A stretch of 64,000 bases of DNA from Lama glama (lineage: Eukaryota), in contig CM052816.1 of assembly GCA_028534125.1 (NCBI GenBank), positions 5,086,001 to 5,150,000 on the forward strand. Reading direction: 5' to 3'. A model generated the notes under the pieces. It had not been told where the DNA came from. It made no database searches and saw only the letters and a program-made list of their open reading frames with translations. The position numbers and the translations under genes were made by a program. Every line of letters starts with the position of its first letter. Positions within the stretch are counted from its first letter, which is position 1. Positions 1 to 64,000 of this stretch are shown piece after piece.

Positions 1-3000
1 GAAATAAATGTGTTAAATGAATGATTTTCACTTTGGTGGCAGCCAAGTTAGTTCCTTTCAGACAAACAAACGCCAGACTCAAACCCCGTCCTTCTCTCAG
101 GTAAGCCTGAGGACTCTGAATACTCAAGACCATCTCTTGAGATGGATCGGCTTTCCCATCTACTGAACTGGTTGATACTTGGGCTCTGGCCTCCACCAGT
201 GCTAGGTTCTATATCTCAGGGCCAGAAGGAGGTTCTCAGCAACTACTCAATCTAACTCGGCACAGGACGTCTAAACCTTCTTAACAACGTTCCTGTCAAG
301 GGATGGGCTACCACTGTTTGCATACTGCTGGGGGCACTCACAACCTTCTAAGGCAGCTCACCTCAGCCCAGAAGTCTAGGGCAGAATCTCATAGCTTCAG
401 CCAAGCTCTTGGGGATGACACTAAAGCTGGACCAAACAGGTGGGGAAAAGCAATTCCCATTAGATGAAATCTCTCTCAACAAACAGCAGTTAGCTCTCAA
501 GACAGCTGTCTACTGCTGCTGTGGGGCCTCAGGCCACAATGCCCAGTGGTGTCCGGTCTCCCCATCACATCCACTCTCCCTCAAAGAGGTGGGTAAGGAG
601 ACCCCCTTCAGGGACTGCAGTTCCTGCCCTGGGCCTTAAAGTCTTCCCCACCCTCTCCTCTCAAACACTTCTTGAAGAAGACTGCTCCACAGCTTATGGG
701 CTGGACAGACTGCTGTCCTCTCTTCTTTGTATGATACAACATACAAAGCCTGGGCCCACAGGCCTCATGCAGGCATCCTCATCTAAAAGGAGCTAGATCT
801 TGCTCTCAGGGAACCTAGATCCTGCCACTGGACAACAGTCATAAACAGAGGCTCACTGTGACCAGGTCTTCTCATTTTTTCCCATAACAGCTTTATTGAT
901 AAAATTCACATACCATGTTATTCACCAACTTACAGTATACAATTCAATTTTTTTGTGTGTGGTAAATTCAGAGTCTGACTTCTAAAAGAAAAGTTGTAAA
1001 TCTCCAGGTTTCCAAATACATCTTGATTTTAAAACATGGACGATTATTTTATATTGTTTTTAAATGTAAGGCCAATCAAACCTTGTCTGTAGGCTGGACT
1101 GGACTTCAGGAGGTGAGGGGAGTATATGCCCATTTGTAATTTCTGTCTTTCAGGATAAAAGCCCCATCATGGCAGCAATGTCTTGTTTACTCCTGAATTC
1201 TGAGGCCTGACACCTAACAAGTACTCAAAAATTTTGGAACGAACAAATCTAGGAAAGTACTCTGTACAACTTCACCACTGCAGAGCCCTACAGCAAATCG
1301 CCATGCAAACTTTTCAAATACTATCACCATGTCAAGGAACTCAGTACCTGCTGCGGCAGCTGAATCCATTTGGGAGCACTGCTGGAAGTTTCTACTTGAC
1401 CAGAGCCAAAACCTACTGACCCCGCACCTCCCACTTGTCATCAGCGCTTTACCCATAAGGCCACATGAAGCAGGTCTATTCGAACACTGTAATTCAGAAC
1501 AACTGGCATTCCCACCCTCCCTAAACTTTGATTCTCTGAGGAAAATAATTCTAGTTTCTTCAATCATTCCCTCCTCACAGTAAGGTCTATGTGTCCCAGT
1601 GAGCTGCTGCCTCTGTTTATTTCCTGGTTTCCTGTCTGCCTCCCACATTCCCTTGAAGCAGCATCCAGCCTCCTACACCCAACCTGGTTCTCACCATGTC
1701 CAAACCCCACCCATTACACTCATCTCCACTCTGGGCAAAACCCAAACCATCCATGCAACTGGTCTCTCTTCCTCATATCGCTGTAAATATGTATACAGAA
1801 CAGGAAAAGCAGAGACCTCCACTCCCCCAAACAAACCCAAAGCTGCAGAAAGAAACCGAAGTCAGGGCAGGAGAGTTTCACTACAGAACACCTGAGCCCG
1901 TCTCTCACTAACATCCTACCACTAAGGTATTCTCAAGTGCCACAATGTGTGCTTCTCATAGCAGGATTAGAGCCCCCAGTAATCCTTAAATTCCCTTCCA
2001 CTATGGAGTTGCATGACAGCCTAGGGCAGGGTCTGAAGAGTTGGCTCTAAGTGGCATGAGCTGCCTTCCTGTGTATGCTCAGGACTAAACAGCAGGGATC
2101 AAGGAGTAGAGAGGACCCAGGAAGAGAGGAAGCCTGGCTTCAGCACTTGACTTCTGTTAGCAAATTGAAGACCTGGGTCTAATTCAAAAGTCCTCAAAAG
2201 AGGAACCATCAATACTCATGATTATCACTTACCAGCCAGGCTCCGGCTGAGCGCTCACATTCAGTGATCCCAGTACGTGAATACTCCAGATATAACTCCA
2301 TTTACTGAAGCCCAGAAATTACCAATCTACCAAGGGCATTCACTTGGTAGGTGGCTTGGCCAACTCAAACTGGATGACTAACTCCAAAGTTCACGGTCAA
2401 CCACCCCAGGCTACTTAATCCTCCAAAGGTGGAGTGAAAACAACCAGAGTGGGAGCCAAGAGATTTGAGTTCAAATCTCAGTGGAGGTGGGTGGCTTCTG
2501 ATGGGTAGGAAACCTTGTGCACACAGCTATCTGTGGAAAAGCCCAAAGAGGCGAGCTGCAGAGAGGCTGGTGGCAGGCAGCCTAGCTATAGACCTAGGAA
2601 GTCCTGTCGCATGGGGCTTCCCCTGGTGGAGGTGGGGATTCCCACCTGGAAGCCTGTCCCCTTGCCACTACTTTCAGGGCCACCACCTCCTCTTCCCGCC
2701 TAGATGCAGCAGTGGTGGCAGGCGAGGAGCGGATCTCCACTTGAGCGTGAACTCAGCCTTGGCCAGTCCATCAGCAACTGTGCTTCTTCCAGCAACTGAA
2801 ATGCATTCCAGCTAATGTGGCCTTCTGAAAGGTCAGAGAAATCCCATAAACTGGAGCTGGTCCCCAACCCTGAGGGACGACAGCTGATTACTGCCCTAGA
2901 CCTATACTTCAGAAATGACTTGGAATTCTGCTCCCTTTTGTAATCTGGGAACCCTGCCCCAAAGGATCAGACAGGACACCCCAAATCATCTATTTTCAAC

Positions 3001-3429
3001 CTGAGAGGTTCTGCCATGTGCCCAAAGCAACCTTTTAAAAGTAAAACCAGACCATGTCCTTCCGTACTTAAAATCTTCAAAGGCTCTCCACTGCCTTCCT
3101 GTTAAAATCAGAATTTACCTTTCCAGTCATCTATACTACAGCCACAGAGAATTACTCACTTTCCTGAACCTCAGGGCCTTTCATCAGCCAAGAACGAGCT
3201 CTCTTCCCAGGCTTTGCTCAGATAACTCCTACCCATCTTTTCTATTTCAGTTTAGGCATTGCTTCCACCAGAGAGACTTCTCTGACCTAGACTGAACTGG
3301 GTGCTCCCTGCCTAAAGAATTCTGCAGCTTTCCTCCACTCTGCATTCTGAGTGTGTGTGCTCTTTGCCAACGGAGATTTTTATCATTCACTGTGGTATCC
3401 TCTATGACAGACAAAATGTGAATGATGCT

Positions 3430-4180
3430 GTTAAAAGTATGAGATTCATCCATTCATTCATTAATTGAATGTTCACTTAACTGCTTACTATATGGCAGGC
3501 ATGTTTAGGTGCTGGGGATAAAGCAGTGGTCAAATACCAAAGACTATCTGAACCAATGGTGATAAAAGCTAAGGAGAAAAATAAAGTAGGGTAAGAGAGA
3601 CAGGGATACAGAGTACAGGGTATAGGCTTGCTATTTTATATAGGGTGGTCTGGGGAGGCCCCTCCATCTCAGTGATATCTGAGAAGGGACACGAAGAAAG
3701 TGAGGGTGAGGGTGTGGGCTGTGCGACTTCCTGGAGGAAGAGCATCGCAGAACAAAAGCCCTGAAGCAGGAAAGTGCATAACATGCTCCAGGAAAACAAG
3801 GACCAATGCTGTTGAAAGAGAAAAGTGGTGAAAGATGAAGTTAGAATTCAGGGTTGGGGCAGGGGAGGTCTGGGGAGCCAGATAAAGAGGAACCTCCAAG
3901 GACTACGGATTCACCCACAAGGATTTAGGGCTATACGGAACCACGAGGGGATTCTGAGCAGGAGTGTTAGGAGACCAGTCCAGAGGCTACTGCAACCATC
4001 CAGGTGAGAATCAACAGTGTGTGGACCAAGCTGGCAGCCAAGTAAGTTGTAAGAAGTATCTAGCTTTCATCGCAGTTTTTAGGAGCCAAAAGGATGTACT
4101 GGTAAATCAGACATGAGGTGACAGAGAAATAGAGGTGGAAAGGATGACCCCAAAGTTTTTTGGTATGAGCAATGAGAAGG
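3430..4180 (-). mobile_element. L2 LINE fragment
   Basis: cattcattcattaattgaat...tgctggggataaagcagtg...gaggctactgcaaccatccaggtgaga, typical of decayed L2. Confidence 0.65.
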
Positions 4181-4869
4181 ACACAGCTGCTTATTAACCT
4201 GTCCTGTGTTTCACTTTCCTCATCTGTGAATCGGGGATAAAAAGAGCGCCTGCTTAGCAGATTACATGGGATAATTGCAGTATCACTATTACTCATCTTG
4301 GGGTCATCAGGAGCTTCAATAAGCTAGTGGATGTGGAAAGGAGAGCAAAAACCACAGATCCCAGGTGGACCATGCATCTAGACGGCTCCCGGCAACTGTG
4401 GGACTTTAGTTCCTCTGAGAAGCTTGCAACTTCATGTTTAAAGCAGGGAAGAGAAAAGGCTACCCTGAGTTGCTGGAATGTGAGTCCAGAGGGGAAGGTG
4501 GTTACCCCAACATTTGGAAGGTTGTTACAAAGCACCCTGTTCACAAGGCCTCTGATGAAGGGGTCATCTGAAAGTGAGATGGTGATGCCCCTCGCCACAT
4601 GTCGGGTTCATCTGGCCAGCTTTACAAAATTCACCATAAAAGCCCACACTCCTCACCCCCAACAAGGGCTTTGCCAGTCCAAAGGTGCAGCCACAGGGAA
4701 GGTGCCACGTCAAGACGGTCCCTCTCATTCTCCATAGGCTATCTGTCGTGAGAAATTGGCCAGTTGGCCCTGGCAACTATTAAAAATAGTGCTACCTGAA
4801 AATTAACCTAACTCATGATAAGCCAGCCTCACTTAGGATAGGCATGGTAATTACCTCAAACTACATATA

Positions 4870-5098
4870 CAGCTGACCCGTGAACAACTCAGGGGAGTTA
4901 GGGGCACTGAATCTGGGCTCAGTCAAAAATCCACGTGTAACTTTACAGACTGCCCTCCGTATCTGCTGCTCCTTCACATCTGCAGTTCTGTATGAGCATG
5001 GACTCAATACAGCAGTGTAGTAGTTTAGAATTTATTGAAAAAAAATCTGTATAAATGGACTTGTGCAGTTCAACCCCATATTGTCCAAGGGTCAACTG
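4870..5098 (+). mobile_element. MER8/Tigger-type non-autonomous Tc1/mariner element
   Basis: Terminal inverted repeats CAGCTGACCCGTGAACAA...TTGTCCAAGGGTCAACTG flanked by TA on both sides. Confidence 0.8.
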
Positions 5099-5154
5099 TA
5101 CCTGGCTTTGGAATGGATCTTCTGGAATCTAAACCACTTACATTTGTGTGGGAA

Positions 5155-5747
5155 TTTTTTTTAATTGAAGTAGTCAGTTAGAATATGTCAATTTCTGCTG
5201 TACAGCATAGCCAGTCACACATATACATATATTCATTTTCATATTTTTTCATTATAGACTACTACAAGATACTGAATATAGTTCCCTGTGCCATATAGAA
5301 GAAATTTGTTTTTTTAATCTATTTTATATATAGTAGTTAATATTAGCACTTCTTGAACCCCCAATTTATCCCTTCCCACTCCTTTCCCCTGGTAATCATA
5401 GGTTTGTTTACTATGTCTGTGAGTCTGTTTCTGTTTTGTAGGTAAGTTCATTAGGGTCTTTTTATTTTTTTTAAGATTCCACAAGAGTGATATTTTTCTT
5501 TCTCTTTCTGGCTGACTTCACTTAGAATGATGATCTCCAGATACATTCACAACGCTGCAAATGGCATTAGTTTATTCTTTTTTATGGCCGAGTAGTATTC
5601 CAATGTATAAATATACCAGCTTCTTTATCTAATCATCTGTCAGTGGACATTGACGTTGTTTTCCTGTCTTGACTATTGTATACAACGCTGCTATGAACAC
5701 TGAGGCATGTGTATCTTTTCAAATTAGAGTTCCCTCCAGATACATGC
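5155..5747 (-). mobile_element. Young LINE-1 3' fragment
   Basis: Reverse complement of the same 3'UTR/ORF2 end as 33877-34670; approximate TSD tgtgggaatttt / tgtgggacatttt. Confidence 0.88.
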
Positions 5748-6802
5748 TATGTGGGACATTTTAAGTCATGAAATGGGCTATTCCATAACTCAGTATCAAT
5801 TTGATTCCCAAAACAATCTCAGTACAGGGGTTAGTCCCATTCTGTAAACAAGAAAAACAGCATGTTCTGATTTAAACCTCATCACCTAGCTCATTGCTCC
5901 TTGACCCTGCTGTTTACTTATTTTCTTTCATGAACCCCTAGCAAGGTAAGGCCATCCTCTCTCCTGGCCACTCCCTTAGATCACTCCAGACCAGCCAGAG
6001 AGGTCTGTGAGCCCTCTGGAGGCCCCAACACCCTAATTACCCGCTTTGAGGTTGTCTTGGATTTTGCAAACAGGGGCACTCCCATCTGCCGACCTCTCCA
6101 TTTTAAAGGTTTTTGTGGTTTAAAGCCAGCTCCTCCTCCTCTCTCTACCCTCCTCCCAAAGGGAGGGAAAGAGTGCTGAGTAACATCTCTGAAATGCTTA
6201 CTCTAGCCTAGGTTCCATTGCAGACAGGGGGTGGGTCAGCCAAGAGACTCCGCCCCTCCGGAGGTTCAGGGATCTAGACTGCTGAGAGTACTCCCAAGCC
6301 AAGGGCCCAGAACCACCTTTGAAGCACCTCTCCTTCCAGGCAGACACTCATTTCCCAGTTAGTGTAAAACTTAGACTGCCTGCCCAGAAGAGGGGGACAG
6401 GCAACTGAAGGTTCCTGGGGAAGGTCTCTTCCCCTTCTCTCCTTCAGAGGGTGTCCTGATTGTGTTCTTTCTTTATAAAAGAAAGTTACTTGAATACAGA
6501 AAAAGAGCTTTAGGCCCTCATTTATGGAGGCCAACCTAGCAGTTCTTTGCCGGAGGTGCACAACATAACCAGTTATGTCGTTTAAAACAAACAAACCAAA
6601 CAACCATAATGCCATTAGCAACCCTGAAAAGTAACTCCTTAATATAATCTAAAATGATCAGATATCCTCAATTGTCACCAAAATTTCTTCTTACAGCCTA
6701 TTTGTTTGCATCAGGATTCAAACGAGATGTATGTACATAATGCATTTGATTGATATCTCAACTCTTCATCTATGATAGTTTCCTCTTTTAAAAATGCCCT
6801 TT

Positions 6803-7080
6803 ATTTAAGTGTAGTTGATGTACAATATTATATAAGTTACAGGTGTACAACATAGTGATTTCACAATTTTTAAAGGTTGTATTTCCACATATAGTTATTA
6901 CAAAATATTGGCTATTGTCCCTGTGTTATACAATATACACAGCTTATTTTCTACATAGCTCATACCTCTTAATCCTATACAGCCCTTCCCCTTCCCTCTC
7001 CCTAGTGATAACTTCTAGTTTGTTCTCTGTATCTGTGAGTTTATTTCTTTTTTGCTATATCCACTAGTTTGCTGTATTTT
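6803..7080 (-). mobile_element. LINE-1 3'UTR fragment
   Basis: tttaagtgtagttgatgtacaatattatataagttacaggtgtacaacatagtgatt..., reverse of the L1 tail seen at 30636-30900. Confidence 0.75.
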
Positions 7081-7446
7081 TAAAAAATGCCACTTATTTA
7101 TTGATACAATAACTTGTCCTGTAGAATTTCTCATATTCAGAAATCGGTTAACTGCTACCTCACAGTCAATCAATGTGTCCCTCTATCCTCACAGATCTAT
7201 GGTTCTATTAGTTATGGGTTCAATCTTTATTTGATGGGGGGAAATTTTTGTAGACCGCACTGTGTACTTTTCTATTATCATATTCGTTGTAAGGCACCTA
7301 ATTCCAGGTTGCTACCATGTTGCTCTGATACGCACTCCCAAGCAATTGGCCTAGGCTCCTGAAGCCAGAAGTCTCTCCAGCCCTCATAGAGTTTGGATTC
7401 AAAACTGGAGTTCTTCTTAACATACATGTATAAAAAGCTCTGCTTT

Positions 7447-7527
7447 GTAAAAATTGTGAATCACGATGTTGTACACCTGAAACTTACATAATATTGTAAA
7501 TCAATGACTCCATAATTTAAAAAAAAA
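7447..7527 (+). mobile_element. Very short L1 3' end insertion
   Basis: L1 tail plus poly(A), flanked by aaaagct(c/t)tgcttt direct repeats. Confidence 0.75.
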
Positions 7528-8226
7528 AAAAGCTTTGCTTTGGTTTCTTTTGTAGAGGGGGGGTTTATTGGGAAAATAAGTGTTTTTGATACCACAAAAG
7601 CTTTGAAGACATTTAGACCTCATCCAGTTCCCTCAATTTACAGATGAAGAAACACAGGCACAGAAAAAGTATGAGGGTTGCTAGTGTCCACAATGCTGGA
7701 CACAAGCAGAATCAGAAGTGGAATGAACATTCCTAATAATACTGATCATTTATTATAAATTTTTAAAATAGTAATCATTAAATACTAGCATTTATTAGAA
7801 GCTCTGTACCTGGTATTATCCTAAGGGCTTTATAAACATTACATACTTTGATTCTCACAACCCTATGAAATAGTTACTACCATTATTCTCATTTTGAGGA
7901 TGAAGGAACAATGGCTCAGAGAGGCTAAGTAATTTACCCAAGACTGCACAGCAAGTTAAAAGCAAAGCTAGAACCCTAAATTACAGACTATTTAATTCCA
8001 GGGCAGAGCTCTTACTTCCACCCAGTCCATTTCAAGTGGTGGGGAAGGAAGAAGCCAGGGTATGAAGTAGCTCTGACGCTGAGATCTCCACGCAGTGAAG
8101 ACTGATACCCCATATCCACATTTATCTCCTACCGAGTACAACCTTACAACGGAAGGTGGGGGAGGGGAGTGCCCGGGAAAGGGCCGGAACTCAGGAAGGA
8201 AACTGAGACAGAGAGTGGAGGTTTAC

Positions 8227-8269
8227 CTGGGGCCAGCTCAGTGAGGCAGAAGATCGCTGGGGTTGCCAT
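8227..8269 (-). CDS. Candidate alternative first coding mini-exon of LARP1 (MATPAIFCLTELAP+G, phase 1)
   Basis: ATG GCA ACC CCA GCG ATC TTC TGC CTC ACT GAG CTG GCC CCA G|GTAAAC; 43 nt = 14 codons + 1, the same phase as the main exon 1; non-repetitive context. Confidence 0.45.
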
Positions 8270-9816
8270 GGGTTAGCTGGTATTACATTTTTATTTTATG
8301 CCATCAGTCAGCTGCACTTCAAAGGGACACAGAAAAAAATGATGCCCAGAACATAAATTTTCAAATCTCAGACCCTACCCCTGACTTTCCTTTAAAAAGA
8401 AATGAAGGAAAAGATTACAGTCCTGGTTAGTCTTCTTAGTACACAAAGTTAGAGGTGTCACACAACCAATCGGCTGATTCCCCTCTAGGGTTGGTAGAAG
8501 CTTGTAGGGATGATACATTCTCAAGCACCAACCTACGGCATGTACACTAGCCACAGCCGACGTTTAGTTCAGTTAGACTGGCCTCTCCCCACAGCCCTGA
8601 GAGCACATGTACACTCTGCCAAAAGGTAATCTTTACAAAAGTTAAAATAAATTAAAACTTAATTTTAAACATTCTTCATAACACATTGTGAAGTAAAAAT
8701 AGCTAATTCTTTGAGTCATCAACCCATAATATTATCCATACTATGCCTTTCTTGTCTGTGGATAAGGAAGAGTCCATTTTTAGGGACATAGATCCCATAT
8801 ATTTCATGAAGTATGGATACAATACCAGAAAAGGAAAGTACTGCATTCACCAACCCCCTCATTTTATAGGTGGAGAAAATGAAAACCCAGAAAAAGTCCC
8901 AGAAATTCCCATAGTTTCAGTCTTCCAGACATAGTATAACAGTGAACACATACCAGGCACTGGGCTAAATACTTTACACATATTATCACAGCGAATGCTC
9001 ATTCAGCCCAATGAGGCAGATAAAACATAATTTAATTTCTATTATACAAATGGGGAGGCCAAGGCACAGAATGGTAAAGTATCTTGCCCAAGGAGACAGA
9101 GCTCTACCGCTACCACAGAACTGTGGTGGCAGTACAGCTACCATGCAGTTTTGACCCCAGAACCTCTGCTATATATCATTTGTTCTTTTAACTAAGACAT
9201 CTTGCCTCTCTCATACTTCAGAGTTGTGCCTAGAATAAGGAAACATTTTTAAGCATTTTCAAAATATTCCAGGGGAGGGAAATAAAAAACCAAAATGCAA
9301 TTCCAAGACTTAAAACTACTAAAACACAGAAGCTTAAACCAGAAGAGACCCCCCCACAAGAAAGGGGAGATATCACAAAACATCTTTTATTACTATTTAC
9401 TGCATGTGTCCCTTAAAGAACTAAAATACTGGCATCTGAGCCAAAAGGAGAGCTAAAAATAGGCATCTGGCAAGCTTTGGAAAGCTTTTAGCTTGCTTAT
9501 GAGGCACCAAAAACATATGCATCACAGAACACAAAATTTCCCAAGACCACACTGCCACTCCATTGGTGTCACATTTAAACTTGTCCAAGCTGCAAATAAA
9601 ATCAGGGCTGGAAAAGGGCCTTAGCGATCCATGCATTTCAAAAGAAAGGGCCACCATCTAACCTGACCACACAATTCTCTCGCAAAACCATCCAAGCCCT
9701 AACAACAGGCTTAAACAGGGAAGCTACTGGATCAATTCAGAGCTCTGTCAAAGACTTGTAAATGTTCAAAACCAGTGAGTAGACAAGACATTTTCTTGCC
9801 CTAAGATTCCAGAAAA

Positions 9817-9977
9817 GGTGGGAGGCTATAGCTCAAGCAGTAGAGCACATGCTTAGCATGAACAAGGTCCTGGGTTCAATCCCCAGCACCTCCTCTAAAA
9901 ATAAAGAAACCTAATTACCTCCTCCCCACAAAAAAGATAATTAACACAACTATAAATAAATAGAATAAAGAAAAAAA
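9817..9977 (+). mobile_element. Vic-1-type tRNA-derived SINE (camelid)
   Basis: tRNA-like head (TATAGCTCAAGCAGTAGAGC...GGTTCAATCCC), A-rich tail and a perfect 14-bp TSD AAGATTCCAGAAAA (9803-9816 / 9978-9991). Confidence 0.9.
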
Positions 9978-11542
9978 AAGATTCCAGAAAAACAAGGACA
10001 GAGTAAGTCTACCCGGTTTAGTCCTGCTTTGGGCACTTAAAGCAAGTTGGCTTATTCTACTCAGAAGTAAAGGCCAGATGCCAGCCAAGCTGTCTTCTTC
10101 CCACGATCAATAACCCCAGTGACGCACCCTATCAAGGGCCCCTGGATTTGCACAAAATGCCAGCTCAGGCACCCAATACTACCTGATGTCATGGCTGATT
10201 TAAAACCCACAAGGCAGGTTCACCATTAGCTAAGCAGCAGCAGCAGCTAGGGTGAGTAGCCCCATTTAAACTTCTGAGGAGTGTTCTCTCCTGGGGATGA
10301 TTATACCCCTTAGAGTTTAAAGAGGGGGGTAGGACCAAAGAGTGTCTTAAAGTTGCTTTCCCTCCCTCTGTGGGTGGATCAGGAGGGATTTGCAAGAAAA
10401 TGGAGGTTTCAGCACTGCCCTTTGCATAAGAGGGTTCTGGAAGGAAAAGGGGGGAAGGGGAGGAGGGCAAAAGGAAGAGAATATGGTTTGAGGTACTATT
10501 AGTAAACCCCAAATGTCCCCTCCTACAAATGAAGCAACCTTAAAAGAAATAAAAATTACAACACGCCATTTTCAGAATTGGCTCTTTCCCTAGGACTACG
10601 AGTGATTCTATTCTTTTGCATGTGAAAGCATTAAGCTCCCCTTTCAACTTTCCCCATTTTGATGGTTTAAGCCAGTCAGCTTCAATCAGCGACTACAGAA
10701 GGGGAGGAGTTTTGAAAATGCACTAGGGCTATAACCAAAGGCCATCATTCTAGCTCCAAGCGCGTTTATTAGTACCGGTCCACTACAATAGGGCCAAAGA
10801 ATCGAGCCCCACGGTATCTCTACATGCCTGCAAAGGGAGGAGCGCCGGCGCAATTCCCACCAAAGCCGACGATCTGTTCTCGGTAAAGGGAGGCCGAGCC
10901 AGGGGCTCCATCTTCTGCACCGCCGCTCTCTCCACAATGACACGGCTCTGCTGGGATTTCCTGCACGCCCACCTCCCCCAAGGGGCCAGGTCGAAATGGA
11001 CCCAAAAGCCGAACAGGGAGAAGGAGGGCGCGGGGCGCGTCGGTCGGCGGTCACATGTCGCTCCCCGCGAGGGGAGGCACCACGTTGTCCCGGCTGCGGA
11101 GGAATGCCGGGAAGGGGGGACGCGCACTCACACCGGCGCGCACACACACACTCCCGGCCGCGCCGCCCGCCCGCACCCGCCTTCCACCCCTAGGGCCGCG
11201 GCGGGCGCCGAACGCCGAGGCCGAGTGGCCACGAGCGCCCGCGGGCCGGCGGAGCTGCGCATGGCACCCAACTGTCACCCGCCCGCCGGGCCCGGCCACT
11301 CCCTCCCCCGCCGCCACACGCCCCTCGCGTCGCCGCATGCCCCCTTAATCGCCTCACATTTTCCGCCAACCCCTTCACTGGATCCCCCACACACTCGCCA
11401 TCCGGCTCCCTCTCAAGGCGGAAGGTCCCCAGGATCAGGGAGGGAAAGCACCGAATTCAATGACACGTTGGGTTTCCTCTTCTCTCCATTCTCCCCGTAA
11501 CCGACCCCTCAACCCGTCGCCAATGGTGATTCTACCGCTTAC

Positions 11543-11633
11543 CACCACCTACTCGGGAACAAAACTTGTTAAGTTTTAAAACCTGAATCTGTGCCGTCAG
11601 TATGAACTCATCGCCGGGCGCTTTGCTGCCCAT
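11543..11633 (-). CDS. Candidate alternative first coding exon of LARP1 (MGSKAPGDEFILTAQIQVLKLNKFCSRVGG+G, phase 1)
   Basis: Strong Kozak context GTCATGG, 30 open codons + 1 nt, donor GTG|GTAAGC; inside the CpG island. Confidence 0.4.
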
Positions 11634-12089
11634 GACATATGCTCATTAAACATTTACAACATGGGGACGATCACAACGCTACCAAAACGGGGAGCATGAG
11701 GCGGGATGGTAGGGGGCTTCCCGAAGAAGGTTCAAGCTAGAAACCGTCTCTTACACCAACACGCGGTAAGGGGAGAGGGCCCTTTTCACCGAAACCAGCG
11801 CCCACCCTCTCCCAGCGAGGTAGGCCCGGACCACGCCGTTGCCCACTAACCGCTGCGGCCCAGGCAGTAGCCGTGGCCTCCTGGCGACCAGGTCCTCCGG
11901 CAGGGACAGGTTCCCGAGTGCGTCGGGGGGCAGGGCACGGCGACCCGAATTAGGAGGCAAAAAAAAAAAAAAATCCCGAGTCACCACGACCAGCGGCGGA
12001 CCCCTGGGCTCTGGAGGCCGCTGGGGGAGGGGACGCCTATGTCCCCGGAAAAGGTCCCCGAACCCAGGATATCAAGCAGAGAGACCCAC

Positions 12090-12537
12090 CTGGAGGAGAC
12101 TGTCCGTTCACGGTGGCCAGGACGGGCGGGAGGGCGTTCTTAGTCCACGGGTTCACCTTGGGCGGAGGGGCCTCCACGAAGTCTCGGCGCCCGGCGCCCG
12201 CGGCTCCTCCGCCACCGCCCGGCTCGCCGCCGCCGCCGCCGCCCTCCTCTCCGTCGCTGACGGCCAGGCCCTCGGCGCCGGGCGGCTGCGGCGGCGGCCG
12301 AGGGCTCTCGCGCTCCAGCTGCCCGGTGCCCTCCTTGTGTGTCTTGGCGCAGGACAGCCGAGGTCTCCGGGCGCCGCCGTCCTGCTCCCCCCCTCCGACG
12401 TCGTTCGCCCCGGGCTCGCCCTTGCCCTCAGGCGGCGGCGGCGGCGGCGGCGGCTTCTTCCTCACCAGCCCCCCGTGCTCTTCGGCCTGCAAGAGCGGAG
12501 CGCCCCCGGGCAGCAGCGGCTCCACCTGAGTGGCCAT
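12090..12537 (-). CDS. LARP1: La-related protein 1, main first coding exon (long ~1096-aa-type isoform); 149 codons + 1 nt, phase 1
   Basis: Translates as MATQVEPLLPGGAPLLQAEEHGGLVRKKPPPPPPPPEGKGEPG...RRDFVEAPPPKVNPWTKNALPPVLATVNGQSPP, which I recognise as the LARP1 N-terminus. ATG at 12537; donor CCAG|GTGGGT at 12090/12089. Confidence 0.96.
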
Positions 12538-13399
12538 CTGCGCGCCCGCCCCCCCGGAGAAGCCGGGCGCGCCCGAGGCTGCCTCCCCCGCCTCGAACTT
12601 GGCTCTCAGAGCGCCCGCGACGCCTTCCTCCGGGGCGCTGGGCCCCAGTCCTTGAGGAGAAGGGTCGGGGTTCACGCTAGGCGCGGCCCCCCTCCCGGTT
12701 GGATGCAGCCGCCGTAGATCCAAGGCCCACTGGCGGGGCGGGGGGGGGAGGAAGGCCCCCCACTCTGCGGTCCAGGCCTCCTCGGCGTGCGTCCCCCCCC
12801 CGCCCGTTCCTCACGAGGCGCCCCCACCCCGAGCCTGGCAGGCTTCTCGTCCCGTCCCTCCCTCCCCCCAGCCCCCGGGGCGGCCCGGGCTTCCCGGCTC
12901 GGGGGCTGCAGCAATATGGACGGACGGGAGAGAGGCGCGGCGAGCCGAGCTGACCACGCGATCCGCGGCAGGCGGCGGGCGGGCGCGCGCCTCGCGACGC
13001 AGCGGGCGAGGGGAGGGGACGGCGCAGCGGGGGCGCGCCCGCCGGGGCCGGCCCTGGGCGACGGGCGGGCGAAGGCGGCGGGAGGGCGCGCGCACGGCTT
13101 CGCGGCCCCGCCCTTTACCCCGCCCCTCGCCGCCGATTCCCCGACGCACCTCGGAGCCTGGGGGTGAGGGGTACTCAGACCCGACGGGGGCGAGCACGTG
13201 CCTGATGCAATTCGGGAGGGGGGGCGGTGAGCGGGGCCGGAGAGGTAGGGTGGTAAAGAGGGGGAAGTGCCTTAAAGGGCCAGCGCGTGAAAGCGGACGC
13301 AGGTGGAGCACATGGGAACGGGCCACGCGGCCGGCCGGGCCTGCTCGCGCTCTTTAGTTTGGGTGCGCCAGATTACGCTGGGAAGGAGCCATTAATGTC

Positions 13400-13899
13400 N
13401 NNNNNNNNNNNNNNNNNNNNNNNNNNNNNNNNNNNNNNNNNNNNNNNNNNNNNNNNNNNNNNNNNNNNNNNNNNNNNNNNNNNNNNNNNNNNNNNNNNNN
13501 NNNNNNNNNNNNNNNNNNNNNNNNNNNNNNNNNNNNNNNNNNNNNNNNNNNNNNNNNNNNNNNNNNNNNNNNNNNNNNNNNNNNNNNNNNNNNNNNNNNN
13601 NNNNNNNNNNNNNNNNNNNNNNNNNNNNNNNNNNNNNNNNNNNNNNNNNNNNNNNNNNNNNNNNNNNNNNNNNNNNNNNNNNNNNNNNNNNNNNNNNNNN
13701 NNNNNNNNNNNNNNNNNNNNNNNNNNNNNNNNNNNNNNNNNNNNNNNNNNNNNNNNNNNNNNNNNNNNNNNNNNNNNNNNNNNNNNNNNNNNNNNNNNNN
13801 NNNNNNNNNNNNNNNNNNNNNNNNNNNNNNNNNNNNNNNNNNNNNNNNNNNNNNNNNNNNNNNNNNNNNNNNNNNNNNNNNNNNNNNNNNNNNNNNNNN
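13400..13899. other. Assembly gap (500 N)
   Basis: Run of N with a round placeholder length. Confidence 1.
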
Positions 13900-16257
13900 T
13901 ATCTTCATTTACAAATGAAAGCAACTGAATTTCAGAAAAAGAAAGTAAGGTGGGTGCCTGCAGTCCCAGGCAACAGCTGACTATCAAGTGGGCTTCTTCC
14001 AGGCAGTGTAACTCACCAGGCCTGTTCTTACCCACCACACCACACTGTGAGGCCTGCCTCTCTTCCCTCGGCTGTCATATCCACAAGTATTTATGGAGAA
14101 CTCATCAAATACATAGGACTGGGAAAGATACTAAAGCACTGAATCCTGTCTGCCCAAAAGATAAACTCTAATTGAGGGGACCAAGGAATTAAGTAATAGG
14201 TGATCTCCGGCCAAAAGAAAAGATAAATAAGATTAGCTTTAGGCAGAAAGCAACAAGGAACAGACTAACTTGTGCTGTGTCCTGGGCTTCAACACATCAC
14301 AGGCTTAAAACTCACAGACACACAGAGTGAGAAAGTCAAACTTCAAAAATAAAAATAATAAAGTGGGTCCAAATACCAATTTGTAATTAATTATGTGCGT
14401 GTTTGCTCCGGGTGCTGGAAACTTCCTAAAGGAGACGGAGGAGGCCAGATGAGGGACAAGAGACAGGAGACCTGGTTTACAGCCTGGTCCCATCTCTGGC
14501 TCGGCTGAATGACTTGGGCAGCCTCCTGAGCCTTCCTGGACTTTCATGTCTCCATTCTCAACACGGGAAGCATACCTGCCCATCAGGCTTATGGATGTGA
14601 AGAAAGATATAGTTTCCCTGAAACTATTCTTTTGGGGAAGCATAGGTAAACGGAGGGTGGGGTTCATGACGTTATCTATGCCTGGTGGGAAGGAAAATTT
14701 AACACGTTTGGATATTCAATTTTATTCCTCTTTGGGTTTGATTTTTCAAAGGACTCTGTGTTTCTGGAAGAACTTGGACTGTATCACTAACCTGATACCA
14801 GGGGCTCCTGGGCTTAAGGCCTCTTTATACGGATGTGGAGGAGTAGTGGGGTTAGCAAGGGAGGGGCCTCAGCCAAAGAAACTGTATGGGCTGGGGAGTG
14901 TGCTCCCAAACCCTAAAGACTCTTGGGCCTTCTGGCACATGCCAAGAAATTTATTTCAGTTCATGAGAGGAGACTCAGCCTAGATCTCCTCTTGTGAAGT
15001 AGAAGTGAATAGCAATTGTTTACTTAAGGGGGCTAAGGAGCACGGGAGGGTACTGGCCATTCCCTTAATACCTGGTTAACCCCCAGGGCAACCTTTTTTT
15101 GTAAGAATGATGATCCCCATTTTATGGATGAAGAAGTAGACTTAGAAGCCACCCAATCCACCTGGCAAGCTTGGTGAAAGAAGAGGATGGGTTTGCAGTG
15201 AACGAGGTCTGATAGAGATGAGTTAGAGACAGGCACCACCCGTGGCCTCTTTTCACTGCATTCTACCTATACAGCCCCTTCCCTCCGCCCCACGACCCTC
15301 CCTGCACATTCTCAAGTCATCCCCTGATGGGCTTCCCCACTAACTGTTCTCCCTGCCATGCAGCGTGCCCCCACCCTGCCTAACCCATTTCTCTGGGTCT
15401 TTGATGGACTTGGACAGGCCCTGCTTCTGCTCAAAAATCTCCGAACTCACATCCCTGCCTATACTGTTACTTCTAGCCCCACACCCTACACTACAGCGAC
15501 AGTAGACCACTCCCTGTTTCTTTCATTTGACAAGCATTTATTAGATATCTACCATGTGTCAGCTACTGCCCAGGCCCTGGACATGGAGAGGTGAGCAAGA
15601 CACACAGCTTCCATTCCTTCAGGAAGCTCCCCATCTAATGCCCTGTGGGCCTCGTGTTTTGCTGCCTCAGTCGGTTACTTCTCTCACTGTGACATAGCTG
15701 TTCATAGTGAGATCCTCTGTGAATCCCAGCTCGACCGTCTTGTGACTTTGGGCAAATATTTAACCTCTAAGCCTCAGTTTCCCCATCTGTAACTTGGAAA
15801 TGATGATACTACTTTTCTCATAGAGCTTCAAGTGAGCCTTAAATGAGAAAATGTGCGTAATTCCATAGCACAATGCCTGGCATGTAGTATGCGCTAAGTA
15901 AACATTACCTTTCATTACTTTCTTATTGCAGTAATGACATCCTATTTCCATTTGTCCAGAATTTTACCAGTCTTTCAAGGCTCAGCACAAAATGCCAACT
16001 TCTTCACAAAATTTTATTTAGTCTCCAGAACTGGAATAGATTTCTCCCTATTCTGAATTCCTAGTGGCAATTTCCCTAAAGCATACAATATTCTTTACTT
16101 TCTTTCTACCCTCATTTATGGTTATTTATGAATATGCCTTAGCCTCCATCTAGATTATAATATGCTTCTTGAAGGCAAGGATTGTACCCCATTCTTCTTA
16201 GTGTCCCTTGTAATAATCATCAGGGCTGCCTCTACACAGTGTGTTTTCTGGACAAAG

Positions 16258-16286
16258 GAATGAATGAATGAATGAATGAATGAATG
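16258..16286 (+). repeat. (GAAT)n microsatellite (L2 tail)
   Basis: gaatgaatgaatgaatgaatgaatgaatg. Confidence 0.9.
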
Positions 16287-16339
16287 CAGGATCACATCTG
16301 ATCACACCAGTGTTTTGGTAAATAGAACAATACTGTCAA

Positions 16340-16580
16340 ACTTGTGGTTTCCAAGGGGGCGGGGGGTGGGAATGGGATTTCAAAAAGTAGAATAGATAAA
16401 TAAGCTTATACTGTATAGCACAGGGAAATATACACAAGATCCGGGTAGCTCAAAGAGAAAAAAATGTGACAATGAATATATATATGTTCATGTATAACTG
16501 AAAAATTGTGCTCTACTCTGGAATTTGACACAACATTGTAAAATGATTATAACTCAATAAAAAATGTTGAAAAAAAAACC
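16340..16580 (+). mobile_element. Young LINE-1 3' end
   Basis: L1 3'UTR, poly(A) and TSD CAATACTGTCAA (16328-16339 / 16581-16592). Confidence 0.9.
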
Positions 16581-16969
16581 CAATACTGTCAAGGGCCAAG
16601 TGCTAAATTTTATATATAAAATACATAATGTATATTATATATTGAATGTACAATATTTATTATACATAATAAATGTATAAATTATATATACTTTTAAATG
16701 ATAAAATATAATACAAAATGAGCTAACTTTAGCAAACAGAAAAAAAAATTTAAGCCCAGAAACACAAAACCCACCTATAAGCTCACAAGCCAAAGGCAAA
16801 TCCCCTCCACATAGTCAGTGAAGTATCATCTATTGAGCACCTATGGTATGCCTTACCTGACAGCAGCCCACCTTCTATTTGTATCACACTGTATTTCCCA
16901 AAGGGCCTTCATGGAGACAGGACAAACGTGATTATCCCCAGTTGGCAACTGAAGAACAGAGCCCCATAG

Positions 16970-17190
16970 AAAAACAACAAGTTTATACTGTATAGCACAG
17001 GGAACTATATTCAATATCTTGTAGTAACTTATGGTGAAAGAGGATAAGAAAGCGAATATATGTATGCTCCTATATGACTGAAGTGTTGTGCTGTACATCA
17101 GAAATTGACACAACATTGTAAACTGGCTATACGTCAATAAATATATATAGAGAGAGAGAAAGATAAAAGAAAAAGAAAACAAAACAGAAC
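16970..17190 (+). mobile_element. Young LINE-1 3' end
   Basis: acaagtttatactgtatagcacagggaactatattcaatatc..., A-rich tail and a degenerate TSD (aacagagccccataga / aacagaaccccacaga). Confidence 0.85.
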
Positions 17191-17829
17191 AGAACCCCAC
17201 AGAAATTCCGTGACTTGCTCCAGGATGCTGGGGCAGGAGAATCAAGATCAGAAGCCAGGTCTCTCCCCTACCATTCCAAACCCCTGCACATCACAGGTAA
17301 CATATACAGCACACACTGAGAATGCAAAACTCCCACAGTTGAACGAAGGTAACCATGTTTAAACATTCCAGGGTCAAGAAACATCCAAGTTCACGGAGAC
17401 AGGTGGAAATCAGCAGCCAAAATGAAGGCAGAAAGCAATTTTCCCGGCAGCATGACCGTAAGTAGTCACAGGTACTGAGCTCCAGGACAGAATGGCCCTG
17501 ACTTAGGGACTGGAGTAGAAACAAGAAAGGGCAAGACGTGTTGTCTGCCCCAGGGAACAAAACTCCGTATACCAACACACTGTTCTCTTCACAGGCCACT
17601 TGACTGTCCTTTACCTATGGCACAGAAAAATAGGGGAACGGTTTTGGGGTCAAAGAGTTGGGTTCAGGTTCAGGTTTGCCCACTTCCTAGCTGTGTGATA
17701 TCAAGCAAATTACTTCACTTCTCTGACCTTCAGTGTTTCCATCTAAAAAAATGATGAAAAGGGAAATATTTGCCTGATAAAATTCTGAGAATGTCAAATG
17801 AACCATTATTTGTGTAAGGGTTTTATACT

Positions 17830-18030
17830 CCCAGCTCTACCACCCACCAGCTCTGTAACCTTGGGCAAGTTCCCTCATCTCGCTCTGCCTCAGTTTTCTC
17901 ATCTACAAAATGGATATAACAGCACCTACCTCTTAAGACTATTTTGAGAACTGAGTGAGTCAATACTTGTAAAGTGCTTAGAACAGTGCCTGACAAATGC
18001 TAAGTGCTGAATAAATGTCTGCTATAATTA
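17830..18030 (+). mobile_element. MIR SINE (one example of many in the window)
   Basis: MIR core: ctgtaaccttgggcaagtt...cctcagttttctcatctacaaaatgg...aaagtgcttagaacagtgcctgac. Similar cores at ~7800-8010, ~15720-15930, ~24200-24350, ~32630-32790 and ~53900-54060. Confidence 0.8.
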
Positions 18031-21000
18031 TTAAGAGTGTAGTAGTCATTGGCCTAGAGTCAAGGCAAACATTCTTCAAATCCCAGCAGAAAGCAGAGCC
18101 AGTGTTACCCTAAGGTACAGATAGGGAAATTAAGGCTCAGAAAAATTAGGTATTTATCTGGACTCATGCTGCTAGTTGGAAGCCACTCCATGAGGTCTAA
18201 AGATTCCAAATGCAATGCCTTCCCCTCTGGATAATATCCTAGCTGTTGTGAGCTGTCAGCCCTATGGCCAATTTCAGCCCACAGGCATGTTTTGTTTGGC
18301 CCACAGGATATTTTTTTTAAATTGAATTTAACTGTGATTAGATGGGCCCAGCACACACTAGTGAGCCTCAGGCCCCAGCCTCCCCAGGCCCCAGGTCTGT
18401 CACTCCCAGCTAACCACCCTCATTTAGATCCCTGCACAGGTGGATGCCATGCCTGTCACTGAACACCTGGTATAGACAAGTTCAAGAGACTAAAGGGGAG
18501 GCAGAGAGGAACACAGGCCAGAGCGATGGGGAAGAGGCAGTCTGGGAAGACTTCTTGGAGGTACCTGAGTTAGGACTGAAAACTGGAGAATGGGAATTGT
18601 CTAGATTAAAAGCGAGGTGGGGAGAGTTGGGGAAGAGCAGATCAATTTGGCATTTGATGACCTTCAGGGATGTTTATGAGTTTCCCTGCCAAGACTTTCC
18701 CTGCCAAGATTTCCCCAGGCCTCTTCCTCGGTTGAGAAGAGGAAAGAAATGAGTTGCCCTTTAGCTCTGATGAGGTCATGTGACCCAGCAAGTCCACAGT
18801 CAATACATATTGTCAATGTTGTCAATGTTGATTGGATTACTGATCTGTGTCATTACCCCTGAAGACTCAGCACTGCACAAGGCACCTGGAGGGAGGTGTG
18901 ATCTCAGAAGGCAAAGTATGAATTATGGCCTGTCTAGCTGTAGCCATCTAGAACTAAGTTTCTTCCCATCTGAGCAGTCTTGACAGCAGTTTCTAACATT
19001 TCACACTTCTACAGCAAAGAAGGTAAGTCCTGGTTGCAGGAATGAGCTGGAGAAAGGCTGTGGCAAACTAATGAAGCTGCCTGACTGCCTGTCCCAGTGG
19101 CAGTCACTGGATCAGAGAGGTTTGCCAATTCCCACGGGTCCTACAGCATTTGAGTCTCTGGATCTGTGACACATGGTAGGAAGTGAGAACTTGAAGTAAT
19201 GCGAGTGGCCTAATTACCTAATTGTGGGTAAAGGGCATAGAGATCACTGAAGACAAGGAATAGCCAGCCGGGCTCATTTTGCACTGGTAGCACTGCCTGG
19301 CGTGTTTGCTGCAAGCCTCCAGGGTGACTTGGCTCCCAGGGAGCCCCTCAACTGGGAAAAGCAGGAAATGTTACCGCTCATCTGGCACTCCCTTGCAAAA
19401 AATCTCCAATGGCTTCATAGTGCAATAAATATAAACTCCAGACTTGTCACCTCAGCCCACAAGACTCCATGTGCTCCAGACTCCATCCACCTCCGACTTG
19501 CCCTCTCTGCTCCCCTCTCCTGCCCCGCTGTGTGCCAGCCCCTCAAACATGTAGAACTCGGGGCTCTAGGGCATAGAATTTCCACTGCCTGGAACACATC
19601 CCCCCAACATACACACACAAACAGCAAACATTTCTCATCCTTCAAGCTGCAGTATAAATGGCCCCTTCCTCGAGAGTTCTCCCTGGATCTACTCGGCTGA
19701 AGTACTCCATGTTCTTCACAGCAGAGATCACAATCTCTGATTTTATGTGTTGACCTGCTTTTCGCCCATTTCCTCCACTAATGTGTAAACTGGGGCTTGT
19801 GGCTATTTTGTTCACCCTTGGTATTCCCAGCCCCAAGTACAGTGTTTGGCACAGTGACCCTTAATACTTTGCTGAATGAATGCTGTGTGACCTCTGGCAA
19901 GTTGCTTCCCCTCTCTGGGCCTCAGTAGCTCCACAGGTGAAATGCAGTGGCTGAATGAGGGGCTGCTGAGAACCCCTGGGGCTCTGACTGTGGTTCGGTG
20001 GCTAACACCTGGGCCTTGGGCCCAGGAGTGAGCCCGACGTGTTGCATCTCCACAGCACTGCACACAGGATACTGATTTAATCAGGCAGCAGACACCCTGT
20101 AATTTAGTGTTCTGCTGTCCCCTCCTCCCTAGTCCCTGGGCTGGAGACCATGCTGTCAGATTTCCAGGATGATCCACACACAGCCACCTGTTCTCCCAGC
20201 TCACTGATCCCAGTGCCCACGAGGATGGGCTGGTTGGCAGGCAGGACGGGCTGGGAGAGTATGTTCAATCTGGAAGCCTGAGAGCCAAAAGGACTTGTCA
20301 ATGTCATGAAATGAAAGACTGGACTCTGTGAGAGTTTTCATTAAATCTTATACTCTGTGGTTAGAAGGGACCTTCCAGGATGCCTGACCCAACCCTCAGC
20401 CTTCAGCATATCTGTTAAGTGGTGATCACCATCACCGAGACTCCACTTGAAGTGCTCAGAATAGGGGCCTCACCCCCTCTCAGAGCTGCTCATCTTGTCA
20501 ATGAATGGCTTTGTTTAGGAAGTTCTTTAATTAGCACCACAGTGAAATAGGAGGCAGTATAGCACAGGAGTGAAGGGCCAGGCCTCTGAGCCAGGTGGCC
20601 TGGGAGGAATCCCAGCTCTGCAACCTCCTTGCTGTGTGAGCTTGAGCAAGCCATGACCCCTCTCTGTGTCCCCATTTCCTCTTCTGTAAACAGAGAGAAC
20701 CCTCATTGGGCTGCTGGGAGAATTACAAGTGTTAATACCTAGTGAGAAGGCAGTAAATGTCTGCTACTATTAACTGCCGCTATGACTGTTCTTCTTGTTT
20801 TTATTGTTTTTAGTTCTTCAGGGACTCTGTTCTCTTGTTTGCAAAAGAGACAGTGGGGCCCAAAGACACAGGGCTGGGCCACCAGAAGGCTGTGCTCCCT
20901 GGTGACTGTGAGAATATTCACTTCATCTTTCCAGGCCTCAGGATCCTCACCTGAGAAGAGGAGAGGACATAATTCCTGTCCTGCTTCCCACCATAGAACT

Positions 21001-21756
21001 GATGTATAGATCGAATGAGAAATGGACAAGAAAGCTTTGAAAAGTGAAAAATGCTGTCTAAATGTGAGGGATTCATCTTATGTTCTTGGAGAAGCCCTGA
21101 TATTTTTAAGCAAAGCACATTCGCTTCCAAACAGCAAAACAGCTAAACTCAACCTATTTGGCAATGTGTTTTGGGTACCTGTCGTGAATTTGAAGCTAAT
21201 CCCTTCAGAATCTTCTTCCATTAATGTACCAGAGCACACAAATTTGAGAAGGGTTTACTTACAAGCATTTGTTAACTTCTTACAGGATATAGGGCTTGCT
21301 TTGGCTGATTTCTGCCATCTTTGTTTATTGTTACAATTATTGATTATTTCTTCTGTGTCTCTTCTTCAGCAATTTGATTGGCAGGTGAGATACATTCACT
21401 TTGCAAATGTTAGCAGGACACAGGAGCTCTGCATAACTTCAGGAAGTCTCGCGTGACTTTTGTCTAATAGCTGTCAGGCCATGTGGACCTACAGCGGGAG
21501 AAGGCCCCTAGAGACAGCTTCCTCATTGTACAGATCAGAAACCAAGGCCTAGAGAGGCAAAGACACCAGCCCAAAGTCACATAGCATGTTGATGCCAGCG
21601 GCTTGACTAGGTAACCAGGTCTCTTGACTCCAAACTCCGTACTCTTTCCAATAGTTCTGTGGACCCCTGCAATTTCTCTAAATTAGCTGATTGTGTGTTA
21701 AGCTCTTGTAATTCATAGAGGTTTACGTTTGTCAAAACTTATTGAACTGTACACTT

Positions 21757-21872
21757 CCTAAGCCTGGCTAGGACCTTGGCATTCATTTAAATTCCTTCTT
21801 CTAACTGGAACATTTGTGTTTTATCTGTAACACTGGCATTGAAATAAAGACCACACAGTTAGAAGAAAAACC
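21757..21872 (+). pseudogene. Short retroposed 3' end of an unidentified polyadenylated transcript
   Basis: AATAAA at 21843-21848 followed by a decayed A tail; flanked by 23-bp direct repeats with 2 mismatches (21734-21756 / 21873-21895). Confidence 0.6.
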
Positions 21873-22869
21873 AAAACCTACTGAACTGTACACTTAAAAT
21901 CTGTACGGTATATTGTAGTAAATTTAACTCAATTTTTAAAAAAAGATAAAATGCTATGGCAGAGTCCTGTATCATGGGGGGGGTCAATGTCAAAGGTTAA
22001 CATTGAGAGCAAAAATAACAGATAACATAAAGGGCTCATGAAAAGCCCTTAGGAAGGAAGAACTTAAGAGCCAGCATAGTCTCTCAGACAGGGTTTCTGC
22101 AAGCATTGTAACAGCCTGCTGTTTCTTCAGGGGGACCAGATTAGATGCTGTCTGGTGTGCAGGGATCAGGTTGTAGAAAAAAGAATGCATCTCTACAACA
22201 GGGTGATAATTCAGTGTGGTGACATGCGTACATGCAAACAAACACTGCTAAGGGAATGGCAGCTTGTAAAATCTTACCTTAGACACACACAAACATACGC
22301 TCACACACACACTCGTGCATGGACCCCCTTGAACAGGTTAGCCAAGGGCCTGAAGCCAGCGACCAAGATTTGAAGGCTCTTGGGGCCGAGTGTGTAAGTA
22401 AAATCAGGGGAATTTCAGGGCCTCAGATGGGGAGGGCTGCGGGGAAGAGGATGGAGTCTGGCTGGAAAGCTAGAACAATGGAGAACACCTCATTTAAGAG
22501 GAGAGGGCAGGGGTAGGGAACTGAGGAAGGAGGAGGAGATTGAAAGCTTGGAGGAGATCAAAGAGCGAGGCATTGGGAGGCAGCTTGGTTTCTGAGAAGG
22601 AGAAAGAAGTATGAAGCCCTGACTGGCTGCAGCCTCACAAAACTAGTAACTGTCCTTCGATAAGTAAACGCCCTAAAATTTGGAGAGATGGAGGTGGGAG
22701 AGGCTAATCCACAAAGCCGAACACTTTTACTGAGATTAAATTTGATACATTTCAGAACAGTTTGTTAATCATTTACATATAAAAAGGAAGATTCCACACT
22801 TCTCAGTATCAAAAGGGTCTCCTCTTTTGAAGAATTTGAACATTCCCCCTAGAAGCGTGTTAAAACAAT

Positions 22870-23560
22870 GCCCTTGTTCACCTCATACTCATTAGGATGG
22901 CTACTATCAAAAAAGGGAATGAAAATAACAACTGCTGGAGACAATGCGGAGAAATCAGATCCCTTGTACACTGTTGATGAGAATGTAAAATGGTGCAACC
23001 ACTATGGAAAACAGTATGTAGCTGCCTCAAAAAATTATCCAGCAATGATCCAGCAATCCCACTCTTGGCTATATATTCAACAGGATGGAAAGCAGGGTCT
23101 TGAAGAGGTTATCTGTACATCCATAATCATAGCAGCATCATTTACAACAGCCAAGAGGTAGAAACAACCCAAATGCCCATCAGTGGAAGAATGAATAAAC
23201 AAATGTGGTTCATACAGATGACAGAATATTATTCAGCTTTAAAAAGGAAGGAAACTCTGCCACATGCTACAGCGTGAGGACATCATGCTAAATGAAATAA
23301 GCCAATCACTAATCACTAAAGATACTGTATGATTCCACTTCTGTGAGACATCTAAAGTAGTCAAATTCATAGAAACAAAGTAGAATGGTGGTTGCCACAG
23401 GCTAGGGGAAGGGAGAAAAGGGTGCAGAGTTTCAGAATTGCAAGGTGAAAAAGATCTGGAGATCTGCTTTACAACAACATGAATAAACTTAACATTACTG
23501 AGCTGTACAATTTAAAATGCAAAATTTTATGTTAGGTGTCTTTTATCACAATAAAAAAAA
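22870..23560 (+). mobile_element. Older L1 (L1M-type) ORF2 end + 3'UTR
   Basis: Decayed ORF2 C-terminal peptide (...YTVDENVKWCNHYGKQ...IIAASFTTAKR) and a typical L1M 3'UTR ending in poly(A). Confidence 0.85.
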
Positions 23561-23975
23561 GAACAAACAAATAAACAAAAACCCAATATATTTTCCTGTA
23601 GAGCTTCCTTTACTCACTGAAAAACAGCTGGCTATAAAACAAAAACAAAAACAAACAAACAAAAAGCTTGTTCAGTGTGATACTATTTGTGTCAAATGTC
23701 CTATCTTGTTCTAATATATGCACATCATCATCATTAGGATGACGCCAAAAGTAAACAGTAGTTATTTCTGGGTTCTGATTTTGTTAATCTGCAAATCTGT
23801 ATTTTCTAACTTTTTTTAACAGAGCATTTTGTGACTTATTGAAACAACAACAACAAAAACTTCACCCCATTCCAGCCTCTGTCTTTGATGTCCACAAAAT
23901 TTACAGACATTGAATCTGTATTTTTGAGTTTTATTTTATATACAATTAGAAATCACTGTTAATAACTAATTTTAA

Positions 23976-24124
23976 GGGGGAGGGTATAGCTCAGCAGTAG
24001 AGCGTGTGCTTAGCATCCACAAGGTCCTGGATTCAATCTCCAGTACTTCCATTAAAGTAAATAAATTAATAAATAAAAGTTGAATTACTGCCCCCCCCAA
24101 AAAATAAATAAATAATTTAAAAAT
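23976..24124 (+). mobile_element. Vic-1-type SINE
   Basis: GGGGGAGGGTATAGCTCAGCAGTAGAGCGTGTGCTTAGC...GGATTCAATCTCC, AT-rich tail and a diverged TSD (aataactaattttaag / aatagttaattttaag). Confidence 0.88.
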
Positions 24125-27100
24125 AATAGTTAATTTTAAGATAATAATATTAATATTTCCTATGTAGGGCAAGCTTAACCTGTGCCAGATACTTGTCCTT
24201 TCCATGAATTATCTCATACCATAACCCTCTGAAGTAGGGACTGTTATTAAACCCATTTTGCAGATGAGAAAACAGGTTATGTAACTGGTACAAACTCATT
24301 TATAAATGTCAAAGCTATGTTCAAACCCACAGCAGTCTGATTTCAGAGCCTGTGTTACTGGAAGCCTGACTATTTGGCTAGACCTGCATGATGTACTCAC
24401 CTGTCATCCTGTTCATGGGTCCCTTCATCAGCCACAAACATAATTTATGTGTTACTTAAATTGTCCACACAACATCCTTATCATTCTCCCAATGGTTGTA
24501 GGGTATTTGTTTCAAGGATAAGACAAAGGTCAACCCCTCCAGAAATCCCAAGCCATGTAACATTCCAGGTGAGTCCAGACAGAGCTGATGAATGGGTCAG
24601 TCTTGAGTGGTCTGGGACCCTGGTACTGTACCTGGACATTCCCCTTCTTCATCCATATACTGACCCCACTGCCCATATATACTGACTACAACCAGTCCAG
24701 ACACACGCTCACTTCCCAGGACCAAATTCAACCCAAGGGGAGGGCGATGTGCAGAAGGAAATTACAATATGGCAATTGTAATATGATTTATCTCAAAAGA
24801 ATGATTACAATTATGTAATTAACACTTTGTATTCAGACATTTCCCTCTCCAAGGATCTCTGACAGTCTTATGGATTATTTAAATATATATCACATAGATT
24901 TCTGGAGACAAGGCTATAGTTTTAGAAGATAATTAAAATTCCTTCCCCTTTGGAATTAAGAGAATTGCCTATTGGATGAATAGAATGCCCACCAGACATA
25001 CAAAGAGATCTAAACCTGGCAACTCTTAACACAGGGCGGGAAAGGATCCTGAAGAGCAACTTGTCCAGGAAAGATAAGTAAATTTCTAATAAACACAATA
25101 CCAATCTTGAACCCCCTGCTCATGGCAGAAATTATTAACCAACCATAGCACTCGATCACTAAGCCTGGCCTTGCCCTCAGCATCTTTCTCAACACAGCAC
25201 TCTCAGCAGCCACCACCACCTATCGAAGTCAAACCCTATTTGCCATCCTGGAAATTAGTCCGCTCTCATCCCTCCAACAGGGAACAGTTCCCTTCAGAGG
25301 GAACTGAAGTTCAGAGAAGTAGATTAATTTGTTCAAAGTTCCATAACTGGTAATGCAAAGCTGATTTTTCCAAATGTTTGCTTTCTTCTTAATCTCCACC
25401 CCTGATTCTTTGCTCTGTTCAAAATATACCTGGTGGATTATAGGTTTTGTACCAGATTCCTCTTACTTGAATGAGCTGTTTAGAATGTCTCTACCGATGC
25501 TCTGCTGAATGACAATGGGCCTATTGCTGAAAGTCTTTCAGGATCAAGTGCTTTTATGTTGAAAATAGACATAGTAACCTGGGTTCATATCCCTGCCTCT
25601 CTTACTGGCAAACTGGGGTACTCTTTTGAGAAATGTGAGCTGCTGATGAAATTTCTATGACTGTAGGGAAAGGATGAGAACATCTACTCTGGGTCCTCTC
25701 TAGGCTTCTCTGTGTTCCTGCTGAAACGTGATTTTGCTCTGGAAAGTGTAAAAATGAAGTAAGACATTGGCTGGCTGTGGTGATCTGGGTATGCTACTGG
25801 GAAGGAAGTGGCACTTGAGCAAGACTTTGTAAATCAAAAGGATTAAATGCTTCTTATGATTATAAAAGAATATGTGGTCACTACACAATTAATGGGGAAG
25901 ATAGTATGTCAAGAAGAAAAAAAATCACCCCTACTTTCTTTATAAACCATGTCAAAATTTTGTTTTATTTTTCTCTTCTAATATCTTTTTACTCCATACA
26001 CTGGTATTTGGGTTTTTTTCTCTCCTTTCACATGGCTGTTAATCTATGTATACCATTTTATATTTTGATTGTTTTTTAAGATTTAATACACTGAGAGTGC
26101 TCTAAAGTCCAATAATTCTACTCCTAAGAAAAACCAACAGAAATGCATACATACATATGTTCACCAAAAGGCACGTGCAAGCAACACTTTTTATTAGAGA
26201 CCCCAACTAGAAACAACTTGAACATCCATCAATAGAACAGATAAATCAACTACAATATAGTCACAAAATTGAAAACTACACAGTGATGAAAATAAACTAT
26301 AGCTACACACAGTAATGTGGATGAATCTCACAAATATAATGTTGAGCTAAAGAAGCCACAGAAGAGAACACACTATAGACCTATTAACATAAAGTGCAAA
26401 ACCAGGCAAAGCTCATCATGGTATAAGAAGTGAGAACAGTGCTTAACCTTCGGGGACATGGCTAGTGACAGAGCGGGAGGCATCCAACTGCAGATTACAA
26501 AGGATAAGCACTTGATGAAAATGTATCAAGCTGTACATTTATGACTCATGTAGTTTTCTACATATAACATTAATTATATAGTTGCAGGAAAATACATTAT
26601 CAAGCAGAGAGGGCCAAGAATGTCACTTTGGACCGAGGAAACAGCACACACAAAGAAACACTCAAGAGTGGGAACTGGAAAACAATCCAGATTGCTTGCA
26701 ACATTGATATTACAACAGTTTGCAAAAACAAACTATCCCAAAACCTAGGGTTTAAAAACAACCACATTTACATGCCTAAAATTCTGCCAGTTGGCAATTC
26801 GGGCTGGGCTCCGCTAGACAGCACTGCTAGTCCATCTGGGTTGCTCACACAGACGTATTCACAGAGGTTGACTGGGGCTGGATAGGCCAAGATGGTCTGC
26901 ACTGTACCCTTTTTGTCTGCTCTAGGAAAATGGATCTGGGCCTTTTCAACATCTTTTTCTTTTGCTGGGGGCAGGATTATCAATTTTGTCAGTAGAGGGA
27001 GCTGGAGGGACATTAAAGTAAAAAAGGGTTTTAGCTGCCTGGTTTCAGTGGGAGGGCTCACCAGGCGCCTGCACTCTCCCATGCCCAGCTCCTGTAAAGG

Positions 27101-30100
27101 ATGGCTTCTCCAGCTTCAGGGTCCTGCAGTGCCCAGCAGCCAGCAGCCAGCAGCTGACCCAGGAATCCCTATCAAATGCTTTTGTAGCAAAGTGTCTCTG
27201 GTGAGACATTTCTGTGAGTGGCTTTCCTGGTATTTGAGAGGGTACATTTCCAGCAACTTTCAGAGAATGATTTCCACCAAATCCACCGACCTGGCATGGC
27301 ACCACAGTGACTTCTCTGCCATTCACTGGGCACAGCCATGTCCTCTCCAATAGGATCTGGATTTCGGCCCTGGATGGCAGGAGTTAGGGGAAGTGGGCTT
27401 TTCCTCAGGTGCCCTATGTCAGCCCTAGGGATAGTGGCTGCTCCTTGTATCTGCTATTCCTATATTCTTTAGATTTCTCTTTACTTCTTATTTGTTGGTC
27501 CCTTGTTACTTCAACCCCCATTATAATGAATAATTATTTATATTAAAGTTTCTCCGTCCAAAGTACTGAGTAGGTTTGCTGTCCTGGTTGGCCACAGACA
27601 GATCTACGCCTCACTCATCTCTCTGGTGGTCGATGCTGGCTCCTGGCTGTGCCATTCTCCCCACATCAGCAGGACAGGCTCAAGTTTGTCTGTCTGTCTG
27701 TTTTTTATGTGGCAGCTGGATTCCAAAAGGACGAATGCTGAAAATGCAAGACCTCTTGAGGTCAAGGCCCATAATATCACTTCAACTTCTATCTATTAGT
27801 CAAAGTGAATAAATGGATAACAGTTTGTAAATTGCTTTCAATTTCATAATTTTAAACTATAGGCAGAAAAGAATTACCTTTCTGTAGTCCTAGATATTGC
27901 GCCCAGAGAAGACTTGCCTTGACTAAGGTCCACTAAGAAGTCACTGGCCTTGAATCCAGAACCAGAACAGTGCGTTTCCCCACTCTGCCAGATTGCACTG
28001 TAAGATAAAGGTCAAGAGCCTCGTGGGCTTGGGTGTCACGTAGACCTGAGTTTAAATCCCAGTTCTGCCACTTACCAACCGTGTTGCCTTGGGAATTTTC
28101 CATGAACTTTTGCAGCTTTAGACCCTTCGCCTGGTAAAGTGGAGATTATAATAACAGGAGATACTCGAGATAGTGCTATAGAGAAGATTAAAGTGAGCCC
28201 ATGTGTATAAAGTACTTGGCAGAATCTCTGGATCTGTAAAGAGGGGTTATTGTTTAAGGGAGGTTCAGCATGTTGAACAAGGTGCCTTATTTCTGTGAGT
28301 TTCAGAGACTCAAACCAATGATGCAACATCACCTTTCCCTCCCTGGGGCTTAGGGGCTCTACTGGAGGGTCATGGTTCTCCTCATGCAAAATACCCACTC
28401 CAAGTCCTGCCAGTAATCTCACACCCTTGAAGGCAAGGGTGCAGGTATCTGTACTTCCTAAGGGTCTTCAGGACCCTACTGCCTGCTTCCCTCCTGCTGA
28501 AGGCCGCCCTGAAGCCTGGCAGTCTGGAGTGATGTCAGGGGAGCAGGGCTGAAAGATCCAGCTCTTTCTCTGCCACTACTCCTGGAGACAAATCCACATG
28601 ACAAGTAGTTAAGAGCACAGAATCCAGAGGAAGGCAGACTCGGGCTCACATTGTAGCCCCACCACTTCCTAGTTGTGGGATATTGGCTCAGTCCCTTAAT
28701 TTCCTTGACTCTGTTTCCTCATCTGTATAATGGAGTCGATAAAATATCTACTTAAAGAACTGTTTGAAAGGTTACATGAAACATAATAAACAGTACCTCT
28801 TATTTTTTCTCCTATTATTTTTTTCCTGCAGAACACACAAGTCAACAAACAAGAAACAGTAGAGCTAGAACCAGAACCTGTGTCTTCAGACTCTCCCTTT
28901 CCCCACTTCTGCCCACACCACCCCTAAAGTATTCGTGCCTTGGGGTCAAGGCAGTGCTTCCCAGCTGTTCCCATGACAGCACATGCCAACATCCGGACGC
29001 CCTCTGGGTGAACATAATGAGACTGTTTGAGGCCTACAGGTGACTGTCCTGTCAGAGCTGGGGGCTCTGGCTACCCTGGGCTCCACCTGAGACCTGCAGC
29101 CTCTATATCTCAGCATACTTATAACCTGTCACTCACTGTCCCCCAGCTGGGGACCTTTGGGTTAAGGTACTGACAACCCCTGGAGAGAGCCAGCATTGCA
29201 TTGCCCAGAAGTGACATATTAATCCATTTTTGGTAAATCAGTCCTTGGCCAGTTACTCAGTTTCCTGGTGGGAGTCCAGAGGCCAGAGCCCAGGACATGG
29301 AACCTGGGAGGAAAATCAGATGTCAGCGCCAGTCCAGGCTCTGCCTCAAACTCGTGTGACCTTGGGCAAGTCATTCCCCTTTCCTGGGCTATACCTTTCT
29401 GTTTGAAGCAGAACGCAGTTAGAGGAAACATCCACACGGTCCCTTCTAGCTCTGACGTTCTAAGAATCAGGGATTCTATGAATTCCCCATCCCCCCGCTG
29501 TCTTCTGTTCCTGGTGATCCGTGGTTTGGATGAGCAAATGGTAGACTCCCCCTGACTATGCAAGATGCTCCCCACTCTCTGCTGGTCTCTGAAAATAAAC
29601 CCTTCCTGGTTCAGACAGAGAACAGAGCCACACCTGTCCCCTGACCCCATCAATGGAACTCCTCTGAGTCCTCTTCACGTTCAGCTCCCCCTGCCCCCTA
29701 CATCAGCCTCTGGGGGGAAAGCATTCCTAGCTTGCTGAATTATCCAGTCTTCCCGCAGCTCCCAGGCCTTACACTACGTTCGGGACTCATGCGGAAGGCA
29801 GGGGACTCCAGCAACAGGAGTGCGGCAGCCTCCCAGCTGGAGGAGGGAGAAATGCTGGGAAAGGGAGAGTGTGGGAGGCTGGAGGCATATCCTGAGGAGT
29901 CCGGATTGCCAAGCCCTGGAGGTGGCACCCGGCCTTGTGTGCAGTGGGGAAACACCACAGGCCTTGAAGCAGAAGACATGGTCAGAACTTATGGTAAGAA
30001 CGTGTTTGGGTTCCATGGAAGGCAGAGTGGAGCAGAGAGAGGCTGGGGGCTGTGAGAGAAATGCAGGCCAGAGATCATGACATGGCAGTAGGGACAGCAA

Positions 30101-30339
30101 AGAGGAGGAGTTTAGGAGGTCAGCTGCAGGCAGGGTGACTGACCGACTGGCTGTTGCACCACAAAACTGACTGTGTGACCCTGCTGGGTGACTGGGATTC
30201 TACTGCGCGGGACAGAGGGTTTGTTGCTGTAGAGAGAAAGACCCCAAGGGAGAGTGGAGAAAAGAGTCTCAGGCTTAGAGACAAATACACTGAAATTCCT
30301 TCAGCAATTCTTCTATTTCCTTAAACTTTCTCATTGTGC

Positions 30340-30900
30340 AAATACTGTATGATATCACTTACAAGTGGAATCTAAAAAACACAACAGGAAGGGATAAACT
30401 GGGAGCTCGAGATTTGCAGATACTGACTGGTATAAATAAAACAGATAAACAAGTTTATGCTATATAGCACAGGGAACTATATTCGATATCTTGTAGCAGA
30501 TCACAGTGAAAAAGAATACGAAAACGAACATATGTATGTTCATGTGTGACTGAAGCATTGTGCTGTACACCAGAAACTGACACCACATTGTAAGCTGACT
30601 ATACCTCAATTAAAAAAAAAGTTAAAAACACAACAATCTAGTGAATATAACAAAAAAAGAAGCAGACTCACAGATACAGTGAACAAACCAGTGGTTACCA
30701 GTGTGGGGAGGGAAGCGAGGAGGGGAGTGAGAGGTATAAACTCTTAGATATGAACTAAGCTACAAGGATATATTGTACAACACAGGGAATATAGCCAGTA
30801 TTTTATAGTAATTATAAATGGAGTATAAGCTTTAAAAACTGTGAATCATTATATTATACACCTGTAACTCATGTAACATTATATAACTATGATCAATAGG
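30340..30900 (+). mobile_element. L1 3'UTR with a nested younger L1 (30387-30623)
   Basis: The older L1 is interrupted by an insert flanked by TSD AAAAACACAACA (30375-30386 / 30624-30635). Confidence 0.88.
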
Positions 30901-31336
30901 ACAAAGAAAACTTTCTCATTTTGTCCTCCCAGCATCCATGCATCATGGTGTCTGTTTTGTGGCTGAGGTTGTGGAGGCTGTGTCAGACCTCGGGCCTCGC
31001 GTTCAGGTCTGCTGACTCTTGGCCCCATGCTTGGCTGCAGAAGACTGCTCTCCTGAAACAGCCGGCAGACACAGGTAGCAGGAAGTTCACCTCACCCAGG
31101 TGCTTCCCCCCACCTCCCCCGGACTTCACAGCCCAAACCTGTCACCAAATGCAGCGTGCCTCAGGATCCTTGCTCTGGGCCTTGGCTTGGCTTTAGGTCA
31201 CAAGAAGAGTGGGCAGGTCCAACTGAAGGTTTTTAACATTCAGATACGAACAAAACAGGGGAACCCTTTTTTACAAAGGGATCTCACTGGACCCACCATC
31301 AAGAACTCAAATAAAAAACCTACAGGGTGGAGTGGC

Positions 31337-31500
31337 GGGGAGGGTATAGCTCAGTGGTAGGGTACACGCCCCTTAGCCTGCATGAGGTCCTGGGTTTAAT
31401 CCGCAGTATATCCATAAAAAACAAAAATTAAAAACAAAGAAATAAATCTAATTACCTCTCCCACCCTCACCCACCAAGAAACCCCATAAAAAACAAACAA
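31337..31500 (+). mobile_element. Vic-1-type SINE
   Basis: GGGGAGGGTATAGCTCAGTGGTAG...GAGGTCCTGGGTTTAATCC plus the same A-rich tail containing CTAATTACCTC. Confidence 0.85.
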
Positions 31501-33876
31501 AAACCCTGCTCGGGTTGAGGAAGATGTGATGGACTCAGAGGCTCTCTGGTTGGACGGTGGTCCTGCCTGCCCCACACTTTGGCCACCTCTATGACACTCC
31601 CCAATGCCCAGGGTTCCATGGCCCACAGTTTGCAAACCACAAGCAGACTCTTGCTTCAACATCCTAGAGCAAGGGAGTCTGGATCTGAGGCCACAGATAG
31701 AATGCAGGGTGTCTCAGAGCTTGGATGGGAAAAAAACTCCATCTTTATTGTCACTAACCTCTAACTCAAGTTAAATATTTGAATGTAGGCAGTGGCCACA
31801 GTAGTACTGATGCTTCCTGTGACCGTGTCACCATGAGAAATCAAGGATATTTTTGTATCACATTACAAATTACATCAAGGATCTTCCAAAATTTCTTTTA
31901 TGTTCATTATGACTATAAAATTACAATAATTATGGTATTTGCAGTCTGATCTCAATGTCTTAATAAAAACATATTATTATATTATAAAAAATTAAAAAAT
32001 ATCTTGATAACTCTATTTCTATGACTGGTTTCCCTTGAGTCCTATATGTTTTCTTTTATGCATTTAAAAACATTCTGAGAAAGGCCTGTCAGCTTCTCCA
32101 GATAGCAGAGGAATCCATGGCATTAATAAGGTTAAGAACCCCTGTCCTAGGACTTCTCTTCCAGAACAGAGGGGACTGGGGAGATTGTTGCCAAAAGAGG
32201 GCATGTAGGACCCAGGATCCCAGGAGGCAACGTGCCCTCCCTGAGCCTCAGGAAAATGAGACAGGAAACTGGGGCAGGAGCAAAGGGACTCTGAGAAGTG
32301 GAGCAGAAGCCAACAGGTCATCCAGCAGGGCTCAGTCTAGCAGGACAGAACTGAATTCCTGAGCCCCAAGCCCAGCCAGGCTTCTTGGGGGAGCCAGGAC
32401 TCCTGGATCCTCGGCTTGCTTGTCATTTTCGCTTCCGTTCTCAACTTCCTTCTCTGAGCTAGTAAGAGTGGAGGCAACAGTGGCTTCAAGGTCAAGAGAG
32501 ACCTTGCTTCTGGATCTGACTCTTCCTCGTCTTGCTGAGTGACTTCAGACAAGTCATCTCCCCTTCTGAGCTCAGTTTTCATTGCTGTGTAATTTCTGGC
32601 ATTAATACTGCTTATAACCCTCTGCCACTTGTTAGCTGAGCAATCTCATTCAAGATCTGTAGCCTCTCTGAGCCTCAGGGCTCTCATCTATAAAATGGGA
32701 ATGATAAAATGGGCTACTGTAAGGATGAAATGAGGTAAAGAATTTAGAGCACCTAGCACAATCTTTAGAGCGCAGTAGGAACTCCATAAATGTGGCTCCT
32801 CAACCAAAGCGCCTCTAAGCTTCATGATGATTGGAGAAAACCTTGACTGCCACTGCACCCCGGTCCCTCCACCACAAACTTATTCTTCTGTGAGGTTTGA
32901 GACCTTAGTGTCCATGGAGCTCTAACTCAGATACCCAAGGCCCTCACACATGCACACACACACACCCTTGGGAGGATTTTGAGATGCCACAGCTGGTTAC
33001 CAAGGAAAGATGTTTAGGAGGTTCCCTGGGGTTGTTGGTTAGAAGAGACTCCTGCCCAGAGCAGGGAGGTGGCTAACATGACCTGTCGGGGGCCTTCACA
33101 CTCTTAGAATTTTTCAACTTTAGTTTCATTAGCTCACGTGCACACACATGCACACTCTCACACACCATGTGCCCAAAGCCTGGACAAGAGTGGCTGCCTT
33201 TCCCTTTCCTGGGAAACTTCTGTTCTAGCTCTCACTCCACCTCACCCTCCTGCACTGTCACGACCCCTGAACTACATTCCCTATGACTGAGCTCAGCAGG
33301 GAGCAGTGGGAGAGGGAAGGACAGGATGAGGAAGCTCAAACGAACAAACAGAAGGGGCTTGTACCTCAGCTGGGCCCCCAAAGCCAGGAGCAGCAATAGC
33401 CCCGTGCACTTGGGGGAATGGACGGGTACCAAGCACTTGCTCATCCAGCATCCCCCCCGGAGACTCCTGCTGCCCCATTTTCACCGAGAAGGTGACAAGG
33501 GTGTGAGGGGCCCCATTTTATAGACGGAGAAACTGATCACAGGGTCTCGCCCTGAATCAGTTTATCTAGCCCATTTGAATCTCTGAGTCTCGGTCCTAAG
33601 TTAAACCCAACTTATCAACAGCAACAATACCTACCAGTCAGTCAGTACTGCGGACACTCCCCCCACTCCATTTTAGAATTTAGAAGAGAGTGAAGTATAG
33701 CAAAGCAAAGTGACTTACACCCAAGGTCACCAGTAAGTCTTACAGTCTGCATTTGAACCCAACATCGTCTGACTCCAAAGTGGATGCTCTAACCACATAC
33801 CATACTGCCTCACGCACTAGGGCCACATCCCAGGCTTGGGTTTCAGTTACAGGAGTCATTAGGAAACACCATTACT

Positions 33877-34670
33877 TGGCCATCATTAAAAAGTCCACAA
33901 ACGATAAATGCTGGAGAGGGTGTGGAGAAAAGGGAACCCTCCTCCACTGTTGGTGGGAATGTAGTTTAGTACAGTAGTTACGGAAAACAGTATGGAGATT
34001 CCTCAAAAAACTAAAAGTAGACTTATCATATGATCTGGCAATCCCACTCCTGGGCATATACCCTGAGGGAACTTTAATGTGAAAAGACACATGCACCCCA
34101 ATGTTCATAGCAGCACTATTTACAATAGTCAAGACATGGAAGCAACCTAAATGCCCACTGACGGATGACTGGATAAAGAAGTTGTGGTATATTTATACAA
34201 TGGAATACTACTCAGCAATAAAAAAGAATAAAATAATGCCATTTGAAAGGAACATGGATGGATCTGGAGATTGTCATTCAAAGTCAAGTAAGCCAGAAAG
34301 AGAAAGAAAAATACCATATGGTATTACTTACATGTGGAATGTAAAAAAAATGAGACAAATGAACTTATTTACAAAACAGAAACAAACTCACAGACATAGA
34401 AAACAAACTTATGGTTACTGGGGGGTAAGGGGGTGGGAAGGGATAAATTGGAAGTTCGAGATTTGCAGATACTAACTACTACATATAAAATAGATAAACA
34501 AGTTTATACTGTATAGCACAGGGAACTATATTCAATATCTTGTAGTAACCTTTAATGAAAAATATGAAAACAAATACATGTATGTACATGTATGACTGAA
34601 CTATTATGCTGTACACCAGAAATTGACACAATATTGTAAACTGACTATACTTCAATAAAAGAAAGAAAGA
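33877..34670 (+). mobile_element. 5'-truncated young LINE-1 (ORF2 C-terminus + 3'UTR)
   Basis: ORF2 remnants [28 protein letters not shown] and [20 protein letters not shown]-rich tail; 13-bp TSD AAACACCATTACT (33864-33876 / 34671-34683). Confidence 0.95.
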
Positions 34671-35967
34671 AAACACCATTACTCAGTGAGCTGTTTTCCC
34701 GTTTTTTGTTTATGAGTCTGCATTTCAAAAAGTCCCAATAAATGGTATTTTGAAAAAGGAAAAGAACTCAAGCAACAAGCAGTCATGATTCCATCATTAT
34801 CAGAATAAATCTTTATCCATGGCAGTCACATTTTACGAAACATCCATTACTCTATTTCATTGATTTGAAAATGCAGGTTTATGAATTTTTTTAATCTTTA
34901 AATTTGAGGTGCATCTTAAAATCTCTGGAATCCAAGCTCCCATGAAAGACACTATTTTACTTGGCCCTAAGGACAATCCTGGTAGGCAAGCATTGCCAAG
35001 ATTACAGTGACCACTTTACAGCTGGGAAAATTGAGGTTCAGAGGTTAGGTGACTAGCCTCAGGTCACAGAGCCAGTCAGTGCAGATTAGCCCTGTCTCCT
35101 GATTGCAAGCTGTGTCCACCGTATACTCCTGGCTTCCAGGCCTTGTGTTCACACTAACCTGTTCCCATCACCCCCCTAGCCGGCCCCCCAGCAGAGACTT
35201 GAGGGAGACCTCAGTTCCCCCATCCAGGGTTCCCCAGCCTCAGTCAGAGAGGGGATGAACCCAGTGTGAGGACTTGTGGGAACAGTCCAGCCCCACAGGG
35301 GAAGTTTTCAGACCAAAGGATCCCACTGTCAAGAATGCATCCCATGCAGGAGGCAGTGTGGTAGAGACCAAAGCTGGGCTGGGGATGTGAAGGCAGTATT
35401 TCTGCCTCATACCCTCATAAACCATACAAGCTAGATCCAGAAGCTTCCCACCTAGGGTCCTCATTCTCTGGAATTACAAATGTCCTAGTTCTCATATTTC
35501 AAAAGGACCAAATGAAAATCAAATATTGGCTCTAGATAAGACCTCAGAGACAGGCTAAAACACCATATGTCTTCGCTTTGCCTAAACTTACATCAGCTCA
35601 GCGGTACTGCCAGGGTTTGTTCCTGCTGACCAGACAACACTGATTGGTTGTGATAGGGCCCCAATTAACATACAAGGGGAAAAACAAATTAACGACTTCT
35701 TATGTAACAGGTACAGCTTGGCAGACAAAAGTTTTTCAAAACGAGGGGTGTGATGGGGGACACTAATAAAAGGGGCAAGCTGACATGAAGTTTGAGCTCC
35801 TCATTTTCCCAGATGGGACACGTGAGGTTCAGAGAGCTGGGGTGACTTGCTCAAGGTCACATAACAGGGCTGGAACCAGCACCCGAGTTTTCTGCCCCTC
35901 GGGACAGGCATCTTCCCACCACACCCTGTGTGCTGAGGTTCAAGAAGGCCAGAGCGGCAGGACTCAC

Positions 35968-36152
35968 CAGGGTTGCTGAAGGGGGTCAGGACAGGGAAAT
36001 GGCTTCTCCCTGGCACCTGTTGGCTCCTTCCTGGCGGGCAGCTGCCAAGGCCACGCTGCCTTTCCTCCCTGGGCGTCGGCCAGGGCAGCTAGGCATGAGA
36101 GCGCTGGGTAAGGTGGAGGCGGCCTCCCTGAAGAAAGCGCCCCCCAGGACAT
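35968..36152 (-). pseudogene. LARP1: Homologue of the alternative coding exon 1 of the human short (~1019-aa) LARP1 isoform, frame-disrupted here
   Basis: Segments in three frames (MSWGALSSGRPPPPYPAL / PSCPGRRPGRKGSVALAAA / RKEPTGAREKP / FPVLTPFSNP) match the recalled human MLWRVLLSKRPPFPHPEL...PSCPGRLPGRKNSVALAAAPRKEPTGDREKPLPFPVLAPFSNPE. The donor CCTG|GTGAGT at 35968/35967 is intact. Confidence 0.85.
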
Positions 36153-37149
36153 GGAGTGACCGGGCCTGGGGTCACGGCGTGGCCACGGAGGGCGTAGCTA
36201 CAGCTAGCGTGTACAGTTGCCTCCTGGCATCCGCCCGGGAGCTCTCCAGGTGGCAGGGCTGGTTTTCCTGCCAGTTGCTGGGTGCCTTTAAGAGAACGAT
36301 GGCAGTTCATTGGCTGAGCAAGGCTCCCCCTACCTCTTCACCTGAGCAGGTGAGGGCTGTTAGGCTATGGGCAGAATGGGGAGTAAACAAACTGTGGCAA
36401 CCAGCTGGCTCTCCCCTCCTCCACAGCCCTGGTCCTGGCTTCCTTCCTCTTCCTCCTTTCCCACCCACAACTCTGGGAACGACCTGGGAGTAAAGAAAGG
36501 GCAAAACATTCTGCAACATGCTTAGTGCTGTTCAGTTTAGGAAGCTTCATTATTTCACAGTCACCCTAGACCAGAGTTAACAGTACGCCTGCTCTTTCAG
36601 ATGGAAAACCTGTGCTTGGAGAGGTGAAACAGATCCTTGAGTTCACCGGGCTCTTGGAAGGAATGCTAATAGAGTAGGATGCTGTCAGGACCCAACCCTG
36701 AGTGCCCTGCCTTTGACTTCCCCATACAGTGGAATTGCAAGGCAAAGGCTCTGAGCAGGTGTGTTTGGAAAAAAGAAAGAAAGGCACTGTAGCTACAGTC
36801 TAATCCCCACCCCACCCTTGTTTAATAGATAAGGAAATGATGCAGAGAGATGACTTGCTCAAAGTCCCCTCCTGCAAATCTCTCCTTTCTTTTCTTTATC
36901 CTCATGTATTAGGGGCGGAAACTGAAGTCTGGAGCTCACCAGCATACGTGGATTACCAACGCAGCGATCATCCCACTAGCCTACGTTGCTATAACCTCCT
37001 GTTTCTCCACTCTCTAGACACCTGTTTACTCCCGGAGGGCAAAAACTATGATTTCTAAGAGCTGATCACACTGAAGAACCAAATCCTGACCAACAGGATA
37101 CAGTAAGGACCTTCCTACGAAGTTGAAAGCTGAAGGTCCTTTCAACTTT

Positions 37150-39560
37150 CATTGTCAGAATTTTTCACTCTAATATTTAAACAGAGCTGCCTGTTTTCAG
37201 TCATCATATTGTTAGTAGTAGCATTGGAATTGTTGTTCTGAGACTGTTGGATGGGTAGTGTGGCATAAAACAAGTGAGTTATTACGTTGCTGGTGTTGAG
37301 AACCAGGACTTGATGTCAGAGAAAGGAAATACAAATGAAAGATGAAAGGGGTTAAGTGAAAACCCTATAATTCTGGATTTGAAATGGAAGTTTCAGTGTG
37401 AATTTCTGATACAGCTGATCTGAAAACAGACATCATATTCCCTACCTCTGCCTACTGTTTTCACATCTACAAAGCCCAACACTTTAAGAAGCACCTTTAC
37501 TGCCTAGACCGCGGTCTCTAAATACTATTTCTCACTAAAAGGAACCAGAGCTCCTCAAAAAAAAAAATAATAATAATACACAGAAACAAACTCACATAGA
37601 ATACAGACTTGCAGTTGCCAGAGGGGAGGGGGGTGGGAATGGATAAACTGGGAGTTTGAGATTTGCAGATACTGACTGGTATATGTAAAACAGATAAACA
37701 AATCTATACCGTATAGCACAGGGAAATATATTCTATATCTTATAGTAGCTCATGGTGAAAAAGAATATGAAAATGAATATACGTACATTCAAGTATGACT
37801 GAAGCATTGTGCTGTGCACCAGAAATTGACACAACATTGTAAACTGACTATACTTCAATTAGAAAAAATAAGAATACATAGCTAATACCAGCTTTGGGAC
37901 AAAAAACGCACAATATATACTTAGACTATCTTTTAATGCCAAAAATCAAGGAAGCTAATCATGGCAAAGAGACACAGGAAGCAATGGAAAAGTCTCCCAT
38001 TGGCCAAATTCAGGACAATTTGAGCATCAGTAAATAAGTACAATGAGTTGGAAAACATCAGATATATTTTAATCCACGAGTTCACAGTGATATTTTTAAA
38101 ACAAACAAAAAAACCTCAGTGATCATCTTCAGAAGATATTAAGAAATCACTTCATTATTTTGAAAACTGGTAAATAAAGGGACATAATTAAGTATTTATT
38201 CTGTCTTTCCTGTAAGAACTATGCCACAGGCCACCAGAGATTAAAAGAGAGGAAGCCTCTCTTTACATAAGCATTCCCACAAATAAAATGAAAAGGGAAT
38301 GGAGGACTGACTCAGAATATCATCATTTGTTATGAATTAGTTGATCTAACTCAAAATATTACAAACAAGAAACAACCAGACAAAATGGGCCTTCTGATGG
38401 AATTAAATACCACCTCTTATGAAGAAATCATGCCTCCAAAGTCAAGCAGAAGTCTGATCAAGCCTTTCGACTCAGGGGTGGGCAAACAGTCTTTCTAAAG
38501 GGCCAGGTAACAAATATTTTAAACTTTACAGTTATATAGTCTGTAGTCTCTGTTGTAGCTGTTCAACTCTGCTGTTGCAGCACAGAGAGCAGCCATAGGC
38601 AAGAACTAAACAGACGGGCATGCTGTGCTCCAACAAAATTCTGTACACAAACAAGAGCAGGGGCTAGATTTGGCTCATGGACCATAGTATGTCAATCATG
38701 TTCTTGAGCTCACTTCCAGTTTACAGGAAATAACAGGGACTGAGGAACACGGGAAATGACACCACACAGAGCCGCAATAAGCAAAAGCTAAACTAGGGAA
38801 AAGTCTAACAGAAAAATCAACCTGATTTCTTTAATGAACATCAAGATACTGAAAAAGAGAGAGAGACAGATGAGGGAGGTAACTACAGACTAAAAGAAAC
38901 TTAAGAACTATTAACCAATCACAATGTATGGACCTTGTTTGAATCCCAATTCAAACCAATATAAAGAACAAAATTATACTGTAATTGGAGAAACATGAAC
39001 ACTGACTCAAGTATTTGATAATATTAAGGAATTCCTCTTGACATTTGGTGCCACATGATGATGTACTGTGGTTATATTTTAAAAGAGGAGTTCTGATCTT
39101 TCATAGAGATATCTGCTGAAATATTTACATATGAACTGTATGATATTTGGGATTTGGTTAAAACTAATGAGTGGTGGAATATAAAGGGAACAAAGTTGGT
39201 AAGGAGTCAGTAATTGTTGAAGGTGGATGACAGGTTCAGTAGAAGTTCATGATACTATCCTTTCTACTATTGTGTAAATACTTGAAAATTTCCACTATGA
39301 AAAGTTAAAATATGTTTATATAATTTCACACCCAACCACTTGACAAAATTTTAAAAATCTGACAAAGTCTAATTTTGGAAGGATATGGGAAAGGGTAGCT
39401 CTTACAGACGGTGGGAATGTAAATTCCTACAACTTTGACAGGCATATGTGTACACCCCATGATCTAAAAACCCCACACCTGGATACATACTAAGAGAAAC
39501 TTGAAAAATGGAAAACAATCAAAATGGATAAATTATGGTATCTTCGGATGAAGGGAATCT
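37150..39560 (+). mobile_element. Ancient L1M-type block containing a young L1 3' end (~37579-37870) and a MER58-like hAT element (~38473-38700)
   Basis: AT-rich decayed L1 3'UTR-like sequence; the young L1 tail matches the other copies; the hAT-like insert starts caggggtgggcaaac...aagggccagg. Confidence 0.65.
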
Positions 39561-40176
39561 CTGAAATGTAGAGATACGGAAATGTCAACTACTTGTGAAG
39601 CTGGGAAATGCAGCCCCATCAGGACAGCTTCAGCTCAACAGATACTGACCTGCTATCTACTCTGGGCCAGGCCCTCCACTAAGTGCTGGGGATACAGAAG
39701 TGATATCCCTTCCAGGGCTCTAGATATCAGAGCTACAGGGAGCCTAACATACCACCTAGCCCAAACTACCCATTTCACAGATGCAGAAAATGAGGCCCAG
39801 AAAAGTTAACCAACTTGCCAAGGGCACACAGATGGTTCATGGAAGAACCAGGAACTGAGCCAAGTCTTTGATGCTCAGAGAAACAGGAGATCTTGGAGCC
39901 ACACATTCTTAACTTGAATCCTGGCTCTGAAACTCACTAGCTGTGATCTTGGCCAAGTTCTCTAATGTGTCTTTCCTCCGAAGGATAATAATATCTACTT
40001 CAGGGGTTGATGTGAGGATTAAATGAAATGATATACATAAAGCTCTTGACTCAGTGACTGAAAAGAAATAAGACCTTAATAGATAGGTTATTTACTTTTA
40101 TTATTGATATAAAGTAAGGCCTTGGCAAAAGGGCAAAATGCTACATTCTACATTACTCTCAAAATAGTTGACTCCA

Positions 40177-40264
40177 GGGGTGGGTATAGCTCAGTGGTAG
40201 AGCACATGCTTAGCATGCATGAGGTCCTGGGTTCAATCCCCAGTACCACCATTGAAAATAAAAA
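40177..40264 (+). mobile_element. Vic-1-type SINE (short)
   Basis: GGGGTGGGTATAGCTCAGTGGTAGAGCACATGCTTAGCATGCATGAGGTCCTGGGTTCAATCCCCAGTACC. Confidence 0.88.
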
Positions 40265-42889
40265 GGTTAATCTCACATTTCTTAGAGCTGGTATGGCCAA
40301 GGCTCTGAACCAAGTTGAAGGCTTGTCCCAAGAGTTAGCTGCTTCCTATTTCAGGCCCCTCCCCACATGTAAGAGAATTTTCCCCACCCTCCCACTCTGC
40401 TGACTATCTCTGCCCTCTAAGAGCCTTGCCAATAGCACAGATCTGTACTCTGTGGGGATTCTGCTCCACTACTCTGAGCCTCAGCTCCCTATAAATTGAC
40501 AATAATAGCAGAACCCTGAGGATTAAATGAACTAATGCCAAGTATATAGTAAGCCCTCAATATATGAGAAGTATGATGCTGACAATGCAAGACACCTGTC
40601 CCAGGGTGTCAGGCTCAGGAGCTACAAAAAAGAATCAACTGCATTTCTCACCCTCTAAGTGCTTCAGTCCAATGGCCACTCCTTCCTTCCCATTTCTACC
40701 CATGCTGTCACATTTCAGGCCTGGATCAGGGTCCAGGAGGCCAAGTTATTCTGACTGCTTTGCAGGGAGGCTACCAAGCCAAACCTCCTACACCTGAAAC
40801 CACCCATATGCTCACCTCTGCCGGTGAGAACCCCATTCCCAGCTCTGCAGAATTGCTGACTATCTCCAGCTGCTGGAGCCAAAGCATCATATGCTCTGAA
40901 TAATAAAGCCATCCAGAAAGTTCCCCATGGCAAATTGGGCACCACGCTCCAGCCTGCACCCTCGAGCCAGGCAGCCAGAAATACCAGCCTGTGCTCAAAG
41001 CTGAGCTCCCATCCCCAACAGGATGGAGCCATGGAGTCCAGGGAGTTACAATCTCCATTCCCTTCTCTTTCCTGATGCCTTCTTCTCTCAATGAGACCAT
41101 ATGTATTTTTCACCCAAGACTCTATTTTTACAGAGCATAATAAAACATTCTCAGTAGATTCAGTGACCATTTGCCCCGATTTTTTCAAACTTAGAAAGCA
41201 AAAGCCATTGAGGGTTAGAGAAAGACATGGTAAGACCAATATGAAGGAAAAGGAACCAGTTAAATATTTTTGGTTCACCTGTGGAAGCAGGCGTGGGTGG
41301 CATTGTTCTTTCAAGTGGATGTCCAAGCTGTAAACTTTGCAGGATGAGGGACACAGGATGCGGGTGCAAGGGACTGCTGGTCAGATGGTGTATTTGCTGT
41401 GCAGGTGAGCTCCTTAGGGGCAGGGGCTGAGCCCTATTCCCCACCGCACCCAGCACTCAGCACCAAACACAGTGCCTAGCCCTGAGCAGTCAGTCCAAAA
41501 ACATCTGTCAAAGGAACAAAGTTGCTCAGTTAGACAGTCAGCCCAGGGGTTTAAGATGCTTCTATTGCACATTCTCATAACAGCCTGAACACTTCCTTCT
41601 CATAACTTATCATACTTGTAATTAAATAACTGCATGTACAATTATTGAACATGTGCATCCTTGACAAGACTGTCGGCTCCCTGGAGGCAGGACTGCTTCC
41701 AGTGTTGTTCATCATATGTACCCTCAGTGCTTAGAAAGGGATCTGGCATACAGTTGGCACTCAATAAATATTTGTTGAAGGAATAAATGAGCCTTGGTTC
41801 TGCCATCAGTGCGCTGTCACCCTGTTACCCTGGGAAAATGTTTTCCTCTCTAGTCCTCAGGTTTTCCACTTGCATATTAGCGACAGGGCACAATGAATGA
41901 TTTTCAAGCAACAAAACCCAATCTCTTAGTTAAAAAAAAAGTTAAAAATAGAGTTGTTGCCGCGGGCATGCTCTGAGACAGACCCATCTGCATCTCTGGA
42001 CCTCCACCTATGCAACAGCCCTCCAAGTGTTCCATGGAACCTTAGGGAGTTCCAGGGGGCAAAGTATGAAAACTATTTAATTCCATGATCTCTAAGGTCC
42101 CTAAGCAAACCTGTTTGTCTGCCTGAGATAATGTAAACATTTCAATTCCTCCTGTCTATCCTTTATTTAGGTCAGTATTTCTCGTATTGGCCAGCAGTCC
42201 CCTGTCTCAGGGACACCACTGATGTTTTTATGTAAAATACAGTTTCCGTGGCTCCACCCTAGTCCTACTAAATCTGAATCTCCAAGGAAGAGGCCAGGAA
42301 TCAGCATTTTGAACAAGCACCTTCCTGTCAGTTGATGGTTGTCCACTGAAGTGTTTGGGTTATCCCCAACTAAGTTATTTCCACAGACCCTCATGAGGTA
42401 TTTTATCCTGGAGCTTTCATTACAACTGTGCTTTTTTGAATGACCAGAGTGAGGCAAAAAAAAAAAAAAAAAAAAGCAGGAATAGTCAGAAGAGCCCGGA
42501 TAAATGAGTCAAGGTTTGTCAAGTGGGAAGAGATCACAGGGAGCTCTTCAGGGGCCCTTGACAGACAGATCATCCTGGTGGCTCCGTGCTCTGCAATCTC
42601 ATAGTTTGTATCTGGAAGAAGTCATCTGTGTATTTCTCTATTCTTCTGGAGTGGCATTGGCAACCTCAGGAATTATTTATTGAATTATCAGGTTTCTTAT
42701 TAGTATATTAATGGATCCCTGGGAGTTAAAGAGTAGCATGCCTGTAAGGCTGTCAAGGAAATTCACTGTAGTCTTTGGAAATATGGTAGGTTTTTGTCAA
42801 CTTCATGGAAAACAGCCATTCATTCATTTGTTCATTTTTTTCCACTCAACTAGCTTGACAGATTCATTGGTACATAAATTACTTCCTCT

Positions 42890-43400
42890 TTTTTTTTTCA
42901 GCTTTATTGAGATATAATTCTCACACCATACAATTCACCCATTTAAAATGTAAATTCAATTATTTTGATACATTAAGGGTGTACAACCCTCACACAATCA
43001 ATTTTAGAATATTTTATCAACTCAAAAGAATTCTTGTACCCTTTAGCTATCACCTCCCAATCCTCCATGCCCTTAGCCCTAACCAACCACTAATTTACTT
43101 TCTATGTCTATGGATTTGCTTATTCTGGACATTTCATTTAAATGGAATCATACAATTGGTGGTCTTTTGAGACCAACCTCTTTCACTTAGTGTAATGTTT
43201 TGAGGTTCATCTACTTTGTAGACTGTATCAGTACTTCATTCCTTTTATGGCTGAATAATATTCCATTGTATGGATATACCACATTGTGTTTATCAATTCA
43301 CCAAGTTGATAGACACCTGGGTTGTTTTCATTCCTTGGCTATTCTGAATAATGCTGCTATTTATATTTGCATACAAGTTTTTGTGTGGACATATTTTCTT
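42890..43400 (-). mobile_element. Older L1 (L1MB-like) 3' fragment
   Basis: ttttcagctttattgagatataattc...aatggaatcatacaa...ggctgaataatattccattgtatggatatacc, a typical antisense L1M tail. Confidence 0.85.
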
Positions 43401-46400
43401 TCCTCTGCTTTTGAAAGGCTCCTAGTCCAGCAGATGTAGATGCTAAAACAGGTACCTATATAATTACCTGTGCTGGTCAGATGCTGCAAGAGAGGGATGA
43501 GGCAACATGTGTGATGGTTAGAACCACATGTTTCTGCCATTACTAACTAAACGATCTGGGAGGCAAGCTTCTTCATCTTTCTGTGTCAGTTTTCTCATGT
43601 GTAAAATGGTATCAATATTTTCCTGACCTTATAGGACTGCTGTGAGGATTCCATGAGCAAATAAATGCATGTTAGGGGCTTAGCCCCAAGCCGGGCACAT
43701 AGTAAGCGCCTGATAAATGTTTGTCATTATCATTTGCACTCAGGAGATCACTGACAGTAAGTTTACTGATGGACCATGCACTGTAGCAGTAAAGTTTCAT
43801 TAAACAAATGTTTCTTGAGCATTTATTATGAACTTGGCACTGTGAGAGAAATACAGTTGATCCACACCTGGATCCTCCTGCCAGGAGTCTGTAACCTGTA
43901 ATCTGAATGGCAAGACTCACTGGCATACATCACCTCCATATACTGTGATGTGTTCTTTACTAAAGGCCCCCCAAACTGCTGTGGGAGCCCGGGAGAAGGA
44001 ACTTTTTTTTTTAAAGATATCTTTTTATTATGAAAATGTTCAAAAATACAGGAAAGTAGAAAGAATTATAAACTGAATACTTACATATGATCACAAAAAT
44101 TCAACAACTGTCAACATTTTACCATATTCACTTTATCTTACTATATGCCAAATTTGTGGCTGAACCATTTTAAAGTTAACTACAGATATTCTAACACTTC
44201 AGCCCTAAACACTTCAACACGCATTTCCAAAAAATAAAGATTCTCCTCCATAACCACAATACTCTTACCATACCTCACAAAACTAATAACTGCCTTATAT
44301 CATCTAATCCCCAGTTCACAGTCAGATTTCCACCACTGTCTAAAAACACAGTCTTTACAGCTTTTTTTAAAAAAAAGAACCAAGATATAATCAGGAATCA
44401 CATCTTACACTTAAATGTTATATTCTAGGATCTCTTTAAATATAGAACCTCCTCCCCCACTATGTTTGCTTTGGTTTTATTTTCACATTGTCGACTTTTA
44501 AGAGATCACATCAGTGGTCTTATAAAGGATTCCGCATTCTGGACTTGTCTGATTGCTTCTCTGTGGGTTATGTAATGTGTTCCGCTATTCCCTGAAATTC
44601 TGGTAAACTGAAGCCAGCTCTAAACACCTGATGAGGTTCAGGCTCAGTATTTTTGGCAGGACCCAAAATAGGTGGAGCTGGGTAGTCTACTGCATCCTAC
44701 TGAGAGGTACCACCGCTGGTGACCCAAAGCACGACCCCTGGGTTAAAATGGTGACACACAGAGAGAGGAGGAAGGAAGTGGGAAGAAGGGAAACATCTTC
44801 ACAGGCAATGGCATCTAAGCAGGGCTTGAAAGGGTGTGTAGGAGCCTACTGGGTGGAGAAAAGGGAAGGGGAAGGACCTTCCAGGTACAGAGGCACAGTG
44901 TTGGGAAAGAGAGCGCTGAGCTTCAGGAAGTAGGAGGTGGTAGCCAAACGTGGTTACTTGTTATAACAATAACAGCAGGCACTTAACGCCTATTAAGAGT
45001 TTACTATGTTCCAGGAACTATGCTAAGTGATTCATTTAATTTCTCACACAGTCCTATGGAACAGATGTTGCTGCTCCCCTTTTAAGGGTGTGGAAATCAC
45101 GATTTAGTGATAGGTGGTAACTTGCCAAAGGTCGTAAAGCCAGGAATAGGCAGACTCCGGATTTGAATCCAGGGGCTTGACTCCTGAGCCTCTGCTTTTA
45201 AAAGCACAAAGCTCTATGTTACGGTGACAGGACAAAAGAGTTGGAGAGGCAGGTTGGGGGTAGGTGGAAGAAGGCCTTCTCTGCCATTCTGAGGAGTCTA
45301 GGTGTTATTCCCAGGGCAGTGGGGAGCCAGCGAAGGTTTCTTCATAGGGGCGGGCATGGCTGTGCCTGAGAATGGGCACGGCTGCCCGGTGAAGGCAGAG
45401 TGGAGAGCTGCGGGGGTGAGCTGTTAGACGCATGGCTGGGTGTCCCTCCAGGGAAGTTGGGCCCTTTGCACTGCCGGGACAGAGAGCAGGTTGGGGAGGG
45501 AGTTGGGGGGAGGGCTAGGTTCCTCCTCCAACTAGACTAGCCAAGAGTCCTGCCCTGCACAGTGCACAGACACTGGATGTTCCACAAGAGCAGGGTGGGT
45601 GCTGCACCCACAGACACCCTCACCGTGCAAACAGCTCCAGTTTCTACCAAGTCAACCCTAAGGCCCAGTATCCTGTTGGCCAGATGGCGCTGGGATGTGA
45701 GCTGCAAAGACCAGGTGAAAGGATCAGCTTTAACCTGAGACCCAGAGAGGGAAAGTGACTGGCCCGAGATCACACAGTCAAATCGTGGCAGAGGCAGGAC
45801 TAGAACTCAGGTCATGCCTCTTGATTCCAAGCCCGCTATTCTTTCAGGATGGACTTTATTTCAGAATCAAAGAGGAATCAGAATCAAAGAGGAATCAAGA
45901 CACAATCACTGGCCGTGGGATGCCAACTGCTCTGGGAAATCCTTCATTTTTTTTTTTCCACTAATAATTTCCCACATTGAGAATCCTCTTGGAGGGCTAC
46001 AGGCACCCTTCCTGGCTGGCTGTTGCCACCACACAGCGCCTGAGTCAGCACGTCTCGCACAACTGGTCAGCTCCAAGTAGCGGGGGCAGTACAAAGCCTG
46101 GGCCCGGCTGCTCACCCTTCAGCCTTCAGGCAGAGAGGGTGCATGGGTAGAATGCAGGAACGGCTCTGGGATGCCTGCGTTCAAACCTCTGCCCTGGTAC
46201 TCACTAGCTGTGCAGCCTTGAGCCTGTCACTCGCCCTCTCTGTGCTTCTGTTTCTTCATTTTTAGATCGATGAAAATAGCAGTGCTTCATACAGTTGGAT
46301 GTGAGGATTAAATACCATAAACAGTGTCAAAGGGCTTAGTAAGGCTTACCTCAAGATAAAGGCTGGTATTACCATTCCCTTGGGGATCAGAAGGCTTGGG

Positions 46401-47635
46401 TGCCTGCCATTAACTTATCTATTTATTGGACAAACCTTTCAGATGCTGCATAAAATCTGCTTCTTCCACGAAGTACACCTGGATTAACTGTGCTCAGTTT
46501 AAAGCCTCCTTGATTCCCAGAATTTAAAGCATAGCTGGCATTATCTCAACTAACTGTAATGGGGGTGGAGGAAGGCAGATTGTGGTTGCCTCCCCACCGC
46601 CCCCCAGCACAAAGCCTGGCTCAGAAGGCCCGGGGTTGTGCTCCAGGCCCGAGCTAGCTGCTGGCTAATTAGTTTGGGGTAAATCACTTCATCTCTGTGA
46701 TAGTTTCTTCGATAAAATAAGGGTGATAATACCTGTTTTGCAAGCTGATAAAAGTCAGATTCCTGACTATACTTTGAAAAGGGAAGGAAACAGGCAAAAT
46801 GTTTTTTCCAAAGCATATTTAATAAATCAGGAAAGTGATGCTAATATACTGGGTTTATTTTTCTTTTCTAAATTTTATCTTATTTAAAAAGTTCAACAAG
46901 AAGATGCATTAATATGTTCTCATGGTAAAAGATTCATAGCATAGTATTAATCAAAATAGGGCAAGCTCTGCATATGAAATGTGACCCCAACTTTGTTAAA
47001 AAAAACCCATAAATACACTGAAAAAAAACAAACATAAGGAAATCCACCAACATGTTAACAGTCGGTAGGATTACAGATTATTATCTTCATTTTATTATCC
47101 TATATTTTACTTTTTTTTTCTAATAAGGATGTATTATTTTTATAAACAGAAGAAAATTACAACTAAAGAAAAATAAACAAAACCACAAGCTTTCTAAAGG
47201 GGCCATCACTTTCTGGTTCCAAACAATTGCTGCCTGGTGGGATCTCCCAATTTTCCAAGAGAATCCAGAAATCTGGATCTTTTTGTGAAATCCCTTGATT
47301 TTTAAAGATCGGCAGCTAATTCACAAGACGCATTTGACCAGTCTGCTGATCACAATTTGTGACCTGCTACAGGAACACACTGAACTCTCTTCTTCCTCTG
47401 CACCTTTGTTTTTGCTGTTGCACTGCCAAGAACACCCTACCACTCATGCAGGTTTCACGAACTCTACCTGTTCTATCAGGCCTGGCCGAAACACACCTCT
47501 TCTGTGAGCATCCCCAGATGACCTCAGCTAGAAGTGACACTCCCTCCCGGGGGATGGACCATTTAGTCCCCATCTCATATCATGGTTATTTTGATGAGTC
47601 CTATCTCTCCTGGTAGGCATTGAGCTCCTAAAATA

Positions 47636-47856
47636 CAGCTGACCCCTGAGCCATGCAGGAGTTAGGGGCACCGATCCTCCATTCCTATAGCTGAAAATAT
47701 GCCTGTAACTGTACAGTCGCCCTCTCTACCTGCAGTTCTGCATCTGCGGATGTTACCAACTGTGGACCATATAGTACTGTAATAGTATTTACTGAAAAAA
47801 ATTCACATATAAGTAGAGCCACGCAGCTCAAACCTGTGTTGTCCAAGAATCAACTG
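47636..47856 (+). mobile_element. Second MER8/Tigger-type element
   Basis: Clearly homologous to 4870-5098 (cagctgacccc...ggagttaggggcac...ttgtccaagaatcaactg). Confidence 0.78.
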
Positions 47857-49049
47857 TCCTCAATAAACATCCTGGAGCACCTGCTTTGTTGAAGGCACCA
47901 GGCTAGGCACTGAGAATACAGCTGAGGGCAAGATGGATAGCCTTTGCCTTGATGGAATATAGTCTAGTACAGGGGACTAGATTTTTAACAAATCATTCCC
48001 AAGACACCTAATTCCAATCTGTGATGAGTTTTACGGAGTTAAGAAAGTTTCTAAAAGGAACTTAATCCAATCAGGAGGATTAAGCTAGTCACCAGGCAGC
48101 TTGGGGAAGCATCAGCACTTGGGCTGCCACCTAAGGCTGCACAGTTTGTATTCTGCACAAAGGTAACAGGAGGAGAGGACAGGCCAGAGCAGAGATGCAG
48201 TCCCACCCAAGCTGGGCCAGTTTCTAATTTGCAAAAAGGCACTGTGCAGACCAGCAGGGGCAGTGTTTAGGTGTGGTAGTTCCTCCTACCATCTGACCCC
48301 CTTCAAAAAAAAAAGCTGCTCTAAATAAACACAGACTCTTAAAAACAGTGATATCTGTCTGTCTGTCTGTCTGTCTCTCTATATATATCCTCAAGGGATG
48401 TCTCCCATACTCCCTTTCTACCAGAATAAATCCCCTAAAACCTTACTTTAGCAATTTTGAGAATCAAAGATGGCATCTCTGAGGAAGTGACAGAGGAGCC
48501 AAGATTGAAGGATAAGAAAGGGCCAGGCAGCCAAAGTATGAGGAACGGCAAGTACAAGGCCTCTGTGGAGAGAAGGTACCACAGATGAGGGACCTCATAA
48601 GCGGCCAGTGGGGCTGCAGGGCACACAGTGATGGGAGAGTGGCAAGGGTGGGCTGGATAGCATGTATGGCCTGGAAGGCCAGATTAACGGGTTCCATCCT
48701 CACCCTGAAATGTCTCTTATTTCCTTCTCCCTGATCATGTTGTTTATGGGTGTCACTGCCCATGGGCACCCCCACAGAGCGAACAAAATAACATAAACCA
48801 CCTTTCCATGGCGCCTACCCTGAGCTACACACTGTACTGGGGCCACATGCCCAGTTCACTCTTCCTTCCCCATCTTCCTAAGGTAGGAAGGATTCTTTGA
48901 TTCTAAATGAGCAGATGAGAAAACTGAGACACAGAGAGGTTACCTGGCTAATAAGACCTGGGTTGGGATCCCAGGTCTGTGATTGTAAGCCTTTCTTCTT
49001 GGCCGCCTTGTAACAAAGACTCTTGCAAAAAAACAGGCACAAGGAGAGC

Positions 49050-49378
49050 CTGGCTACTCAAAGTGGCATCTGGGGGGCTTGTGGCATTGGCATCACCTAG
49101 AAGCTTGCCAGAAGTGTAGGCACTCCAGTTCCAGCCCAGTCCTACTCAATCACAACCTGCATTTTAAGATAAACAACCAGGTCCTATTGTACAGCACAAT
49201 ATCCTGTAATACGCCATAATGGAAAAGAATGTGAAAAAGATTACGAATGTATGTGTAACTGAATCAATTTACTGTATACCAGAAACTAACACAATACTGT
49301 AAATCAACTATATTCCAATCTTTTTAAATTTGTATTTTACAAGAATCACGTACACATTACAGGCTGAGAAGCACTAGA
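49050..49378 (+). mobile_element. MER5-like hAT DNA transposon split by an L1 3' fragment (~49166-49325)
   Basis: MER5A-like 5' part (gctactcaaagtg...gcatcacctagaagcttg...ctgcatttt) and 3' part (...gagaagcact) on either side of an L1 tail. Confidence 0.6.
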
Positions 49379-49849
49379 CAAAACAGTAAGTCTAGACAAC
49401 AATCCAAGCAAAGCAGCATATTGCCTTCACAGCCCTCAAACTACAGTCTACCGTCTCAAAGGCCAAGTCTCTAGTGACTTGAAAACAACTTATTATGACC
49501 AAATTTGCCAGAATTGCCAACTGTTCCATCCATCCACTTGCCCCAGTTCTGTCTTCTATTGCAGCTCCAAAGGAAAGTCTGTGAGAGGCTACCACCACCT
49601 CCAGAGAGAGGCTGCTGTACACTCTGATTCTGGTCAGTTTCTTAGTATGGATCTGCCCTCGTACAGGAAGAAATCTAAAGTTGTTTGACCCTTCTCCTGG
49701 TTAATCACTGCTCCAAATCATCTTCCACTTGGGGTCCACTCTGATCCCCAGATCATTTTCTGGGACCCACTTTTCACCAGACAATTCCTTCTCTTAGCCT
49801 ACATACCAAAGAAGACAGAATGGTTTGGCAGAAAAGATTACTAGGTGAT

Positions 49850-50330
49850 AATACTCAGCCATAAAAAAGAATGAAATAATGCCACTTGCAACATCATGGA
49901 TGGACCTGGAGACTGTCACACTATGTGAAGTAAGAAAGAGAAAGTGATAAGATATCACTTATATGTGGAACCTCAAAAAAAAAAAAAAGAGAGAGACAGA
50001 CAGACAAAAGAACTTATTTACAAACAGAAACAGACTCACAGATATAGAAAGCAAACTTGGGTTACCAGGGGGTGAAAGGTGATGGGGTGGAGGGATAAAC
50101 TGGGAGTTCCAGATTTGCAGATAATAACTACTATATATAAAACAGATAAACAGCAAGGTCCTACTGTATAACACAGGGAACGATATATTCAATACCTTGT
50201 AATAGCCTATAATGAAAAAGGATATGAAAAAAACAAATATGGAACTGAATCACTATGCTGTATACCAGAAATTAACATACTGTAAACCGATTATACTTCA
50301 ATTAAAAAAAAAACTTTTTAATTAAAAAAA
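49850..50330 (+). mobile_element. Young LINE-1 3' end
   Basis: aatactcagccataaaaaagaatgaaataatgcca..., L1 3'UTR and poly(A). Confidence 0.88.
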
Positions 50331-50849
50331 CTTAGGTGAGAAAAATCCGCATTTTCCTGCATTAAGGCCACATGTTATACGGCTGGGAAACTCCCATCTC
50401 CACTTCCCCCTTTCCATCTGAGAAATGGGTAGGATGAACTAGATTAGGAATCACTAAATCAGGGGTTTGGCAGGTAACACAAAGGACGGCCTAGGTGAAG
50501 CAGGAAGGAGTAATGGGGACAGTGGCAAATGAGAGGATGAATGCCTTGACTAAAAAAGGCAGCCCCACTCAGCATTAGGCTATTGTTGTCACGGTCCAGC
50601 GTTGGCATATGCTCTAATTATTAGAGATTGAGAATCAGATGTCCCCCCCTGTGAAATGTCCTATGGTGTTTAAACACCGGAATCTGGTTAAAACTCAAAT
50701 AAACACCACCTTGTGGGCCGAATAAAGATCAGGTGCAGGCCAGATCTACCCGTGGGCCGCCAGTTTGCGATACCTAGCCTGAATGCCACCTAATTTTACG
50801 TGCAGGTTTATAATTCCATCCTATGCGCAGCTCTTCTAGAATGCTGCAA

Positions 50850-51500
50850 AGCGGCCTCGGTTAGGGCGACGAAATCCGCGCCTTCCGGGGCCCGTCGCCC
50901 CTCCCTACCGCGACGCCGCCCCCGCGGTGCCCCTTCCCAGGCCTCTCAGGGAGCCGGCCGTGCGCGGGGACGCAGCCCTGCTCGTGGTGGCGGTGCTTGA
51001 CGGGTCGCACGGCGTCGGTCTCTTTACACCCTCCCTACCTGGTCGCCTGCTCTCCGGGCAACGCCGCAGCGATGACTCAACATCCCGGAGCCCAGGCGTG
51101 GAGTCGGGGGCGAGGAGCGGGGGCGGGGCGGGGGAGGGAAATGGGCGGGGCGGGGCGGGGCCAACGGAGGGGGGAGGGGAGCGAAGAGGAAGGAGAACAG
51201 AGGCGAAAGGGAGGGAGGCGGAGGAGTGGGAGAGGAGGAAGGGGTGGGGGAGGGGAGGGCTCCCGGGGAGGCCGAAGCCCCAGCCCCGCCCCCTCCCGCT
51301 GCCCGCCGACTTAGGGCTGATCCTGGCAAACAGGCCGAAGAACAGCGGAGAGGGCAGGGAGAGGGTGAGGCACCCAAGGGGAGTTCGTGAGCTACCCTGC
51401 ATTCATCCCCCATCCCGAAGTGCCCTTGTTCACACGCCACACCCACGGACCCACCCTCGCCGTGTTTGGATTAGTGCTGGGAGATGCACCTTTAGACACG
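50850..51500. promoter_or_regulatory. Second CpG island; probable distal LARP1 promoter with a short first exon ending at 51039
   Basis: CpG-rich, with tandem GGGGCGGGG Sp/KLF boxes (51121-51160), AP-1 TGACTCA (51073-51079) and a minus-strand donor CCAG|GTAGGG at 51039/51038. Confidence 0.65.
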
Positions 51501-51779
51501 GACCCTTAGTGAGCCCCTTCCTCCCGATGGAGGCCTTGGGGGAACTGGGCAATTAGAGATGAGAGAGACAGAGCCCTGCTTCCTGGGGGCTTGCAAGGCT
51601 GCGAGAAAACCTACACCGCCTATCCGCAAGTGGAAATTTGAAAGGAGAAACGATCTGCCGCTGCATTTTCCTGCGCTACACAATAGCTATTATACAAGGT
51701 TGAGTTTGGAAGATGACCCAAGGAAGTGTCCTTAGCAATTTTTTAATAGAGTAAATGAATCGATGAATGAAATGAGCAT

Positions 51780-51819
51780 ATCTGTGTGTATAGAAAGGAC
51801 AGATTTTTAAAAATGTCTT

Positions 51820-51850
<31 letters not shown>

Positions 51851-52325
51851 TTGGGAGGATGTACAGTTGTGTATCTTGAATGGTGTCTGCCATATGTATG
51901 CTTATGGATAGAAGCACACTGATAGCTGTGTATGAGTATGTGTGCTCAGAATGTGTCTCTGTGCATATGTACAGGCATGTATCTTTATGTGCCTAAATGT
52001 TAAGCAGGTGTGTATATCTGAGATCTATGGGCTTTCCTGAGTTTGTATTTAAATATGTGTGAATTTGTGGGCTTGTGAATGGGACTACATATACTTGGGT
52101 CTATACTGCTATTGTGTGCTAGTGTTGTATATATGTGTGTGGGGTGGGGATACTCCACGTGTGTCTTGGTGAGATTGTGTTACGGTTGTGAATGTGTGTT
52201 TGTGAGTGTATGAGAATATATTTGTGAGTCTGTGACCAGGGCTGAAGTGTGCCTTAAGGTTGCCTGTGTGTTTAGATGTGTTTTTCAGAGTCTGCGTGGA
52301 TATGACTGTGTATGAGTCTGGGTAT
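51780..52325 (+). repeat. TG-rich low-complexity region including (TG)n at ~51830-51850
   Basis: Visible TG/TATG degenerate repeats. Confidence 0.8.
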
Positions 52326-52859
52326 ATCTCTGCAGCCATCTATTGATTTAGTCTGCGATAAGGGCCAGGTGATTCTTAAGGGTTGGGCTGGACAAGGTGC
52401 TTCTTGGAGGAGGAGGTCTTGGAAGGGTGGGGACTGTGGAGGGTGTGCTGGCCCAGTGACCATCCAAAGCAATGGGAGGCAGGGTGAGCAATGTAGGCTG
52501 AAGCAAGATGGGGTGAATGAAGCAAGACCGTGAATGCCAGAACATGCTGTCCTCCAGGTCGTCAGGGCCTCCTCTGCCCTCCACCCTCTCAAGCCTGCTT
52601 CTCTTGGGGCCTCCTTGCTGCCTACCTGGACATTGTTCTTCTGCAGAACGTATCCCCTGGGTAATTAACAACAGCATCACGATGGAGCATTTGCTGTGTA
52701 CCTCCCCCCCAAAAGCAGTGAATTGGCATTGGCTCAGCTTAGTATCCCCAACTTTACAGAGGGGGAAACTGAGAAGATGAGGTGCCTGTTCCTGGGTACA
52801 CAGCTAGTAAGAGCACCTCAAACTCCAGGGCTGCATGCCCTCTCAATGGCTGGACCAGG

Positions 52860-53075
52860 CCGGTACAACCTCGGCACTATAGACACTTGGGGCGGGATAA
52901 TGCAGCCTCGCAGGGCTGCCCTGTGCACTGTACGCTATCCAGCGGCATCCTTGGTCTCTGTCCACTAGATGCCAGTAGCACTTCCCTTTCCAGTTGTGAC
53001 ATCCAAAATGTCTCCATGTATTTCCACACGTCCGCTGGACACAAAATCACCCCTGATGGAGAACCAGTGCTCAAA
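52860..53075 (+). mobile_element. MER20-like hAT element
   Basis: aacctcggcactatagacacttggggcgggataat...ccactagatgccagtagcac...gagaacca. Confidence 0.7.
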
Positions 53076-54844
53076 ACTATCCTGCCTCCCTGGATAAATG
53101 TTTTCTGAGAGGCTGCATCCTGTCCAGTGGCTTCAGCTGTCCTTCTTCTTGCACAGTGACCCTCACTTCCATGCAGGTAGCACCTTGCTTCTGTCACAGT
53201 CAAACAGAAGTTTTGACCAGCTGGGTCACCTTGTTCAGCAACTCAACCTCTCTGAGCCCCAGCAACAGAAAGCACAGGATTGAGTCCCTAGGAGCTACCT
53301 CGTGAGCTCTTACTACTATCATTCAAGTCACAGGGATTCACTGGGGTCAGAGCTAGGAGGAAGAGGGCCCCAAGCCAGCTGACTCCCTCTGGCCCTGAGC
53401 AGTGGATGCTGCTGGTTCTGAGTTTGCTTTCTTGGTTCAGGGAGAAGGGGAGAGTGTTCCAGAGTTGGGCCCAAACTAGTGACGCTATCATATTTATGCT
53501 GTTTTATCTTTCAAATAAAACAGCTTGACTTTTCCCACCAGCAGAACCCGATATTAATGAGCATGTGCAGTGTTGTGGTCAGAACAGGTGCTCAGGAAGG
53601 GCAAGGCAGAGCCATCAGCAGGGCTCTTACCTGTCCAGGTCCAGACTCCTCCTGCTACAGACAAGACACAGCTGATGATGCCTGCAGAGGACTTCCATGC
53701 AGGGATGCCAGTCTCTGCCACTCAGGAAACTCTTTTCCTCTTGACTGGGTGTTCCTTTGCTGTGCCATCTCTCCCTCCGCTTCTTCTGTTCACCTGCACC
53801 CCTGCCGTGTTCCTGATGTTTGCAGGGCCCTCTGTCCAGTCCTCTCGGGAGGCTGCAGAGCAAAGTGGGCAAGGCTGAGAGTTCTTGACGCCTCATCCCC
53901 CAAGAGCCTGTGTGAGCTTGAGCAAGGCACTTCACCTCTCTGGCCTCGGCTTCCTCATTTTGAAAATGTGGATCCCACAAGGTCCTATCTGGCAGTAGGA
54001 CATGAGATAGTACATATAAACGATGCTGGGCATGTAGTAAGCCTTGAATAAATAGTGGCCACCATTACTACTATCATTTTTCATTAACAATGAAATGCAA
54101 ATGAGCACTTACTCATTGCCAGGGAGTGTGCTAAGCCCTGGACAATTCTTTTCTCCCTTGATCCCTTCAGCCTCTGCAGGAAGTTTCTATTGTTCGCCTC
54201 AGCAGGGAAGAGGAAGCTCAGGTATGGTGATGTTAAGGGAGTTACCCAAGGTGACAGAGCTGAAATGAATCAGAACCAAAGTATTGTTTCTGCAAAGCCT
54301 CACTGCCCTGCAAGCAGATTTCACCATAGGAAGGAGGGACCCTGGAAGTTTGAGAGGCCGAGAGAAGGCAGTGTGGGGCCTAGACAGAAGGAGGGGTTTG
54401 GCTCAAAAGGGATGAAGTTTCCCTTTTCTTGCTTTTGATGAAATTACCTAATACAGTGGGCTAGGGGGGTGGGTCTCATGACTCAAGAGGTGCTGCCAAG
54501 TTTTCACTAGTGCATAAAGTTTATTTTTATTATAAGCCAGGGTATATATTGTTCTGGTGCTTTTTGTTTGAATTGGATTGTAGGGAGGCACAGAAAGGTG
54601 TTAACTTACTATATAAGTCACAGGACAGACGGGAGGCCCACTTTAGAGCTGATGCCAGGGAAAGATGGTGTGTTTACCGGGAGCTGTGAGAATGAGGCCA
54701 GGTGAGTGTATAAGACAGGATGGTCTTTGTGGAAGGGTTAGTTCTTCCAATACATGTGCCAAAGGGGACAGAGAGAGCCGTGTGATAACTGTTTTGCTGA
54801 CTTTTCAAGATATTGAAGGCATTGTTTTCCTCCGTACTGTGATG

Positions 54845-55345
54845 CTGTATTTATTGCTATGTAGCAAATGACCCCACAGCTTAGTGCCTTAAAACAAATA
54901 TTATCTCACACTTTCTGTGGATCAGGAATGCAGGAATGATTTAGCTATGTAGGCTCTGGCTTAGCATTTCTCAAGAAGTGGCAATCTACTCGTCAGCCAG
55001 GCCTGAAGTCATCTGAAGGCTGGACTGGAGCTGGGGGATCTGCTTCCAAGATGTGCACTCACAGGGCTGTGGCTGGGAGGCCTCAGTTCTTCACCGCATG
55101 GCGGACTCTGCCATAGGGCTGCCTGGGTGTCCTCTCACCGGGGAGCTGGGCTTTCCCCAGAGCAAGGGAGAGCAGGGTGGAAGTCACGTTGTCTCCCATA
55201 CCTAGCTCCAGAAGTCACACATCATCGGTTCCTGAATAACCTGATGCTTCCACAGGTCAGCCCTGCTCAGTGTGGGAGGGCAACACACAAGGACATAATA
55301 CCAGGAGGTAAAGATCATGGGGCCATCGTGGAGGCGGCCGGTCAG
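54845..55345. mobile_element. MaLR (MLT1-type) LTR
   Basis: attgctatgtagcaaatgaccccacagcttagtgccttaaaacaa...ggctggactggagctgggggatctgcttccaagatg, typical of MLT1. Confidence 0.65.
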
Positions 55346-56518
55346 AGTGCTCATCAACGCCCACTTGTTTACTATTGTTTGGAAAACTTTGGATTCCAAA
55401 CGAAATCCAGCATTCAGACTGGGCTGCGGGTTCCAAAAAGTTGAGAGCTGCTCACCCAACAGCTTGGTTTCATCTGGACCTGCCTGTGGGGGTCCCTTTG
55501 GGGGCACGACTCCAGCAGCGTCCCAGGATGACTCCATCAGAAATAAAGCGCTATGATCCCATGTCACTGACACTTATCTGCACCAGGGGCCAGCAGGGTA
55601 CGGAGGTTAAGGAGCCTGGAGCTTGGAGCCAGGCAGAACTGGATTCAAGTCCTGACTCACCTACTGATGACTCAGGGGCTTTGGGCAGTTGGCTTAACTT
55701 CTCTGCGCCTCAGTTGTCTTCATGTGTAAAGTGGATGAAGATCAACTTCACAGGGTGCTTAGGAAGACGGAATACAGGATGACAGAGCAATGGTAATAGG
55801 ACAGGAGTCATGTGCCCGACCAGTGTTGTTGACCCACAGAGTTGTTATTAATAGTGATGACAAGAAAGTAATAACAATAGCTCACATTTATCCAGCTCCT
55901 ATTCTAGTCAGTCTCTGAAGCTTAGAGGAGTTAAGCATCCTGCCTGAGACACACAAGTAGGAGAGGGGGCACTCACACCCAGCTGTGTCTGTCTCCAATG
56001 CCAAACTATTGCATAACTTGCTCTTTTCCCTTAGTCATCTGTAATGATCTATGCTACATGGTTTTACCTCCTCCTTTCTTCCCCTCTTTTTGGCTGCTTA
56101 ATAGTAAATGGTCATTGCATAATTAGTTAACTAATTCCCCTAGTGTTGAGTGTTTAGTTTCCAATTTTTCACGATTAACAGTGAGGCTCCACTGAGCATC
56201 TTTGCTGCCCACGCACTTGTCCAGAGCTCACCACGTGCCAGCTGACACTGGTACTTGACAGGTGTACCTCGTTCAATCCTCCACAGCCCAAGGACACTCA
56301 GCTAGGAAATGACCCGTTCAGGTTCTCACTTGTCTAACACAGTGTGCCTTTATAAGGATTGAGAATCCCTTGCTTTTCAGTCCTGAAGTTCCTTCTTCCA
56401 ATAGGGCCCCCAAGGAGTACCTGTCTTTCCTCTGCAGCATGGTCCTGAGAAACCAGAGGGCTTGGGGTGTGCAAACCCGGGTTTAGCAAAAGGACGGCTC
56501 TTGGTAGCTTATCACCAG

Positions 56519-57018
56519 NNNNNNNNNNNNNNNNNNNNNNNNNNNNNNNNNNNNNNNNNNNNNNNNNNNNNNNNNNNNNNNNNNNNNNNNNNNNNNNNNN
56601 NNNNNNNNNNNNNNNNNNNNNNNNNNNNNNNNNNNNNNNNNNNNNNNNNNNNNNNNNNNNNNNNNNNNNNNNNNNNNNNNNNNNNNNNNNNNNNNNNNNN
56701 NNNNNNNNNNNNNNNNNNNNNNNNNNNNNNNNNNNNNNNNNNNNNNNNNNNNNNNNNNNNNNNNNNNNNNNNNNNNNNNNNNNNNNNNNNNNNNNNNNNN
56801 NNNNNNNNNNNNNNNNNNNNNNNNNNNNNNNNNNNNNNNNNNNNNNNNNNNNNNNNNNNNNNNNNNNNNNNNNNNNNNNNNNNNNNNNNNNNNNNNNNNN
56901 NNNNNNNNNNNNNNNNNNNNNNNNNNNNNNNNNNNNNNNNNNNNNNNNNNNNNNNNNNNNNNNNNNNNNNNNNNNNNNNNNNNNNNNNNNNNNNNNNNNN
57001 NNNNNNNNNNNNNNNNNN
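56519..57018. other. Assembly gap (500 N)
   Basis: Run of N with a round placeholder length. Confidence 1.
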
Positions 57019-59843
57019 GCCTTGGGGCTCAGGTCACCCCTGCCATGCGGCCTCCCCAGATCTCCCCACAGAGTCGCTTCTCCTCTGTGCTCTCACAACA
57101 CATGATGAGGACATAACTCTATCGGGGTAGCTGCTCACCTGTTTGCTTCTGCTCCTGGACTGTGGGCTTGTGGGCCTCATTTTCCTCCTCCGCCTGGGCA
57201 TATGGTAAGATCACACTTCCCTCTGAGGTTAGGCAGAACCACGTGATTTACTGTAGCCAATGAAATGCTGGGAACACAAGCTTTACAAGCGAGTGTGGGA
57301 TTTGCCACGTTCTCTTCATCTTGCTGGTGATCTTGCAAATGCACGGCAAGGTGGAGGGTCCACCAGACGCTGTCCTTGAGTGACTGGATCAACGGAAGCT
57401 CCTGCTCACCCGCACTGGACATGCAGGATGAGTGCAGACCTAGCCCTCGGTGCCCTGAGTGCTGGGACGCTTGTTACTGCAGCCTAACCTGCCTTATCCC
57501 GATGGTGCTTTGAAGGTGGAGCCCCCTCCACCAAGCTTTGGGTCTGTGGTTCCTAATACAGGCTGGCATAGAGCAGGAGCTCACGACATAGCAGCTACTG
57601 TTTATTAAGAACTTGCTAAGTGTCATGCACTGTTCACTGTTATCTAATGCTTTTCTCCCAGGCCAGCTGCGGCATGTAAAGTGGTCTACACAGTGCCTGG
57701 CATGTAATCAGGGCTCTGGCAGCTATTATTTCTAATGATGATGCTTCTCTGCCTCAGATAGAAGTTGTTTGAAAGAACAAATGAATGGAGAAGAGTGGAG
57801 AGAACTGGCAGCTGGGATGAGGTGTCTAGAGACACAGTAGGGGCCAAAAAGCAAACTTGGCTCTTTATTTCTGTGTCCGCAACCCACACTGGAGGTCAGC
57901 TTCTGTCTACCGAGCCCCTGCTGTGCGCCTGGTTCTGCGCAAGAGGCATTTCATGCTGCAGCTTATTTCATCCTTCCTGGACCCCATGGAAGGTGTTATT
58001 CACCCCCATTTTACAGATAAGGAAACCGAGGCTCAGGGAAGTCAAGGCTCTTTCCCAAGGAGTCCCTGGAAGAAGAGGCAGAGCCAGGGGACCAGCTGAC
58101 TCGGAAGCCTGGGATACGGCCCTCTCACTGCACGTGTTCCCCTTTCCTAGCGGGGAGCCAGGGGAGGCAAGAGGGTGGTTGAGCCCAGGCTTTTAGTCCA
58201 GCGCGCTTTCTCCTCTCCGGCCTTCTCTCGTCTCAGTGGAAAGGTGTGAAAAGCGCAGACGCGTCCCTCCCCAAAACAAAGCCAGTCCAGGGAACCCCCT
58301 GGTGGCTGCGGCCGGCCCTCCCCGCCCAGCGAGGCAGCAGCCCTCCCCGTGCCGCACAGACTCCATGTCACCACTGTGATTGGTAGACTAAACAGCTGGA
58401 GCGGAGCCGGCCTCCTCGCTCCCTCTCGCCAGGGCGGCCAGGGGCTTTCAAAGACCGGCCTCGGCCGCTATCTCCCCCATCAGCCCCAGCAGCATTTAGC
58501 CACTTTCTTCAAACACCCAGCCAGGGCATGATGGTTAATGTCAAATCTGGCAGCAAGTCATAACCTATAGGGCTGGGACATTTATCACGGCCCCGGGGCC
58601 CCTGGGGACTTCAAAGGGGCCTGAGGGGCGGGGGCAGGGAGGGGGCGCTGAGGGGGGCTTTTCCTCCACCCAGAGCCTCAGCTCCCTCCGAGCTGGAGGG
58701 ATCCAGGGGCTACCTCAGTCGGCCAGCCCAAACAATAATCACAATAATAATAAATATTAATGCCTAATAATAGCTGTTGTGTATTGAAGGATTATTACCT
58801 CCAGGGCACTTTACAGGTTTTATCTCATTCAGTGCCCAGAGCCACCCTGTGGAGCCCTTATTGTTATTCTCACCCTCGTTTTCAGAGCTCAGGAAATGGG
58901 GCACAGAGAGGTTAAGCCACTCGCCTCATGTCACATGGGTAATAAAAGAAATAGCATCGAGGACAATAATAATATCTGTCATTTACAGAGTGATTACTAC
59001 GTGCCAGGTGCGTTGTGTGTTACCTCCCTTAATCCGGGAAGTACTCTCAGAGATAAGCATTAGCATTCTCATTTCAGGGCTGGGGAAATCGTCTGAGATG
59101 TTAGGTGACACGACTGGTGAGTGGCAAAGCTGGGATTCAAAAGCAGACCTTCTGCTCCAAACCTGGCTCCCAGCCACAGAGGGGCAAGCACAGGAGGGCC
59201 TCTGGGGGCGGGGGTCTAGGTCCCGAGGGGCAGCCTGTCCTCCTCATCTCTGCCTCCGCCCCCATCAGGCATTAGGAAGCCAGAGAGCAGTCCTGCAGTC
59301 AGACCCCAGGCTTGAACAGAATCCTTGGTGTATCCTGGGACCTTCTGACTGGGGAACTCGGGGCAGGTGCTTTGCCTCCATCTAGCTGCCTGCCCACCTC
59401 TCTTGGGACTGGAAGGGTCCCTTTCATGCAGGTGGTCCCCAAGGCTTTTTCTGGCTCTCGGCCGAGGGTAGGATAGTCCCAGCACATATGGGGAGACTGG
59501 TGTGGGGCTTAACCCCTGGCTGGGGTTCAGCCCAAGTCAACCTCTGGAGTGGGGTGAGAGCTCTGCCAGGGTGGGAATGAGCTTCCTTATGATGCTCCCC
59601 GGAGCCACTACACAAATGACCAAATTCCACCAACACTATGTACACCTGCAAAGCCCAGCTGTCCCAGTGCCACTGAGAGAGAGCAAAGTTGAATGAATGT
59701 TCCAAGCAAGGAGCAAAAATGGTCCCCACTAACAAGGATTAAAATCCCGTCACAAGGCCATGTGTGACAAGGCTTCCCGGAGGAGGTGATATGTGGCCTG
59801 AGAGGAGATGGGGATAAAGTCTACAGAGAGGGAGCAGGACCAG

Positions 59844-60536
59844 TGTATTAGTCAGGATTCTCCAGTGAAACAGAACCAGAGGAGGTATATGTATATATAC
59901 ACACATATAAATGATAATGAGAAAGAGAGAGAAAGACTGAGATTTGAAGGAATTGGCTCAGGAGATTGAAAATGCAGGTAGGAGCTGGTGTTGGTGTCAT
60001 CTTGAGTCTGGAAGCTAGAAACTCAAGCAGAATTCCTTCTTTGGGAAACTTCAGAGTTTCCTCTTACGGCCTTCAAATGATTGGATGAGACCCACCCTCA
60101 TTATGGAGGGAGTAATCTGCTTTACTCAAAGTCTCCTGAATTAAACGTCAATTGTGTCTAAAAAATACTTCCACAGCAACCTCTAGGCTGGTGTTTGACC
60201 AAACGACTGGGTACCACAGGCTAGCCAGATTGACACATAAAATTAACCATCACAAAGGACAAAAATTATCTGATTCCACTTATATGAGGTTCCTAGAGTA
60301 ATCAAATTCATAGAGACAGGAAGCAGAATGGTGGTTACCAGGGGCTGAGGGGAAGGAGGAGTGGGGAGTTATTAATAGGTACAGAGTTTCAGTTTGGATA
60401 GTGAAAATGTTCTGGAGATGGATGGTGGTGATGGCTGCACAAAAATGTGAATGTATTTAGTGGCACTGAATAGTTAAAATGGTAAATTTCATGTTGTGTG
60501 TATTTTAGCACGATTAAAAAAAAATTACCCATCACA
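59844..60536. mobile_element. ERVL MLT2-type LTR (59844-60254) with an L1M 3' end (60255-60520) inserted at its terminus
   Basis: tgtattagtcaggattctccag...aaaattaaccatcaca; the LTR end is duplicated as a 16-bp TSD (60239-60254 / 60521-60536). Confidence 0.75.
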
Positions 60537-61216
60537 GGCAGGAAGGACTTGTAGCAGCAAAGGGTGATGGGAAAGCAAAGCCCCTTGTGAACTCATTCAA
60601 TTTTTCACCCACCAGATATTTGATGTTAAGCCTGCACGTGCCAGCACTGTACTAGTGTGGGGGAGACAGCGATGACAAAGGACCTGCTGCTAAGTGCCAC
60701 AATGGTGCTAAGCCCTTTACATTCTTTATCTCATCTCGTGATCACATAGTGCCTCTAAGGGAAGCTCAATAGCCCCATTTTACAGATGAAGAGGCTGAGG
60801 CCCCAAGTGGTGCTGTGATTTGCTCAAGGTCACACCAGAACCCAGTGGCAGAGTGAGGGGGCTAAAATCCAGATTTGTCTAGTGACCAAGTCATTCGTGG
60901 GGGCAATGGCTGGAAAAATTAGAATAGAATCCTTTTTATCCCAAGAAATTTGGTGGTGAAATAAATAAATTTGGTGGAAAAAGATGAAGTGGTAACTTGA
61001 AGGAGAAAAAGAACCGGAGAGGGTATTCTTTTGAGAAGGGGGAAAACTGGAGAAATTTAGGGACCTTGTGGGAAGAGCTTGCAGCAGGAGAAAGAAGGGA
61101 CAGGGTCGGTGACTGAGTGGGGCACAGTTGAAAGGAAAATGGTAGAACATGAAGAAGCAGGGAAGTCCTGAAAAGAGGCACGGGGCAGTGGCAGCCCCTT
61201 TGGGCCAAGACCTCTC

Positions 61217-61777
61217 TGAAACAGAGCAGGACTCTGTGGGATCCTCCCTGGTGCAAATCCTTTCCGTGTCCCCCATTTCTTGTTGGTAGGAAATAGGCTT
61301 CATTCAGCCTCTTTGACCTTCCCTGAGTTCCAAAGAACCGATTCAAACAGTTGCTAATCAGGGAAGGGAGGGAGTGCTGAGACAAGGGAGAAACAGTCAA
61401 GAAACAATGGTGCAGCCTTGGAGCAGAGTCCTGGTTCCTCCTCAAGGAATATACACAGCAGTATCTTTGGGTTCTTCTGCAGGAACTAAGGCCCCCACCC
61501 AAGGGGAGGATTGCAACTGCAGGTTTAGCACAAGGTTCCTGGAGCACCGCCCTGTTACCTCCCCACCAACCAATCAGAAGAAAGTCACACACCCCGCAGC
61601 CCTCACCCCAAATTTTGTCTATAAAACCTTTTCCCTGGAAACCATCGGGGAGTTTGGGGTTTTTGAGCATGAGCCACCTGCTCTCCTTGCTCGGCCCTGC
61701 AGTAAACCTTCCTCTGCTCCAAACTGCAGTGTTTCAGTTTGCTGGGCAATGGGCACAAGAACTTTTGTTTGGTAACA
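61217..61777 (+). mobile_element. ERV1-class solo LTR
   Basis: TG...CA ends, 4-bp TSD TCTC, CCAAT box (~61570), TATAAAA (61620-61626) and an AGTAAA poly(A)-like signal (61701-61706). Confidence 0.88.
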
Positions 61778-62197
61778 TCTCCTCAGTCAGAAAGGAGCCC
61801 AGGGTCCCAGTGCAGAGTAGGGTTGAGGAGCAGGGGACCCAGGAACGGGGCACAGGAGGAACAGGGTAGGAGCATGTGCTCCAGAGTCAAAGGAATATAG
61901 ACTCAGAGTTGAAGTCACAGCTCTGGCTGATTAGCCATGCAGCCTTGGGCAACCCACTTAAGCTCCCCAGACCTCAGTTTTATCCCCCAATCGATGGAGA
62001 GGGTCACAGGTCATGGGTTATTGTGAGCATTAAGAAGATACTGCATGGAACCATGCAACGTGCCAGCCCACAGTGGGTACCTGGGTCAATGGGAGAGGAG
62101 AAACAGGATGTTCGGGCAGCTGAGAGAGCCTGGCTTAAGTGTTGAGAACACTCCAGTCAGCCCAGACTGGCATCTTCCCCCATCTTGGCTGTCAAGG

Positions 62198-62840
62198 TGA
62201 GACAGGAAGGAAGGGGACAGGGCACAGCTATTCAAGGAGTGACAGCAATTAACACCAAAATGGTGGAAGATTCAACTCCCAGTAGACTTTGAGGCTCAAG
62301 ATGGCAGGAGACTTGAGCTTCATTATACGCTTATTGTAATACATCAGCATGGTAAATGACACTCCCACAGGCACCATGACAGCTTCCAGGTTGACCATAA
62401 AAGGTCAAAGAGTGGGTGGGGGCTCAGTTCCTGGGAATCCCAGCCCCTTCCCCAGGGTAGTTGGAATGGTCCTCCCACTTGTTGGCATGTGAAGCTACCG
62501 AGCCCATAAAAACTGGCAACACTGAGCCTCATGGCTGCCTCTGGCTCCCTGTCTTCAGAGACAGCTCACATTCTTGTCTATGGAGCGTGTGCCTGCTTTT
62601 ACTTTAACCTGAGCATCCAACCCCCACACCTTGAGGCCTTTCTCTTGCCTTCTGAAACAGCCAACACTCTATTAGTTTGTATCTCTTTAAATAAATCTAT
62701 CTTCATTCAACTGTGGCTCGCTGTTGAATTCTTTCCTGCGCAAAGCCAAGGACCCACACTTGGCGGGGCACGTCCCAGGGGCACAACTGAGACCTGGGAC
62801 ATGCCCCTTCTCCCGCCCCAAGTTCGTTTTTCCTGCATCA
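62198..62840 (+). mobile_element. ERV1-class solo LTR (MER41-like core)
   Basis: TG...CA ends, 4-bp TSD AAGG, CATAAAA TATA-like box (~62505) and AATAAA (~62690). Confidence 0.85.
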
Positions 62841-63842
62841 AAGGAACCATGTCGGGTGGAGCAGGCTTAACCAGCACGATGACTGGCAAGAAAAGTGTTT
62901 CTGCTTGTGCTTGGAGCCAATTCAGTCCACCTCAGATCCACACCGTATGGTTGGCACGTAATAGGTACCTGAGGTGGAACGAACAAAACATTAAGCTCTG
63001 CTGTTGAGTAGCTGTGTGTTCCTGGGCAAGTCTCTTAGCTTCTCGGAGCCTCAGGTTCCCCATTCATTAAAATGGGGATTACAACCCTAGCCCCAAACTC
63101 TCAACAGTGAATATCTCAGAGAGGAGGGTGAGAGGCACACGGGAAGAATTTCACTTTCTAAATCTTACCCTTCAGAATCAAGTGGAAAACTGTGATCTGC
63201 AAAGATCATTCTGCTGTGGGAAAAAAAAATCACTCAACTGTATTTCCTGCCTACTTTAAGCATGTGCGAATGGGATAATGGGTGAGAAAGTCCTTTCTGA
63301 CATGAAAATTTTGGAACAAATGACAGAAAATATCAGCATTATCACTGGCAGAGCACTTTCTTGCCTTTGCAAAGAGGTTTTTGAGATTTCCAGGATCGGA
63401 CCTCACCCTTCCTCCTAGCTGCTTATTACATCTTTCAACTCATTCAACAAATGTGTATTGAGGGCCTACTGTGTGCCAGGCCCTTGTACTAGGTACTGGT
63501 GAGAGAGGAGTGAGCAAAGTAGAGAAAGCATCCTGTCCCATGGACTCACACGTGCCCGGGGAGAACAAGCAAGCAAGCGACTACCATGCGAGGCGGTGGT
63601 AAGTACTGTTATAAATATATGAGGGCACAGAGTCAAAGAGGATTCTAATTTAGATTGGGCAGGCAGGGAAGGCTTCCCTGAGGAGGTGACATTTGACCAG
63701 AGCCTTAAGTGAAATGAGAGAGCTAAAACAAAGGAATATCTTGGAGAATAATCCAGGCAGAGAGAACCCCAAGGGCAAAGCTCTGGAGGTGGGAACTCAC
63801 TAGGCAGACACCATTCATGCACCTGACCTTCAGCTGCACTCT

Positions 63843-64000
63843 CATCCATCCACCCATCCATCCATCTACCAATTCACCTGTCCATTCATTCTGTTTACCT
63901 GCCTATCCATTCATCTGTATATCCATTCATCCACCTAACCACCCACCTATTCACTTGTCCATTCATTCTATTTGCCTATGCATGCATCTAGCTATCCATC
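63843..64000 (+). repeat. Degenerate (TCCA/CATT)n simple repeat
   Basis: catccatccacccatccatccatc...ccattcattc. Confidence 0.85.

What the first reader, a model, noticed from the sequence alone, without database searches (positions are those of the whole stretch)
8227..51500. Array of alternative LARP1 first exons sharing one splice phase (swappable N-termini)
Seen: three ATG-to-GT units on the minus strand (12537-12090, 11633-11543, 8269-8227) all have length 3n+1. The donor at 35968 is also phase 1 relative to its FPVLTPFSNP frame, and a distal CpG island has a donor at 51039. Known: human LARP1 has two isoforms that differ only in exon 1 and join a common exon 2. Inference: several promoters could put N-termini of 149, 30 or 14 aa on the same La-module/DM15 body. 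The shorter ones would drop the Pro/Gly-rich region and the FVEAPPPKVNPW motif. Each phase match has a 1-in-3 chance of being random, so this is suggestive only.
Basis: partly seen in the sequence, partly recalled or inferred. Interest (0 to 1): 0.7.

Follow-up and report, generated by a model that had tools for sequence, protein, structure and literature searches.

The report
LARP1 alternative promoters, mostly non-coding
This camel-family LARP1 gene has one solid protein-coding first exon and probably several extra promoters, as already known in humans, but the proposed set of swappable protein starts is not supported: one is out of frame here and two are no more than chance would give.

Summary
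The coordinates are right; the interpretation mostly is not. 12537-12090 is the known long-isoform exon 1 of LARP1. 36152-35968 is the orthologue of the human short-isoform (1019-aa) exon 1, but it differs by three indels (net -20 nt). Its ATG meets the donor in phase 2, and the phase-1 frame has no ATG. At 51039 the nearest ATG is phase 0. The units 11633-11543 and 8269-8227 are at background: 14 of 82 donor-like sites on the sense strand and 14 of 76 on the antisense strand have such a phase-1 unit. None of 67 full-length LARP1 proteins fetched has these N-termini. Best reading: one dominant coding first exon plus secondary, non-coding or uORF-bearing first exons that would start the protein at the downstream MKEQEK methionine, like the human 891-aa isoform. 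Multiple LARP1 promoters are already published. One small new point: the 1019-aa N-terminus looks primate-specific as a coding frame. No RNA reads were examined and exon 2 lies outside the window, so no junction is tested; 11633-11543 is not excluded. The scan had no earlier LARP1 note.

The parts
12090..12537 (-). Coding part of LARP1 long-isoform exon 1 (149 codons + 1 nt, phase-1 donor CAG|GTGGGT)
   Evidence: 145 of 151 aligned positions identical to Camelus ferus P0052; homologues down to turtle and frog end at the same VNGQ motif and continue into the exon-2 peptide
11750..13399 (.). Main CpG island, promoter and 5' UTR of the long isoform; cut at 13400 by an N gap
   Evidence: 4 GC boxes and no ATG in the 150 nt upstream of 12537
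10750..11420 (-).
   Evidence: the human panel holding both start sites spans 2449 nt
11543..11633 (-). Candidate unit: ATG in strong context, 30 codons + 1 nt, donor GTG|GTAAGC; unproven
   Evidence: donor rank 44 on the sense strand of 1-52000; five other ATGs within 150 nt upstream (11697, 11662, 11653, 11646, 11638); no GC box in the 400 nt upstream; N-terminus in no fetched protein
8227..8269 (-). Candidate unit of 14 codons + 1 nt, donor CAG|GTAAAC; most likely chance
   Evidence: donor rank 43; upstream GC 0.40, CpG o/e 0.25, no GC box; N-terminus in no fetched protein
35968..36152 (-). Orthologue of human short-isoform (NM_015315-type) exon 1, from the orthologous ATG to the conserved donor CTG|GTGAGT; 185 nt, phase 2, three indels against the primate frame
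   Evidence: human coding length 205 nt (c.206 notation; P0063); 14 nt before the donor match the published junction primer (compared by eye)
50501..51500 (-). Distal CpG island with 4 GC boxes and donor CAG|GTAGGG after 51039; probable non-coding first exon (inferred); ATG 51083 is phase 0, ATG 51402 is phase 1 but lies upstream of the GC boxes

Best explanation
The locus has one dominant, conserved coding first exon (12537-12090) on a CpG-island promoter. Secondary promoters probably exist at the distal CpG island (about 51.1 kb), at the short-isoform-type exon (36.2 kb) and in the second CpG peak (about 11.2 kb). Their first exons would splice to the same exon 2 but bring no in-frame ATG. 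The ribosome would pass or finish a short upstream frame and start at the first in-frame Met of the shared body (MKEQEK; residue 211 in C. ferus P0052, 206 in human). That gives a form about 210 residues shorter that keeps the La motif and DM15 region and loses the FVEAPPPKVNPW motif. For the 36152 exon, the last two bases (TG) plus the A that must begin exon 2 make a stop exactly at the junction, so it would encode a 61-codon uORF, with possible decay of the mRNA. 8269-8227, and probably 11633-11543, are chance ATG-GT pairs. Shown: frames, phases, homology, background rates. Inferred: that the secondary promoters fire in this species, the splice to exon 2, and the downstream start.
For: Exon 1 homology and junction. 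Frame-aware alignment of the 36 kb exon: -16, +1 and -5 nt against human P0063 and snub-nosed monkey P0053. Unnamed ORF P0123 starts at the same ATG, shares the window's register at the +1 and -5 sites and stops before the donor. No phase-1 enrichment. Of 67 full-length LARP1 proteins fetched, 44 start with the long exon, 10 at MKEQEK (including dromedary P0072 and human P0062), 3 with the short-isoform exon (all apes or Old World monkeys), 10 are partial or other; 0 carry a candidate N-terminus. No Met lies between the exon-2 start and MKEQEK in P0052 or P0041. In human, the long isoform dominates, no short-isoform peptide was found, and an unknown N-terminally truncated 130-kDa band exists (PMC7928056). 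An 891-aa isoform with non-coding exons 1-3 starts at MKEQEK (PMC11418108).
Against: No reads, CAGE or junctions were examined, and exon 2 is outside the window. 11633 has the best Kozak context of the candidates and lies in CpG-rich DNA inside the interval where human has a second first exon. The far ATG 51402 is open in phase 1 for 121 codons. A CTG at 36088 could start the phase-1 frame of the 36 kb exon. The protein sample is partial (15 of 231 and 15 of 72 members listed for the two big clusters), so rare annotated N-termini could be missed. P0123 and P0125 have no species label, and P0125 runs in the phase-1 register up to residue 57 before diverging. The -16 nt deletion rests on this one assembly. 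PMC3631769 reported a band for the 1019-aa form in breast cell lines.
Confidence: 0.7

Rival explanations
1. 11633-11543 is a real alternative first exon that adds a 30-residue N-terminus in camelids (or more widely), replacing the Pro/Gly region; the other candidates are noise or non-coding.
For: Strong Kozak context (G at -3 and +4), fair donor (8.07 bits), CpG o/e 0.79 upstream. The neighbouring intron DNA down to about 11660 is recognisably conserved in read-through ORFs of other species. Human has a second first exon within 2.4 kb of the long-isoform start.
Against: Two such phase-1 units among 10 donor-like sites in 1-12089 is what the background rate (9 of 45) predicts. Five upstream ATGs within 65 nt and no GC box. 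The human exon in this interval is annotated as non-coding. No fetched protein has this N-terminus.
Confidence: 0.12
2. One reading: an array of three to five in-phase coding first exons giving swappable N-termini.
For: All three lengths are 3n+1; human does have two coding first exons in phase 1; 51402 is open in phase 1.
Against: The 35968 exon is out of frame from its ATG; the nearest ATG at 51039 is phase 0; phase 1 is not enriched; 8269 has no promoter-like context; the units are not homologous to each other; 0 of 67 proteins carry the new N-termini.
Confidence: 0.04
3. Only the long-isoform promoter works in this species. The 36 kb exon is a decaying or enhancer-like conserved element, and the 51 kb island serves another or an antisense transcript.
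For: The 36 kb region is CpG-poor (o/e 0.30), as expected of methylated DNA. The human short-isoform promoter is methylated, with no reads in 371 ENCODE sets. MKEQEK-start gene models can also arise when GC-rich exon 1 is missing from an assembly.
Against: The 35968 donor is intact and ranks 7th on the sense strand of 52 kb, and 51039 ranks 20th and points towards LARP1 from a GC-box cluster. Curated human isoforms with non-coding first exons exist.
Confidence: 0.14

Closest known systems
Human LARP1 long isoform, NM_033551.3 / 1096 aa (PMC7928056)
   Same: Same first coding exon, same phase-1 junction after VNGQSPP, CpG-island promoter; 124 of 149 positions identical to human P0041.
   Different: Only small length changes in the poly-Pro and poly-Gly runs (149 against 145 codons).
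Human LARP1 short isoform, NM_015315 / 1019 aa (PMC7928056)
   Same: Orthologous ATG, exon sequence and donor position, upstream of the long-isoform promoter, in CpG-poor DNA.
   Different: 185 nt (phase 2) against 205 nt (phase 1); three indels; no in-frame ATG, so no 68-residue N-terminus here.
Human LARP1 891-aa isoform, NM_001367719.1 / ENST00000524248.5 (PMC11418108)
   Same: Alternative start site close to the long-isoform exon 1, non-coding first exons, protein start at MKEQEK; the window has a second CpG peak with donor-like sites in the matching interval.
   Different: The exact camelid counterpart is not identified, and no junction was seen.
Variable-first-exon arrays such as clustered protocadherins and UGT1A (recalled, not from a call)
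   Same: Several first exons upstream of one constant body.
   Different: Those exons are duplicated homologues, each coding and in frame. Here the units are unrelated in sequence, and only one is shown to be coding.

Membership tests
LARP1 long-isoform exon 1 | MATQVE start, FVEAPPPKVNPW motif, phase-1 donor after VNGQSPP | tested here: met
LARP1 long-isoform exon 1 | Joined to a La-motif and DM15 body | tested here: inconclusive
   Exon 2 onward is outside the window; homologue P0052 has La and LARP1_HEAT domains
LARP1 short-isoform (1019-aa) exon 1 | Orthologous sequence, ATG and donor position | tested here: met
   14-nt match to the published junction primer
LARP1 short-isoform (1019-aa) exon 1 | ATG-led open frame meeting exon 2 in phase 1 | tested here: not met
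   185 nt, phase 2; phase-1 frame has no ATG
LARP1 non-coding first exons (891-aa type) | First exon without an in-frame ATG; first in-frame Met of the shared body is MKEQEK | tested here: inconclusive
   No in-frame ATG at 35968; nearest ATG out of frame at 51039 but a far one in frame; no Met before MKEQEK in P0052
LARP1 non-coding first exons (891-aa type) | Capped start and splice junction to exon 2 | not tested
   No reads examined; exon 2 not in the window
Variable-first-exon array (protocadherin/UGT1A type) | Variable exons are homologous duplicates | tested here: not met
   blastn of the four candidate regions against the window finds only self matches
Variable-first-exon array (protocadherin/UGT1A type) | Every variable exon is coding and in frame with the constant exon, above chance | tested here: not met
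Variable-first-exon array (protocadherin/UGT1A type) | Each exon has its own promoter | tested here: inconclusive
   CpG and GC-box context fits 12537 and 51039, is weak for 36152 and 11633, and is absent for 8269; sequence only
Variable-first-exon array (protocadherin/UGT1A type) | Codon-level conservation of each exon across species | tested here: inconclusive
   Met for 12537; not met for 36152 (P0123, P0125 and the window each read differently from primates); no orthologous DNA obtained for 11633, 8269 or 51039

The most novel reading that the evidence does not exclude
LARP1's secondary first exons are a nursery for lineage-specific N-termini. The 1019-aa human N-terminus arose in primates when small indels put an older uORF-bearing exon in frame (about 0.55 on its own), and camelids independently recruited 11633-11543 as a 30-residue N-terminus that removes the vertebrate-conserved FVEAPPPKVNPW motif. 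The probability given is for both parts together.
Probability: 0.08. Interest if true: 0.5.

Novelty: already known. Interest (0 to 1): 0.2.

Why it matters
Modest. Alternative LARP1 promoters are published, so the architecture is not new. The useful by-product is that the first exon of the 1019-aa isoform, long used as the reference for LARP1 biochemistry and described as conserved in placental mammals, is conserved as DNA but apparently not as a reading frame outside primates. That supports treating the 1096-aa form as the ancestral protein. It also points to the MKEQEK start as the likely common product of secondary promoters and a candidate for the unexplained 130-kDa band. I found no statement of the frame loss in nine paper searches; the supplement of PMC7928056 could not be read and may show it.

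Tried and rejected
No whole genome is held for this window, so exon 2 could not be reached. Public RNA runs holding 7000-13400 exist (18 of 24 rows hold part of it, 5 on record as RNA), but no reads were examined, so they are no evidence. A metagenome search with exon 1 gave 591 pattern matches, none confirmed. A 19-nt pattern from the 35968 donor gave 3 loci, none similar to the window by blastn: chance matches, dropped. A search for short proteins spanning exons 2-3 gave 33 hits of 56 candidates, none a mammalian alternative N-terminus joined to exon 2. Exact look-up of six window ORFs found 0 of 6, including the positive control, so it is uninformative. Pfam found nothing in 4 of 4 window peptides. 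The odd N-termini of P0026, P0027, P0028 and P0089 do not match the window. The 121-codon frame from 51402 was set aside because it is 68% C+T and 7.7% A, so stops are rare, and it starts upstream of the GC boxes; it is not excluded. A TATA-like run 31 nt before 8269 would put the cap on top of the ATG, so it does not help that unit. PMC5308895, PMC11235174 and bioRxiv 10.64898/2026.02.24.707805 held nothing on LARP1 first exons in the passages seen. The scan's own notes held nothing on LARP1.
Full report
Verdict. The window holds the 5' end of a camelid-like LARP1 gene on the minus strand. The coordinates of the finding are right, but the 'array of swappable N-termini' is not supported. One exon is the known coding exon 1, one is a known human exon that is out of frame here, one is probably non-coding, and two are at chance level.

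Observation. The units 12537-12090, 11633-11543 and 8269-8227 are 448, 91 and 43 nt, all 3n+1, each followed by GT. CpG-rich windows cover 10751-13400 and 50501-51500. No later LARP1 exon lies in the window (tblastn of P0052 and P0063). In human, exon 2 is about 34 kb further on (c.206-34499 notation, PMC10532311, passages).

The long-isoform exon. The 149-residue peptide found 25 homologues among 8000 scored candidates, among them annotated LARP1 from mammals, a marsupial, turtles and a bird. It is identical to Camelus ferus P0052 at 145 of 151 aligned positions, the highest of 12 compared, hence 'camelid-like'. The full-length homologues continue from VNGQ into the exon-2 peptide.

Chance test. 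I scored GT sites with an approximate, recalled donor matrix and asked how many have an ATG-led open frame of at least 10 codons. In 1-52000 at 7 bits or more, the counts for phase 0/1/2 are 13/14/17 of 82 sense sites and 22/14/13 of 76 antisense sites. At 8 bits or more they are 10/9/13 of 45 and 12/6/8 of 36. About one strong-looking donor in five has such a unit, so two in ten is the expectation. The donors at 8227 and 11543 rank 43rd and 44th on the sense strand; 35968, 12090 and 51039 rank 7th, 12th and 20th.

The 36 kb exon. It is the orthologue of human short-isoform exon 1. Human P0063 residues 1-68 match in three frames from an ATG at 36152 to the donor. The 14 bases before the donor equal the exon-1 part of the published junction primer (compared by eye). 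A frame-aware alignment gives indels of -16, +1 and -5 nt against both P0063 and P0053, net -20, so 185 nt and phase 2 against 205 nt and phase 1 in human. The phase-1 frame that ends in FPVLTPFSNP begins after a stop 40 codons upstream and has no ATG. Exon 2 must begin with A, because the split codon is Glu in the mammalian homologues. The ATG 36152 frame would therefore stop exactly at the junction after 61 codons (inference). A second ATG at 36096 stops before the donor.

Is that frame loss general? A search of 1.84 billion representatives with the primate N-terminus gave 5 hits. P0122 and P0124 carry the primate frame, and P0126 is a repetitive match that I ignored. P0123 starts at the same ATG, lacks the -16 deletion, shares the window's register at the +1 and -5 sites, and stops before the donor. 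P0125 shifts at another place and diverges after residue 57, so its phase at the donor cannot be read. Both are unnamed, so 'non-primate' is inferred from their divergence. Among 67 full-length LARP1 proteins fetched, the 3 with this N-terminus are human, siamang and snub-nosed monkey. This sample is partial: 15 of 231 and 15 of 72 members were listed for the two large clusters. The simplest reading is an older exon with a uORF that became in-frame in primates. I put this at about 0.55.

The 51 kb island. It has four GC boxes in the 400 nt upstream of ATG 51083 and a fair donor. That ATG is phase 0 (15 codons). Pfam finds nothing in it. A non-coding first exon is the likelier reading; no orthologous DNA was obtained.

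The intron-1 candidates. 8269 sits in DNA of GC 0.40 and CpG o/e 0.25 with no GC box. 11633 is better placed: CpG o/e 0.79, strong Kozak context, and recognisable conservation of the flanking DNA down to about 11660 in read-through ORFs of other species. But five other ATGs precede it within 65 nt. The human figure showing both start sites spans chr5:154,755,076-154,757,524 (PMC11418108 supplement text) and begins 301 nt before the long-isoform start given in PMC7928056. The human second first exon therefore lies within about 2.1 kb downstream of that start. This interval admits 11633-11543 and the denser CpG peak at 11100-11300 (32 CpG in 200 nt), with donor-like sites after 11134, 11132 and 10973, but not 8269. 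That human exon is non-coding. None of the fetched proteins contains any of eight test hexapeptides from the 11633, 8269, 51083 and 51402 frames.

Mechanism. Shown: the frames, phases and homologies above. Inferred: secondary promoters yield first exons with no in-frame ATG, so translation would start at MKEQEK, the first Met after the exon-2 start in P0052 (residue 211) and P0041 (residue 206). Ten of the 67 proteins start there, including curated human P0062 and dromedary P0072, though some may be incomplete gene models. Such a protein keeps the La motif and DM15 region (residues 381-437 and 850-998 of P0052) and loses the N-terminal motif.

What is known. PMC7928056 (whole main text read; figure legends as titles only; supplement unreadable) reports nine curated isoforms of 824-1096 aa, a dominant long isoform, a methylated short-isoform promoter, no short-isoform peptide, an unknown truncated 130-kDa band, and short exon 1 conserved only in placentals. 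It cites a study predicting over 10 promoters, which I did not see. PMC11418108 (passages and supplement passages) describes the 891-aa isoform with non-coding exons 1-3. PMC8034618 (passages) names the 1019, 1096 and 891-aa forms. PMC12645190 (passages) repeats the dominance of the 1096-aa form. PMC3631769 (passages) reported a 1019-aa band in three breast lines, which conflicts with PMC7928056. The comparison with protocadherin and UGT1A arrays is recalled.

Limits. No RNA reads, CAGE data or orthologous DNA were examined, so the use of every secondary donor is open. The donor matrix is approximate. The -16 nt deletion rests on one assembly, although P0123 shows that the exon would still be out of frame without it.

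Scores. Novelty: already known. Interest 0.2. Most novel reading not excluded: lineage-specific birth of N-termini, including a camelid 30-residue one, probability 0.08, interest 0.5 if true.

Noticed in passing
window 40179-40251, 23980-24051, 9820-9905, 31337-31427 (+): Four copies, 81-85% alike, of a tRNA-Ala-like element (Rfam and ARAGORN call one or two as tRNA). Most likely a tRNA-derived SINE; the camelid Vic-1 family fits (name recalled).
   Followed up: partly
window 13400-13899 and 56519-57018: Two 500-N assembly gaps; the first cuts the upstream edge of the main LARP1 CpG island.
   Followed up: no
window 8345-8227 (-): A pyrimidine tract and two AG sites (exon starts 8316 and 8311) precede the 8227 donor. 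As an internal exon of 90 or 85 nt it would bring an early stop in the LARP1 frame, that is, a possible poison exon rather than a first exon.
   Followed up: partly
P0124 (unnamed): Primate-type short-isoform exon 1 peptide followed by a sequence that is neither exon 2 nor the genomic read-through and has no clear match in the window; possibly a splice to another exon.
   Followed up: partly
P0089 / P0130: LARP1 exon 3-4 peptide with unrelated ends and an intron-free junction; looks like a frameshifted retrocopy or transcript fragment from another mammal.
   Followed up: no
window 10937-11500 (+): A 187-codon antisense ORF across the second CpG peak; probably a by-product of high GC.
   Followed up: no
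window 12450-12220 (-): Poly-Pro and poly-Gly codon runs in exon 1 differ in length from Camelus ferus P0052 and from other mammals.
   Followed up: no
window 24401, 16857, 22278, 20951, 2233, 46350 (-): Six donor-like sites score higher than any known LARP1 first-exon donor in the window; none was examined further.
   Followed up: no
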